Shown piece by piece: positions 1 through 48,833 of a stretch of 48,833 nt of DNA (its first letter is position 1; the number at the start of each line of letters is the position of its first letter). Source of the DNA: a virus (taxonomy: Duplodnaviria; Caudoviricetes); IMG/VR virus record IMGVR_UViG_3300049298_000007, positions 1 to 48,833 of that record. One strand, 5' to 3'. Below the pieces are notes generated by a model. That model saw only the letters and a list, made by a program, of their open reading frames with translations, had not been told where the DNA came from and searched no databases. The translations under genes were made by a program, and so were the position numbers.

Positions 1-53
1 TACCCCGGCGGTCTTCGGCATCTGCGCGTCTCGAATTTTTTTCACCGGCGTTG

Positions 54-323
54 TCACCAGGTTTCGTTGTTGTCGGCAAACTTCGGGAGTCGCCAGACTT
101 CTACGTCCATGTCGTGCCGTTCGCTCAAGTGTCGCGTGACCCATGTGACTCGTTTGCCGCATAGGTTGCAGATGAGGGCGCGCTCTGTGTGTTCTGGTTC
201 GCTGTTGCCTGGCCCGTAGATCGGTACGTCGGTGATGGTGAAGTGTGCACTGATCAGGGCCAGTACCTCGGCTTGCTTGGCAAGCAGCATCTGTTCTTCG
301 GTTGTGCCGTTGGGCTCGCTCAT
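54..323 (-). CDS. Hypothetical protein with C2H2-like zinc finger
   Basis: MSEPNG start after AGGA; CNLC...HLSERH. Confidence 0.6.
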   Translation of the reverse strand: MSEPNGTTEEQMLLAKQAEVLALISAHFTITDVPIYGPGNSEPEHTERALICNLCGKRVTWVTRHLSERHDMDVEVWRLPKFADNNETW

Positions 324-508
324 GATCTGGTCCTGATTGTGGCACCGCAGTGGCAGTGATGGATCGTTGTTGTGTTGGGCAACAGATGTGGGTGTGGTCC
401 CGATTCGCAATGGTGCCGGATATGTCCGAACCAGATGCGGTCGAACAGTCGATGGATGCCCTCGTGTTGTTGCCAAGCGACTTGGCATTGCGGCAGTACG
501 TAGTTCAT
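320..508 (-). CDS. Small Cys/His-rich hypothetical protein
   Basis: GAGGACCAGCC-ATG start; ATGA overlaps with neighbours. Confidence 0.5.
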   Translation of the reverse strand: MNYVLPQCQVAWQQHEGIHRLFDRIWFGHIRHHCESGPHPHLLPNTTTIHHCHCGATIRTRS

Positions 509-630
509 GGCTGGTCCTCGTGGTTGCAGTGGCACAGGGTGCAGGCGTTGCGGTGTCTAGTGTGCCAGCAGTCAGGGCATAGACCGCAGGCGATGGCGGC
601 CATGCGTGCGAGGGGATCTGCGGCTCTCAT
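505..630 (-). CDS. Small Cys-rich hypothetical protein
   Basis: CPDC/CTLCHC; stop overlaps next start; start uncertain. Confidence 0.4.
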   Translation of the reverse strand: MRAADPLARMAAIACGLCPDCWHTRHRNACTLCHCNHEDQP

Positions 631-733
631 GGTGCGGTAGGTATCGGCACCTAGGGTGCGGGCTGGCAGCGTGGGCTGTGTGCAGGCTGGCTGTACGGCT
701 GGCTGTGGTTCAGCAGGGGTGGGGGGTGGTTGC

Positions 734-1252
734 CTACCCCTGGTTCTCCAGGCCGTTAGAGCGGCGTACAGGGCTGCTATCGGGGTAGGTGATGGGGAGT
801 TGTGCTTGCCCCTGTGTTTGTGGTGCAGCCACGGTAGATATCCCAGCATTGGTCAGCCCTCCTGCCTGGTTCCATCCGCCTGGTTGTGCTCTCGCTGTGT
901 GGCGGTTGTGGCATCCCACACAAAGGCCCCTGCCGTAGGCCGGGTCGTTGGGGTCTTTGCCTTGCGCAACCAGTTCTCTGCGGCTGTGTGGATGGTGGTC
1001 AGCCACTGTGGAGGGTTCACCGCATGTGCCTTGGTGTGGGCACCAGGGTGCAGCACATACACAGGTGGGGTTCTTCCTGAGTACGCCGGGCCGGAATAGC
1101 TTCTCGTGTTCGGCACCGTATCCGCGTTGCCGTGGCCCGCCTCGTCTGGCGTCGCTTTCACGTCTCGCCTGTGTCTTGCAGTCATCACACCGACCAGTTC
1201 CGGAGTGTCGGCGCTTGCACTTCGTACACCTCGACTTCGGCTTGTCTGGCAC
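734..1252 (-). CDS. HNH endonuclease (terminase-associated type)
   Basis: RGYG..H, STVADH, GRGLCVGCHNRHT, QPGGWN motifs; located near genome end. Confidence 0.9.
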   Translation of the reverse strand: MPDKPKSRCTKCKRRHSGTGRCDDCKTQARRESDARRGGPRQRGYGAEHEKLFRPGVLRKNPTCVCAAPWCPHQGTCGEPSTVADHHPHSRRELVAQGKDPNDPAYGRGLCVGCHNRHTARAQPGGWNQAGGLTNAGISTVAAPQTQGQAQLPITYPDSSPVRRSNGLENQG

Positions 1253-1376
1253 GTTTCCTCCGGTCGCGGTACAGGGTGCGGGTGCAGTGTCGGCAGCGGC
1301 CGTCTTTGGCGGCGGAGCGCTGGTCTGGGCAGGGGGTGGTCAGGCAGTCACCGCAGACGGTTGTGCCAGGCGTCAT
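1185..1376 (-). CDS. Small Cys-rich hypothetical protein
   Basis: CGDC/CRHC pairs. Confidence 0.4.
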   Translation of the reverse strand: MTPGTTVCGDCLTTPCPDQRSAAKDGRCRHCTRTLYRDRRKRARQAEVEVYEVQAPTLRNWSV

Positions 1377-1605
1377 CGCACGGCCCGTGTGTCCCGCCCT
1401 GTACGGTGCGGCGGCGATTACGGCGGGCGGACTGGCAGCGCGGGCAGCGTTGGTGCGGCGGACGGATGCCTGATGCAACGACTTGATGGGGGATGTTGCC
1501 GAGCCCATGTCGATGGGGGCTTTCGGGGTTGATTTCGGCGAAAGGGGTTTCTCCGCAGATCCCCCGGATTTGGGGGATCGCTTCGTGCGTAGGTCGGTCT
1601 TCCAT
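1348..1605 (-). CDS. Hypothetical protein
   Basis: SD AAGGA before MEDRP; CPRC...C.D.WH motif. Confidence 0.45.
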   Translation of the reverse strand: MEDRPTHEAIPQIRGICGETPFAEINPESPHRHGLGNIPHQVVASGIRPPHQRCPRCQSARRNRRRTVQGGTHGPCDDAWHNRLR

Positions 1606-1624
1606 GGGGTTCCTTCTCGGGTGG

Positions 1625-1972
1625 TCATGCGGGTGTTTCTCCTGCCAGCTTGTCGGCGGCGCAGCTCCGGCAGGAGCCGCGCCATTCGCCGGGGTGATGT
1701 GGGCACTGGTTGGCGGTGTCGTGGATCTTGGGTTGGCGTGCGGCGATGGGCTGGCTGCGGGGTATGGCGGCTTCCCACCAGGGGCCGTGCTGGCTGATGC
1801 GGCCGGGCGAGTCGGTGTCGGGGTCCATGGCCAGCCACACCATCGCAACGGCTACGTCGCGGGCCGGTCGGGTGGCGTACTTGGCGAGTTGCGTCATCAG
1901 CGACGGGATCGGCCAGTCGGGGCGGGCGATGTTCGCCATGCCCGCGATGACTTCTGCTTCGCGCTTGTTCAC
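1625..1972 (-). CDS. Hypothetical protein (possible helicase-loader partner of initiator)
   Basis: RPDW...SPGRI..GPWW and C-terminal CPHH..CRSC; lies directly after the initiator gene. Confidence 0.65.
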   Translation of the reverse strand: MNKREAEVIAGMANIARPDWPIPSLMTQLAKYATRPARDVAVAMVWLAMDPDTDSPGRISQHGPWWEAAIPRSQPIAARQPKIHDTANQCPHHPGEWRGSCRSCAADKLAGETPA

Positions 1973-2064
1973 TTTCCAAATCCAATCGTCTCGCGTGCGT
2001 TACCTACTTTTGGTTTTGATGCCATACGCAACCAAAATCCCCAGACCCCTACTAAGGTTCAGGT

Positions 2065-2583
2065 TCAGTACAAAGGCGAACCAACACTCGGGTCGGGTCG
2101 GGTCGGGTCGGGACGGGGTTCGACTTTGCTTACCGGTTTGCTTCGACTTTGGTTCGATTTTGCTTCGGGTTTGGTTCGGGTTTGCTTCGATCTTGCCTCG
2201 GCCTTGGTTCGTCTTGCTTCGCCGGAACGCCGCCCGCCGACCCTTCCAGCCTCGGAACGGACCTCCCGCAACCGATCCATATCGACCTTGCGCGGCTGGT
2301 ACTCCTCCCAGTCGTGAAAGCGGTATCCCGGTTCGCCGTCGACCTGCTCAGCCGTCCAGTAGCCTGCGGCAACGATGTGCTTGGCAAGCTCCTGCCAGTC
2401 GTCATCGAACTGCTCTAGCTCGTCCTCGGGAATCCATCCGCTCGTACTCGCACCGGCACACCAGTTGCCTGCCAGAGACCACAGCCCGGCCGCACCGGCG
2501 TCACGCCGCTTGTCCGGATGCGACCGCGTCAGCCGCCTGGTCTTGCGGTGCCGCCACCACCCGTCATCAACCTTGAACCACAC
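2065..2583 (-). CDS. Phage replication initiator-like protein
   Basis: WFKVDD..W.H.K N-terminus, FHDWEEYQP, PDPTRP tail and internal iteron-like repeats typical of actinophage initiators. Confidence 0.75.
   Translation of the reverse strand: MWFKVDDGWWRHRKTRRLTRSHPDKRRDAGAAGLWSLAGNWCAGASTSGWIPEDELEQFDDDWQELAKHIVAAGYWTAEQVDGEPGYRFHDWEEYQPRKVDMDRLREVRSEAGRVGGRRSGEARRTKAEARSKQTRTKPEAKSNQSRSKPVSKVEPRPDPTRPDPSVGSPLY
2137..2222. repeat. About 8 tandem ~11-bp repeats (YTTGSYTCG core), candidate origin iterons
   Basis: tttgcttcg/tttggttcg/cttgcctcg/cttggttcg units inside the initiator gene, next to (GGGTC)n at 2089-2112 and an AT-richer gap at 1975-2064. Confidence 0.65.
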
Positions 2584-2645
2584 AGGGGGACTCCCTCCAC
2601 TTTGTTGCCTGCGGCCCTCAGTCCGGCAGGCCGTTATACAGCTGC

Positions 2646-3356
2646 TCAGTACGGCGGCTCCTCCCCCCCGCCTTTCGCGTACGGATCGAAGTCGGCCCCG
2701 CTGCCTCCTCGGGGGTCGGCCCAGGGGTCGTAGCCGGGGTCACCCCACTTGTCCTGTCCAGGTCCAGGCTCAGCCGTAGCTGCATCGTCCCGGCCGGTGT
2801 CACGCTGAACTTCGCCCTGAGCCGCATTCCGTCTCTCCCGTCTCTCCTGCTCAACCCTGACCAGCTGTGTCAGCTTGTCGATGATGGCGCTGGCTTCGTC
2901 CTTCGTCAGATCCTTGCTAGAGGCACCTTCATGCGTGAAGCTGCGCCCCGTCTCGGCTTGCAGGAACAACAGCTTGTCGTCCCGGGTGTCGATGCCGTAC
3001 TCGGTCAGGCAGATGTGAAGCTTGGCCAGCTGGGCGTCAGTGATCATGTCCGGCGCGATCTTGTCGCCGCCGGACTCGCCCAGCCCGGCACCGCCCAGCT
3101 CCTGCTCTCGCTTCAGCACCATGTTGCATATCTCGATCAGCTGACGGCGGTACGGCGAATCGTTGCGCTGGTCACGCCAGATGGCGGGCGGGATGTAGCC
3201 AGACCACATGCGGGGATCGGGCAACGACAACGGCGGGTGGGTCAGGTACACGGCGATATCGGGATGGGCCAGGACACGTTCGGCGCGCTGTGCTGCGGTC
3301 TCCCGCGCCGACTGGGCATGGTCGCGTTCGGTGTCGCTGTAGGGGTGCTCGCTCAT
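2646..3356 (-). CDS. Hypothetical DNA-metabolism protein with SSB-like acidic tail
   Basis: ITDAQL...DLTKDEASAIID motif; ends DPWAD...EEPPY. Confidence 0.6.
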   Translation of the reverse strand: MSEHPYSDTERDHAQSARETAAQRAERVLAHPDIAVYLTHPPLSLPDPRMWSGYIPPAIWRDQRNDSPYRRQLIEICNMVLKREQELGGAGLGESGGDKIAPDMITDAQLAKLHICLTEYGIDTRDDKLLFLQAETGRSFTHEGASSKDLTKDEASAIIDKLTQLVRVEQERRERRNAAQGEVQRDTGRDDAATAEPGPGQDKWGDPGYDPWADPRGGSGADFDPYAKGGGEEPPY

Positions 3357-3616
3357 CGGTTCCAGCTCACCCACAAACGGCCCAGCCACGTCCTAGGCCG
3401 CTTGTTGATCTTGGCAACGGGCAAGGCCGCGTTGGTGTAGTGGATGACGACCCACTGGCCCCACGGGAACTGCGGGCTGGGCGGCGCGACCCGGCGCAGC
3501 TTGAACCGGTCCAGACGCTGTGTCAGGTCCTCCGTGGTCGCGTTGTGGTAGGCAAAACCCGGGTAGCCCTGCGCTACCTCCGCACTCTTCGTGCGGGTCT
3601 TGATCTGCTTGCTCAT
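3353..3616 (-). CDS. Hypothetical protein
   Basis: Tightly packed ORF with overlapping stop/start. Confidence 0.5.
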   Translation of the reverse strand: MSKQIKTRTKSAEVAQGYPGFAYHNATTEDLTQRLDRFKLRRVAPPSPQFPWGQWVVIHYTNAALPVAKINKRPRTWLGRLWVSWNR

Positions 3617-3621
3617 GGCAC

Positions 3622-3864
3622 CTACATTCCGCGACTGCCGGGCAGCCGCATCCGTTCCCTGTTCTGGCGTAGCTCGTCGGCCACAGCCAGCGTGGCGTGG
3701 ACCTGTGCCAGGGCGGCCAGCCGCTGGATCTCCTGCCACGAACCGGCGGGCAGCTCGTGCAGGACATTCACGTCCTGGACGGCGGACCGGATCAGCGCGC
3801 TCAACCGTTCCGCCTCCTCGTAATTGGTTGCCTCAGGCCACCGCTTACCCGGTCCGGTAGTCAT
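3622..3864 (-). CDS. Hypothetical protein
   Basis: ALAQVHATLA motif common in small actinophage proteins. Confidence 0.6.
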   Translation of the reverse strand: MTTGPGKRWPEATNYEEAERLSALIRSAVQDVNVLHELPAGSWQEIQRLAALAQVHATLAVADELRQNRERMRLPGSRGM

Positions 3865-4117
3865 GGGTCTTTCTCATCTCCGTGAGCTTGTCGATCAGGG
3901 CATACGCCAGGGTGGCTTTCCGACCGTGCGCGATGCACAGGTCGGCGTAGCGCATCAGCGCGAACCAGGCTTCGGTGTCGTGTTCGGGGTCGAGCACGAA
4001 CAGGAAACAGTCATCGTGCTTGCTGTCGGCAACCGGCGTCCCGTCGGCGGCCAGCTCCGTTACGTCGTACTTGTGATACAGCCCGCGTGTATCCGGGCCG
4101 TTGCCTATGGCACTCAT
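3845..4117 (-). CDS. Hypothetical protein
   Basis: GLYHKYDV...FVLD...AL.RYA phage-type motif. Confidence 0.65.
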   Translation of the reverse strand: MSAIGNGPDTRGLYHKYDVTELAADGTPVADSKHDDCFLFVLDPEHDTEAWFALMRYADLCIAHGRKATLAYALIDKLTEMRKTHDYRTG

Positions 4118-4392
4118 TCGGGCACCTCGATCTCGTCCGTGGCGACGCCGCCGATCTCGCGATACTCGGGTTCGCGGTTCTTCATCTGTTCGGCCGTCCT
4201 GACGATCTTCACGATCGCCCTCGTGTAGTCGGCTCCGTCGACGCGGCAATGGTGCAGCGACTCCAGCCAGCCGGTGACCGGCCCCGACGCCTTGGGTACG
4301 CCGTGGGTGCGCTGCGCGGGCATGCCGGTGACCCGCTGGCCCAGGTAGGAGGCGTCGAGCTTGCCCAGGGCAATGATCCGAGTCCCCTTCAT
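4114..4392 (-). CDS. Hypothetical protein
   Basis: ATGA-coupled on both sides. Confidence 0.55.
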   Translation of the reverse strand: MKGTRIIALGKLDASYLGQRVTGMPAQRTHGVPKASGPVTGWLESLHHCRVDGADYTRAIVKIVRTAEQMKNREPEYREIGGVATDEIEVPE

Positions 4393-5159
4393 GCGATGGC
4401 CCCTTGCGGCTTGGTGGAGCGGCCGTAGGAGCGGTGGACGGGCACGCAGGCTTCGCCGCCGTCGTCCAGCAGGTTCGCGAGCTGGCCGACCTCGATCCAG
4501 GCTTGCCCGTTCTGCCCCCAGTCGGGACCCCAGGAGTTGGTGAGCTGGATCATGGGGCGTGCCGGACGGCCGGACGACGGATGCACCAGCTTGGCGGGGT
4601 GGTAGCCGGAGGCAACGATGCAGTGGCCGCCGACAACCGGCCCGGTCGGCATGACCTCCCCGTACATGTCGGGCCAGTACATGCCCTCCAGCCAGTTGAT
4701 GCCCAGGACAACGGGCCCGTGCAGGATCAGCGTGTCGACCACGTCAGTGATGCCGAAGCACCAGCGGTACTCGCGCAGATACCCGAGCCTGGACATGACC
4801 TTTGCACCGGCCAGCACCGATGTGCCCTCGTACTCCTCGCCGGGCCACTCGTCCTCGCGGCGCGCATCGTGGTAGATGGCGGCGGCCACACTGTTGCCTC
4901 CGCCCCCTATCCATAGCCGGTTCGCCATGTCGGCCACCGACACCCGCACTGGCGACATGAGGGCTTCCTGTGTCCAGCCGAACCCGACGCAGGCACCCTC
5001 ACTTCCCTGGTCGAGCACCGGGCCCGGCTGCCATTCGGCCCGGGTGCGGTACACCGTGACGCCGGGCGGCATGAGTGCCCGGATCGGGTAGTTGCGTGAC
5101 TTCGGGTCGTGGCGTGGCCGCCAGTCGAAAGTCCGCTCCTGGAACTGTGTGACCGTCAC
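4389..5159 (-). CDS. Papain-like cysteine peptidase (family C1)
   Basis: DQGSEGAC (Gln, Cys), GGHCI (His), NSWG..WG.NG (Asn). Confidence 0.88.
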   Translation of the reverse strand: MTVTQFQERTFDWRPRHDPKSRNYPIRALMPPGVTVYRTRAEWQPGPVLDQGSEGACVGFGWTQEALMSPVRVSVADMANRLWIGGGGNSVAAAIYHDARREDEWPGEEYEGTSVLAGAKVMSRLGYLREYRWCFGITDVVDTLILHGPVVLGINWLEGMYWPDMYGEVMPTGPVVGGHCIVASGYHPAKLVHPSSGRPARPMIQLTNSWGPDWGQNGQAWIEVGQLANLLDDGGEACVPVHRSYGRSTKPQGAIA

Positions 5160-5419
5160 TTGCCCTCGGCCCCTTTCTGTCCGCCATGGACCTTGCCCGC
5201 AGCCTGCAACGTGAACGAACGGCCATCCGGCGTGAATCCGCTCATGGCCACCTCCTCCATGTCTCCGATCTGGCGCAGCTTGGCCAGCCGGTCACCCAGG
5301 AACAGCACCATGACCCCACCATCGCCCTTCAGGTTCTCGATCATCCCCAGCTCGCCGGTGTACGTGTCGACCACGGGCACCTTGTTGTCGCGGGCAACTT
5401 CTGCCTCGTCCTTGTTCAC
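5156..5419 (-). CDS. Hypothetical protein
   Basis: GTGA-coupled ORF. Confidence 0.55.
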   Translation of the reverse strand: MNKDEAEVARDNKVPVVDTYTGELGMIENLKGDGGVMVLFLGDRLAKLRQIGDMEEVAMSGFTPDGRSFTLQAAGKVHGGQKGAEGK

Positions 5420-5610
5420 GCCGATACCTCGATCTCTTCCAGTGGAACGGAGTTTCCGGTCTGTTCGTACAGCTCGCGCACACGGACGATCGCGAACCGG
5501 TCATGCTTCAGCAGGCGGCGGCGGACCTCGATGCGCAGCCCGAACCAGCAGCCACGGCACAGGTACTGGTCTTTACCTTTGGCCCCGCCACAGTTGGGGC
5601 AGCTGCTCAT
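5416..5610 (-). CDS. Small zinc-finger protein
   Basis: CPNC...CRGCW. Confidence 0.6.
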   Translation of the reverse strand: MSSCPNCGGAKGKDQYLCRGCWFGLRIEVRRRLLKHDRFAIVRVRELYEQTGNSVPLEEIEVSA

Positions 5611-5620
5611 TGCTGTTGCC

Positions 5621-6499
5621 TCAGGCATCGACGGCCGTCCTCGGGTAGCGCTCGTTGACCTTCGCGATACCGGTGAGCCGTTCGATCTCGGCGTCCGGCA
5701 GGCCCCGTTCGCGCAGGATGCGGACGACTTCGCCGCGTTCGGCCTTGGTCGGTACCGCGTCGCCCTTGCGCCCGGCAACCATCCGTTCGACCACCACGGG
5801 ATCGATGCTGCCGCGTGGCCTGTCGTGGCGGGCTGTGCGCATCCCGGTGGGCCGTTCGGTCAGGTCCTCGATGTTCTCCCAGGCCATGGGCGACGGCCAC
5901 CCGTTGCGGGCGGCACGGTTGCGGGTGCAGTTGTGGGCCCTGCCGCCGGGGGCCGGGGTCATGGCCAGCCGGTCGTAGGCGTTGTTGATCTCGGCAACGA
6001 TCCACACCTCGACACGCTGGAAACGGTCGCGACGGATATCGTTCAGGCGGCCGGGCAGGATGACCGGCCCGCCGTGGGCTTTGATGTTGTCGGCAATGTC
6101 CGGGCAGCTCCACCCGATTCTGGCCAGGGCGCGCAGCTTCCGGGCGGGGATGGCAGCGCCGATACAGCCGTCGGTCGGCGTGCCCGCAGTCACCAGGGCG
6201 TAGCAGGAACGCGGCCCAAGTTGCAGTGTCTCCCCGCGCCGACGCCGCTCCAGCCAGTTGTAGCCGGTCGTCAGCTGGATGTTGCAGGCCGACGCGATCG
6301 CCCGGCCGTCGTAGCCCAGGGCGATCAGCGCGTCGAGCGCGGCCATGCCCTGTTCCACCGTGACCCGGGTGTAACGGCCGGACTCGCGCAGCTTGCGCAT
6401 CATGAACACTTGCCGTCGGCAACGGTCACAGCGGCAGGCTCGCGGCCACGCCGATTTCGTCCGGCTCCGGCATTGCGTCTCAGGTGTAATCGCTACCAC
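5621..6499 (-). CDS. Zn-finger plus multiple-HTH DNA-binding protein
   Basis: CRCDRCR; three HTH-like segments (GYDGRAIA, GWSCPDIA, GLPDAEIERLTG); SD GGAGG. Confidence 0.7.
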   Translation of the reverse strand: MVAITPETQCRSRTKSAWPRACRCDRCRRQVFMMRKLRESGRYTRVTVEQGMAALDALIALGYDGRAIASACNIQLTTGYNWLERRRRGETLQLGPRSCYALVTAGTPTDGCIGAAIPARKLRALARIGWSCPDIADNIKAHGGPVILPGRLNDIRRDRFQRVEVWIVAEINNAYDRLAMTPAPGGRAHNCTRNRAARNGWPSPMAWENIEDLTERPTGMRTARHDRPRGSIDPVVVERMVAGRKGDAVPTKAERGEVVRILRERGLPDAEIERLTGIAKVNERYPRTAVDA

Positions 6500-6659
6500 G
6501 GCGATCACCTCCGTGTGTCTGCTCCTCCCGGAGCTGGTTGTCTTCACAGGTCCCGCACTCGCACTCGGTGGGGCTGCCGTCAGCCTCTACCTCGCCGTTG
6601 CGGGCCAGGCAATAGCGGTGATTGCCTTTGTCACAGGGGACGCACACGCGGGCGGCCAT
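6480..6659 (-). CDS. Small Cys-rich protein (59 aa, below the ORF-track cutoff)
   Basis: MAARVCVPCDKGNHRYC...CECGTC; fills the gap between neighbours. Confidence 0.5.
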   Translation of the reverse strand: MAARVCVPCDKGNHRYCLARNGEVEADGSPTECECGTCEDNQLREEQTHGGDRRGSDYT

Positions 6660-7021
6660 CAGCGGCCCGGCGTGATCGTCTTGCGGGGCGTCTTGAGCGC
6701 CTGCCAGTCGCGCTGCATCTTGGCTACGGCGACCTGTGCCGGTAGCCCGTCAGGGTCGGTCGGTACGCCGTTGATCAGGTAACAGCCGACAGCCAGGCCG
6801 ACCCGTACGCGGTACGGCCCCTCCTGGATCAGCGCTTGAACGGTGCCGTTGGCAATCAGCTCGGTCATACCGTCGTCAACCTCACGACTGACCACCGTGA
6901 AGTACTCGCCCATCGTGTTCGGTCCCAGATACTTGCCGACGGGCGGCCCCTGGTGCGGGTAGTTCATGTAACTGCTTGCCGGGGGCAACTTGGCCACGTC
7001 GATAGGTGCTTGTGTGCTCAT
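6659..7021 (-). CDS. Hypothetical protein
   Basis: Coupled ORF in operon. Confidence 0.55.
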   Translation of the reverse strand: MSTQAPIDVAKLPPASSYMNYPHQGPPVGKYLGPNTMGEYFTVVSREVDDGMTELIANGTVQALIQEGPYRVRVGLAVGCYLINGVPTDPDGLPAQVAVAKMQRDWQALKTPRKTITPGR

Positions 7022-7269
7022 TTCGCTTCCTGTTCTTTCCGCTGCCTGTAGCGCCGCTGGTATCGATTCCTGGACCGCTTGTCACAGGTGATACAGCGCC
7101 GCTTTCCTTGCCCGTCGGTCCGGATGTTGTCCGGGGTCATCTCGTGTTCGCCGTTGCCACACAGGACCGGTTCGTCGGCCAGGGCCCGCGCCCTCCAGAA
7201 CTCCGTGTTGGCCTGAGCGTTGTCATGCTCGTACGCCGCCCAGGCCACACGGAGCGCCGCCACGTTCAT
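7018..7269 (-). CDS. Small zinc-binding protein (HNH-associated C..GH...R.C..C module)
   Basis: CGNGEHEMTPDN...RRCITC. Confidence 0.6.
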   Translation of the reverse strand: MNVAALRVAWAAYEHDNAQANTEFWRARALADEPVLCGNGEHEMTPDNIRTDGQGKRRCITCDKRSRNRYQRRYRQRKEQEAK

Positions 7270-7634
7270 CAGTCAGGGCTGAACGGGGTCTTGGTCGGCT
7301 TGACCTGCCACAGGACATGCCGCCAGCCGGACACCCGCACCGGCTTCACGGTCTGCCGGTGGCCGTGCCGGGCCGCCAGCCTGGTGGCCACCGTGTGCGC
7401 GTCGGACAGGTGATGCCACAGCACCCGGCCCCGGTAGCTGACGGTCGGCGCGTAGGTGACCGGCTGGCCCGAGACCACGCCCGGGATCTGGCTCAGCCCG
7501 TACAGATGCGCCGATTCGGCTTGCATCCGGGGCGGCTCCACGCCGGTGGCGGCGATCTCCCGGTTGAGCCGTTCGGCCGTGTCTCTGAACGGCCCTGTGC
7601 GCCGTTCTGACGGCCTGAGGGTGTCGTCAGGCAT
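7269..7634 (-). CDS. Hypothetical protein
   Basis: Packed ORF. Confidence 0.5.
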   Translation of the reverse strand: MPDDTLRPSERRTGPFRDTAERLNREIAATGVEPPRMQAESAHLYGLSQIPGVVSGQPVTYAPTVSYRGRVLWHHLSDAHTVATRLAARHGHRQTVKPVRVSGWRHVLWQVKPTKTPFSPD

Positions 7635-8058
7635 GATCACCCGCCTGTGTGTCTCGCGGGCGGACGTAGGGCACGTTCCGTCCTGGTGGGGTGGGCCACA
7701 CGAACCGGCCCGGCGTGACCCGGCCGAACATGTCGGTTTCCGGCGGAATCCACTGCCGGGTATGGCGCGACCGGCCGTAGCGCGGGTTGTGCCGCCGCTC
7801 CTGCCGGGTCGGCCCGGCGTTCTTCGGCTGCCGGTACACCCACTCACGCTGTTTCGCCTGAGCCTGCCCAGAGATCCGGCGCATGGTGACCGTGACCCCG
7901 GACCCGCCGCCGGTCTCGCCGGTGAGGAGGTCGGCTTTGGCCTGCCGCTTGGCGGCTTCCTTCGCCAGCTCGCGCCGGTCGTTCAGCCACGCCCGCAGCG
8001 ATTCGCCCCGCGCCGCCCGTTCCCGGCGCTTGATCTTCTCCTGCCGTACCCGGGTCAC
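7627..8058 (-). CDS. Basic hypothetical protein
   Basis: Arg/Lys-rich coupled ORF. Confidence 0.5.
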   Translation of the reverse strand: MTRVRQEKIKRRERAARGESLRAWLNDRRELAKEAAKRQAKADLLTGETGGGSGVTVTMRRISGQAQAKQREWVYRQPKNAGPTRQERRHNPRYGRSRHTRQWIPPETDMFGRVTPGRFVWPTPPGRNVPYVRPRDTQAGDHA

Positions 8059-8480
8059 GACCGGCCCCCTGACCCGCCGGTGGCGCTGCCACCGTCACCG
8101 ACGATCGTTGCCGACCCGCCGTTGCCGCCACGGCCGACCCGCCCGCCCGGAGCGAACGTGACCGACCCCGGCTCGCCCGGGTAGGCCGCCGTACCGGCAC
8201 CGCCGCCCTTCAGCATGACCGCCAGGCCCCGGCCGGATTCGTTGCCCAGGACAAGCATTCCCAGGACGTGCTGTGCCCAGCCCAGGAGCGCCCACCACAG
8301 CAGCGCCGACACGACCGCCGCCAGGGCCACGCCCCACAGGGTGTAGGTCGGCCAGTCGGTCGCCGTCCAGACGAGCTGCCCGGCCAGCAGGCCACCGAAC
8401 AGCGACCATGCCACGAACATCCACTTCAGCAGGGACAGGACGAACACGACCCGTCCCGCGCCCTTCACACTGTTGTTCAC
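8055..8480 (-). CDS. Membrane protein with Gly-rich tail
   Basis: Two long hydrophobic segments; GTGA overlap with recT stop. Confidence 0.6.
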   Translation of the reverse strand: MNNSVKGAGRVVFVLSLLKWMFVAWSLFGGLLAGQLVWTATDWPTYTLWGVALAAVVSALLWWALLGWAQHVLGMLVLGNESGRGLAVMLKGGGAGTAAYPGEPGSVTFAPGGRVGRGGNGGSATIVGDGGSATGGSGGRS

Positions 8481-9319
8481 TTCTGCTCCTCGTTGCTCTC
8501 GGCATCGTTCGGGATCTGCTCGGCGTGCCAGGTGGTTGCCTCCGGCGGACCGGTGAGGTCGGCGCGGAATCCGTTGTCGACCTGGAGGGCGGTGGCCAGG
8601 TCGGCGGATTTCGGCATCCACTTGGACAGTTGCCTCAGGCATGTTTTGTGTGCCATGCCCTCGAACTCCGACACCCACGGGCCCACGATCTTGCCCTCGC
8701 GTGTCTTGGCCATCGCGTACTTGTCGCGGTGGGCTTCCATGTCCTCATGGGACTTCAGGTAGAACATGGGCCGCCCGCCCTTGATGTGCACCACGGCGTA
8801 GTAGGCCAGTGCCTTGCCCCGGTCACCGATGATCAGCGGCTCATGGAACAGCTCGTCTTGGGTGCCGTAGGCAACCGAGAACACCCGGTCATTCGCGTGG
8901 ACGGTGCGCGCCGCGATGGCGGCGACCTGCTGGCTTCGGTACCCCAGCTCCACGTAGCCCTGATACCCGATCACCAGCTGGGCTTTGAACCCCTTGGACT
9001 GGTTGTCCCAGAAGGGCAGCAACCAGCCGTGCCCAAGCACGCCGGGCCGTAAACCGAGCTGGCCCATCGTCATCAGGCCGCCCAGCAGTGTCGACGGGTC
9101 GCACAGCGCCAGCTTCGGGGTCTGCCGGACCAGGGTCATGGCGTCGCGTACCAGCTGGCTCGCCTCCGCGCCCTTGGGCATCGCAAGCTTGAACTGGTCC
9201 TCCATCTTGCGGATGTTCGCTGAAGCGCGCTGGATCGCCTCGTCCTGTTCCTTCTGCTTCTCCACCTCGGTGCCCGGCTGGTTGTTGCCTGCGGCCCGGT
9301 TCCGTAGCTCGCTCATCAT
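8477..9319 (-). CDS. recT: RecT-family single-strand annealing protein
   Basis: QLGLRPG.LG..WLLPF, AQLVIGYQGY, MAHKT..R.L.KW.P.S. Confidence 0.93.
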   Translation of the reverse strand: MMSELRNRAAGNNQPGTEVEKQKEQDEAIQRASANIRKMEDQFKLAMPKGAEASQLVRDAMTLVRQTPKLALCDPSTLLGGLMTMGQLGLRPGVLGHGWLLPFWDNQSKGFKAQLVIGYQGYVELGYRSQQVAAIAARTVHANDRVFSVAYGTQDELFHEPLIIGDRGKALAYYAVVHIKGGRPMFYLKSHEDMEAHRDKYAMAKTREGKIVGPWVSEFEGMAHKTCLRQLSKWMPKSADLATALQVDNGFRADLTGPPEATTWHAEQIPNDAESNEEQK

Positions 9320-9627
9320 CACGCCTGCGGGTTGTCATCGACGGGACGCAGGGGCCGGGGTCGCCCCTCGGCAGCGCGCTCCTCCTGCTGCCCGTCGTCG
9401 GTTGCCTCGGGCAACGCGCCCTCGCCGGGGGTCTCCTCCAGGTCGAAGTACAAAACCAGCCGGTCAGTCGCCCGCTGGACCTTGATCTCGATCGCGGCGT
9501 CCAGGATCAGCTCCGCCAGTTCGGCGGTCGTACCGTCGGCCGGTGTGAACGAGTTGAGCAGGTCTTCCAGGTATCCGATGGCTTCGCGGCGGTCGCGGCG
9601 GGTGGGGAGTTTCTTCTGGTGGCTCAT
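9319..9627 (-). CDS. Hypothetical protein
   Basis: SD AGGAG; lies between yqaJ and recT. Confidence 0.6.
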   Translation of the reverse strand: MSHQKKLPTRRDRREAIGYLEDLLNSFTPADGTTAELAELILDAAIEIKVQRATDRLVLYFDLEETPGEGALPEATDDGQQEERAAEGRPRPLRPVDDNPQA

Positions 9628-9642
9628 GGTGGTGTGGTTCTC

Positions 9643-10650
9643 CTACTTCAGGTTAAAACGCGGGTTCGGGTCGTTCTTCGTGATGTAGCCCTCGGCAACC
9701 AGTTCGGCGTGCAGCTCCGGGCGTTCCTTCTCCAGGCGGGCGCGCTGTGCGGCCGTCATCTCGTACTTGGCGTCCGGCCGCTTGTAGGTGAACAACGGCT
9801 CGTCGTTCGGGCCGGTCGCCATCTCCGCGCCGCCCAGCATCTTGATCAGGTTGCCCTTGGCAACGTCGACTTCACGCTTGCCGTTCTTCATCAACCGGCC
9901 GCCTGCGCGGTAGCGGGTGATGTGCTCCTCGGCCTTGTCCAGCTCCGCGCCCTCCAGCCGCCGTGCGCCCTCGCGCTTGGCGAACATGGCGTTCAGTTCC
10001 CTGATCAGCACACCTTCTGCGTCAGCGGACACCGGCGGCGGGGTGTTGTTCTGCACCGACTCCCAGACCTCCAGGGCGGCGGCCATCAGGTAGTCCTCCA
10101 GCTGCTTGTCCCGGGCAACGGTGTACGAGACGAGCTTCTGGCCACCGAGGAGGCAGGCCACGTGCGCATGGGGCAGGCCCGACACCATCAGTTGCCACTG
10201 GACCTGTGCCAGCACGTCGTCCGGCACATCCTCGCGCCACTTACCGGCGACGTACGCAGACCGTGTCTTGACCTCCAGCCCACAGGGAAGAACCCGCAGG
10301 CTGCCGTCAGGGCATGAGTCCACGAGCCGATCCAGGCTGGCGACCATCCACGGGTTATGGCTGTTGGCAAGCACTCCGACGGGCCGGACTGTCGTGCCGT
10401 TCTGGCTGGCCCAGCGCTGCGCTACCGGCTCCTCAAGGATCGTGCCCCATTCGGCCGCTTCCCTGTTGGTGTCGTCGGCGGCGGACTCGTTGCGCTTGGA
10501 GCGCCACACCGTCAGCGCGTTGCCGTACTTGGACAGGCCCAGAATCATCGGCAGGTCCGTGGCGGTGATCGCGGTGCGGCGCACCTTGTACCAGTCATCG
10601 GTGTGCGGCTGGCCGTCGTACACGAGTACGCCAGTCGGGGTCGGGTTCAC
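9643..10650 (-). CDS. YqaJ-like (lambda-exonuclease family) recombination nuclease
   Basis: W...RR..I.ATD, WG..LE, ASLDR, LEVKT, Q.QWQ. Confidence 0.93.
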   Translation of the reverse strand: MNPTPTGVLVYDGQPHTDDWYKVRRTAITATDLPMILGLSKYGNALTVWRSKRNESAADDTNREAAEWGTILEEPVAQRWASQNGTTVRPVGVLANSHNPWMVASLDRLVDSCPDGSLRVLPCGLEVKTRSAYVAGKWREDVPDDVLAQVQWQLMVSGLPHAHVACLLGGQKLVSYTVARDKQLEDYLMAAALEVWESVQNNTPPPVSADAEGVLIRELNAMFAKREGARRLEGAELDKAEEHITRYRAGGRLMKNGKREVDVAKGNLIKMLGGAEMATGPNDEPLFTYKRPDAKYEMTAAQRARLEKERPELHAELVAEGYITKNDPNPRFNLK

Positions 10651-10862
10651 TTGTTGCCCTCCGCATCCTTTTTGGCTTTGTCGAGCTTGCGGCGACACGG
10701 GGTGCAGTCATCCGGCGACGGCTTGTCCACCGGATCAACGGGGCCGAAGTAGAACCCGACGCGACCGCACAGGCTCCACGCGCCCTTGTAGTAGTGGGCT
10801 ACCCGGTCGCCGGGCCGGACGACTCCCCAGCCCCTGTGTACCGGTGTCGTTGCCTCAGCCAT
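10647..10862 (-). CDS. Small zinc-finger protein
   Basis: AHYY...SLCG...CTPC. Confidence 0.6.
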   Translation of the reverse strand: MAEATTPVHRGWGVVRPGDRVAHYYKGAWSLCGRVGFYFGPVDPVDKPSPDDCTPCRRKLDKAKKDAEGNK

Positions 10863-11052
10863 CGGTCTTGGCCAGCGGGTTGACGGGCTTCAGACCGTCG
10901 GGCCAGTCTGTCCAGGGCGGGCCGGTCTGGAGGTCGGCCCGGCCGCCCTCGGTGCCCATGGCCAGCCGACGGCACGTGTTGGTGTGGGACAGGGAGTGAC
11001 AGTCGGGGCACTGCTCGGTCTCCCGCTGTACGTCTGTGAGTTTGTTTGCCAT
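10855..11052 (-). CDS. Small Cys/His protein
   Basis: CPDC...H..TC. Confidence 0.5.
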   Translation of the reverse strand: MANKLTDVQRETEQCPDCHSLSHTNTCRRLAMGTEGGRADLQTGPPWTDWPDGLKPVNPLAKTDG

Positions 11053-11135
11053 TACGCTGGTACCGTTCTCTCTCGCAGGGGATATGCCCCCGGCGGCGAT
11101 GGTTGCTGGTCCTCCCGTTGTTGCCGGGGGCACTC

Positions 11136-11330
11136 TTATGCCTCCTCCTCGGGCTGTGTCGACAGGCTCTGTGCGTACGCCTCCACATCGGCGACGGCCA
11201 GCCGGAACTGCCGCTTGCCGACGTAGCGTTTGGTCAGGATGCCAGCAGCTGCCAGCTCGTACACCTGCCGCTTGGACAGGGAGAGCCTGCGGGCCGCTTC
11301 CCCAACGGTCACCAGGATTGCGGTGTCCAT
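11136..11330 (-). CDS. xis: Excisionase-like HTH_17 DNA-binding protein
   Basis: LVTVGEAARRLSLSKRQVYEL...G.L; adjacent to integrase. Confidence 0.8.
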   Translation of the reverse strand: MDTAILVTVGEAARRLSLSKRQVYELAAAGILTKRYVGKRQFRLAVADVEAYAQSLSTQPEEEA

Positions 11331-11376
11331 GGCCGTCCTCCGTTCTTCTCTATGCCGCTCTGTGTTGCTCCGTGCT

Positions 11377-12633
11377 TCACTGTGCTCCTGGTTGGACGAT
11401 AGCAGACTCAAGGGTGAGCATCGCCCGCCGCGCCAGCTCGATATCGACGTGGCTGTAGATCTTTCGCGCAGCTGCCGTAGAGTGCCCCAGGATCGCCATC
11501 CGAACGTCCTCGTTGATGCCCAGGGCAAGCAACAGGGTGCTCGTGGTGTGACGGGCACTGTGCTCGTCGGTGTCCGGCACGCCCGCCTGCGCCAGCAGGG
11601 CATGCCATTCCTCGCGGTCGTCGGTCGGCTCGATCGGGGAACCGTCGGGCATGGTCCAGATCAGCCCGGCCGCGTTATCGATCGCCGCCGTGTCGCACGA
11701 GTGCTGTTGCAGGGCGCGGGCCAGGATCTCCGGCACCGGTATGACCCGCTTGGACGACTCGGTCTTCGGGGTCACCAGACACAGGTTGCCCTTGACAACC
11801 TCGTAGTCGTAGCCCGGCAGCGTCCGCAGCCGCTTCGCTGGGCAGCCCGCCGCCGTCATCCCGCAGGCAGCCACAGTCGCTGTGGCGGGGACGCAGCCGT
11901 GCCGCCACGGGATGCGCTGAAGCTGCGTGTCGATCGTCAGCGTGCCCGCCTGTTCGTCGTACCGGTCCCAGCGCAGCCCCAGGCACTCGCCCTGACGCAG
12001 GCCCAGCAGCAGCGCCGCCAGCCAGCGCGAGCCGTAGTACCGCCAGCGGGGCAGGTCCAGCGCGGCAAAGATCCGCTGCACCTCAGCCATGGTCAGCGCC
12101 CGGCGGGTGTTGCTCATGGCCCCTTTCGGGTGGTCCACCAGCTCGCACGGGTTGGTGGTGATCAGGCCGTCGCGGATGGCGTCGTTCAAGGCCGCCGACA
12201 GGATCGCGTGGGCGTGACCTGCGGTCGTTGCCGACAGCCCCTTGGTTGCCATGACGTAACGGTGCAGTTCGCGCACGTGCCGGGCGGCGAGGTCGGCCAG
12301 CCGGATCTTGCCCAGGCACGGCATCAGGTAGTTACGGCTGTAGGAGTCGTACGACCGCCACGTGTTCGGGGTCATCTTGGCCTTGCCTGGCACGATCTCG
12401 TCCAGCCAGGTGCGCAGCCAGGCCGCGAGCGGCGTACCGGCCGTGGTGCGGTTCCCGGCCGCGACCTGTTCCCTTGCCTTGCGCAACTTTGTTTGCGCCT
12501 CGGCCATGGTCTTGCCGTACACGGTGCGCCGCTGCCGTTTGCCGTCACGCCAGCCCAGCTCGATCCGGCCCACCCATTGCCCGTCGGCGCGCTGGAATAG
12601 GCCGCCCTCGCCGCGCTGCCGCCGCTTGCTCAT
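11377..12633 (-). CDS. int: Tyrosine integrase
   Basis: GEGGLFQRADG N-terminus; GLRQGE (R), PKT (K), HSARH (HxxR), LGHS, IYSH (Y). Confidence 0.95.
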   Translation of the reverse strand: MSKRRQRGEGGLFQRADGQWVGRIELGWRDGKRQRRTVYGKTMAEAQTKLRKAREQVAAGNRTTAGTPLAAWLRTWLDEIVPGKAKMTPNTWRSYDSYSRNYLMPCLGKIRLADLAARHVRELHRYVMATKGLSATTAGHAHAILSAALNDAIRDGLITTNPCELVDHPKGAMSNTRRALTMAEVQRIFAALDLPRWRYYGSRWLAALLLGLRQGECLGLRWDRYDEQAGTLTIDTQLQRIPWRHGCVPATATVAACGMTAAGCPAKRLRTLPGYDYEVVKGNLCLVTPKTESSKRVIPVPEILARALQQHSCDTAAIDNAAGLIWTMPDGSPIEPTDDREEWHALLAQAGVPDTDEHSARHTTSTLLLALGINEDVRMAILGHSTAAARKIYSHVDIELARRAMLTLESAIVQPGAQ

Positions 12634-12812
12634 TCCGGACCCCTCGGGTGCCGTCGCCGCTCCCCGCACACCAGACAGCGCATCTTGACCGGGTCGGTCG
12701 GCTTGTCGACCTTGGGGTCATACGCCACCACTACGTACCGCGCGTGGCCGGTGGCCGCTGCATGCTTGTCTACGTCCGTCGCCAGCATGACCCCTGCGGT
12801 TGCCTCAGGCAT
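12630..12812 (-). CDS. Small hypothetical protein
   Basis: Coupled to integrase start; RCLVCG. Confidence 0.5.
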   Translation of the reverse strand: MPEATAGVMLATDVDKHAAATGHARYVVVAYDPKVDKPTDPVKMRCLVCGERRRHPRGPE

Positions 12813-13033
12813 CAAAAATCACCTTTCATGAAGTCGCCTACGTTCGGCATGGGGTGGGCCGCCTTGTACTCGGCGTACTCGGTGGCGTGCCCCCGCGAGG
12901 ATGCTTCTGCCTGGTTGCGCCAGATCTCGGTTGCGTCGTCCCAGGCGGCCATCATGCGGCCGTGTCGGCACGAGCAGCGCGGCCCGGTACGGCGTCCTTT
13001 CCACGGGTGGCACCTATCGAGCTTCCGGCTCAT
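12812..13033 (-). CDS. Small hypothetical protein
   Basis: Packed ORF. Confidence 0.5.
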   Translation of the reverse strand: MSRKLDRCHPWKGRRTGPRCSCRHGRMMAAWDDATEIWRNQAEASSRGHATEYAEYKAAHPMPNVGDFMKGDF

Positions 13034-13196
13034 GGAATCTCGCCGTCATCCCAGGCAGGTTCGTACTGCACCAGATGTTGCCCGTGGCCCCTACCCACAC
13101 CCGGTCCCCGACCGCGCCGGGCTGTAGGTGCTTGCGCTCGATCGCCTCGTCACAGTGCTTGCACTTGGTGCCGGTGGCGACCCTCCGGCGCGTCAC
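13014..13196 (-). CDS. Small hypothetical protein
   Basis: CKHC..I...W....C.....HEP motif. Confidence 0.55.
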   Translation of the reverse strand: MTRRRVATGTKCKHCDEAIERKHLQPGAVGDRVWVGATGNIWCSTNLPGMTARFHEPEAR

Positions 13197-13471
13197 GGCG
13201 CGATCCCCAGTGCCATCAGTACGCCGTACATCCCGAGCACGAACCCGCACACGGCGACGATCAGGATGAACGCCGCGTGCTTGGCGTCCGGGTCGGGGGC
13301 GGCCGTCTTGTCGCGGCTCAGGTCCGGCGGATACAGCCGGTCGCCCTCCAGCCAGTCGAGCAGCCGCACGGCCCGGGGCAGGTCGTTGCGGGCCACCGCG
13401 CCGAACACCGCGAGCACAACCCGCACACGGGTGGCGTACCTCGCCACGGGAACGATTGCCTTGGGCATCAT
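13193..13471 (-). CDS. Small membrane protein
   Basis: C-terminal hydrophobic helix; GAGGAGGACCAGCA-ATG. Confidence 0.55.
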   Translation of the reverse strand: MMPKAIVPVARYATRVRVVLAVFGAVARNDLPRAVRLLDWLEGDRLYPPDLSRDKTAAPDPDAKHAAFILIVAVCGFVLGMYGVLMALGIAP

Positions 13472-13635
13472 TGCTGGTCCTCCTCGTCGTTCACGTCCTG
13501 ATACATGTTGTCGAGATCGTCAGCCAGCTTGCGCAGCTTGGCGGCGAACATCTCGCGGCCCTCCACGGCAAGGATGATGACGGCCGCCACCGCGTCACCA
13601 GCGGCGGCCGTCAGACGATCAGATAGCTTGCTCAC
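13468..13635 (-). CDS. Small hypothetical protein
   Basis: GTG start; packed ORF. Confidence 0.45.
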   Translation of the reverse strand: MSKLSDRLTAAAGDAVAAVIILAVEGREMFAAKLRKLADDLDNMYQDVNDEEDQQ

Positions 13636-13643
13636 GGCAACCG

Positions 13644-14243
13644 CTAGGCCGCGAGACCGTACACGTTGTTCAGCAGCGCCCGATCCCGGCCGGTCGCGTA
13701 CTTGAGCGCGTTGATGCACGGGACGTTCCCGTTGATCGTGGCGTTGCAGGTGCTGCCGTACTCGTAGCTCAGCCCCAGGATGTATTCGACGTACAGCGCG
13801 AACCGGTGCGCGATGGCCGTGTCGTTGGGCATGCAGTAGTCGGAGTTGTTGACCTTGATGACGATGTTCTGGTCCCAGATCTCTTTCCCCTGTACCGCGT
13901 CGTAGGTGCGGTGGGTGTTGGCGAACTGGACGCAGGTCGTACCGGCGGCGGTGTAGGTGTCGATGGTCATGCGGTTGGTGATTGAGTAACCGTCGCACCG
14001 GTTCCGGACCGACAGGCTCAGGCCGCTGTTGTAGTCGGTCAGGAAGCTCATCACGTAGGCCATGGAGTAGTTCTCCACGCCGTTGGCCAGGCAGATGGTA
14101 GAACTGGCCGGACGGCCGCCCATTTTCCAGCTCTGATACTGGGCCGACTGGCTGATCTGCGGGGCCGCCTGCGCCTCGGTTGCCGTCAGCAACGGTGCGG
14201 TGAGTAGGCCGACGGCCGCGAGAATCATGGATAGCTTGCGCAT
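13644..14243 (-). CDS. Secreted protein, possibly a catalytically dead metzincin-like fold
   Basis: Signal peptide MRKLSMILAAVGLL...AQA; six Cys; LYVEYILGLSY and T..D...L...Y. Confidence 0.7.
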   Translation of the reverse strand: MRKLSMILAAVGLLTAPLLTATEAQAAPQISQSAQYQSWKMGGRPASSTICLANGVENYSMAYVMSFLTDYNSGLSLSVRNRCDGYSITNRMTIDTYTAAGTTCVQFANTHRTYDAVQGKEIWDQNIVIKVNNSDYCMPNDTAIAHRFALYVEYILGLSYEYGSTCNATINGNVPCINALKYATGRDRALLNNVYGLAA

Positions 14244-14584
14244 TAGTAGGATGCCTTTCTGGTTGTTGTTGCCCTGAGCAAATGCTGCACGTGCCGGATG
14301 TGCGACACGGACCGGCTGTTGTTCAACCGGCGGACTGCCTCCTCCCAGTCGTCGCCCGCGAACTGCGCGACGGTGATCCGCACGGGTGCGGTAAACGCTA
14401 TGTACTGCTCCAGCAGCAGTACGGCTTCGGTGATGCGCGGCCGGGTGTCGCCTACGGCCTTGCACAGCAGGTCCAGGGTGCGGTGGAACTCTGCATCGTG
14501 GTCGAGACGGTAGAGCCACGCCTGCGGGTCGCCAGCGCCCGGCGTCCCCTGCCCGGACTGCATGAACAACAGCACTGCCGTCAC
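14243..14584 (-). CDS. Hypothetical protein
   Basis: Coupled ORF. Confidence 0.5.
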   Translation of the reverse strand: MTAVLLFMQSGQGTPGAGDPQAWLYRLDHDAEFHRTLDLLCKAVGDTRPRITEAVLLLEQYIAFTAPVRITVAQFAGDDWEEAVRRLNNSRSVSHIRHVQHLLRATTTRKASY

Positions 14585-14769
14585 TTCCCCTCGGTGCTGC
14601 GGTAGGCGACGACCGCGCCCACGTTCTCATCGGCTAGCGCGTCCTCGACCAGCACCATTGCAGCCTCGATGCCCTGCGCAACAAACTTCGTCGCCGTGTG
14701 CGCCGACCTGACCGGAGACCGCGTATTGGTTACGCGGGTGAACACCTCCACGTCCCACGTCTCAGCCAT
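14581..14769 (-). CDS. Hypothetical protein
   Basis: Coupled ORF. Confidence 0.5.
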   Translation of the reverse strand: MAETWDVEVFTRVTNTRSPVRSAHTATKFVAQGIEAAMVLVEDALADENVGAVVAYRSTEGK

Positions 14770-15115
14770 CGTTGCCCCTCGCAACTTCCATGAGTGCCTG
14801 CGCGGTACGCCGGAACACCTCGACCACCCGCGTGCGGCCGTTGCCGTTACTGTCGTTCCACTGTGCGACGGTGAGATCGGTGTCGAGCACGAGCGACACG
14901 GCCAGCAGACCGTAGCCGCCCATGGGGTCGTCCCGTTCGGCCAGCTGATAGGCGCGGACGGCGCACACGTGGCCCTTGCGGTCCTCCAGTTGCCCCCGGC
15001 ACCAACCGCGCCGCTCCAGGATGTGCGCGGCCCGCATCAGGCGGCGCGCTTCGATCTCCGGCGCGGGGATCATGGTCAGGTCAACGTCCGTCGGGAAATT
15101 GGGCTTGGCGGTCAT
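14762..15115 (-). CDS. DUF6197-like hypothetical protein
   Basis: AA..L...GW..G......C...A.....WND...R...V...R pattern. Confidence 0.6.
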   Translation of the reverse strand: MTAKPNFPTDVDLTMIPAPEIEARRLMRAAHILERRGWCRGQLEDRKGHVCAVRAYQLAERDDPMGGYGLLAVSLVLDTDLTVAQWNDSNGNGRTRVVEVFRRTAQALMEVARGNDG

Positions 15116-15519
15116 GGGTGGGGTCTCCTGTCTCCCGTGTAGTCCGGATCGTCTGTTGCCTTGGGCAAGTCTTGCCGGTAGGTGTAGCGCAGCTCTACCG
15201 CGTCCCGGTCCACATCGGCCGCCGGTACGACCAGCAGACCGAACAGCCGCAGCCCCTGATCGATGATGTTTCGATCGAGCGCGAGCCCCATCCGGCCGGA
15301 CGCCGCGTCATAGCGCATCACCGGGTCAGCAGCCGCCAGGAACTCCAGGTCGGTATATACGGCGGGATGGACGCAGAACCGCCAGTGCGGCGGCTTCAGG
15401 TCCCCCCAGGGCCGGAGGTCGCCCTGTACGGCGGCGATCATCCGATAAGCGAACTGGCACAGCTCAGCTATGTTGCCCAGGACCGGGGCCCGGCGGCCCG
15501 GTCGCCACGTGTCCATCAC
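15112..15519 (-). CDS. Hypothetical protein
   Basis: Coupled ORF. Confidence 0.55.
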   Translation of the reverse strand: MMDTWRPGRRAPVLGNIAELCQFAYRMIAAVQGDLRPWGDLKPPHWRFCVHPAVYTDLEFLAAADPVMRYDAASGRMGLALDRNIIDQGLRLFGLLVVPAADVDRDAVELRYTYRQDLPKATDDPDYTGDRRPHP

Positions 15520-15773
15520 AGCCTCCAGTGTTTGCCGTCGGCAACGATCCGCCCAACGAGTGCCTGGATCGCCTCAGGCAGTTCTTCCACCGGCCGCATG
15601 ACCTCATCGGTGTACGGGTCGTCGTTCCACGGCACGGTTTGTCCGTGCAGCCGGACCATCTCACCGGCGTTGCCGCGCAGCTCGATTGCCTCCACGAGCA
15701 TCCGGCCGCGTATCACCGCGAACTGGAACTGCTCGTCACTCCACAGCTCCACCACGAGCTTTTTGATGTGCAT
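15516..15773 (-). CDS. Hypothetical protein
   Basis: Coupled ORF. Confidence 0.55.
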   Translation of the reverse strand: MHIKKLVVELWSDEQFQFAVIRGRMLVEAIELRGNAGEMVRLHGQTVPWNDDPYTDEVMRPVEELPEAIQALVGRIVADGKHWRL

Positions 15774-15785
15774 GGCAACGACCCT

Positions 15786-16094
15786 TTACTTGTGGAACGA
15801 ACCGCAGCTGGTGTGGAGGATGCCGCCTTTGGTGGCGGTACCGGCGATGATCGCGTCGGCCTTGCCGCCGCTCGCGATCGTCTTGCCTTTCTTCGTGATC
15901 TTCCAGGTGCAGATTCCCGGCGCGCCGTCGGCGGCGTGCCACAGGCCGTAGGTCTGCTCGCTCATCTTGGACCCGTCAACCAGCTTGATTGTGATGGTCC
16001 GCTTGCCGTCGGGGTTCTGGATGTTCTTGCAGTCCGTCGCGTTCAGCGGAATCAGGGCGGTTGCCATCAGCAACAGCGCTGCGGTCTTGTTCAT
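15786..16094 (-). CDS. Small secreted or lipoprotein-like protein
   Basis: Hydrophobic N-terminus followed by Cys; G.W.....CTW...CG.F motif. Confidence 0.6.
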   Translation of the reverse strand: MNKTAALLLMATALIPLNATDCKNIQNPDGKRTITIKLVDGSKMSEQTYGLWHAADGAPGICTWKITKKGKTIASGGKADAIIAGTATKGGILHTSCGSFHK

Positions 16095-17101
16095 TCGGAC
16101 CCTCCAAAGGTCTCGGCTACTTCGTCGTACCGGTCAGCGATCAGGGCGAGCGTGGCCCGGTCGTTTGCCTCTACCTGCTCGGCGAGGTCGTACCGGTCGT
16201 CGTCACGTTCAGCCTCGACTTGCTCGCGGATCAGGCCGTCGAGCACGTCGGGGTTCAGCGCGTCCAGCTCCCACGATTCGGTGCCGTAGGCATCGATGTA
16301 GGTTCCGGCGCGGGAGTCGGTGAGCTTGGCCGGGTTCGGCGGCGGGTCGTACTGCTCCACCTGATCCATGTTCAGGGCGATCCGGCGCACCTCGAACGGG
16401 GACACCGGCGAGCCGGTGTGCTCACGCATGTGGTCCTCGGTTCGTTGCCACCAGCCACCAGCAGTAGGCTCGCCGATCTCCTCGGTGTGGGCACGGTAGT
16501 AGTCGAGATAGATGAACCGTTCCAGCCGCTCCCCGATATCCCGCGTCATGTCGATGCCGGACGGGTCGTGGTCGCCCAGGTGCAGGATCAGCACCCGCTG
16601 GCCGCCCTCGATGTAGCCCAGGTGCCGCTGCCCGGCCGCCCACTGCTCCGACTGGCTGACGTACCCACGGCACGCGAACCAGTCGAGATCCAGCTCAGCC
16701 GCCGTACGTTCGATGACCCCGGCAAGTGCTTCCTTCTCCACCCACAGCTCGATCCGCACCGGCTGGTCAAGCCACTTGTCGCGCCGGAAACTGGCCGCCG
16801 CCGAATTGATCACGCTGGCCGGACTGGTCCAGTGCGACGTTCCCCGCAGGTTGCGGGTACGGTCCACGATGTAATCCCAGTCGAGCAACCCGGCCATCCG
16901 TGCCCGGCTGATGATGTTGCCCAGCTTGTCGTAGGACTTCTGGCTGTTGGGAAGGATGCCCCGGGCAACGAACTGGTAGTACAGCTGCCGCAGGGTCAGG
17001 TCGTAGCCCTGTGCCCGGTACGCCCGGCAGATCCCCTCAGCCGCCTGAATGATCTGGATGGCGTCGGCACGCGGGTTCCACGTCTCATAGGCGCGCCTCA
17101 T
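16091..17101 (-). CDS. Topoisomerase VI subunit A/Spo11-like TOPRIM protein
   Basis: TLRQLYY (winged-helix Tyr), WVEK, RGY.S, GDHDPSG (DxD), WELDAL. Confidence 0.82.
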   Translation of the reverse strand: MRRAYETWNPRADAIQIIQAAEGICRAYRAQGYDLTLRQLYYQFVARGILPNSQKSYDKLGNIISRARMAGLLDWDYIVDRTRNLRGTSHWTSPASVINSAAASFRRDKWLDQPVRIELWVEKEALAGVIERTAAELDLDWFACRGYVSQSEQWAAGQRHLGYIEGGQRVLILHLGDHDPSGIDMTRDIGERLERFIYLDYYRAHTEEIGEPTAGGWWQRTEDHMREHTGSPVSPFEVRRIALNMDQVEQYDPPPNPAKLTDSRAGTYIDAYGTESWELDALNPDVLDGLIREQVEAERDDDRYDLAEQVEANDRATLALIADRYDEVAETFGGSE

Positions 17102-17241
17102 GACATGCCCTCGGAGTGCGCCGGGTCGCTGTCGGTGTGGACCTTGCCGCACGTGTCACACGGCTTGTTGTCGTCGGCAACGATCGGGATTGAATCAAGG
17201 CCCTCGAACGGGTCGGGGTCATTGCCCCATGCAACGGTCAT
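17098..17241 (-). CDS. Small protein (47 aa, below the ORF-track cutoff)
   Basis: GAGGACCAGCC-ATG; CDTCGKVH; ATGA overlaps on both sides. Confidence 0.5.
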   Translation of the reverse strand: MTVAWGNDPDPFEGLDSIPIVADDNKPCDTCGKVHTDSDPAHSEGMS

Positions 17242-17540
17242 GGCTGGTCCTCTCGGATCTGGCGTTCCACGTCTCGCTTGGCGGCGGCGATATCACGCCC
17301 GGCCCAGCCCAGGGATTGGGCGTCACCCACGATGGTCAGGGCACGGGACAGGCCGCCCACCTCGCCGTAGCGGCGGCCACGCTCGAACGCGGCGGCTTCA
17401 CGCTTCACCAGGATGCGGGCAAGGCCCTCCTGATCCACGGCCGCCGCCTCGATGCCAGCGGCAAGCATTCTCCCCAGCTCCGCCTGATCCACGAACCGCG
17501 ACCAGGGGTACTCGGTGTGCAGTTGCTCCAGGAGATCCAT
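17238..17540 (-). CDS. Hypothetical protein
   Basis: Packed ORF. Confidence 0.55.
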   Translation of the reverse strand: MDLLEQLHTEYPWSRFVDQAELGRMLAAGIEAAAVDQEGLARILVKREAAAFERGRRYGEVGGLSRALTIVGDAQSLGWAGRDIAAAKRDVERQIREDQP

Positions 17541-17542
17541 GA

Positions 17543-18073
17543 TCAGTGCCCCGTCTCGTCTGCGGGGCGGCCGATGACCGGCGACCAGCCGTAGCCCGCG
17601 TCCACCTTCAGCCCGTGGTGGACGGTGAAGCGGCACGGGCGCTGGTTGCGGATGGCGTAGTTGATGCGCTCCCGCAGTTCGCGCAGCTCCTGGCCGCCTA
17701 CGACGGCGTAGCGGGACGGCACCGGCCGGGGGTCCGGTCGGTTGGACAGTGAGTCGTTGACGCCCTGCACGGCGGCGTCTGCGGAGATCTGGCCGTCGTC
17801 GGTCGGCTGGCCGTTCAGCGGCCCCCAGCGCTGCTCGTGGGCGTCCAGGAGGGCTTTACCGGCCCGGTCGCGGGTGCCCCAGATCCCGGCCGATTTCCAG
17901 CCCTCGCCGTGGTCGTACTCAGCCGACCACTTGGTGCGAGCACCGTTCAGGCCGCCGGACAGGCTGACGACGTGGCCCAGGCTGGCGTGCCCGGCGTAGA
18001 CGTTATACCCGGCGCTGGTTGGCTTGCCGTCCTTCTGGGTGACCCGTTTGACGTACTTCAGTTGGTTGCTCAT
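17543..18073 (-). CDS. Hypothetical protein
   Basis: SD GGGAG; first gene after the non-coding region. Confidence 0.65.
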   Translation of the reverse strand: MSNQLKYVKRVTQKDGKPTSAGYNVYAGHASLGHVVSLSGGLNGARTKWSAEYDHGEGWKSAGIWGTRDRAGKALLDAHEQRWGPLNGQPTDDGQISADAAVQGVNDSLSNRPDPRPVPSRYAVVGGQELRELRERINYAIRNQRPCRFTVHHGLKVDAGYGWSPVIGRPADETGH

Positions 18074-18104
18074 GGCCCCTACTCCCTACAGAGTGTCTTG
18101 GACT

Positions 18105-18312
18105 TGTACCCGAAACTGTACCCTACGCCAGTGCACTCCATTCCGCACTGTGCGTGTCAGGGGTGCACTGTACCGCTTGGGGGAAACCGCAGACGGCTGG
18201 CTCAGCCAGGAGCCTGCGGTTTCCCAAACCGCAAACTACGGCCGGTCGGTATCGGCCTTGACCTGCGGAGACTCTGAATCAGCCGGGCCACTTTGTACCC
18301 GTCCGTGTACCC
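18105..18312. other. Candidate attP: two pairs of TGTACCC direct repeats flanking a palindromic centre
   Basis: TGTACCC at 18105/18117 and 18294/18306, both pairs 12 bp apart. Confidence 0.45.
18181..18225 (-). terminator. Strong hairpin, probable terminator
   Basis: 12-bp stem GGGAAACCGCAG/CTGCGGTTTCCC just after the stop at 18236. Confidence 0.55.
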
Positions 18313-18505
18313 GATCGATCATTGCCTGCGGCAACTGTGGCTGCTCGGGGTCGGCGGCCCACTGCTTGCCGTCCAGGTCCCGGTGTTCCGTGGCCTGGTG
18401 ACCCTTCAGCAGAACGCAGCAGGCCCCGTACCGGGTCCGGTTCGGGTCGATCGCACCGCAGTAGGTGCCCGACTCATGGCGCGCCCGGTCCTCACCCCGC
18501 GTCAT
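18236..18505 (-). CDS. Small hypothetical protein
   Basis: C......C.L..GH...H.......W motif. Confidence 0.55.
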   Translation of the reverse strand: MTRGEDRARHESGTYCGAIDPNRTRYGACCVLLKGHQATEHRDLDGKQWAADPEQPQLPQAMIDRVHGRVQSGPADSESPQVKADTDRP

Positions 18506-18975
18506 AGCGGGATACCGCCGTCCTCGTTGCCAGCCGCAATCGAGCGCAGCCGGTTCACCTGTGCCGCCGCTTCGATGCTGGCCGCCACACGGTTGGTGGA
18601 ATGCAGCCGGGCCGGGGGCAGCGTGTGGCGTGCCCCGGTCGCGCCGGACGTGACCACCACGACACATTCCCAGCCCTCCGGACCCTGCCGGACGGACCAG
18701 TCGAACACCGGCTGCATGATGAGATCGGCAATGATCTCGATGCCCAGCAGCTCACTGCCCATCACCTCATCAATCAGCGCCGACCGGTGGAAGCAGCACA
18801 GGTGCTCGGTGTGCCACTCCTCGCGGCCCTCTATCGCGACGATCACTTCATGATCTGCCACCCTCGGGCAGCTGCCGGTCGCAAAATCGGCGTAGTGCTC
18901 GCCGTCGCCCTCCCGGCGCACGCTCGCTTCAATCACCTCTACGTGACCGCACGGGCGGCTCATTGCCTCAGGCAT
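18502..18975 (-). CDS. Hypothetical protein
   Basis: SD AGGA; coupled to next ORF. Confidence 0.55.
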   Translation of the reverse strand: MPEAMSRPCGHVEVIEASVRREGDGEHYADFATGSCPRVADHEVIVAIEGREEWHTEHLCCFHRSALIDEVMGSELLGIEIIADLIMQPVFDWSVRQGPEGWECVVVVTSGATGARHTLPPARLHSTNRVAASIEAAAQVNRLRSIAAGNEDGGIPL

Positions 18976-19001
18976 CTTTCCTGTCCTCTCTCAGGTCCTG
19001 C

Positions 19002-19160
19002 TCAGTGTCGGCGCAGATGTGCGCGCCGCTGTCGGCGGTTGATCCGGCGCATGCAGCGCGCCAGGCAATCACGGATGCTCGCCTGCAACATCGTCCCCTC
19101 AGCTGCCGCTACCTCAGCGGCAGCATCCCACGGCTCATCGACGCGGCGTACGTCATTCAT
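19002..19160 (-). CDS. Small hypothetical protein
   Basis: Overlaps stop of the HTH gene. Confidence 0.4.
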   Translation of the reverse strand: MNDVRRVDEPWDAAAEVAAAEGTMLQASIRDCLARCMRRINRRQRRAHLRRH

Positions 19161-19536
19161 CGCAACCGGCTGCCGCACGCTCACGATCAAGCGCAGCGGC
19201 CCAGCCCCCAGGGATGGCCGACCGGTGGACGGTGACGGCGGCGGCCCGCTGTGAGTCCGTGGGCACGGTCTGGCCCTTGGGCTTGCCCCACCGCTGGAAC
19301 GCGGCCGACCGGGTCACCCCGGCCGCCTTGGCGATGGCTTCCCAGGACCAGTCCCACCGCTCACGGCCGTTGTCGATGGTGGCCTGGATCACGGCGTCCA
19401 CCTCGTGTGACAGGGCCAGCAGGTCGGCCAGGTCTTCGGGGTCGGCGTCCGCGATGCGGCGGCCGTAGCCGCGCAGAATCCGCCGGGCAAATTTTCCGTA
19501 CTCTGACGGCTCGGGGATGCCTCGTGAGTGTGGCAT
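19153..19536 (-). CDS. HTH DNA-binding protein (candidate regulator)
   Basis: WSWEAIAKAAGVTRSAAFQRW HTH; SD GAGAGGA. Confidence 0.78.
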   Translation of the reverse strand: MPHSRGIPEPSEYGKFARRILRGYGRRIADADPEDLADLLALSHEVDAVIQATIDNGRERWDWSWEAIAKAAGVTRSAAFQRWGKPKGQTVPTDSQRAAAVTVHRSAIPGGWAAALDRERAAAGCDE

Positions 19537-19600
19537 TGCAGGGTCCTCTCAAAATCGATCCGCTGTACAGGCTGGCTGTACGGCTGACGGGAGTTCAGGT

Positions 19601-19626
19601 GCGGGGGTAGGTGATCCTACCCCCGC
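19601..19626. promoter_or_regulatory. Perfect 11-bp inverted repeat
   Basis: GCGGGGGTAGG-TGAT-CCTACCCCCGC. Confidence 0.5.
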
Positions 19627-19670
19627 CGGTCGTTCGGCTCTCAGGGCGGCGCTCAGCGCCGGAGAGCTGG

Positions 19671-19709
19671 GCTGGCAACCTCCCGCAGGAGGGTGGGGAG
19701 GTTGCCAGC
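19671..19709 (-). terminator. Hairpin terminator after the DUF932 gene
   Basis: 14-bp perfect stem GCTGGCAACCTCCC/GGGAGGTTGCCAGC. Confidence 0.65.
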
Positions 19710-19721
19710 GGTCAGGAGGGG

Positions 19722-20732
19722 TCAGGCAACGAGGAGGTAGTCCCAGGCGGCCTGCTTGAAGCTGGCCGACGCGCCCTCCAGCTGGCGGGTTGCCCGCAGC
19801 GTGCCGGACTCGTCCCGGCCCTTCACCGGCTGGAACCAGTCGGCGTACTCGGTGAACGCGTTGTACGCGCCCCACTTGGTGCCACGGCCGAACTCGTTCG
19901 TGTCGGCCACCGTGAACAGGTGCTCCAGCGTCGAGCGCTTCAGCTCCTGCCGCTCCTGCCATCCCTTGTGTGCGGAGTCCGACGGCGGCTCCAGCCGGTT
20001 CACCATGACCCGGAAGTCGCCCTCGGAGAACGGCTGGGCCAGGAACGCGTCAGCCTCGGTCTGGAACTCCTCCGCCCACTTCCACGACAGTTTCAGCGAC
20101 TGCCGGGCGGCGGCGATCTTGCCCTTCAGGTCACCGGTGTGCCGGACGCCCCAACGGCTGGCCGCACCCCGGAACGAGGCATCCAGCATGTTGGTGCAGC
20201 GCAGCCGCAACATCGTGGTCCAGACGTTGAACTTGCCGGAGCCGTCGAAGCTGTTGCCGCAGGCAAGATAGAAGTCGTGCGCGTCCTGCCCGCCGACCGT
20301 GACGCCCTGAGGCATTTTCATGACCGCGAACGTGCGCTGCCCGTCTCCGAAGTAGCCCACGGCCTGCCAGTTCGCGCCGCCCTCGTCCACGATCGCATCC
20401 AGGAACTCGACGGTCTCTTCGTTCTGGTGGATCTGGTACCGCTCACCGGTCACGCCCAGATCGATCGGGCCGGACGGCGTGTTGCGGATCATGCCGTAAC
20501 GGCCCCGGATCGAGACGCCCATGTCGTCGGCGTTGCGGTCGGCGGGCGTGCCGTCTTTCGGCTCGCCGGTGGTCGTGAGCTTGATGGCGCGGACGTTCCA
20601 GCCCAGCAGGCCACCGCGCTCCAGCGCCTCGTGGGCCGACATGGACTCGCCCAGCAGCCGCTCCGACTGGGAATGTGCGTCCCAGGCAAGCTCGCGGGTG
20701 GAGACGGCGGTCTGGTTCGTGTACGTAAGCAT
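19722..20732 (-). CDS. DUF932/DUF945-family protein
   Basis: LG.TG.RY...QN.E, NSFDGS, R..CTN, RHT, GT.WGAYNA.TEY.D. Confidence 0.88.
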   Translation of the reverse strand: MLTYTNQTAVSTRELAWDAHSQSERLLGESMSAHEALERGGLLGWNVRAIKLTTTGEPKDGTPADRNADDMGVSIRGRYGMIRNTPSGPIDLGVTGERYQIHQNEETVEFLDAIVDEGGANWQAVGYFGDGQRTFAVMKMPQGVTVGGQDAHDFYLACGNSFDGSGKFNVWTTMLRLRCTNMLDASFRGAASRWGVRHTGDLKGKIAAARQSLKLSWKWAEEFQTEADAFLAQPFSEGDFRVMVNRLEPPSDSAHKGWQERQELKRSTLEHLFTVADTNEFGRGTKWGAYNAFTEYADWFQPVKGRDESGTLRATRQLEGASASFKQAAWDYLLVA

Positions 20733-20815
20733 GGTTGCTGGTCCTCTCTAGGGTTCGGCCGGGCGGCCGACGGAACGCTCAGACGGGGCGGCCTGAGCGC
20801 TCGACTGTGGCCCGG

Positions 20816-21673
20816 TCAGATGGTCACAGGGTGGCGTACGAGCAGGATGGCGGACAGCGGCACGGAGGTCCAGCCGCCGGGGAACGGCGACGCTTCGAAG
20901 GTGTCCTCCGGGTATCCGGCGCGGGCCGGGCGGCGGACGCGGACAGCGCCCATCTCGATGCCGAACTCGCCGCGCCACACGATGACGGCCGACGCGTGGT
21001 TGAGCCGGGCCGGGGTCCATTCGGCGGCCCTCTCGCCGGGGGTACGGGGATCGTTCGTGAAGTCGACGGGGGTCTTGCCGTCCAGCTGCCAGCCGGTCGC
21101 CGGGACGGCGGCGAGAATCGAGCGCTCCAGGTCGTTCAGGTGCGAGCCGTCAGGGTTGCCGACCGGGTAAGAGTCGATCTGCTGTACCGGGTGCACGAGA
21201 TGGCGGCTCATGGCCGGAGCGTCGGTGGTGGGCGGCACGTAGGCGGTCGCGGTGGGGCCGTAGCCCATGCCGTCAGCGGTGGCGACGTACGCGGTCAGCG
21301 GGTCGATTTCGGTGATCTCGGTGCCCTGGCGGGTCCGCATCGCGTTGCGGCGGTTGCTGACACTGGGCACCGAGCCGTCAGCGTTGCGCTTGGGTGCCCC
21401 GCAGCGGCAGACGCCGTCGCGGTAGGCGTGGGCCCCGTTGGTGGCGTCGGGGTGGGTGCATGCCGTGACGGCCTTGACGATGGCGTCTGCGCGGGCGGTG
21501 TCCTCGCCGCCGTCGGTGAGGACACGAAGCGTGGCGACGTTCAGCCACTTCACCGCGCCACCTTTGATGGGGCGCGCCTCCACCTTCGTGCCGGTGGTGC
21601 CGGTGCCTACGACGCGGTACTGCGCGCCGGAGCGGGTCTCTACGACTGTTCCGACTGCCGGGGTGCTGGTCAT
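20816..21673 (-). CDS. Hypothetical early protein
   Basis: GAGAGGACCAGCAGCC-ATG; 285 aa. Confidence 0.65.
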   Translation of the reverse strand: MTSTPAVGTVVETRSGAQYRVVGTGTTGTKVEARPIKGGAVKWLNVATLRVLTDGGEDTARADAIVKAVTACTHPDATNGAHAYRDGVCRCGAPKRNADGSVPSVSNRRNAMRTRQGTEITEIDPLTAYVATADGMGYGPTATAYVPPTTDAPAMSRHLVHPVQQIDSYPVGNPDGSHLNDLERSILAAVPATGWQLDGKTPVDFTNDPRTPGERAAEWTPARLNHASAVIVWRGEFGIEMGAVRVRRPARAGYPEDTFEASPFPGGWTSVPLSAILLVRHPVTI

Positions 21674-21722
21674 GGCTGCTGGTCCTCTCGAAGGTGCGGA
21701 GCCACGGCGGCCCCACACCCAG

Positions 21723-21751
21723 AGAATGGGGGAGTACGCGGGGGAGCGCAA
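21723..21751 (-). promoter_or_regulatory. Putative sigma70-type early promoter
   Basis: Minus strand TTGCGC-N17-CATTCT upstream of a leader hairpin and SD of the gene at 21673. Confidence 0.35.
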
Positions 21752-21928
21752 CTTTGAATCAGCCCAGCCAGAATGATTGGCAGGATTCTGCGGAGGATTG
21801 GCAGAAAGTCATACGCTATGCGTCCGGTATCCGGCGACGCTACATAGCCGGTGTCACGTTCCTGGACGCAGCAAGGGCACCTACCGGCGGCTGATCGGTA
21901 GGTGCCCTCGTGCCCCAGGCAGCGGGTA

Positions 21929-22291
21929 TCAGGGAGTGTCCGGCCTGCCCTCGGTCCAGGTCGGCGCACCGGCCGCCACGACCTCCACGGGTTCGCCCTC
22001 GCCCAGCGCCGTCCGGCGTGCCAGCGCCGGACCAGCCACCAGCTCGCGCCCCTTGGTGATGCCGCCCTCTACCTCACGGGGCGGCTCCTCCCGGACGGCC
22101 ACGAGGGGGTTCGGTGTCACCTGAGACTTGGTGATGAAACCCCAGGTGACCATCGCACCGGAGTAGACCAGCAGCGCCCAGGCCAGAACGACCGGCGGCA
22201 GGAGCCCGGCGATCGTGGTGCTTCCCAGGATCGCGCCGACCCCGGCCAGTACACCGGTCATGATCATGACCGGCTGTGGTTTGTTGCTCAT
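21929..22291 (-). CDS. Holin-like membrane protein
   Basis: Two TM segments followed by SQVTP motif; directly after the endolysins. Confidence 0.7.
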   Translation of the reverse strand: MSNKPQPVMIMTGVLAGVGAILGSTTIAGLLPPVVLAWALLVYSGAMVTWGFITKSQVTPNPLVAVREEPPREVEGGITKGRELVAGPALARRTALGEGEPVEVVAAGAPTWTEGRPDTP

Positions 22292-22302
22292 GGCAACTCC
22301 TC

Positions 22303-22845
22303 TCATCGGGCGCAGTCTACGGGCCCGGCCGGTTGCCCGGTCAGTGTCTCCAGGGCGTGCCGGAACACCATGCAGCGGTCGTTGTCGTTCGTCCCGGCCG
22401 CGTCACGCGGGTACCCGATGGCCCGATTGATGCGGCCCATCTTGAGCGCGTCGGCGTAGGTGTTGCAGTCCGGCCGGGCCACCGTCCAGTACCAGACCGC
22501 GATACGTGCGGAGTTCTCCAAGCTGCGCGCCCATTCCGGATTCGTGACCAGATCCACGCCCAGATAGTTGCCTGCGGCCCGGTAGTTGTCCTCGCCCGTC
22601 AGCTGGATGAACCCCCGGCCCGTGTAGACACGGTCGCCCGCCTGCTTCACGTTGTACTCACACCAGGATTCGAACACCAGCGTTGTCAGGAACGCGGCGA
22701 TCCGCTGCGGTGTCTCGCACACCCCGCCCGCTTCCATTGCGTCGAGCAACGACCCCCAGCCCGCGACGACCTGAGGCAGGCCGCCGTTACGCGGCTTGCC
22801 CACGATTTTGCCGCTGCCTGATGTGGACGGGTAACCGGGGAACAT
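22303..22845 (-). CDS. GH19 lysozyme/chitinase-like endolysin domain (probably reached by -1 frameshift)
   Basis: RIAAFL....FES, YTGRGFIQLTG..NY, DLV.NPE, AVWYW. Confidence 0.88.
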   Translation of the reverse strand: MFPGYPSTSGSGKIVGKPRNGGLPQVVAGWGSLLDAMEAGGVCETPQRIAAFLTTLVFESWCEYNVKQAGDRVYTGRGFIQLTGEDNYRAAGNYLGVDLVTNPEWARSLENSARIAVWYWTVARPDCNTYADALKMGRINRAIGYPRDAAGTNDNDRCMVFRHALETLTGQPAGPVDCAR

Positions 22846-22865
22846 CCGGTACAGGTCGTCAGGCG

Positions 22866-23747
22866 TCAGGCTTTTGGGGCGATGGTCGCTTCCAGTGCCG
22901 CCGCGAGCCGGTTGATCGCGTCCGTGTTCGCCTGCATCTTGACGCCCAGCGCGTCGAGCTTGCCCGCGACAACCTCATCGGTTGCCCCGGCCACCGTCTG
23001 CACGATGTTCATGAACCCGGCGCGCATGTCGTCAAGCGCCGCGTCGCCGGTGCCCTGTTCGTCGGAGAAGAACCGACGCCAGTAGTTGGCGTTCCCCGTC
23101 TCGGTACCGGCCGCCATCGCCTGTTCGATCTGATCCAGTGTTGCCATGTCGAACCACTCCAGTGCATCATCGGGTCCGGGGTCAGGATTGCCCCCGGCAA
23201 CGATATCCGCGACCTCGGCGCGGACCATCGTCATGAACGTTGCCCACGGAAAGTATTCCCCGGGGTCCCAGTGGGACGACTGACCGAATGCCCGGGATAC
23301 GTCCCAGTGCCCGCAGATGCCCTTCTGGCCAGCGCGGACCTGAGCCACGGTCAGTTTCACTACAGGGATGTTGTAGGCAAGGCACAGCTCAGCGGTCAGC
23401 CGCGCCGTGCGCTGCATCATCTTGACGTGTGACGCTAGTTCCCAGTGCCCCTGGCCCCGGCTGCTCAGTGAACAGCACATCTCGATACCGATCGAGTGCA
23501 TGTTGGGTGGGGCGTGCCAGCACACAACCGAGTCGTACGCCGACTGGATCGTCAGGTTCGCGTCGGTGATGTAGTGCGCCGACCCTTTGGCCGCCGCGCT
23601 GCGGAAGTATTCGGCCGTGCCGGTCGAACCCTTGCCGTCGGCACCGGCTGTGCAGTGGATCACCAGCCGGGTTAGCGGCTTGTTGCCGTTGCCGGAACTC
23701 TTCGACACCGGCCCGTAGTAGGGCGGTGACGGTGGCGGGTATGCCAT
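22866..23747 (-). CDS. Endolysin, N-acetylmuramoyl-L-alanine amidase (Amidase_2)
   Basis: LVIHCT, SAHY, WHA..N..SIGIE, GH.D...S.H.DPG. Confidence 0.93.
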   Translation of the reverse strand: MAYPPPSPPYYGPVSKSSGNGNKPLTRLVIHCTAGADGKGSTGTAEYFRSAAAKGSAHYITDANLTIQSAYDSVVCWHAPPNMHSIGIEMCCSLSSRGQGHWELASHVKMMQRTARLTAELCLAYNIPVVKLTVAQVRAGQKGICGHWDVSRAFGQSSHWDPGEYFPWATFMTMVRAEVADIVAGGNPDPGPDDALEWFDMATLDQIEQAMAAGTETGNANYWRRFFSDEQGTGDAALDDMRAGFMNIVQTVAGATDEVVAGKLDALGVKMQANTDAINRLAAALEATIAPKA

Positions 23748-24104
23748 TTACTCGTCCTCCTCCAGCAGGGGTGGCGCGGGTGGGACGTGCACGCCCGGCA
23801 CCTTGTTGACCTGTGCAACGAGCTGATCATCCCACCGCATGTGGACACGTACGCGGCTGCGCATGTTCACCAGGACGCCCTCCAGGCTCGTGACGCGCCG
23901 CCGTAGCTCCACGATATCCATGCGGGCCGCCGTCAGGTCGGTGCGCTGGTCGGCCGCAAGCTGCGTGTACAGCCCGGCGGCCGTGAGCTGGTCGGTTCGC
24001 TTCTGTGATTCCTTCGCGCCCTGGCGGGTCACCCATGCGGCGATCGCCGCCGCTGCAATAGCGCCAGCGGCGGCGATGATTGCCGCGACGTTACCCGAGT
24101 CCAT
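23748..24104 (-). CDS. Membrane-anchored coiled-coil lysis-cassette protein
   Basis: N-terminal TM, coiled coil, PPAPP tail. Confidence 0.65.
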   Translation of the reverse strand: MDSGNVAAIIAAAGAIAAAAIAAWVTRQGAKESQKRTDQLTAAGLYTQLAADQRTDLTAARMDIVELRRRVTSLEGVLVNMRSRVRVHMRWDDQLVAQVNKVPGVHVPPAPPLLEEDE

Positions 24105-24555
24105 TTGTCCTCCCTGGTCTGACCGGCGGCAGCCGGTCAAGGCCAACCGCGCAACGATCCACCATCGCCAGCACAGCCAGCCAGACGAGAACACCGAGCA
24201 GAATGCCCCGGTACCGTTCCTGGTCGTGCCCGATGTTGAACACATCCATGATGCCTGCGGCAACATACGTGACGAATCGCGCAGTCGGGCCGACCATCAG
24301 CAGCGCCCAGACGTTGTGATCGTCGGTGCGCATCATCGGCGTAAGCAGCGTCCACGCCATCGCGTAGATGCCAGGCATGATCCAGAACAGGGACCGGACC
24401 CACAGCGGAATGATTGAATCAGGCAACGGAACCGTACGCGGGGCGGTCACGGTCCCCACGCCGATCAGGGCCCAGATAAGCCCGAGGATGAACAGCATCA
24501 CACCCCGGTTGCCGACGTAGTAGCTGGCCCACTTCAGAATGCGGCGTGGCATCAC
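24091..24555 (-). CDS. Four-TM membrane protein
   Basis: Four hydrophobic segments. Confidence 0.7.
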   Translation of the reverse strand: MMPRRILKWASYYVGNRGVMLFILGLIWALIGVGTVTAPRTVPLPDSIIPLWVRSLFWIMPGIYAMAWTLLTPMMRTDDHNVWALLMVGPTARFVTYVAAGIMDVFNIGHDQERYRGILLGVLVWLAVLAMVDRCAVGLDRLPPVRPGRTNGLG

Positions 24556-24558
24556 GAC

Positions 24559-24894
24559 TCACGTCCTCAGGTTGGGGACAGCTACGGCCACAGCTTCCCA
24601 CATGCCCCCGACGACGGCGCGGATCTGTGCGTCGGTCACGGCCGCCGCGTCAGCGGCACCGGAGATCGTGTTGTCGTTGGCAACCAACCGCAGGAACGGA
24701 TCGAGCCGCGCCGCCGTGTCGGCCAGCACAGCCATCGCGAGTGTCTGGCGCAGGGCACGGAGGACCGGATTAGCCGGGCCGTTCGGATCACCGGCGGCGA
24801 CCTCCAGCGCTAGTTCGGTCATGGCCGCCTGAACACGCGACTTAAACGGCGTGTCGTTGACCAGGGCAACAGATTTAGCCAAGCTACTGGACAT
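24559..24894 (-). CDS. Hypothetical (tail-associated) protein
   Basis: F..RV.AA...TDAQI...V...W motif; follows minor tail genes. Confidence 0.65.
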   Translation of the reverse strand: MSSSLAKSVALVNDTPFKSRVQAAMTELALEVAAGDPNGPANPVLRALRQTLAMAVLADTAARLDPFLRLVANDNTISGAADAAAVTDAQIRAVVGGMWEAVAVAVPNLRT

Positions 24895-24906
24895 TCTTTC
24901 CGCCTC

Positions 24907-25833
24907 CTAGGGCACAAGGTTGGTGTAGGTGATCCGCAGTTGCAGCGGTACCGACAGCTGGCCGTAGTACGTCACCGCGCCGGACGGCTGGTCCACGGTC
25001 AGGCCCCGGATCAGCCCGTCACGGAACGCCGTACCGATCCAGACGGGGGCCGCCCGCCACGTTCCGCCGCCCACCTTCGGCCACCGGCTGTTCCAGAACG
25101 GCTTGTACCGCTGGGAGAACGACGCCCCCAGGGTGTCTACGTTGTGCGCCCCCCAGTAGATGTTGATGCCGGAGTTGGCGTAGCTGTGCACGTTCGTGAC
25201 CTTCAGCTCCACTTTCAGGATCACGCCCGCCGTGGTCAGCGCGGCGCGGATGGCCGTGGCGTCGAACCCGAACATCAGCCGCCGTTCGCCGTGTACGGCG
25301 CTCCAGCGGCCGTAGTACAGCGCCGACTCAACTCCATGCTCAGGGCAATAACAGTTCGCGTCGTCGGCCGACCAGACGCTTACATGCGTGTATCTGCGGA
25401 TGACCGGCGGCTTCGGTACGGCGGTTGTCGGCGGCTTGTTCACCGGCGTGCCACCGTCGGAGCCGCCACCGGCCGCATCCGCGCTGTACGTCTTGATGGT
25501 GTCGTTCGCCAGCCGGACCCGCAGCGCGCCGGTGCCGCCCACCGTCCACATCCGCCAGCCGGTCGACACGGCCGGGTCACTGGCGAACGTCGGAAGCGGT
25601 GGGCGCTGGTCCACGGTCGGGATGTACTCGAACACGTCTCCGTCGGCGTTGCGTGCCCGCAGGCGGCCGTCGTTGAGCATCCAGATGTTCGTGTAGTCGC
25701 CCGGGTCGGGGTCGTCGTCCAGGATCGGGATGCGGGTACCGCGCCGCTCCAGCGCCTGGATTCGTTTGCCTAGGGCACTGATCATCGCCATGAACTTATC
25801 CACGGCCGACGTGGTCTGTTCCGGCTGCGTCAC
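24907..25833 (-). CDS. Minor tail protein
   Basis: RI.ALERR N-terminus; L.ITY C-terminus; position in operon. Confidence 0.75.
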   Translation of the reverse strand: MTQPEQTTSAVDKFMAMISALGKRIQALERRGTRIPILDDDPDPGDYTNIWMLNDGRLRARNADGDVFEYIPTVDQRPPLPTFASDPAVSTGWRMWTVGGTGALRVRLANDTIKTYSADAAGGGSDGGTPVNKPPTTAVPKPPVIRRYTHVSVWSADDANCYCPEHGVESALYYGRWSAVHGERRLMFGFDATAIRAALTTAGVILKVELKVTNVHSYANSGINIYWGAHNVDTLGASFSQRYKPFWNSRWPKVGGGTWRAAPVWIGTAFRDGLIRGLTVDQPSGAVTYYGQLSVPLQLRITYTNLVP

Positions 25834-27003
25834 TTACTCCACCTCCTCCGTGGGTTCGACCGCTTCCACATCCTCGCCGCCCAGGTTCACCTGTGCCTTG
25901 ACGCCCGTCACGTGCGACCCGCGCCCCTCCAGTGTCCGCGACAGAATCCGTGCCGTGTCCAGCTCGATATCCCGCCACCCATCCTTGATGATCAGGCGGC
26001 ACCGGTCACCCGGCCCCCACGACCCGATATCGGTAGCCGTCGGATCGATGCTAACGGCAACCACCCCCAGGTCACCGGACAACGCCTGAAGCCGCGCCAG
26101 GGAATGATCGAACGCCGACGTGGCTGACGTGATGCCCTCCGGCAGCTGGTACACCTCATCCCAGGCCAGCGCTTCACCGGACAGCAGCATGGGATCTTCA
26201 GCAATGGCCCAGGTCTCATCGGGCGGCGGGTCGGAGCTGACACCGAGCACACGCGACGGCGGCTGGTTCTGCTGCGGCCAGTCATAATCCACGATGTTGC
26301 CCCCGGCCCCTTGTTTCGTTTCGAGCAGCACCTCACGGCGCAACGCCAGCGCAACACCCGTGGTCGACTGCCGTTCGGGCCAGGCGATCGCGAGATGGGC
26401 GATCACGAAGCGCGGGTCCGCCGGGTCGGCCGTGATGTAGGTCCACCAGTCCGGCCCGTCGAACCGGCGCGAGATGTTGTCGAGCGCTTCACCGGTCGGC
26501 TTGAACATGCGGGCCGTCACGTCGCGCATCACGCCGGACGAAACGATGCCGTCGACAACGAGTCGTGGCGCGCCGATCGTGGCAAGCCCCAGGTTCGCGA
26601 TAGCGGCCATCGCCTCGTTCTGTTCGACCTGCCCGCCGGTGCCCCCGGCAACTCTCACGTACTCCACCCGCGTGCCGCCGACCGGCCGGATAGGGGCCGC
26701 GTAGAACCATGCGCGCCAGTCCCCGACCGGCACCTTGATCGTGTTCCCCTGCTTGGCCGGGTCGGCAAGGATCGGGCCGCCGAACAGCCACCGCCCCTGG
26801 TCGTCCTTCACCACAACCTGCGTGACGTGCGGCCGGGTGATATCGATCAGCTGGCTGACTGCCTCAGAATCGTTGGGAATGGCAACGGTCAGTTCACCTT
26901 TCGCCGCACCGGTCAGGGGATCTTCCCACGTCCAGGCAGTCGGCTTCAGCCTGCCGGAGATCCGCCCGGTAAGGCTGTTGGCAACATGAAAGGTGAGCTG
27001 CAT
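25834..27003 (-). CDS. Minor tail protein (baseplate hub-like)
   Basis: Size and position after Dit; FGGPI and PGD...L.I.D.W...ARI motifs. Confidence 0.75.
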   Translation of the reverse strand: MQLTFHVANSLTGRISGRLKPTAWTWEDPLTGAAKGELTVAIPNDSEAVSQLIDITRPHVTQVVVKDDQGRWLFGGPILADPAKQGNTIKVPVGDWRAWFYAAPIRPVGGTRVEYVRVAGGTGGQVEQNEAMAAIANLGLATIGAPRLVVDGIVSSGVMRDVTARMFKPTGEALDNISRRFDGPDWWTYITADPADPRFVIAHLAIAWPERQSTTGVALALRREVLLETKQGAGGNIVDYDWPQQNQPPSRVLGVSSDPPPDETWAIAEDPMLLSGEALAWDEVYQLPEGITSATSAFDHSLARLQALSGDLGVVAVSIDPTATDIGSWGPGDRCRLIIKDGWRDIELDTARILSRTLEGRGSHVTGVKAQVNLGGEDVEAVEPTEEVE

Positions 27004-28199
27004 CAGTCGAAGAACTCCGTCACCTCGACACGGCCCGCCGCGCCCGCGCCGCCGATACGGTCCACCGCAGCGTTGGCGTAGCAGCCCGACCCGCCGCCGC
27101 CGGGTGCCTTGCCCGCGCCACCGTTGCCGGTGGCAAACGGTGGCGGGTAGCGAGTCGTGCCGCCGCCGTTGGGCGACGCCCCGCCGTAGTTGGTGAAGGT
27201 CGGGATGTTCGAACGGATGATGCCGTTACCGCCCTCGCCGCCGGGGATAGCGAGGTCACCGCCCGCGCCGCCACTGCCGCCTGCACCACCGGCGATGCTG
27301 TTGTTCGTGGTCGTGTTGCTGCCGGTCGCCCCGCCGAGACCGCCTTTGGCTGTGACCGTGTCAAAGATCGTGTCGCCGCCGGTGCCGCCGGTGCCAGCAA
27401 CGCCGCCGGTGCCGCCGGTGCCGACCGTGACCGAAAACGTCTTGGCCAGCGCCGCCCACGCCGCGCCCGTGTACCACTTCTCCCGGTACTCGCCGCCGCC
27501 ACCGCCGCCGGACTCACCGCTACCGCCGCCGTCACCGTCGGCCGCGCCGCCACCACCACCCGCACCCCAGCAGCGGACCCGTGCACCGGTCGCCGCCGGG
27601 CGGGATGCCCGCGTGAAGTTGCCGGTGGCATTGATCAGGGTCAGCTTCGGGCCGGTGCCGCGCAGAACATCCGGATGATTGTCCGTGATGTTGCCTGGCG
27701 CAACCACCGTGTTGCCCGGAGCAATGACCACATCGGCCATCCGGAACCAGCCGCCGACCCCGATAGCGGTCTGGATCTGTGCGTCCGTGCGCGGCGTGAC
27801 CGATCCCGAGACGCCAGGAACGACGATGATCTGCGGGCCGCCTGTGGTGACTCCGGTGCCCAGGGCACCGTATTGCCGATCGACCCACGCGAACACGACC
27901 GCGTCACTGCGAGACGCCGCCGACGGTGCCCCGAACGTGACCACCGTGGTTGTGTCGTTGTACAGGAAGTAGGCGCGGGCGTCGCCGGTGATATCGGTGC
28001 CGCGCTGCTCCACGATCGCCGCACCTGCGGTGAAGTCGAGCGCGAGAGATCCGACGGTCGGCGTCATCACGAAGCCGCGAATGATGCCCTGTGTCTGGCC
28101 GAACATCTCCCAGATCAGCGCACGAATATCCTCGATATCGTTGCGCCAGACGGCCAGCACTTCATCTACGGCACCATATACACCCTTGATCGCGGTCAT
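27003..28199 (-). CDS. Minor tail protein with Gly-rich domain
   Basis: R.D.V and GAGGGGG...A.GG.GG...GAGAAGRV motifs. Confidence 0.78.
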   Translation of the reverse strand: MTAIKGVYGAVDEVLAVWRNDIEDIRALIWEMFGQTQGIIRGFVMTPTVGSLALDFTAGAAIVEQRGTDITGDARAYFLYNDTTTVVTFGAPSAASRSDAVVFAWVDRQYGALGTGVTTGGPQIIVVPGVSGSVTPRTDAQIQTAIGVGGWFRMADVVIAPGNTVVAPGNITDNHPDVLRGTGPKLTLINATGNFTRASRPAATGARVRCWGAGGGGGAADGDGGGSGESGGGGGGEYREKWYTGAAWAALAKTFSVTVGTGGTGGVAGTGGTGGDTIFDTVTAKGGLGGATGSNTTTNNSIAGGAGGSGGAGGDLAIPGGEGGNGIIRSNIPTFTNYGGASPNGGGTTRYPPPFATGNGGAGKAPGGGGSGCYANAAVDRIGGAGAAGRVEVTEFFD

Positions 28200-28211
28200 T
28201 GCTCCAGGCCC

Positions 28212-29132
28212 CTATCTGTACGCGGGTAGCGCCTCGGTGATATCGGCGAACCCCTCGGACTCCTCACCGGCCACCAGCCGGTAGGTGTTGAAGCCCGGCT
28301 CAAAGGTCAGCCAGTCACCGAACACGAGGTTATCGATGTTCGATCCTTCCATAGTGGCCGTCTGCGTGTAGTTGTCGAAGACAACGGACTGCCCCGCCAC
28401 CAGCTCCACATCGGCCCACAGCTCGTTACCGGTGCGCTCGTTGATCAGCTTCCAGTCCCCCTGCGTCAGCGGGCCGGTAGCAACGATCGTCAGGCGGCGG
28501 CTGACCGCGTCGCCGGTGGAGTTCAGCACGACCGCAGGCGGAAACGGGCCGCTGGCAACAACCTGCGTGAACACGAAGTACGCGTCGTCCGGCGTCGGCG
28601 CGGTGTCGAGCGTGAACGGCAGGTACGCGTCGTCCGGTGTCGGGGCCGCGTCGTAGGTGAACGACTGGTAGAACTCGTCACCGATGAACACGCCCATCGT
28701 GCCGCCCTCGCCGGTGATCCCGTACTTGAGCGGATCGAGCCCGACCAGGGGGAAGCTGAACCGCAGGTCATTGCCCCTGATCGTGATATCCGGCCGGTCG
28801 TACAGCCGCACGTACACGGCCCGGTCCACGCCGTCATAGTCCCCGACGATCACCGGCGAATCGGTTGTCGCGGGCAACGCGTCGAGCAGCTGCATCCGGT
28901 ACGTCAGCAGGTCCGCCTGACTCGACGCAAAGATCCGGCCGGTCAGGGTGTAATACGCCTCCGAGTCATCCCAGGGGCCGATGGCAACGGCTCCGGCCGC
29001 GCCACCGGCGGGCACCAGTTCGGCGCGTGGCTTGGCCACGGCCCGGAAGTTCTCAAAGCCCGTGGCCGTGAACCGGGTGTCGCCCGCGTTGAACACGAGC
29101 GCACCGACCGTGATGGGTGCGAGCTGCATCAT
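28212..29132 (-). CDS. Distal tail (Dit)-like protein
   Basis: First gene after TMP; DP.KYG, N.GD, GP, PG.N motifs. Confidence 0.75.
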   Translation of the reverse strand: MMQLAPITVGALVFNAGDTRFTATGFENFRAVAKPRAELVPAGGAAGAVAIGPWDDSEAYYTLTGRIFASSQADLLTYRMQLLDALPATTDSPVIVGDYDGVDRAVYVRLYDRPDITIRGNDLRFSFPLVGLDPLKYGITGEGGTMGVFIGDEFYQSFTYDAAPTPDDAYLPFTLDTAPTPDDAYFVFTQVVASGPFPPAVVLNSTGDAVSRRLTIVATGPLTQGDWKLINERTGNELWADVELVAGQSVVFDNYTQTATMEGSNIDNLVFGDWLTFEPGFNTYRLVAGEESEGFADITEALPAYR

Positions 29133-32100
29133 GACCCCCCGAGTGCTGCCAGGAACCGGTTAGCTGCCTCCTCGGCAGCCGCCCCGGTCGTGGCCGGAAA
29201 GTGATTGTGCACGACCGGCGAACCACCGATACTGCCATTCTCCAGCAGCTCCACCAGCTTCTCGAACGCCTCAGTCTGCCGGGGACTGAGCATGCGCTCC
29301 GGCGCGTTGATGCCCTTGGCAAACAACCCGGTCCCGTTCGCCCGGCCGCCCTCATCGTAGGTGGGGATGCCGGACTGCTTGATGAAGTCACCGACGTTGC
29401 CACCGGCAAACATTCCGAGCCCGGTACCGCCCCGCTTGAACGACGCGACCTGCCGCTTGGCTGCCGGGCTGGCCGTCGGGTCACCAATCGCGATCGAGTG
29501 AATATGGTGGTTCCACGGCCCTTGCGACGGCGTACGGTGCCAGGCCGCGAACCCAGCCTTGCGCAGGGCGGCCACGGCGACGTTCCAGCCGCGTGGCCCG
29601 TCGGTGTCCATAGCGCCGCCGCCCGCGTGGGTGGAGCCCGACGCCGCAACGCGTGTGGAGTACGAGCCCTGCGTGATGTGGAAGGTTGCTTTCAGCAACG
29701 ATTCCGCCATCCGCAGCATCCGGATCGTGCGGTCGTTCAGCGTGACCCCACGGAAGTTGCGGCGTGACCCAGGCGGCCCAGAGTCGCCGCCCATCGCGTA
29801 GGCGGCGTCCACCATCTTTTGCGCCGTGCTGTTGGCAATCGCGATCGCCGCTGGCCGGGCCACAGTCGCCGTGTGAGCGGCGACCTCACGCTGCCACACC
29901 GTCAGGCCCCGGGGCGACGGGAAGCGGCCCTGTGCCCCCACCACGGGGCCACCACGTGCCATCGCGCCGTCAGGCACGATCGTTGCCCGGCCCTCGTTCA
30001 GAGCCTGCATCTTGGCGTCACCCTCGCGCTCACCGACCGCCGCACGGAACACCCACTCTTTCTTGCTCAGGGCAAACAACCCGGCCGTGTCGCTGGTGGT
30101 CGTGCCCGGCCCGTTCACCTTGAACGTGCCCGCCCGGCCGCCGGTCGCGGCCCGGCCGAACGAGCCGATCACGTTGAGCGGAACGGTGCGCTTGATACCG
30201 CCGATAGTGCTGGTCACGTTGGCGATGTTCGGCGTGACGTTCACCGTCTGATCCTTCAGCCCGTCCAGCTTGGCGTTGACGGAGTCGCGGAACTTGGCGA
30301 ACTCAGTTGCCGCCGTCTTGAGCTTCGGGCCCAGTCCAGGCACCCAGCCGAACGCCTTTGCCGCCCCCTCGATCATCGTCTGCACCAGGCCCAGGAACTT
30401 GTCTACCACGAACTTGATCGCGTTCTTCGCGCCGGTCTTGATCGCTTCCCAGGCAGCCGAGATCAGCTCTCCGGCATGGGTGAACGGGTAGACGATGGCC
30501 TTGAAAATCGGCGGCACGTTGGTGGTGATCCAGCTGATAACACTCGTGATTTTGTCAACGATCGCCTTGAACGCGACCTCCGCCCCCTTGCGGACTACCT
30601 CCCAAACCTTGGTGACGATATCGCGGAACGTCTCGCTTTTCTTCCACAACGCGACGATGCCTAGGGCAAGCAACGCCGCCAGTCCGATCACAATGCCGAT
30701 CGGGTTGGCAGACAGGGCCGCGTTCAGCAGCCACTGTGCGCCGGTCCATACGGCGGTGGCCACGGCCACGGCCTTTTGCGCGATGCTCGACGCGATGGCC
30801 GCCGCCCGCTGCCGCAGCGTCATGGTCGCGTTGGTGCTCGTGGCAACAGTGTTCGCGGCAGTAGCACCTGTGCCGACGGCTGTTGCGGCCGTGGACGCCG
30901 CCCGGCTGGCGATCAGTTCCCGGTTGGACCTGACCAGCTGCCGGTTGACGACCACCTCGGCAATCTTGGTCGGGACGTTCACCGCCTGCGCCACGTTCGC
31001 CGCGAGCTGGGCCACCTTGTACGCAACGATTCCGGCCACCAGCAGCGGCATCAGCTGGGACAGCGTGTCGGTGTGGTCGGCAAGGAACCCGATCGCCGTG
31101 GCGCTGATCTTCAGCACGTCGGTCAGCGACGGCACCTTAGACAGGAGATCCTGCACGACCGGCGCGAGCTTCGAACCCGAGTCGGCCAGCGACGTAAGGG
31201 CCGGTGCCGCCTCGTTGGTGCCGTCGCGGAACGACGCGATCTTCGGGCCCAGGTCGGCGAAAAACTTGGTGATGGCGGGACCCGCGCCGGTCGCGATCGA
31301 TGAGAGGGTCTTGGCGACCTTCGGGCCATGCTTCTCCGCCAGGTCGATCAGCGGCGGCAGCAGCTTCTGGTTCAGGACCGTTGCCCCCTGCAACACGACC
31401 GGCAGGAGAGCGTTGCCGATAGCAACCTTCAGCTGGCTCACCTGAGCCGACGCGATGCGCTGCTGGTTCGCGAGCCCGGCCGACGTGCGGGCAAAGTCTC
31501 CCTGAGCCGCGCTGGTCTGGCGCATGATGACGGAGTTCGCGGCCAGCACCCGTTGCTGCTGTGTCAGCGGCGGCACGGTGCCCTCAGTCAGTTTCTTGAG
31601 CGTGTTCTGCGCGGACAGGAGCCCCGCCTGCGCGGACTGCGCCTCGGTGGAGTTCTTCCCGTGTTCCTTGACCGCCTTGTTGTAGTTGCGCTGGGCAACC
31701 TCGGCGCGGATCTGCGCCGCCTGGATCTTGTCAGTGTCTTTGCTGGCCTTGACCAGCCCGAGCCGCATCCCCTCCGCCTTAAGCGTGGCGTCGTCCAGCA
31801 GCACGCCATAGGCGCGGATCGGTTCGGCTTCGCCGCGCAGCGCGGCCCCAATCGCCTCGATGGCCTGCTCAGGTGTCGTGTTGTTGAACGAGGCAAGGTC
31901 TGACGCAAGCGTGGTCAGGTTCGTGGTGAACCCGACAAGCCCCTTGCCGGACAGCCCGGCGGTCTTGCCGAACAGGCCGAACGTCGCGTTCGCGTCCAGC
32001 GCCGCCTGCTTGGACTGGCCCAGCGCCGTCGGTGCCTTGTCCCCGAACTTCTCGATCTCGGCGGCCGACTTCCCAAATACCTGCTGTGTCTTGCTGACCG

Positions 32101-32344
32101 TCTCGTTCAGGTCGGACGCGGCGGTCACGGAGTCTTTGAGCTGCCGCCCGATCTGCAACGTCGCGAGCCCGGCGGCGGCAGCGGCCCCGAGCTTGCCCAG
32201 CCCGGACCCGAAGCCCTTGCTGAACTTGCCGCCCTCGTCCCGGCCGATCCGTTCAGTGTTGGCGTTGTTCAGGGCGCGGCGCATGTCGGCGGGCAGTTGG
32301 CGTTCGTCCGGCCGGATACCGACGAAGATTTCCGCGAGCTTCAC
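29129..32344 (-). CDS. Tape measure protein with C-terminal M15-like peptidase domain
   Basis: 1071 aa, Ala-rich; ASDL.E, ANPIG, SETFR motifs; STHAGGGAMD...HIH. Confidence 0.93.
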   Translation of the reverse strand: MKLAEIFVGIRPDERQLPADMRRALNNANTERIGRDEGGKFSKGFGSGLGKLGAAAAAGLATLQIGRQLKDSVTAASDLNETVSKTQQVFGKSAAEIEKFGDKAPTALGQSKQAALDANATFGLFGKTAGLSGKGLVGFTTNLTTLASDLASFNNTTPEQAIEAIGAALRGEAEPIRAYGVLLDDATLKAEGMRLGLVKASKDTDKIQAAQIRAEVAQRNYNKAVKEHGKNSTEAQSAQAGLLSAQNTLKKLTEGTVPPLTQQQRVLAANSVIMRQTSAAQGDFARTSAGLANQQRIASAQVSQLKVAIGNALLPVVLQGATVLNQKLLPPLIDLAEKHGPKVAKTLSSIATGAGPAITKFFADLGPKIASFRDGTNEAAPALTSLADSGSKLAPVVQDLLSKVPSLTDVLKISATAIGFLADHTDTLSQLMPLLVAGIVAYKVAQLAANVAQAVNVPTKIAEVVVNRQLVRSNRELIASRAASTAATAVGTGATAANTVATSTNATMTLRQRAAAIASSIAQKAVAVATAVWTGAQWLLNAALSANPIGIVIGLAALLALGIVALWKKSETFRDIVTKVWEVVRKGAEVAFKAIVDKITSVISWITTNVPPIFKAIVYPFTHAGELISAAWEAIKTGAKNAIKFVVDKFLGLVQTMIEGAAKAFGWVPGLGPKLKTAATEFAKFRDSVNAKLDGLKDQTVNVTPNIANVTSTIGGIKRTVPLNVIGSFGRAATGGRAGTFKVNGPGTTTSDTAGLFALSKKEWVFRAAVGEREGDAKMQALNEGRATIVPDGAMARGGPVVGAQGRFPSPRGLTVWQREVAAHTATVARPAAIAIANSTAQKMVDAAYAMGGDSGPPGSRRNFRGVTLNDRTIRMLRMAESLLKATFHITQGSYSTRVAASGSTHAGGGAMDTDGPRGWNVAVAALRKAGFAAWHRTPSQGPWNHHIHSIAIGDPTASPAAKRQVASFKRGGTGLGMFAGGNVGDFIKQSGIPTYDEGGRANGTGLFAKGINAPERMLSPRQTEAFEKLVELLENGSIGGSPVVHNHFPATTGAAAEEAANRFLAALGGS

Positions 32345-32373
32345 CGCGCACCTCCCTTACATCGTTGCCCTGA

Positions 32374-32757
32374 TCAACGGCCAGGCAAGCCCAGCAGCCC
32401 GCGCATCTCCTCTAGTTTGCTCTGGGCAACTTCCTTTCCGGACAGGTACGCGTCGAATCTCTCCTGGAGCGTGCCCCAGTCCTCCACCGCGCCGCCCTGG
32501 ATCGCCGTTGTGATACTTGCCGTGTGCCACTGCCGCTCTAGCAGGTCGAGCATCAGCACGTATGTCAGGTCGAGCAGGTCGCGCAGACTCAGTGACTTAC
32601 TCCGGCTTCGGCGGCCAGGAGGTAGAACTCCGCCAGGTCGGCGCGGCCCTCGTTCTCCAGCTCCGCGATGGTTCGGGTCAGCTTGGACGAGCCGTCCTGA
32701 GACTTCGTTGCGGTGGGCAATTGACCATTCGATGAGTCGTGAGACTCTTTGGTAGGG
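32374..32757 (-). CDS. Tail assembly chaperone, -1 frameshift extension (gpT part)
   Basis: -1 frame stays open from inside gpG to 32374. Confidence 0.65.
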   Translation of the reverse strand, partial: PYQRVSRLIEWSIAHRNEVSGRLVQADPNHRGAGERGPRRPGGVLPPGRRSRSKSLSLRDLLDLTYVLMLDLLERQWHTASITTAIQGGAVEDWGTLQERFDAYLSGKEVAQSKLEEMRGLLGLPGR

Positions 32758-33122
32758 TCCCCGGTGACCGCCTCGATGATGCGGGCGGCAACCTCCGCGA
32801 ACTGCAATGTCTGCAAGCCGTGCGCCTTGCCCAGCTTCCAGAAATCATCGAAGTCGTCAGGGTGGATCACGTCGCGAATGAACCGCTTCACGGCGATTGC
32901 CGCTTCCGGCGAGTCGTCCTCGTACTCCCCCGATTCCTCCATCAGATCGACCAGCGCCGTATCCGACAGCGTCGGATGCACACGGACCTCCACGCCGTAC
33001 CACGGGAACTTGGGTGTCTCCGGCCAGTGCCCCTCGGCGGGCACGTCCTCCACCTTGCCGTACTTGCCCAGGTCCAGCACCAGACCGTTGCTATCGGCAT
33101 CCTTCTTCGTTCGTACGTCCAT
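32589..33122 (-). CDS. Tail assembly chaperone (gpG)
   Basis: Between major tail gene and TMP; acidic. Confidence 0.75.
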   Translation of the reverse strand: MDVRTKKDADSNGLVLDLGKYGKVEDVPAEGHWPETPKFPWYGVEVRVHPTLSDTALVDLMEESGEYEDDSPEAAIAVKRFIRDVIHPDDFDDFWKLGKAHGLQTLQFAEVAARIIEAVTGDPTKESHDSSNGQLPTATKSQDGSSKLTRTIAELENEGRADLAEFYLLAAEAGVSH

Positions 33123-33125
33123 GTC

Positions 33126-33716
33126 TCACACTCCCAGCCGGGCGGTGCCCGCGCTGTAGATGGCCCACGACTTTGCGCCGGTCGGCCGTTCGAAGTTGAA
33201 CTCACAGGGGATGACACCCACGTCGGTGCCTTTCTTGAACGACGCCTCCAGGGCGGCGGCGTTGATGCACTGGCGGCCGATGATTCGCATGGTGTTGTCC
33301 AGCGACTCCCACCCGATCATGGACCGCACGATCTCGGAGGGGTCGGGCGGCTCGATCTTGGATACCAGCGTGGTGGTCGCGCCGGATACCGTGGTCGGCG
33401 CGCCGCCGTTGAGTGCCCGCTGCAAGGATTTGAGCGTGAAGTCCAGCAGGCCGAACCCGAGGTTTCCGGACTGCTCACCGTTGGCGTAGGCAACCGGGGT
33501 CAGGAACTCGGCCGCGTAGATGGCTTCCAGCGGGGACTCCCAGTTGAACGTGGAGCCGTCCTGCGTCGCACCCATGGGGATAAACGCGATCGGCCATGCG
33601 TCGTTGAACTTCGACGCGAGGGCGGTGTGGGTCGGTTCGGTGGTCCCGAAAGGTGCCCAGAACAAATATCCCGGGTCACGGATCAGGAGCGGTGTTGCGA
33701 CTGGCGACGGAGCCAT
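33126..33716 (-). CDS. Major tail protein
   Basis: GPG-like DPGYLFWAP.GT.EP and GAT.DG motifs; position. Confidence 0.85.
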   Translation of the reverse strand: MAPSPVATPLLIRDPGYLFWAPFGTTEPTHTALASKFNDAWPIAFIPMGATQDGSTFNWESPLEAIYAAEFLTPVAYANGEQSGNLGFGLLDFTLKSLQRALNGGAPTTVSGATTTLVSKIEPPDPSEIVRSMIGWESLDNTMRIIGRQCINAAALEASFKKGTDVGVIPCEFNFERPTGAKSWAIYSAGTARLGV

Positions 33717-33734
33717 GATGGAACCCTCCTCGGA

Positions 33735-34037
33735 TTACCTGTTGTACCGGTCCGCGACCGGACGCATGAACGGGCGCGGCGCAAGTTCGTCCGTGCCTAC
33801 CTCGAAAAAGTACATGTAGAACTCGGCTTTGCCCCAGGACACCCGGTAGTAGTCGCCCGACTCGTCAAGCTCGAAGTCGATGCTCTCGGCACCTTCTCCG
33901 GTGTCCTTCGGAGCCAGCCGCCGCATCTCGGCAACGATCTCGTCCAGCAGCCCGCCATCGTCCAGCATTTCCATGACGGCAGGGCTGCGGGCGAACCGCT
34001 TGCACGCGGCAACATCCACCACTACCCGGGCGGACAC
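33735..34037 (-). CDS. HK97 gp10-like neck protein
   Basis: APKDTG, F.EVGT, PRPFMRP. Confidence 0.82.
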   Translation of the reverse strand: MSARVVVDVAACKRFARSPAVMEMLDDGGLLDEIVAEMRRLAPKDTGEGAESIDFELDESGDYYRVSWGKAEFYMYFFEVGTDELAPRPFMRPVADRYNR

Positions 34038-34038
34038 G

Positions 34039-34431
34039 TCAGCTGTCCGCGTCCGCGCCGCTGCCGGTGTCGCTGGCAGCCGGACCGTACTTGTCGGCCA
34101 GCGCGTTGCGGGACAGCCCGCCGTCCGCGACCGGCCCCAGCTCCGCCTCCGTGGCACCCTGGCCCCTGGCGTAATCGGCCCACGCCGCCCGCTTGGCGTT
34201 CGCCGCCGGTGGTTCACTCGGAGCCTTGGCCGTGGCCTTGGACACGTCCTCCACCGCATCCTCGTCCAACAGCTCCGGGTACTTCTCCACATGCGAGATC
34301 GGCACCGGGAATCCCTTGCCAAAGGCAAGTACCCCGTCGATGTAGATCTCTTCTGTGGCGATGTACTTGCCGTACTCCGCCGCCCGCGCTTCGCGGACCG
34401 ACTGTGCCGAATCCTTGCCGATGTACACCAT
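34039..34431 (-). CDS. Hypothetical protein with small C-terminal helical domain
   Basis: NAKRAAWADYA motif shared with 40332-40823. Confidence 0.65.
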   Translation of the reverse strand: MVYIGKDSAQSVREARAAEYGKYIATEEIYIDGVLAFGKGFPVPISHVEKYPELLDEDAVEDVSKATAKAPSEPPAANAKRAAWADYARGQGATEAELGPVADGGLSRNALADKYGPAASDTGSGADADS

Positions 34432-34446
34432 GGTTGCCCTGGCCTC

Positions 34447-34884
34447 CTAAGCCGTGACCTGAAACTCGAAGTCAACGATAATGCGCGCCCGGCCGGAAGT
34501 GTCCGGTGATGGCAGTCTAGTGGGCGCGCTACAGTTGCGGATTTTCCCTGTCCAGTTGTTGCCTACATCATCGGTCCCGTTGTAGTCCCCGTCGCAATCC
34601 CGCGACACTGCCCGCAGCACGCTGGCGATCGGCTTGATGGCCGCCTCGGACGACGCGTCGCTGCCCGCGCCGAACAGGCTCGCTTGCACCCGGCAACTGT
34701 TCGCCTCCGGGCGCAGCTCGATCTCATCGATCACGTCAAGCACGATGACCGGCACGCCCGCAGGCCACTGGCTCGGGCGGCGTGTGCGGATGTTCGCCGC
34801 GAGCACCAGGGCCGTCAGCGCCGCCTGCGCCCTCAGCGCTACCTGCAACACGAGATCCGAACTCGGGATCGTTGGCAAGGGCAT
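34447..34884 (-). CDS. Tail terminator-like protein
   Basis: Position and size; P.RLP.PD motif. Confidence 0.65.
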   Translation of the reverse strand: MPLPTIPSSDLVLQVALRAQAALTALVLAANIRTRRPSQWPAGVPVIVLDVIDEIELRPEANSCRVQASLFGAGSDASSEAAIKPIASVLRAVSRDCDGDYNGTDDVGNNWTGKIRNCSAPTRLPSPDTSGRARIIVDFEFQVTA

Positions 34885-34888
34885 CGAT

Positions 34889-35227
34889 CTATCCTCCCGT
34901 GATCCGCTTCAGGAAAACTTTCCAGTGCGCCTCCTGGCCGTACTCGCCCACATCGGACCAGTCGCCCGGCTCGCCGTCCACGGTGTAATCCTTGCCCTTG
35001 GCATCCCTAACCCGGTCATAGGCGGTTATGTCGGCGGCCGGTTCCCAGCGGCTGATGTGCGTGGACTCCACCCGGTTCTGGGACACGAGGTCCTCCCGTG
35101 ACCCGACCGGTTGCAGCGACCCCCACCACGTGTCCTTAGTCCACTGGACTTCGGGCGTGCTCCAGTTCGGCTCGCCGTTACTGTCCAGCGGGGCGCGCAG
35201 CCGGGTCAGTCGCTGGTTGAGATCCAT
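34889..35227 (-). CDS. Head-to-tail stopper
   Basis: QP...E, ADI...DRV, Y.VDG.P, H....L.RITG. Confidence 0.8.
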   Translation of the reverse strand: MDLNQRLTRLRAPLDSNGEPNWSTPEVQWTKDTWWGSLQPVGSREDLVSQNRVESTHISRWEPAADITAYDRVRDAKGKDYTVDGEPGDWSDVGEYGQEAHWKVFLKRITGG

Positions 35228-35240
35228 TGCCGACGGCCCC

Positions 35241-35690
35241 CTATCCGGCGGCCCGGCCGAACCCGGCGGCGGCGATCTGCGCGGTCACGTCGGAGCCGTC
35301 TGGCGTAATCGTGAAATCGTGATACGTCATCGGCAGGATGTTGGAATCCGTGCCCGCGCCGGTGTCGCCGTCATAGCAGATCAGCAACTTGGAAATCGCG
35401 TTGCCGGTGGCACCGGTCCACACCTGATCGGGCATGTCCACATCCACCCAATCGTTGGTGTCATCGATGGTGACCGTGACCGACGCCGACACGGTCTTAC
35501 GTCCCATGGTCGTCTGCTCGTTGTTGCTGGCGGCAAGCAGCGTCGACAGGTCGTCGTAGTTGTTGAGCGTGCCGTCGGCTTCGAGCCCGGTCGTCTCGAT
35601 CGGTACCACGATCAGCGCGTCGGATGCGGCGGGCAGGGTGCACCAGTGCACGAACCGGCCAAGCACGATGTTGAAGACTTCGTTCGCCAT
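35241..35690 (-). CDS. Virion structural protein of the fibre cassette
   Basis: V.WT.A...D.....P.G.D.T motif seen in phage fibre-associated proteins. Confidence 0.6.
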   Translation of the reverse strand: MANEVFNIVLGRFVHWCTLPAASDALIVVPIETTGLEADGTLNNYDDLSTLLAASNNEQTTMGRKTVSASVTVTIDDTNDWVDVDMPDQVWTGATGNAISKLLICYDGDTGAGTDSNILPMTYHDFTITPDGSDVTAQIAAAGFGRAAG

Positions 35691-35692
35691 GA

Positions 35693-36187
35693 TCAGCCCT
35701 TGCCCTTCTGGAGCTTGACCCAGTAGAACGTGTCCACCTGAGTCTCCCCGTCCGCGTAGATTTCGTCTGTCACCTTCTGCTTATCGGTGCCGTCGGCAAC
35801 GTACTTGTCCGGCTGGCGTACGACCTTGTACCGGACCACGCCGCTGGCGAAATCGAACAGCAACGCGTCGTAGTGCAGGAACGTATGGGTCACGGCCCAC
35901 TTGTTGCTCGCGGGGCCGCCGGGCCGGTGCACGACCTCCTCGCCCTCACCTTCGATCCAGCCCTCGGCGATGCCCCTGGCAACGAAATGGGTAGACAGGC
36001 CGCATTCGTCCGGCGGGTCTCCGATCACGTCGACACCAGCCAGCGGCCACGGCTCGTGATCCTGGCCGGGGGTGTCGGGGTTGACCAGCTTGTGTGTGTG
36101 CCCGGTCGTACCGTCCGGGTCCGCCATCTTGATCCGCCGACCGCTACTCCGGTCGGCGCGCTTACGAATCTCCAGGCTCGCGGCCAT
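35693..36187 (-). CDS. Hypothetical protein
   Basis: SD GGAGG; within structural operon. Confidence 0.65.
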   Translation of the reverse strand: MAASLEIRKRADRSSGRRIKMADPDGTTGHTHKLVNPDTPGQDHEPWPLAGVDVIGDPPDECGLSTHFVARGIAEGWIEGEGEEVVHRPGGPASNKWAVTHTFLHYDALLFDFASGVVRYKVVRQPDKYVADGTDKQKVTDEIYADGETQVDTFYWVKLQKGKG

Positions 36188-36199
36188 CGTTCCATCCTC

Positions 36200-38023
36200 C
36201 TACGGTCCCGGGGTGGTGGCCCCGCTTGGTCGTGGCGTGACACCGGTTGCGCCCGGCAACGTCATTGTGGTGCCCGGTCTTGTCACCGATCCTAGGGCCG
36301 GGTCGGTGGTTGCGCCGGACGGCCGGGGAGTGACGAACCGGAACCTGATCGCATATGCCGACTCGTTTTCGCTTGCCACTCCCAGTATCGCAACCAGGCC
36401 GCCGCCCGCGACAACACGAGCGGAGTTCAGTTCGATTGCCCCTGTCAACGGCTTGACCTTACGCTCCACCAGCGGCGTGGCCGTTGCCGTCTCCGTTGCC
36501 CGAGACAACGTTTTGAGCTTGCGCTTGAACAGCCCGGTAGCCGTGGCCAGCTCGATGGCCCGGCCCACGGCGGCGGTCTTGATGCGGCGTACCAGGCCGC
36601 CGCCGGTGGCGGTCTCTGTGGCTTGCCCGACGGCGCGTGCCTTGCGTTCGACCGGCAGCGTGGCGGTGTCCAGCTCGAATGCCCGGCCGACCTGCCCCGG
36701 CCGCTGGATGCCACCGGCGGTGTCCACCTCGGACGCCCGGCCGACGGCGCGCAGCTTCCGGCGGACGGTCGCGGTGCCCGTGTCGGTTTCGCTGGCCTGC
36801 CCCAGAATCTTGCGCTTCAGCTCCACCAGGGCCGTGGCCGTCGCAAGCTCTGTAGCGGCTTGTACGGCCCTGAGCTTGCGGGGGGTCACCGGGGTGCCTG
36901 TGCCGGTCTCAACGGCGCGGGAGACCCCCAAAGCTTTCGAACGGGCCACGGTTGTGGCCGTGTCCACCTCGGACGCCCGGCCGACGACGCCACCCGCCAC
37001 GATCGCGACCGCTGTAGCCGTGTCGGTTTCGCTGGCCTGCGCCAGAATCCGGCGCTTGGCTTCGACCGGCGCGCTGGCCGTGGCCGTCTCCGTGGCCTGC
37101 CCCACGGCCTTGCGCTTCAGCTCCACCAGGGCCGTGGCGGTCGCCGTCTCGGTGGCCTGCCCGATGATCCGCCGGTGCCCGGCGGTGACCACCCCGGCCG
37201 TGGCGACCTCGGTGCTTTGGGCAACCGTTGTGGCCTTGCGTTCGACCAGGGCCGTTGCGGTGTCCGTCTCGGTGGCCGCGTCGACAACGGTGGGGCCAGC
37301 CGCCGTAGCTTTCAGGATCTCGATCGCGTTGAGATGCAGTGCTGTGGTTGAGCTGGTGCCGATCCCGTAGCCACGCGTCCCGGCCGCCTGGTTCAGCCAG
37401 TACCCGGCGTACACGGTCACGTCCGGACTCGGGCCGATCTGATCGCGCAGAACATCCGCTGCCCCGGCAGGACTGAACGCCACCTCGGCAAGCGCGTCCC
37501 AGTCGATGCCCAGCGCGGCGACGGCCGACCCTTCCGCGACGGTCAGCGATTCGGTCTCCGCCGCCGACGGCGGACTGTTGCCGTGGACACCGATCCCGCC
37601 GTGGTTGCGGCACAGGAGAGCGAACCCGCCCCACAGTTTCCCGGACCCCTGGGTGCGCGCCAGGGATACGGTCACGTCACCGTCAGCCGTCACATCGGCC
37701 CAGGCGGCACTCAGCCACGCCGCGTTGGTGCCGACGGCAAGGAACTCCTCCAGCTCGGTCCATGCCGACGTTGTGCCGCCGGTAGTGCTGGCCGTCGCCG
37801 CCGTGACCGCGCCACCGAAGTTGTCGCCGCCGTACATGACCAGGACCAGGTCCCCGTTGAGCGCGCCGGTAACGGCGATGGTCTTGGGGGTCGTAGTGGT
37901 GGTCCAGCTCGCGACCTGAAACGGCGTGACGGTGAGTTGTGGCGGCTCCAGCAGCACAACACCGGAGCCGTCCTCCAGCAGGTACCGATCGGTACCGTTC
38001 TCCAGTAGCAGCCGGTCAACCAT
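36200..38023 (-). CDS. Fibre-like protein with about 16 tandem ~20-aa repeats
   Basis: A(T/S)E..TA...V..K...G(Q/R) repeats; LLLEDG N-terminus. Confidence 0.75.
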   Translation of the reverse strand: MVDRLLLENGTDRYLLEDGSGVVLLEPPQLTVTPFQVASWTTTTTPKTIAVTGALNGDLVLVMYGGDNFGGAVTAATASTTGGTTSAWTELEEFLAVGTNAAWLSAAWADVTADGDVTVSLARTQGSGKLWGGFALLCRNHGGIGVHGNSPPSAAETESLTVAEGSAVAALGIDWDALAEVAFSPAGAADVLRDQIGPSPDVTVYAGYWLNQAAGTRGYGIGTSSTTALHLNAIEILKATAAGPTVVDAATETDTATALVERKATTVAQSTEVATAGVVTAGHRRIIGQATETATATALVELKRKAVGQATETATASAPVEAKRRILAQASETDTATAVAIVAGGVVGRASEVDTATTVARSKALGVSRAVETGTGTPVTPRKLRAVQAATELATATALVELKRKILGQASETDTGTATVRRKLRAVGRASEVDTAGGIQRPGQVGRAFELDTATLPVERKARAVGQATETATGGGLVRRIKTAAVGRAIELATATGLFKRKLKTLSRATETATATPLVERKVKPLTGAIELNSARVVAGGGLVAILGVASENESAYAIRFRFVTPRPSGATTDPALGSVTRPGTTMTLPGATGVTPRPSGATTPGP

Positions 38024-38041
38024 TGTTGCCCCCGGCCCCTG

Positions 38042-38677
38042 TCAGTCGGCCAGGTTGACTAGCTCGGCGAAGCACTGCTGCAACGTCCACGCGGCCGACG
38101 TGCCGCCGTTCGCCGAGAGCCCGATCCCCATGTTCGCCGTGGTGGAGTCGAACGTGCCGGACACCGCCTGACCCTGGAACGTGCGGGCCGCGTTCGCAAA
38201 GCCTGTGGTCGCCAGGTCGTGAGTGAACTGGAGCCACGATGCCAGCACGGCCGACGCGCCGACGACCCGGAACGTTGCCAGGATCTCCAGGTAGGCGGTG
38301 TCGACGTTCGCCGTCTGCGCCGGGCCGGTGTACGCCAGCCGCGACGTGTCGGCGGTTGTGCCGTTGACGCCGGTGCGCAGCGTGAAGGTCGGCGTGGCGA
38401 GACCCGCCGCCGTCTTGGTGAACACCATGCGGGCGTGATAGACGGTGCCGTTCTGCATCCTTGCCTGCGGCAACACGATCCGCGACGCCGTCACGTAGGT
38501 ATCCGACGCGAACCCCGCCCCCTGCGCTGCGGTCGCGATGCTGAATTCCTGGTCGGTGTAGTCGTTGATCTGGGCAAGCGTCATTTTCTTGGACGTGCCG
38601 CCCTGGTTGACGGCGAACTCATCCGTACCGGCAGGCGTGGTGACCGCAGTCAGCGCGCTGATCTTCGTGTCAGCCAT
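38042..38677 (-). CDS. Fibre-associated structural protein
   Basis: MADTKISAL...D....Q.G..KK.T N-terminus typical of phage fibre proteins. Confidence 0.65.
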   Translation of the reverse strand: MADTKISALTAVTTPAGTDEFAVNQGGTSKKMTLAQINDYTDQEFSIATAAQGAGFASDTYVTASRIVLPQARMQNGTVYHARMVFTKTAAGLATPTFTLRTGVNGTTADTSRLAYTGPAQTANVDTAYLEILATFRVVGASAVLASWLQFTHDLATTGFANAARTFQGQAVSGTFDSTTANMGIGLSANGGTSAAWTLQQCFAELVNLAD

Positions 38678-38693
38678 CTATTGCCCCGGGCAA

Positions 38694-39845
38694 TCAGTAT
38701 GAGTCGTTGATCAGAAAATCGGTCACGTTGAACCGCCACGGCGCACCGTTGGTGTCCACCGTCTCGACGCCGTAGTCAACCTGCCAGGTCGTCGCCGCGC
38801 CACGAATCCAGTTGCGGGCCGCGAGGTCGGCGAAGAACAGCTGCAAAGGCATCGTGCCGAACTTCTGGGCAGGCACGCTGACGTAGGTGAAGATTCCGCC
38901 CTGGCTGGAGATGCCGCCGGACTTCCACACCTGATACGTCTTGCCCCCGATCGTTGCATCCGGCAATCGTGTGCCCGCCGGTGTCTGCCCGTGGTTCTCC
39001 GTCCAGATCATCAGCTCGTTCTGGAACCCGTCACCGATCCAGATATCGAATGCGGCATTCCAGGTCATCCCAGCCACATCGGCCGCGTTGTGCGCGAACC
39101 GCGCCGACTCGATACCGGACAGGGCAACGTCGTTGTAGTCGGTGTGCACGTTCGGATACGCCTCGACTGCCCGGTCTGAGTGCTCGGGAACGTTCACGTC
39201 CACATACCAGTTGTCGTGGCCGCAGGCAACGATCGTGTGAGTGCCGCCGTAGTTGTCGTTCCAGTTGTTGTTGTGGACGAAATACTCGTCCTGGCTCGCG
39301 CCGGTGCCGGTGAAGAACGAGCTACCGGCCCCCTCGGCAATGGTTCGTCCCGTTCCGCCTGCCGATGTGGGCGCGCACGTCTTGACCGGCGATGCATCTG
39401 GAACGGTTGGGGTCGGGGTGGGCGTGGCGCTGGTGGGGGGCGTACTGGATGTTGGCGGGGTGCTGGACGACGGAGGGGTGGTCGGTGTTGCCTCCGGCAA
39501 CGTCATCACGGCGTTGTAGCGGATGACCGTACCGGCGGGGAACAGGACCGGTTCGTACCACCAGAACCGCACCCGGAACGTCGTTGCCGTGATGGTGGCC
39601 GGGTCTACCGTGGCCAGCTGCCCGATCAGGGCTGGCTGAACCAGAACGGCCGTCGGCTTCACCCCGAGCCCGTGGGTCACGGTGCAGTATCCCTGCGCGT
39701 CAACGGCGCACTGCCCGGCCCGGCCGACCGACCGATCCATGACCGCCTGCTGGCTGGCCGTGCTCAAGTTGATGCCTGCGGCAATCAGTATGACGGCACA
39801 CAGCGCGGCGGCGGCAGCAAGCCAGCGGTGATCCTTGACGTTCAT
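38694..39845 (-). CDS. Secreted glycoside hydrolase family 12 (endoglucanase-like)
   Basis: Signal/TM segment, Pro/Thr linker, NNNW, AYPN, AAFDIW, ELMIW and GVE catalytic Glu pair. Confidence 0.85.
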   Translation of the reverse strand: MNVKDHRWLAAAAALCAVILIAAGINLSTASQQAVMDRSVGRAGQCAVDAQGYCTVTHGLGVKPTAVLVQPALIGQLATVDPATITATTFRVRFWWYEPVLFPAGTVIRYNAVMTLPEATPTTPPSSSTPPTSSTPPTSATPTPTPTVPDASPVKTCAPTSAGGTGRTIAEGAGSSFFTGTGASQDEYFVHNNNWNDNYGGTHTIVACGHDNWYVDVNVPEHSDRAVEAYPNVHTDYNDVALSGIESARFAHNAADVAGMTWNAAFDIWIGDGFQNELMIWTENHGQTPAGTRLPDATIGGKTYQVWKSGGISSQGGIFTYVSVPAQKFGTMPLQLFFADLAARNWIRGAATTWQVDYGVETVDTNGAPWRFNVTDFLINDSY

Positions 39846-39862
39846 GACGCGTTCCTCTCGGG

Positions 39863-40312
39863 TCAGTACCCGTAGTCGGTCAGCGCGTTACCCGTGTAGC
39901 GCGGACCCCGGGCCGGGTCCGGGTAGCACAGCGGCTCAGGGAAGCAGCCTGCCGGTTCGCCCGGGTTGGGCGTGACCGTGTCCGGCTCCTGGTCCGCCAG
40001 CCATTCGGCCAGCTCGTTCTTCTCCTCCGGCGTCAGGTAGACGCCCAGACGTTCGGCCGCGTTGAACTTGTCGCGTACCGCGTCGACCTGTTTTTCCGTG
40101 ACGCCCTTGGGGTTGCGCAGCGCCCGACCGGCGGCGGCCAGGACGACACTGCGGGGCGTCGCGAACTCCACCGCCGGTGTCCACGGGGCATGGTCTCCGA
40201 CCTTCTGGATCACCTTGCCCTCGGCAAGCTCGATCAGAACGTTGCCCACGTCGTTCACAACGGGCATCTGAAGGGAGTTAGCCAGATCCGACAGACTCAC
40301 GATGGTGCCCAC
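39863..40312 (-). CDS. Head-to-tail adaptor
   Basis: V.L.A..RAL.NP.G, GVYLT.EE...L. Confidence 0.8.
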   Translation of the reverse strand: MGTIVSLSDLANSLQMPVVNDVGNVLIELAEGKVIQKVGDHAPWTPAVEFATPRSVVLAAAGRALRNPKGVTEKQVDAVRDKFNAAERLGVYLTPEEKNELAEWLADQEPDTVTPNPGEPAGCFPEPLCYPDPARGPRYTGNALTDYGY

Positions 40313-40331
40313 GGCAACTAACTCCCTTCAG

Positions 40332-40823
40332 TCACTTCGGTGTACCCCAGGTGGCGATCAGGTCAGCGCGACTGACCTTCTTCTCCTCGATCTCGGCCCG
40401 GTCGCCGCCCTTGGACACCGCGTAGTCGACCCAGTCGGCCCGGTCGGCGTTCTTGCGCGGCTCGGGAACGTCGTCACCGGCAACGACCTCGGCCTTGGTC
40501 GGCTCGGTCGTCACCGGCTGGCCGGACACCTTGTCCCCGTCGTCAGGCGTGGTGACCTGCGCGTTGGTGTTCGGCTCGCCCAGCCCGTCGGTGATCTCCG
40601 GCGGATTGGTCTGGCGCTCGTCCTCGTAATCGGTGATCGACCCGTCATCGTTCAGCGACACGGCCTTGATCTGGCCCGTGGACAGGTGGTGTTCGACCGC
40701 CCGGTCCTCCAGGTCTTCCGGCAACAGCGCATTCCGGTAGAACCCGAGCAACACCCGCTGCCCGGACGCCGGGTCCGCCGTGGTCATGGTGACGTATTCG
40801 CCCGTCACGACATACCGCTTCAT
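40332..40823 (-). CDS. Hypothetical protein after capsid gene, with small C-terminal helical domain
   Basis: PRKNADRADWVDYA motif. Confidence 0.7.
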   Translation of the reverse strand: MKRYVVTGEYVTMTTADPASGQRVLLGFYRNALLPEDLEDRAVEHHLSTGQIKAVSLNDDGSITDYEDERQTNPPEITDGLGEPNTNAQVTTPDDGDKVSGQPVTTEPTKAEVVAGDDVPEPRKNADRADWVDYAVSKGGDRAEIEEKKVSRADLIATWGTPK

Positions 40824-40833
40824 GGCAACTACC

Positions 40834-41763
40834 TCACAGACCGGTGTTGGTGAGACGGATGGCGGACCCCGGCTCCTGCACGACCGGCACCGTCAGGCGG
40901 CGGCCCTGGAGGTCGAAGCCGTCGCGGCCGTCGAGACGGATCGACTTGACCTCGATCGCCTGGTCCGACACGGCGTACCCGGGAGACACGTCGGTCTCGT
41001 CGGCCATGCCGCCCAGCTGGTTGTTGTCCAGAACGATCGGGTCCACGATCGACGGCGAAACCACGATGGTCAGACCGGCGACACGTTCGATCTCGCCCGT
41101 GTAGATGGGGTTCGTGGAGTCCTCCCGCTTGAGCGCGTTGGTGAACTTCTCGTCGCTCATGAGGTACGCGTACTGCACGTCGTTCAGCGCCAGCGTGTTG
41201 GGCATGTACCCCTGGTTCAGGCCGACGATCGCGGCCTTGGCCCGGAGAATGTCCCGCAGGAACAGGGCGTTCGCCAGGTTCCACGCGATGCCGCCGCCCG
41301 CCGTCACGCTGTAGGTCGCGGTGACCGCCGACGTGATGCCGGACATGGTGATGCCGTCGACCTGCTTGATGATGGAGTTGACGACCTTGCGGAGGTTGCG
41401 GTCAACGGCAGCGCCGCCGAACACGTTCCGCTTGATCTCCTCGTCCGCCATGAAGGTTTTCTGACCCCACTTGGCCACAGCCGCCATCGCCGCGACGGAC
41501 TGAGCCACCGACGCGTACGGGTACACCGCGCCCGGGTTGACCTTGTCGACCGTGCGATCGGTGACCTGAGACTCCGACTGCTCGTACACGATCGCGCCGC
41601 CCACGACACGGAACCGGCCGGTCAGCAGCTGGTCAGACACGAACCGCAGGTCGCGGAACGTGCGGAGACGCCGTGCGATGTTCGCCGGGTTCTGAAGGAA
41701 CCGGGAGACGGAAAGCACATCACCCGAGAGGGTGGGTGCAGCCGCCGGAAACGATCCAGGCAT
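40834..41763 (-). CDS. Major capsid protein
   Basis: V.PG..YP, KWG, EEI.RN, G..P.T, P.V..P motifs; position. Confidence 0.9.
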   Translation of the reverse strand: MPGSFPAAAPTLSGDVLSVSRFLQNPANIARRLRTFRDLRFVSDQLLTGRFRVVGGAIVYEQSESQVTDRTVDKVNPGAVYPYASVAQSVAAMAAVAKWGQKTFMADEEIKRNVFGGAAVDRNLRKVVNSIIKQVDGITMSGITSAVTATYSVTAGGGIAWNLANALFLRDILRAKAAIVGLNQGYMPNTLALNDVQYAYLMSDEKFTNALKREDSTNPIYTGEIERVAGLTIVVSPSIVDPIVLDNNQLGGMADETDVSPGYAVSDQAIEVKSIRLDGRDGFDLQGRRLTVPVVQEPGSAIRLTNTGL

Positions 41764-41789
41764 TTTAGTTGCCCCTTTCCCCTAGGTGA

Positions 41790-42170
41790 TCAGCGACCGG
41801 CCCAACGGACCTTGTTGCCCGCTGTGGCCGTGTTGATGGCGACGCCGATATCGGTACCGGCCGCCGCTGCGGTAGCCGCTGCTGTGGTGGCCACAGCGCC
41901 AGCGGCTGCCGCTGTGAGACGGTCACCGGCAGCCGAACCGGCCGTCGATACCGTCTCGTGGATGTTGCCCGGGATCGGGTGCACGGTGACCCCTGCGCCG
42001 ACCGCCGCATCGTGTGCGGCCACACCAACGACCTTGACGGAGTTCGCCCCGGCAGGGCCAACCGTGTTGACGCCGGTGGATTCCAGGATCTGGCCGCCGG
42101 TGACGGTGGCCGACGCGGTCACACCGGAGAACGGCGGCACGCCCTGGATGTACGGCAGGTAGTCAGCCAT
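41790..42170 (-). CDS. Head decoration / capsid cement (DUF2190-like)
   Basis: VGVA.HDA..G..V; small Ala/Gly-rich protein before capsid gene. Confidence 0.78.
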   Translation of the reverse strand: MADYLPYIQGVPPFSGVTASATVTGGQILESTGVNTVGPAGANSVKVVGVAAHDAAVGAGVTVHPIPGNIHETVSTAGSAAGDRLTAAAAGAVATTAAATAAAAGTDIGVAINTATAGNKVRWAGR

Positions 42171-43443
42171 TGAGACCACTCTCCTCGGGGTACAGGCGGG
42201 CGTAGTCGGCGTCGACTTCGCCGTATTCGCCGGTGCCGCCCTGGCCGATCGGGTTCACCGGCACGAGGTTGTCGGGGATGGCAGCGAGTGCGGCCTTGGC
42301 CCCCTCCGGGTCTGCCGTCCACATCGTGACCCACGCGTCGCGGCGGGCGTTCGGAATCTTGCCCTTGGCAACGGCCGCGTCAAGCGCGGCGTCGCGTTCC
42401 TTCTCCTCCATCTTGGCGATGACGGAGTCGCTGCGCCGGGCCGACGCCTGGAGCGCTTCCAGCGTGGACTTGTCCACCATCGCGAACCCGTCGGGGATCT
42501 TGACAGATGGGGTCTTGGCCCCCCCGTCCGGCTTGGGGTCGTCGTCCGGCTTGGTCTCGGTGTCGGAAACCTTGGCGTCCGCAGCGGCCTTGACCGCTGC
42601 GGCCTGAGCCGCCTTGATTGCCTCCGACAACTTCTCGTCCGTGTCGAGCTTGTCGACACCTTCGACGCCGAGATCGGTAGCCATCTGAACAAGGATCTTG
42701 TTCGGCATCTCCTCGTCCTCCTCGTTGTGCGAATCCGGCGGCCCGGCCGTCGGCTTGTACGGGTCAGGTGCCTTGTCCCTACCGGCATGCGCAAACACGG
42801 TCAGATCGAAGCGCTTGCACGCGGCAACAACATCCTGTTCCTTGCCCGACGCATCGAGCGTATCAGCCAGACCGGCGTCTACCGCCTCGGCGGCGGTGTA
42901 CCACGTCTCCTCAGCCATCGCCGCCCGCCATTCAGCGGGCGTGCCCCCGGCGCGGTCGGCGTAGATTTCGGCCATCTGCGCGTTGGTCTTCTCCAGCACC
43001 TGAGCCATCTTGAGCATGTCCGCCATGGGCCCGTACACCAGCCCGCTGCCCTCGTGGATCATCATTTGCGACCCGGCCTTGGCGACGATCTGGTCAGCGC
43101 CCATGGCAACGATCGTTGCCGCCGACGCCGCGAGCCCGTCGATCTGCGCCGTTACGGTCGCCTTGTGGTCGCGCAACATGTTCATGATGGCGATCCCCTC
43201 GGCAAAGTTGCCGCCGGGCGAGTTGAGATGCAGCTCGATCGTGTCCACGTCCAGCGACGCGACCTCTTCGGAGAACTTGCGGGCACCGGAGCCCCAGGGG
43301 GTGATCTCGTCCATGATCCACACCGTGGCGGACTTGGAACGCTTGCCCTTGGCATCGATCTTGTACCAGTCGGTCACTTCCACGCCGGTGGACGGCTGAT
43401 GCTCAAGCAACCAGTCGATCTCGGCCTGCTCGATCTTAGGCAT
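42163..43443 (-). CDS. ClpP-type head maturation protease with scaffold-like C-terminus
   Basis: LNSPGG, AASAAT, MMIH, ETW..A.EA...GLAD. Confidence 0.92.
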   Translation of the reverse strand: MPKIEQAEIDWLLEHQPSTGVEVTDWYKIDAKGKRSKSATVWIMDEITPWGSGARKFSEEVASLDVDTIELHLNSPGGNFAEGIAIMNMLRDHKATVTAQIDGLAASAATIVAMGADQIVAKAGSQMMIHEGSGLVYGPMADMLKMAQVLEKTNAQMAEIYADRAGGTPAEWRAAMAEETWYTAAEAVDAGLADTLDASGKEQDVVAACKRFDLTVFAHAGRDKAPDPYKPTAGPPDSHNEEDEEMPNKILVQMATDLGVEGVDKLDTDEKLSEAIKAAQAAAVKAAADAKVSDTETKPDDDPKPDGGAKTPSVKIPDGFAMVDKSTLEALQASARRSDSVIAKMEEKERDAALDAAVAKGKIPNARRDAWVTMWTADPEGAKAALAAIPDNLVPVNPIGQGGTGEYGEVDADYARLYPEESGLNG

Positions 43444-44734
43444 TAGCTACCGACCCCTTCCCCTGCTCGTTGTCCTCGGCATCCTCGTCCTCCTCCGGGT
43501 CGAACTGTGGCGGCACCGGCTCGTTGGGGTCCTCGGCGTTCGGGTCACGCGGCGGTAGCCCGTACTGCTGCCGCAACGAGGCTTCGAGTGTCGGGTCCAT
43601 GCGGAACGCGCCAGCCTCGATCAGCATCTTGAGTGCCTGCGCGGTCAGCTTCTGGCGTGACCCGATCTCGTCGCACACGATACGCGGTGCACCGGCGTCC
43701 ACGCCCCAGTTCTGGTCAACGAGGTCCTCCACGATGTGCTGTGTGGCCACATCGGCTACGTCGTCGGCGACGGTCTGGAGGCAGATCGTGAAGAAATCCT
43801 CGAACGTTGCCCCCAGCGCCCAACTGCCGGTCGCCGTACCCAAGTTCAGGAAGTGCGCCAGGACGGCGCGAGCGATCTGCTCATCGTGGTACCGGATCGA
43901 TGGCAGTGCCTGCGGGAGATCGCCCTCTACGCCCTTCAGATGCAGGTCCGCGCCGTTGTCGATGGCCGCCGCCGCCGTCTCACCGGCCCGGAACGACCGC
44001 GCCACAGCAAGCCCCTTGGTGAACCCCGGGTCCTGCTCCCCCTCGCCGGGGAACCCCTGGTAGACGGGCACGCCCATGCCGTTGCGGCGGATCGTCTGGG
44101 AGTCGACACGCAACAGCTCGTCCTTCAGCAGCCAGTTTTTGTAGCACGACCGCAGCAGCGACTGCCCGAGCCAGTTGCCGCCCTCACGTTCGTTGACATA
44201 GGCAACGAGCGCGTTGATGGGGATCAGCTTGTCGACGCCGTACTGCCGGATACCGTCGAGCCCGCCGTCCCGGGCAACCTTCAGCTCCGTCAGGGTGCGG
44301 GCCGGACGCCAGGCCAGTTTCTGAAGGTGGGTGCCGCCCGGCTTGATCGCGTCGATGCGGTACTGCTGCTCAAAGAAACTGTGGCCGTGGGCAAGCATCA
44401 GCAGCGCCAGCCGGAGATGTTCCTTCCACGAGAACCGGTCACGGGTGCGCCGCTTCGCCCGGTCGCCCTCCTCACCGATGATCGGCAGGTTCAGGTCGTC
44501 GGCCACGTGCTCAACGATCTCGTCCTCGGCCCCGTTCGGATCAATGCGCCACGCGGTACGGCGCACCGGCAGCGTCACGGCCCTCAGAACCGACTGCACC
44601 TGTGCGTCCTGGCGGCGCATCCGGTCATACACCTCGACCGACTTGGGCCACATCAGCTCGGGGGTCTCTTCGTACTCCAGCACCGACCAAAAGGCCGACA
44701 TGTAGCCGATTTCGTTGGTTGGGGCAACAGTCAC
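43436..44734 (-). CDS. Portal protein (Mu gp29/DUF935-like)
   Basis: YD.M...D.Q, G.S.FE, G.SLLR..Y..W..K, GS.ALG. Confidence 0.9.
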   Translation of the reverse strand: MTVAPTNEIGYMSAFWSVLEYEETPELMWPKSVEVYDRMRRQDAQVQSVLRAVTLPVRRTAWRIDPNGAEDEIVEHVADDLNLPIIGEEGDRAKRRTRDRFSWKEHLRLALLMLAHGHSFFEQQYRIDAIKPGGTHLQKLAWRPARTLTELKVARDGGLDGIRQYGVDKLIPINALVAYVNEREGGNWLGQSLLRSCYKNWLLKDELLRVDSQTIRRNGMGVPVYQGFPGEGEQDPGFTKGLAVARSFRAGETAAAAIDNGADLHLKGVEGDLPQALPSIRYHDEQIARAVLAHFLNLGTATGSWALGATFEDFFTICLQTVADDVADVATQHIVEDLVDQNWGVDAGAPRIVCDEIGSRQKLTAQALKMLIEAGAFRMDPTLEASLRQQYGLPPRDPNAEDPNEPVPPQFDPEEDEDAEDNEQGKGSVANA

Positions 44735-44745
44735 GGTCAGCCTCC

Positions 44746-46587
44746 TCAGAACCCGGCGGTTTCAATGCCGCTGTAGTCATCATCGCGCAGATTGCCGACG
44801 GTCAGCACCGCCGGTGTAGCGCCTTGCGGCTCCGGTGCCTTGACTGCCGCGTTGTCCATGAACTCCCCGTGGGCGTTGACGACGGCCGACCAGCCGTCGA
44901 TCTTCTCTGCACAGCTGGCCTTGTCAGGCTTCACATTACCCGCCGGGTCCATTGCGACCGCGAGGTTGTCGGTCATCCACACCATGACCGGGTTGCCGCC
45001 GTGGCGATAGTTGCCTTTGAGAACCAGTCTCAGCAGGTCCTTCAGGGGCGCGCTGGCCGACGCGTAGCCCTGCCCGCGTGGCACACAGAGCCCGTCGCCG
45101 TCCGGGCCGGGGAACTTGTCGTTCAGGTGGGTCACGAGCGTGGTGGCTCCCCAGCGGTCGTAGCCCAGCGACTGCACATCGAAGTTGTTAACATCGGCAA
45201 CGATCTGCTGCTCGATGAAATCCTGGTCGATCACGTTGCCGGGCGTCAGCGTGATCAGCCCTTGCTTGATCCAGTCCTCGGAGTTGCGGGCCGTCCGGTC
45301 GGACAGGTCCCGGGCCCTTGCCTCGGGCAACCAGAACCGCCACAGCGCGTCGAAGCTGCCGTCAGCGTTCGGGAACTCCCAGCACAGCGCCGTAATGTCC
45401 TCCACCGACGCCAGGTCGAGCCCGCCGTGACACTTCCGGCCCTTCAATTTGCCCTCTACAACCATCTGGATATTGCCTTGGGCGCTCCAGGCGTCCAGCG
45501 GGATGAACTGGGTGCGCTGCTTCGTCCGGATGCCCAGGTGCAGACGCAGATACGACGACAAGACCGCAGGCGACGACTTGGCGTTGTCGGCGGCCGATTC
45601 CAGGTACGGCCGGGTAGGCGAGATCCCGAAACCGGGGTTCGCCTTGCGCTGTGTAGCCTCCGAAAACGGGTCATCGCCCTTGTCGGCGCACCAAATCACC
45701 CCGTACGTGGTCGGAGACTTCAAGGTGCCCCGGGCAACCTTCTCGATCTTGTCCCGCTTCCGGTTGTAGATCGTGTTGGGCTTGCCGTCGTCGGCGGTCG
45801 TGATCATCACCAGCAGCGGCTGATCCCGCGACCCCATGCCGGTCTCGATGACCTCCACCAGATCCGGTTTCTTGTGGATATGCAGCTCATCGACGGCCCC
45901 CAGGTGGATATTCGCGCCGTGCTGGGCGTCCGCGACGTTCGCAATCGGCTTGAAATAGGAGCCTGTGCGCTGGTGAATGATGCTAGAGGCAAGCGGCTGG
46001 ACGTGGCCGCGCAGCGCCGGTGCCTTTTCGACCATCGCCTTGACCGGCGCGAACACGAACCCGGCTTGTTCTTTGCTCGTGGCCGCCGTCAGGCACTGAG
46101 CACCCGGCTCGCCGTCAGCGGCCAGCATGTAGACCGCGATACCGCCAATCAGGGTCGATTTGCCGTTCTTTCGCGGGATATCGACGTACAGCTCACGGAT
46201 GATCCGCACCCATTTGGCCGCATCCGGGTCGTACCGGGTCCAGCCGAACACCGGCGCGAGGATGTAGGCGACCTGCCACAGGTCCGGCACCAGCGGCCGA
46301 CCGGCCCACTTGCCCTGCGTGTGCTGCAACTTCGTGAACGCCCGGATGACCCGATCTACGCGCTCAACGTCGAAAGTTGCCCCCTTCAACGAGCTAGGTT
46401 CGGGGGTTTTGATCGCCGGAGGGGCCAGTTTCGCCAGCTCCGCACGGGTCACCTTGCGTGGCTTGCCGTCCTCACGCGGATACCCGTACTGGGTCAGGTA
46501 GCAGGCGACCTCCGGGCTGATGTTCAGCGCCCGGAGGTCAGTTGCCGACAGCCCCTTACGTGAACGGGTTGTCTTCGTCGCCGCCAT
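44746..46587 (-). CDS. terL: Terminase large subunit
   Basis: PRKNGKS (Walker A), VDELH, ITTA, GLDLAS, KIDG. Confidence 0.96.
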   Translation of the reverse strand: MAATKTTRSRKGLSATDLRALNISPEVACYLTQYGYPREDGKPRKVTRAELAKLAPPAIKTPEPSSLKGATFDVERVDRVIRAFTKLQHTQGKWAGRPLVPDLWQVAYILAPVFGWTRYDPDAAKWVRIIRELYVDIPRKNGKSTLIGGIAVYMLAADGEPGAQCLTAATSKEQAGFVFAPVKAMVEKAPALRGHVQPLASSIIHQRTGSYFKPIANVADAQHGANIHLGAVDELHIHKKPDLVEVIETGMGSRDQPLLVMITTADDGKPNTIYNRKRDKIEKVARGTLKSPTTYGVIWCADKGDDPFSEATQRKANPGFGISPTRPYLESAADNAKSSPAVLSSYLRLHLGIRTKQRTQFIPLDAWSAQGNIQMVVEGKLKGRKCHGGLDLASVEDITALCWEFPNADGSFDALWRFWLPEARARDLSDRTARNSEDWIKQGLITLTPGNVIDQDFIEQQIVADVNNFDVQSLGYDRWGATTLVTHLNDKFPGPDGDGLCVPRGQGYASASAPLKDLLRLVLKGNYRHGGNPVMVWMTDNLAVAMDPAGNVKPDKASCAEKIDGWSAVVNAHGEFMDNAAVKAPEPQGATPAVLTVGNLRDDDYSGIETAGF

Positions 46588-47068
46588 CGCCGCCGCCAGC
46601 CTTTCCCAGCGCCGTCTCCGACGACGGAGTAAGCCCGAACTGGGCCGCGAACCCGCGCAGTTCCTTGCCTGCGGCCCGTGCGACCGCGATGAACGGGTTC
46701 ACGATCTCGTTCGTGCGGGTCGTCCGGCCGTTCGGTCCGTGGCTGTACGTGGTGTGCTCGACGGTCTCGCCCTCGTCCTGGACGCGCCGCGTTGCCATCA
46801 CGAACGTTGCCCACGTCTCGCAATACGCGGCCAGGTTCGCCCGGTCCTCCGGCTTCAGAATGTCCAGCAGCTGCAACCCCGGCACAACCCGGTCCCATTC
46901 GGCCCGCGCCTCGTCCGAAAGCCACGCGGGCGCGTCAGGTGCACCGCGCCGGAACTCCGGCACATCCGGGATCTTCCGGCCGCCCGAGTCCACGCCCGGA
47001 CGGCGGCCCTTCATCTGCAACACCTTCGCCGGTTGGCTCCGGCGGCCACTGTTCGCGTTACCTGGCAT
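46556..47068 (-). CDS. terS: Terminase small subunit, P27 family
   Basis: P.WL...A..EW, D...L..YC, NP, FGLTPSS. Confidence 0.92.
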   Translation of the reverse strand: MPGNANSGRRSQPAKVLQMKGRRPGVDSGGRKIPDVPEFRRGAPDAPAWLSDEARAEWDRVVPGLQLLDILKPEDRANLAAYCETWATFVMATRRVQDEGETVEHTTYSHGPNGRTTRTNEIVNPFIAVARAAGKELRGFAAQFGLTPSSETALGKAGGGDGGDEDNPFT

Positions 47069-47240
47069 GCCCGCTGTCCCCTCTCCGGTGGTACCTGATG
47101 TTCGGGTTGTAGCGCCGCGTTGAGAGCTGGTCGGCCAGCTGCCGCACCTCACGCGCCGTCCGCGTAATCGGCCGGTAGTGCGGGCACTGACCGCAGTAGC
47201 ACGTCGCCAGGCAGTACCGGCCCGGTGCCAGCTCACCCAT
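47058..47240 (-). CDS. Small Cys-rich protein
   Basis: C...CYCGQCPH. Confidence 0.5.
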   Translation of the reverse strand: MGELAPGRYCLATCYCGQCPHYRPITRTAREVRQLADQLSTRRYNPNIRYHRRGDSGHAR

Positions 47241-47400
47241 CGCTCTCGCCCTCCAGCTTATCGTTGCTGTCGGCAAAGTGATTCGGGAACACGTACCGGC
47301 AGTCCTGGCACTGGATCTCATCCGGGCTGACCGCCACGAACAGCCGTACGTTCCCGCAGGACGGGCACACGATCACGCCGCCGTGTCCGTCACTCTTCAT
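47233..47400 (-). CDS. Small zinc-ribbon protein
   Basis: CPSC...CQDC. Confidence 0.55.
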   Translation of the reverse strand: MKSDGHGGVIVCPSCGNVRLFVAVSPDEIQCQDCRYVFPNHFADSNDKLEGESDG

Positions 47401-48173
47401 AGCCTCAGCGCCCAGCGGAGTCGCGCCCACGCCCTCACGTACCAGGGATACACCGGCGCTTTCGGTTCGTAGTCGCCATAGCCGGTGTTCTGCGCCGCCA
47501 CGTACGCCGCCTGGTCCATGTCCGTGCCGAACATCTCCCGCTGTAAGCCATACGACCCCGGCGACGACGCCCCCAGGTCGATTGCCTCCAGCAACTCCGG
47601 CGGCCAGTACGACGGCACCGGCTCACCCTCCGGCGCGGCCACATTCCCCGGCCACCGGTCCCGCGTCTCAGCCGGGCGGAAATGCTCCGACGGGCAAGGT
47701 GCCTTGCCCTCGTCAGCATGACCCGTGAAGTTGATCCGGGCCCCCTCCCGGTACGCCTGCCAGTCGCGGTGGCCGTCACAGAACCGGCACTCGCCCGGCG
47801 CATGCAGAACCGAGCTGTCACAGTGCGGGAACTGGACGACCTCCGACGGCTGGATCTTGAAGAACGGCTCATCCGGAGGAGGGGTCGTATCCGCCGTCAC
47901 CACGCCCTCACGAAGCGCCGACGGGATCTGACGCAGCCACGCGGGATCAGGGTCCGCCATCGTCCACACGGTGCCCGTGGCAACCTTCCGGGCCGCCAGA
48001 TACAGCCCCTCCTCCGGCGACACCGGAGCCGCGTTGATCACCTTCGCCATCGTCTCCGCCGCCTGCGCCGTCGACAGATCCGCGTACAACGCCAACTGCT
48101 GCGCCGTCGCCCAGAACTTCTCCCGCTGCGGAGGCAGCAGCAACTGAAGCAGCCGGTCAACTTCCTTGCCCAT
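47397..48173 (-). CDS. Hypothetical protein
   Basis: PHCD..VLHAPGEC..CD metal-binding motif. Confidence 0.65.
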   Translation of the reverse strand: MGKEVDRLLQLLLPPQREKFWATAQQLALYADLSTAQAAETMAKVINAAPVSPEEGLYLAARKVATGTVWTMADPDPAWLRQIPSALREGVVTADTTPPPDEPFFKIQPSEVVQFPHCDSSVLHAPGECRFCDGHRDWQAYREGARINFTGHADEGKAPCPSEHFRPAETRDRWPGNVAAPEGEPVPSYWPPELLEAIDLGASSPGSYGLQREMFGTDMDQAAYVAAQNTGYGDYEPKAPVYPWYVRAWARLRWALRL

Positions 48174-48415
48174 CACAACCACCTCAGATTCCCGTCTTCC
48201 CACGGATGCAGACCGCGCCGGACGCCAACGAACGTCCCGTTCGGCAATTCCTTGATCACCGTACCGTCACGGAACACGATCTCATCCATGCGCGTCTCCG
48301 GCCGGAACCCCAGGTCATACCGCAACTTCAGCCGCGCCCCCAGGATCACCGACGGCAACGCCATCTCACTCCGCTTGTCCACGGCAACTACCTCCCCGCC
48401 CGGCAAATCGAGCAC
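48173..48415 (-). CDS. Small hypothetical protein
   Basis: Packed ORF; start uncertain. Confidence 0.45.
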   Translation of the reverse strand: MLDLPGGEVVAVDKRSEMALPSVILGARLKLRYDLGFRPETRMDEIVFRDGTVIKELPNGTFVGVRRGLHPWEDGNLRWL

Positions 48416-48780
48416 AGTTCGTAATTCGGGTTCGCCACCACGGAATCCGACGGCAGCTCATGCCGCCCATCAAGCACGAACCGGCGCGGCCACGCCATCC
48501 CGCAATGCAGGTACAGATCGCCCTTCACCCACGTCCACACCCGGCCATGATGATCAACCAGCTCGGGGTGCTCAGCACGTGCCTGGGCGTCTTGCAGCTC
48601 GCGCAACACCTGCCAGTCGCGCAACAGCGGCGTCATCAACCCCACCTCACGAGCCAGCTCAGCTTGCGCCTCCGTCATAGGCCGATGCGGACGAATCCCA
48701 TCGACACTGCACCGGCACCCACCCGGGTCCTCCCACGTCGGGCAATGATGCGCGCCGACGCCAGCAGATTCGGTGCTCAC
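48388..48780 (-). CDS. Hypothetical protein
   Basis: SD GAGG; Cys/His motifs. Confidence 0.55.
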   Translation of the reverse strand: MSTESAGVGAHHCPTWEDPGGCRCSVDGIRPHRPMTEAQAELAREVGLMTPLLRDWQVLRELQDAQARAEHPELVDHHGRVWTWVKGDLYLHCGMAWPRRFVLDGRHELPSDSVVANPNYELCSICRAGR

Positions 48781-48833
48781 GGCAACCACCTCGAATCTGA
48801 GAATCTGAAATTCTGAGCCCGCAAAAGTTTGGC

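Follow-up and report, generated by a model that had tools for sequence, protein, structure and literature searches.

Short sequences iterated along phage or bacterial genomes have been described in several systems that resemble the motif reported here. Chi is a host motif found about once per 5 kb and over-represented by some phage lineages but not by others, with a proposed self/non-self role, and lambdoid phages without RecBCD inhibitors over-represent it (PMC3784561, Bobay et al., 2013). HIP1 of cyanobacteria is described as a palindrome over-represented throughout a lineage, located within genes and without a regulatory signature (PMC5861425, PMC4390886). Among actinophages, Cluster O mycobacteriophage genomes carry the dispersed palindrome TGTTCGG-N3-CCGAACA, which also has a 3-bp spacer and for which dimer binding was proposed (PMC4351075), and the Cluster A stoperators (L5/Bxb1) are many 13-bp sites along a temperate phage genome (PMC3029335). 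The phage phi29 bears parS sites and 0A boxes for the host proteins Spo0J and Spo0A (PMC2731898), and the CGC-N5-GCG operators of ClgR-family XRE proteins have the same dyad geometry, GC(C/T)-N3-(G/A)GC (PMC3613350).

The window analyzed here is a 48,833-nucleotide stretch of viral DNA (IMGVR_UViG_3300049298_000007). A previous sequence-only reading had listed 46 exact copies of TGCC-N3-GGCA in it and likened them to stoperators and to the conserved inverted repeats of phiC31, which are dispersed repressor sites. Each of the 46 coordinates was an exact TGCCNNNGGCA match, and six further exact copies were found at 4102, 8863, 14991, 16282, 25767 and 27857, giving 52 in the whole window. The count was 2.19 ± 1.44 (maximum 6) in 100 dinucleotide shuffles and 10.2 ± 2.2 (maximum 17) in 300 synonymous-codon shuffles within genes; the excess over a codon-preserving shuffle, which that reading had named as a test, was therefore confirmed, as was its spacer specificity, with 0–5 copies for each of the other spacers from 0 to 11. 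The codon contexts that it had pointed out were also correct (LALGI at 30658, LAFGK at 34317). In synonymous-codon shuffles, TGC-N5-GCA (108 copies) and TTGC-N5-GCAA (49 copies) were expected 27.5 and 6.9 times. The true repeat unit is TTGCC-N3-GGCAA, a better consensus than TGCC-N3-GGCA. Compared with a 4th-order Markov model, it has 19 perfect copies (0.4 expected), 80 with one mismatch (5.0 expected, a 16-fold enrichment), 88 with two (43 expected) and 195 with three (248 expected). The 99 sites with 0–1 mismatch correspond to 20.3 per 10 kb. The claim that many copies extend to GTTGCC-N3-GGCAAC was an overstatement, since only the three sites named do so among the 52. The commonest half-site in the phage is TTGCC, followed by ATGCC, GTGCC and TTGCT, and CTGCC occurs in 0 of 198.

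4102..47982, no strand: 52 exact TGCC-N3-GGCA cores, as defined in the sequence-only reading
957..48387, no strand: dispersed TTGCC-N3-GGCAA array, 99 sites with 0–1 mismatch, 19 perfect
Array starts, part 1: 957, 2360, 3828, 4020, 4101, 4361, 4603, 5385, 5616, 5766, 6410, 6843, 6976, 8242, 8630, 8862, 9402, 9686, 9851, 10106, 11121, 11516, 11786, 12474, 12800
Array starts, part 2: 13456, 13628, 14180, 14269, 14772, 14990, 15156, 15532, 16061, 16956, 17168, 17222, 17452, 18322, 18527, 18963, 20254, 22284, 22960, 23188, 23240, 23632, 24251, 24671, 24857
Array starts, part 3: 25766, 26639, 27124, 27619, 27691, 27712, 28865, 29310, 29397, 30063, 30657, 31381, 31413, 31686, 32417, 32708, 33481, 34000, 34316, 34684, 34992, 35401, 35524, 35787, 35970
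Array starts, part 4: 36247, 36436, 36496, 37728, 38461, 38681, 38954, 39217, 39488, 39772, 40215, 40305, 42359, 42618, 42815, 43343, 44193, 44382, 45318, 45725, 47264, 47582, 47971, 48375
9401..9415, no strand: full 15-bp GTTGCC-N3-GGCAAC site 1/3
9850..9864, no strand: full 15-bp site 2/3, within the RecE-like gene
39487..39501, no strand: full 15-bp site 3/3

The same motif is found on the chromosomes of Kribbellaceae. All 101 Kribbellaceae genomes contain 97–433 perfect TTGCC-N3-GGCAA copies (22–50 per Mb; about 300 in a typical genome), for which reversed-pattern controls gave 0–9, and each of the 173 genomes sampled from other Propionibacteriales has 0–13. The 15-mer occurred 0–6 times in 400 other Actinomycetota, compared to 127 times in the genome G008. 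The half-site spectrum of the host is that of the phage (host CTGCC, 2/122). Perfect and one-mismatch sites per Mb number 389 and 1638 in the window, 27 and 169 in the Kribbella sample, and 0.4 and 34 in non-Kribbella phage loci; site density is about 10-fold higher in the phage than in the host. In the listed spans of two complete chromosomes, 0–6.7 Mb of G070 (starting at dnaA) and 0–4.5 Mb of G106, the sites are evenly distributed, without ori/ter bias. Host sites are mostly coding, with no intergenic bias (22/120 non-coding versus 26% expected with a crude gene caller), slightly clustered and unrelated to local GC. Between Kribbella species, a site was kept in 2 of 31 comparisons, from 9 site entries alone; such apparently poor positional conservation is also predicted by a neutral drive. 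Tandem sites form 2–24 pairs per genome in 31 genomes, none of the listed loci being universal. The motif is apparently an unreported chromosome feature that defines the Kribbella family: no description of it was found in the literature searched, the scope of which excludes subscription journals, REBASE and bioRxiv supplements, and the word "Kribbella" is absent from the supplements of PMC4752239 and from the text and supplements of PMC5217627.

The window phage, which is actinobacterial, likely infects Kribbella, because the motif is present in all the Kribbella-family chromosomes examined and is unenriched in the other actinobacteria sampled, an assignment that draws mainly on the motif and is thus largely circular. 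A lysin gene may give a weak independent clue:

22303..22845, minus strand: GH19 lysin, with 51–60% identity to Kribbellaceae genes across most of its length

Similar GH19 sequences, at 52–56% identity, also occur in two phages poor in the motif, G616 and G617, and in 22 metagenome loci, most of which lack it, and GH19, which did not predict motif richness, was rejected as an independent marker. Zero CRISPR arrays were found around 18 short matches, and the tetranucleotide profile had no preference for Kribbella (r = 0.60 versus 0.56–0.70 for six other groups). The window terminase was matched in just 3 of the 101 Kribbellaceae genomes; the top capsid match, a 2.6-kb Kribbellaceae contig, has zero sites with 0–1 mismatch, and homologues of the integrase and amidase are nearly all metagenome proteins. 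Among GenBank phages, the only relatives were distant matches from Gordonia, Arthrobacter and Mycobacterium phages (terminase ≤56%, capsid 41%), with none for two other window proteins.

Two further phages with complete or near-complete genomes, G003 (32 sites in 26 kb) and G990 (37 sites in 45 kb, against 3 and 2 for controls), are also motif-rich. The best DNA match of G003 is the Kribbellaceae genome G083, with a non-family genome (G192) also a good match. The genes common to the window and G990 are structural only, and those common to the window and G003 are structural plus one 60-amino-acid ORF, homologues of which occur in Kribbella prophage regions and were not matched in G990 or in G002, a sparse relative:

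47058..47240, minus strand: small Cys-rich ORF, the sole non-structural gene common to the window and G003

In a quick portal tree, the rich phages fall into two groups with motif-poor close kin, with 3 changes for 7 rows. Close relatives are not motif-rich. Over-accumulating phages belong to at least three lineages. The window and G002 have 3 sites in common, 38 being window-only and 6 G002-only, and comparison with the locus L045 gave 5 in common, 2 window-only and 4 L045-only. Site positions turn over, density seeming to be the conserved property. In G002, 3 of 19 sites are within 200 bp of the genome ends (P = 0.0006). Most prophages resident in Kribbella do not exceed the host level (11 sites in 42.7 kb in G127, 10 in 41 kb in G096 and 3 in 40 kb in G083), so that high density is unnecessary for some Kribbella phages; the prophages G061 and G118 have about 5 sites per 10 kb. 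Among the viral-contig loci covered by three pattern scans (121, 120 and 120, respectively), two clearly rich high-GC contigs, G003 and G004, were seen, and since both came from a motif search, their density is selected for.

In the window, 46 of the 52 exact cores are wholly within curated genes, at reading-frame offsets of 33/10/3, and 6 are between genes or at boundaries. The array holds 6–11 sites per 4 kb (3 in the first 4 kb). Gaps of <200 bp are fewer than expected in the window (22 versus 32.7, P = 0.004) and in G990 (1 versus 5.5, P = 0.015), so that spacing is more regular than chance in two of the three phage genomes tested, the third being G003, with no evenness (P = 0.47). Mismatches show no polarity (35 versus 45 by side), and the site is a perfect dyad. 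The genome-wide spread and the two-fold symmetry, of the kind read by a protein dimer, which the sequence-only reading had emphasized, are thus upheld. No clear bias toward start codons, as for promoters, was seen (11 versus 6.6, P = 0.07), a promoter/terminator scan of 17.6–22.4 kb of the window gave nothing above chance, zero sites with 0–1 mismatch are within 200 bp of the contig ends of the window and G990, and close site pairs have no helical-phase preference beyond five 21–22-bp pairs in phages. A slot was defined as a place where synonymous codons permit a site, either perfect-compatible or one-mismatch. Slots filled amount to 22/25 and 52/118, respectively, in the window, 29/66 and 71/1061 in the host, and 13/86 and 12/1422 in other viral relatives. 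Moreover, perfect-compatible slots themselves number 6.6 per 10 kb in the window versus 0.7–1.3 in the host and other viral relatives, which shows that proteins were changed in sequence to accommodate the motif, a cost that the phages bear. Together with the codon-shuffle excess, this reshaping of protein sequences bears out the suggestion of selection on the DNA itself.

Several genes of the window are relevant to how the sites might be read:

19153..19536, minus strand: HTH protein (phrog_686), candidate reader, unsupported
5621..6499, minus strand: HTH_23 / phrog_1590 protein, candidate reader, unsupported
11136..12633, minus strand: excisionase-like HTH_17 gene (11136-11330) and tyrosine integrase (11377-12633)
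8477..10650, minus strand: RecT and RecE/YqaJ recombination genes, context for Chi mimicry and gene conversion

The excisionase-like gene and the integrase context suggest that the phage is probably temperate. A scan of 87 ORFs agreed that no CI-like gene is present. The proposal that the HTH proteins at 19153, 5621 and 11136 are readers was not supported, as homologues are absent from the motif-rich G003 and G990. For HTH 19153, none was found in 5 motif-bearing Kribbellaceae genomes either (a search without positive control), a 35% homologue is present in G002, and ESM Atlas matches are from actinobacterial clusters only. In G083, a Kribbella prophage region poor in the motif encodes a 34% homologue of the 5621 protein, and richness is inconsistent among the Kribbella prophage regions that carry such a homologue.

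No reader or nuclease emerged from the candidates tested (ParB, three methyltransferase families, HTH 19153, ClgR and Lsr2). ClgR was rejected, its canonical CGCC-N3-AGCG being kept upstream of clpP1 in 3/3 Kribbella genomes. A ClgR-like paralogue of Kribbella has a conserved ATCTGCC-N3-GGCAGAT upstream, the C variant of which is the base excluded from TTGCC-N3-GGCAA. At 30 XRE loci from G070 and G106, the matched HTH start had no site with 0–1 mismatch within 190 bp, and nothing was conserved. Of 61 genomes of the order, 60 have Lsr2, which therefore does not discriminate Kribbellaceae. Most Kribbellaceae have a single ParB_N match with an HTH region resembling that of sister families; since this ParB and the five parS sites near oriC are canonical, the motif is not a parS/Spo0J-type system. 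No conserved methyltransferase was found among three families: PF00145 is missing from one of 5 genomes, G106, which is the richest in the motif, PF01555 is in 2/5 genomes and PF02086 in 3/15 Kribbellaceae.

We consider the most probable reading, with a probability of roughly 0.45, to be that TTGCC-N3-GGCAA is a Kribbella-family palindrome and likely the site of a dimeric host protein, and that a phage likely infecting Kribbella carries it about 10 times more densely, probably as a self-marking coat against degradation. That it is a host protein site selected for density is itself likely; the reader is likely a protein dimer, and selection appears to act on site density and not on positions. 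That the benefit is protection, rather than help in replication, packaging or transcription, is a guess by analogy with Chi. The putative host dimer would bind the motif across the Kribbella chromosome, a phage over-copying the sites would load it along its own DNA, and free phage DNA so coated would pass as self and be spared host degradation. Over-copying of a Kribbella-family motif makes such loading likely, and enrichment is seen in phages with no candidate reader gene in common (window, G003 and G990). The earlier idea that a dimeric protein coats the whole genome is thus retained for the symmetric, genome-wide site and unsupported for the phage reader or repressor. Over-accumulation despite protein change suggests that the host has a conserved DNA-binding activity of greater importance to free phage DNA than to the chromosome. 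The low density of most resident prophages, the uneven G003, the slight clustering of host sites and the asymmetry of Chi count against this reading, which also leaves the moderate counts of the low-GC phages G005 and G006 unexplained. A broader version, which we regard as doubtful, is a family-wide self/non-self system in Kribbella with a methylation-free protein-dimer mark, poorly bound DNA being destroyed or blocked, to which several independent phage lineages would have responded by rewriting codons and proteins to 4- to 10-fold host density and even spacing.

An origin of the excess in codon or amino-acid usage, or a role of the sites as single-strand hairpins, is barely conceivable: one frame holds most of the coding sites (33/46), but codon-preserving shuffles already refute the former and spacers of the same codon phase have no excess, and while a 5–6-bp stem with a 3-nt loop is possible, the T-G wobble outer pair (CTGCC/GGCAG) is never used even though true mismatches occur. 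It is also highly improbable that the sites are read by a repressor or another protein encoded by the phage, in the manner of stoperators or the Cluster O repeat. The geometry does recall the Cluster O palindrome with its 34 copies (PMC4351075), two HTH genes are common to the window and G002, and G003 and G990 share a short Cys-rich domain (31% over 134 aa). However, no HTH is common to the window, G003 and G990, the sites lack the asymmetry, orientation and mostly intergenic position of stoperators (PMC3029335), and the motif is in every host-family genome although the window terminase is matched in so few, whereas the Cluster O motif is not present in its own host. The motif is not phage-specific, and the stoperator analogy of the sequence-only reading is therefore unlikely to apply.

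Somewhat unlikely is that the host dimer is bound as a helper, in compaction, localization, replication, packaging or transcription, and not as a disguise. All the host-sharing evidence counts equally for it, the terminal clusters of G002 resemble architectural sites close to packaging ends, phi29 offers its host's Spo0J five parS sites (PMC2731898), and a chromosome-structure role was proposed for HIP1 (PMC5861425). Helper sites, however, are usually few and fixed, whereas the host sites lack ori/ter bias in the spans examined, lack intergenic bias and appear poorly conserved in position, and the contig ends of the window and G990 are free of sites. Unlikely, too, is a near-functionless motif recreated by a Kribbella repair or gene-conversion bias and accumulated most by phages that recombine often. 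The uniform, mostly coding and short-lived sites, independent of local GC, in host and phage fit such a bias, as do the phage-encoded RecE/RecT and Elhai's model, which ties HIPs to methylation-dependent repair (PMC4390886), but it does not predict the even spacing of the window and G990, one-mismatch sites are enriched instead of depleted, and a conserved methyltransferase is lacking in the three families.

If the broader self/non-self version of the host-protein reading were true, the sites would make a Chi-like passport of double-stranded palindromes, and the motif would suffice to recognize Kribbella phages in metagenomes; at the least, it may serve for host prediction. Kribbella strains exist in culture. 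With these strains and the exact motif, the reader can be isolated directly, and the function of highly iterated palindromes can be tested in a second phylum, where phage fitness offers a strong read-out.

Among the known systems, the Cluster A stoperators are asymmetric, transcription-oriented, mainly intergenic, phage-specific and bound by a phage repressor (PMC3029335), whereas the window sites show no asymmetry, intergenic preference or phage specificity with a cognate repressor. The Cluster O repeat is 17 bp long, with 34 near-invariant copies, many of them intergenic, and is described as lacking in the host (PMC4351075); the window has about 100 graded, mostly coding copies of a motif common to the host family and unrelated phages. 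In phi29 the parS sites are only five (PMC2731898), and in Kribbella ParB/parS is canonical and separate from the motif, which lacks, in the spans examined, the positional bias of a parS/Noc-type system and also lacks its altered or extra ParB. ClgR regulons are small and promoter-located (PMC3613350), unlike the motif. HIP1 is a contiguous, position-conserved 8-mer linked to orphan methyltransferases (PMC5861425, PMC4390886), in contrast to a 13-bp spaced dyad with apparently poor positional conservation and no conserved methyltransferase in three families; like HIP1, the motif is in excess throughout a lineage and lies mostly in genes. Chi is an asymmetric, orientation-dependent octamer with a known enzyme reader, and its densities in phages equal those of the host overall and are about 3-fold higher locally (PMC3784561), whereas the window motif is a spaced palindrome about 10-fold denser genome-wide; as with Chi, the host and some of its phages, but not all, have it in excess.

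The window is a tailed actinobacterial phage record of 48,833 bp with all 84 curated genes on the minus strand, including genes for terminase, portal, capsid, tail proteins, lysins, a tyrosine integrase, an excisionase-like protein and RecE/RecT. No CI-like family was matched among 87 scanned ORFs, in agreement with the sequence-only reading. The window and its syntenic relative G002 start and stop at corresponding places, and their terminal words are alike; the sequence suggests defined ends and a complete genome for the window, despite a completeness estimate of 59%. The features referred to are:

1-70 and 48760-48833: terminal words compared with the ends of G002
54-320, minus strand: small ORF at the window end that has a G002 homologue and resembles ROS/MucR zinc fingers weakly, at a level below cut-off (E 0.0014)
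16091-17101, minus strand: gene matching phrog_6247 ("DNA topoisomerase", E 8e-100), without a Pfam match; its product may belong to the Toprim proteins, as a member of the Spo11/JetD type
22303-22845, minus strand: GH19 lysin, adjoining an amidase
38694-39845, minus strand: GH12-like protein, among head-tail genes

The GH12-like and GH19 types are both present in phage G616, which has zero motif sites.

The exact core TGCC-N3-GGCA occurs 52 times in the window, compared to 2.19 ± 1.44 times in dinucleotide shuffles. All 46 cores located by the sequence-only reading were correctly placed, and six had been overlooked. Other spacers give 0-5 copies. Because synonymous-codon shuffling within genes, the check that it had proposed, yields 10.2 ± 2.2 cores and at most 17 in 300 runs, the excess acts at the DNA level. 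In its longer form the motif reads TTGCC-N3-GGCAA, in many cases flanked by an outer G/C. The window contains 19 perfect copies of this form vs. a Markov expectation of 0.4, 80 copies with one mismatch vs. 5.0 and 88 with two vs. 43; three-mismatch copies are not enriched (195 vs. 248). Full GTTGCC-N3-GGCAAC extensions, described by the sequence-only reading as many, number only 3.

Most cores (46/52) lie within genes. The 99 window sites with no more than one mismatch are evenly spread, with 22 gaps <200 bp vs. 32.7 by chance (P = 0.004), and are not clearly attracted to start codons (11 vs. 6.6 expected, P = 0.07). At 13628, 22284 and 40305 the start codon itself forms the spacer (TTGCC-ATG/GTG-...), and similar cases occur in the motif-rich phage G003. 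The motif is without polarity, since the mismatched half falls upstream in 35 sites and downstream in 45. Where synonymous choice would permit a perfect site, 22 of 25 slots are occupied by a site in the window, compared to 13 of 86 in other viral relatives; for one-mismatch-compatible slots the values are 52/118 and 12/1422. Perfect-compatible slots themselves number 6.6 per 10 kb in the window vs. 0.7-1.3, and the window proteins therefore appear to be reshaped to fit the motif. Site positions turn over: the window and G002 have 3 in common, with 38 window-only and 6 G002-only; for L045 the counts are 5, 2 and 4 L045-only. The outer T of the half-site is replaced by A or G, with C in 0 of 198 half-sites, a pattern that would fit protein read-out rather than a hairpin.

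The motif is shared with Kribbellaceae chromosomes. Among 50 genomes reached via capsid homologues, one titled "Kribbellaceae bacterium" had 249 perfect sites (control 3) and the other 49 had 0-24. All 101 Kribbellaceae genomes contain 97-433 perfect sites (22-50 per Mb; controls 0-9), whereas the 173 genomes outside the Kribbellaceae list in an order sample of 251 hold 0-13. At the phylum level, the 15-mer GTTGCC-N3-GGCAAC was found 0-6 times in 400 other genomes vs. 127 in Kribbellaceae genome G008. These background tallies include, among others, the unpublished-flagged G031, G205, G758, G782, G830, G869, G914 and G981, and none of the conclusions depends on these genomes by themselves. Host and phage have a common half-site spectrum. 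Among the first 100 matches listed, host sites are distributed evenly over 0-6.7 Mb and 0-4.5 Mb of the complete chromosomes G070 and G106; the spacing of host sites shows slight clustering instead of regularity. They show no relation to local GC and no bias to non-coding DNA (22/120 by a crude gene caller). Of 31 comparisons between species, drawn from 9 site entries, only 2 retained a site. Their density is 1.96 per 10 kb in 1.08 Mb, a sample including some deliberately chosen prophage regions, vs. 20.3 in the window. Two Kribbellaceae genomes (L454:1501-1535, L471:1501-1535) have a tandem pair of sites immediately before one and the same gene, which presumably encodes a family 2A encapsulin shell.

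Viral loci were also gathered through protein homology, independently of the motif. Of these 175 partly overlapping loci, 11, belonging to 9 contigs, were rich (3.6-16.7 sites per 10 kb), and the remaining 164 held 82 sites in 2.10 Mb vs. 51 for a 4-base spacer. A quick tree of portal sequences splits the rich rows into two groups, the second with motif-poor close kin, and 3 changes account for 7 rows vs. 6.8 in shuffles. The second group includes G990 (45 kb), in which 37 sites were counted (controls 3 and 2); they are evenly spaced (1 gap <200 bp vs. 5.5, P = 0.015), and the phage has only structural genes in common with the window. Three motif scans covering 361 viral loci added G003 and G004, both thus selected for the motif. 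G003 is 26 kb long and holds 32 sites (control 2), and its ORFs were read as including serine integrase-like and CI-like genes. It has nothing in common with the window except a 60-aa ORF and part of the tape-measure gene; its sites are not evenly spaced, and even spacing holds in two of three phages. G004 is a 6.9-kb fragment with 6 sites. Motif richness is independent of phage gene content. Resident Kribbellaceae prophage regions are mostly not rich (11 sites in 42.7 kb, 10 in 41 kb, 3 in 40 kb), and two others have about 5 per 10 kb. Two low-GC phage records (45-47%) hold moderate numbers, 19 sites in 59 kb (G005, L205; control 0) and 43 in 252 kb (G006, L217; control 3), with 0-1 mismatch and partly clustered, possibly from repeated protein units. 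Other palindromes were also over-represented: TGATCA, strongly so and perhaps another host-linked one, in the capsid relatives L035 and L036 (L036: 30 vs. 5.3), and GCCA-N3-TGGC (GGC-N-GCC core) in phage loci L048, L058, L060 and L069 (13-16 vs. about 3).

We infer that the window phage infects Kribbella. Besides the common motif, its GH19 lysin is 51-60% identical to Kribbellaceae genes over most of its length (vs. E = 2e-12 at best in a 301-genome class sample), its capsid has a Kribbellaceae top GTDB match (62%; next 60%), and the best DNA match of G003 is a Kribbellaceae genome. Against this, the same GH19 type is found in motif-poor phages and metagenome contigs. No CRISPR array was found at 18 short matches, and tetranucleotide profiles were uninformative. 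The window terminase type was matched in only 3 of 101 Kribbellaceae genomes (E <= 1e-10), and prophages of this class look scarce there.

We further infer that a Kribbella protein dimer would bind the TTGCC-N3-GGCAA sites and that some phage lineages would be selected for site density. Shielding of free phage DNA is the benefit we favor, with a probability of roughly 0.45, because density and spacing count rather than position, integrated prophages stay near host-level density, the sparse relative G002 retains sites at its ends (3/19, P = 0.0006), and host-motif mimicry is documented for Chi (available part of PMC3784561); none of these points is decisive. The host protein could instead serve the phage as a helper, which we regard as unlikely, and a neutral repair or conversion drive producing the motif seems less likely again. 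Reading by a phage-encoded protein is improbable: the HTH genes at 19153, 5621 and 11136, put forward by the sequence-only reading, have no match in G003 or G990.

No protein reading the motif was found among the phage HTH, ParB, Lsr2, methyltransferase and ClgR candidates examined. HTH 19153 had no match in 5 host genomes, both ParB and parS of Kribbella are of the canonical kind, Lsr2 is common to the order at large, and methyltransferases of the C5, N6/N4 and Dam-like types have a patchy distribution in Kribbellaceae. In geometry the dyad matches operators of the ClgR family, CGC-N5-GCG (available part of PMC3613350), a likeness that offers no more than a lead toward an XRE-type helix-turn-helix dimer. 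ClgR itself retains its canonical box at Kribbella clpP1, and a ClgR-like paralogue carries a different conserved dyad. The latter ends a tandem dyad that, in 3/3 Kribbellaceae genomes, has a clpP paralogue on one side and a divergent ClgR/PopR-like XRE gene on the other, and that is likely the operator of this regulator:

L500:1413, L504:1414 and L505:1410: conserved tandem dyad with ATCTGCC-N3-GGCAGAT at its end

The motif phenomenon is real and apparently undescribed, as no account of it was found in papers or supplements, with subscription journals and bioRxiv supplements outside the search. It lacks defining properties of stoperators (PMC3029335), to which it had been likened, and of the Cluster O repeat (PMC4351075) and parS (PMC2731898). 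In appearance it is closest to a HIP1-type lineage palindrome (parts of PMC5861425 and PMC4390886), although the methyltransferase link of HIP1 does not extend to it for the C5, N6/N4 and Dam-like families; in working, the closest analogy would be Chi mimicry.

Follow-up and report, generated by a model that had tools for sequence, protein, structure and literature searches.

Background

The frameshifts on record in double-stranded DNA phages are mostly those of tail chaperones and virion proteins, and the phage -1 cases treated in PMC5009743 are tail chaperones and capsid and tail proteins. Statements on cited articles refer throughout to the portions of them that were covered, and in that portion of PMC5009743 the word 'endolysin' was not found. 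The closest described layout is the tail chaperone pair G/GT of lambda and other tailed phages, in which a heptamer lies just before the stop codon of a major short product and a minor product carries a C-terminal extension (PMC5009743). The lysin locus described here is laid out in the same way, but its predicted extension would supply an entire further catalytic domain. In Lactobacillus phage A2, in T3 and in Listeria phages A118 and A500, -1 shifts in capsid or tail genes append an Ig-like domain, a modular addition, to a fraction of the subunits (PMC5009743); the heptamer type is shared with the lysin. Those proteins, however, are structural parts of the virion with non-enzymatic extensions, whereas the lysin extension is enzymatic by family.

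An earlier note on the DNA studied here had stated that CCCAAAA drives the structural-gene shifts of phage A2. A2 does require two -1 shifts (PMC5009743), and CCCAAAA is named for the head gene of BH1, a relative of A2 (PMC6950654), but in the portions of these articles covered the heptamer was not found named for A2 itself. In E. coli, C_CC.A_AA.A and C_CC.U_UU.A belong to 18 motifs that gave more than 0.10% -1 shifting with no stimulator; of the motifs used by IS elements, G_GG.A_AA.A ranks with the more efficient (PMC4066793).

Endolysins that produce two polypeptides from one gene include Lys170, LysIME-EF1, CTP1L, CD27L, LysP7951 and Ms6 LysA, several of them being hetero-oligomers of set stoichiometry (PMC9430671). 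The number of genes and products is alike in our case, but the described enzymes depend on a second start inside the gene, in frame, and their products have a common C-terminus, whereas the lysin reported here would have a common N-terminus and a frameshifted C-terminal enzyme. The term 'Frameshift' is absent from the main text of PMC9430671 as far as it was covered. LysA proteins of actinophages (PMC6116114) combine peptidase, Amidase_2, GH19, GH25 and transglycosylase domains, with the same repertoire and swapping as found here, and Gordonia phage lysins that are split over two genes likewise share this repertoire. These lysins are annotated as in-frame fusions or as two genes, and in the portion covered none was found described as frameshift-joined.

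Recoding in a lysin gene had been regarded in the earlier note as an undescribed feature. This held in so far as a literature search, mostly of titles and abstract beginnings, found no description of a frameshift-joined endolysin. On the other hand, the article on PRFect (PMC10885494) counts lysins among the genes with a known frameshift and refers to Shearman 1994; the lysin gene concerned is described in PMC3111421 only as encoding two proteins.

Results

The amidase gene overlaps a GH19 reading frame at a slippery heptamer

The window, i.e. the whole stretch of DNA that was analysed, is an entire virus record of 48,833 bases with 66% G+C. Its minus strand encodes terminase, portal, capsid, tail and lysis genes. 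The runs containing the window are soil metagenomes, among which no RNA dataset containing it was found. The features of the lysin locus are collected in Table 1.

Table 1 Coordinates of features at the lysin locus of the window
Feature	Position	Strand	Remarks
Endolysin ORF, zero-frame product ending ...ATIAPKA*	22866..23747	-	293 aa; strong SD, -10.1 kcal/mol
Amidase_2 catalytic domain, residues 23-164	23256..23681	-	PF01510, E 5.5e-17; model pLDDT mostly 83-98
Predicted coiled-coil tail (residues 204-288), all-helical and heptad-periodic	22884..23138	-	Helices 204-228, 234-253 and 257-288; pLDDT 50-80
Slippery heptamer C_CCA_AAA in zero-frame register	22872..22878	-	Pro-Lys both before and after a -1 slip
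Zero-frame stop TGA	22866..22868	-	One codon 3' of the heptamer
GH19-coding part of the -1 frame, counted from the heptamer; no ribosome-binding site	22303..22878	-	189 residues after the shift; PF00182
First helix of GH19 (PDDLYRM)	22843..22863	-	Helix 6-12 in the model; coded almost wholly 5' of ATG 22845
Possible 3' stimulatory hairpin, weakly supported	22816..22864	-	Begins 7 nt past the heptamer; z -2.6 hand-cut, -0.8 at 69 nt
Gene for a hydrophobic protein of 120 aa behind GH19, holin-like as judged from position and composition	21929..22291	-	Own SD, -6.7
Two small hydrophobic genes before the lysin (24555-24091; 24104-23748)	23748..24555	-	Probable membrane proteins of the lysis cassette

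The upstream product scored 62.8 bits against PF01510 (cutoff 26) and is thus an Amidase_2 endolysin. On the minus strand the junction reads ATC GCC CCA AAA GCC TGA, which confirms the ending GCC CCA AAA GCC TGA and the C_CCA_AAA at 22878-22872 reported in the earlier note. The claim that the -1 frame is open from the heptamer into the GH19 ORF was equally borne out: this frame is open from 22974 to a stop at 22303, via PKSLTPDDLYRMFPG, and holds an intact GH19 domain (Pfam Glyco_hydro_19, E 1e-8). By coordinates the predicted fusion has 292 + 189 = 481 aa, in agreement with the proposed lengths of 293 and about 481 aa for the two products. The heptamer lies in register within an overlap of two ORFs, the second of them in the -1 frame, which is the layout of a programmed -1 frameshift. 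GH19 has its own stop in that frame, unlike the second product of a lysin gene with an in-frame internal start, which shares the stop codon of the first. CCCAAAA occurs only once on the minus strand of the window, and at 7,638 codon positions of 20 other window genes no in-register X_XXY_YYZ with Y = A or T was present.

In the structure model of the amidase, the catalytic domain is followed by a loose linker and by a helical tail, modelled with low confidence, that ends just 5' of the shift site. The heptad score of the window tail was 0.77 (shuffle p 0.01), and lysin tails had a mean score of 0.72 vs 0.36 for shuffled sequences, 13 of 19 at p<=0.05. As to the flanking genes, 24104-23748 has a weak PHROG membrane-protein match (E 5e-4), and for the 120-aa gene neither a Pfam nor a PHROG match was found.

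Two other places on the minus strand of the window are worth recording. At 32372-32603 the -1 frame is open for more than 100 codons after a probable tail chaperone gene (33122-32589), ...RSKSLSLRDLLDLTYVLML..., and reaches the tape measure gene; the layout is G/GT-like, yet the junction GGA GTA AGT CAC TGA lacks a canonical heptamer. Amid the head genes, 38694-39845 codes for 383 aa and includes a GH12-like domain. In database protein P0065, a GH19 domain of the same family as the phage domain is followed in frame by sequence that, by eye, looks GH12-like.

The heptamer is conserved in divergent GH19 loci

An alignment of 50 GH19 relatives was used to retrieve loci from three collections; single-protein scans of viral contigs gave no usable locus. 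Among the 98 rows scoring at least 95 bits, window included, 26 had an overlapping upstream ORF with an in-register heptamer at most two codons from its stop. Removal of five duplicates left 21 loci, 20 with C_CCA_AAA and one (L012) with C_CCT_TTA. One further row (L052) repeats the junction of L020, three (L015, L021, L035) stop at contig edges and the other 68 lack a junction of this kind; the four inspected among them (L029, L033, L040, L053) run upstream into other sequence. L112, in which AAAGGGG is followed by GTG behind GGAGG, was judged to have an ordinary start and was left out of the counts. When 401 genomes of the order of a Kribbella genome were searched, 81 matched; the best 30 loci comprised 28 in-frame cellular proteins without heptamer and two junctions, both in prophages behind phage tail genes. 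The heptamer is C_CCA_AAA in L319 and G_GGA_AAA in L321.

Altogether, 23 distinct phage or prophage GH19 loci were obtained, 21 with C_CCA_AAA and one each with C_CCT_TTA and G_GGA_AAA. The heptamer was thus either kept or swapped for a shift-compatible one in divergent homologs, which answers the check on related phages proposed in the earlier note. Identity is 47-89% (median 60%) between the GH19 parts, with a median of 20% for the upstream lysins. Elsewhere in these genes such heptamers were found at 2 of 8,646 other codon positions, and CCA accounts for 13% of Pro and AAA for 12% of Lys codons. Three bases of the heptamer changed together, in either half and with tRNA re-pairing kept, as one would expect if slippage were under selection.

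This pattern also bears on the idea that RNA polymerase, slipping on the C/A run, adds a base to some transcripts and so gives the fusion. The window does offer a C4A4 run, but polymerase slippage usually needs longer runs, the runs here are short (only C3 in 6 of the 21 loci), the tRNA re-pairing register is present in 23/23 loci, and the C_CCT_TTA and G_GGA_AAA variants preserve codon re-pairing, not a homopolymer. We consider polymerase slippage very unlikely.

Still less credible is an in-frame amidase-GH19 gene that was broken by an assembly error or by recent loss of a single base, leaving GH19 as a relic. In-frame multi-domain GH19 lysins are known in mycobacteriophages (PMC6116114). 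However, three contigs from two studies other than the possible source (run X2) cross the junction without gap or indel, which answers at contig level the indel check proposed in the earlier note (run X4 leaves the junction uncovered). The same offset recurs in all 23 of the divergent loci. An in-frame GH19 was seen in none of 119 amidase homologs, and none of 62 longer GH19 matches is listed with Amidase_2. The strain differences were silent in 5/5 cases; a variant at 22867 (one contig, depth 5.7) turns TGA into TAA and CTG into CTA, silent in both frames. A broken gene is therefore largely refuted by the sequences compared.

The 19 full-length frameshifted GH19s tested formed one clade (100/92) among 44 in-frame GH19s, which points to one inherited cassette rather than to independent origins. 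The nearest cellular GH19 relatives come from Actinomycetota; they are secreted GH19 proteins, often in tandem pairs, encoded by genomes of 8-9 Mb such as G001. No cultured phage with the junction was found by protein searches against 50,697 records, the best identities being below 60% and partial, and in the three cyanophages inspected among those matches GH19 is inside one long annotated gene.

The GH19 domain has no conserved start of its own

The anti-SD duplex energy was +0.3 kcal/mol at ATG 22845 and +1.9 kcal/mol at CTG 22869, as compared with -5.3 to -14.6 kcal/mol at nine other gene starts, in line with the earlier observation that ATG 22845 has no SD. Over the family, the mean energies at the two candidate starts were -0.5 and -0.7 vs -5.8 kcal/mol for the following gene at its best start candidate. 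Three of the 21 loci have no ATG within the first 20 codons, and the internal Met is retained in 18. The amidase stop is TGA in 17, TAG in 3 and TAA in 1 of the loci, and the codon overlapping it is CTG in 14, GTG in 3, CTA in 2 and GTA in 2. An independent conserved start for the downstream ORF was thus absent, though GTGA is present in three loci.

The -1 frame modelled from the heptamer onwards gave a mean pLDDT of 95.8, with helix 6-12 placed ahead of and including the Met. The model aligned with 9ms7, a putative phage endolysin, from residue 3 (Z 17.6, rmsd 2.1, 155 aligned) and with the SPN1S endolysin 4ok7 from residue 2 (Z 15.3). In cellular homologs the first-helix segment lies in frame, as DVTLADVQAMFG. 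A start at ATG 22845 would thus cost the fold its first helix.

Pfam score above cutoff, fold, conserved Glu and the GRGxIQLTG motif all assign the domain to GH19. In the alignment, E70, which we take to be the catalytic acid, and G87-T94 are invariant or nearly so. A putative phage endolysin and chitinases tied as neighbours in the fold search. From its lysis-cassette context and from PHROG endolysin matches, the domain may be a muramidase that acts on peptidoglycan instead of chitin.

These data can be set against a separate GH19 protein made, like split two-gene lysins, by termination and reinitiation, either at the internal ATG or at the codon overlapping the stop (CTG-A, GTG-A). In 17/21 loci this overlapping codon is CTG or GTG, with GTGA in three, stop-start overlaps are frequent in the window genome, and a GH19 begun at CTG would be complete. 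About 50 relatives stand in databases as separate proteins of 160-195 aa, but such entries are the output of gene callers. The overlapping codon is CTA or GTA in 4/21 loci and CTA also in the close strain variant, neither CTG 22869 nor ATG 22845 has an SD, and the ATG start deletes helix 6-12. Moreover, reinitiation leaves unexplained why the rare CCA-AAA was kept or swapped for CCT-TTA or GGA-AAA. Given the three GTGA loci and how often CTG occurs, reinitiation keeps a small probability, but as a whole we regard it as unlikely.

Stimulatory elements

The earlier note had proposed that a stem GCCTGA/TCAGGC downstream of the heptamer could stimulate shifting. Such a stem exists, and is better read as a second GCCTGA copy (22864-22859) pairing with TCAGGC (22821-22816), but the structure is not conserved across the family. 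Its z score was -2.6 in hand-cut pieces of 50-56 nt but -0.8 in a 69-nt piece, and the 70-nt z of the window was -0.4. For the 3' region of the 21 loci the mean z was -1.0 vs dinucleotide shuffles, and under a synonymous null it was -1.21+-0.27 vs -0.79+-0.18 in in-frame controls. No conserved hairpin or covarying stem was found across the family (consensus energy of 13 sequences -0.6 kcal/mol). On the 5' side, an SD-like run of -6 kcal/mol or lower was present in 10/21 loci vs 24% of background windows, the window itself reaching -4.4; this signal may derive from Leu-Glu-Ala codons. Neither the 3' stem nor the 5' run is conserved as a defined element, and as stimulators both are unproven.

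The junction is found behind different lysins

Of 18 upstream enzymes scanned, nine matched Amidase_2 (six above cutoff) and one Peptidase_M15_4. A further group had no Pfam enzyme match and appears peptidase-like from its His/Asp motif. An N-terminal lysin family (L004, L008, L017, L019, L020 and L038; alignment A3; 78 viral loci) has invariant SxGTH...D and HxH, and searches for Pfam, PHROG or solved-structure sequence matches to it found none.

In protein sequence, a C-terminal PK followed by 0-3 residues was seen in 27 of the 50 closest amidases, compared with 1 of 123 GH19 matches, and three amidases ending in P-L-x fit the C_CCT_TTA variant, again at the protein level only. When complete lysin homologs were fetched by their N-terminal enzyme, 6 of 92 carried the heptamer within the last 15 codons; the downstream -1 ORFs were examined in these six, and all had at least 109 codons. 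Four of the six are query loci and two are new, namely L218 (SLT_3) and L250 (GH25 behind G_GGA_AAA). In L250 a peptidase-like lysin is joined to GH25 via G_GGA_AAA nine codons before the stop (2684-2716), with no ATG, GTG or TTG ahead of the start of the GH25 match.

A scan of DNA for the pattern gave 63 matches, and in three of these (L197, L201, L175) a further amidase precedes an SLT_3 or SLT-like domain. Like L218, they end in PKA and continue with such a domain in the -1 frame; since the search pattern contains the heptamer, these three were excluded as evidence of conservation. A similar signal thus precedes SLT-like or GH25 domains in five other phage lysins. Among non-lysin pairs, the CCCCAAAAGCCTGAC string was found at tail-chaperone G/T junctions in 5 of the 10 scanned (L154, L155, L161, L169, L174), so that chaperone junctions of metagenomic phages carry a string identical to that of the lysin junction. 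Some close amidase homologs (P0181, P0188, P0195, P0192, P0204) have a C-terminal domain of 240 aa in frame, in some cases annotated PF03372. Judged from these sequences, the heptamer together with the glycosidase behaves as a cassette set behind different N-terminal enzymes.

Discussion

We consider it highly probable that a programmed -1 frameshift joins the amidase to GH19; a fusion protein, perhaps at the fixed ratio proposed in the earlier note, is predicted. The case rests on the conservation and covariation of the heptamer in divergent phages, the lack of a usable conserved start for GH19, the need of the GH19 fold for residues preceding the Met, and contigs from other studies that are free of indels. 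Most ribosomes would terminate and release the 293-aa amidase as the major product, and a minority would slip back by one base and make the 481-aa amidase-GH19 fusion as a minor product. Slippage would occur in tandem, tRNA-Pro moving from CCA to CCC and tRNA-Lys from AAA to AAA, perhaps aided by a local 3' hairpin or an upstream SD-like run. In this major-short, minor-long design the lysin parallels lambda G/GT, with the design apparently applied to lysis.

The helical heptad tail would be common to both products and could mediate their co-assembly; the oligomer would bear several amidase heads, with the glycan-cutting domain in sub-stoichiometric amount. Putative oligomerisation through this tail is the account we favour of why the ratio of the two products might matter. 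More broadly, we give an even chance to the view that phages of soil actinobacteria share a portable cassette of slippery heptamer plus glycosidase (GH19, SLT-like or GH25) placed behind amidases or peptidases with coiled-coil tails, in which the frameshift sets the number of glycan-cutting domains per oligomeric lysin; this would be a third general class of phage frameshifts, in lysis, hidden by two-gene annotation.

Prophage copies of the junction occur in genomes of bacteria from the same order as Kribbella. If the endolysin frameshift is real, many stand-alone 'putative chitinase' entries that start at MFPG would be mis-started fragments, and the frameshift would be a second route to two-product lysins, beside internal starts. 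With a conserved endolysin frameshift, if true, phage recoding would extend to a further class of genes, and selection on the amount of glycosidase relative to amidase would be suggested.
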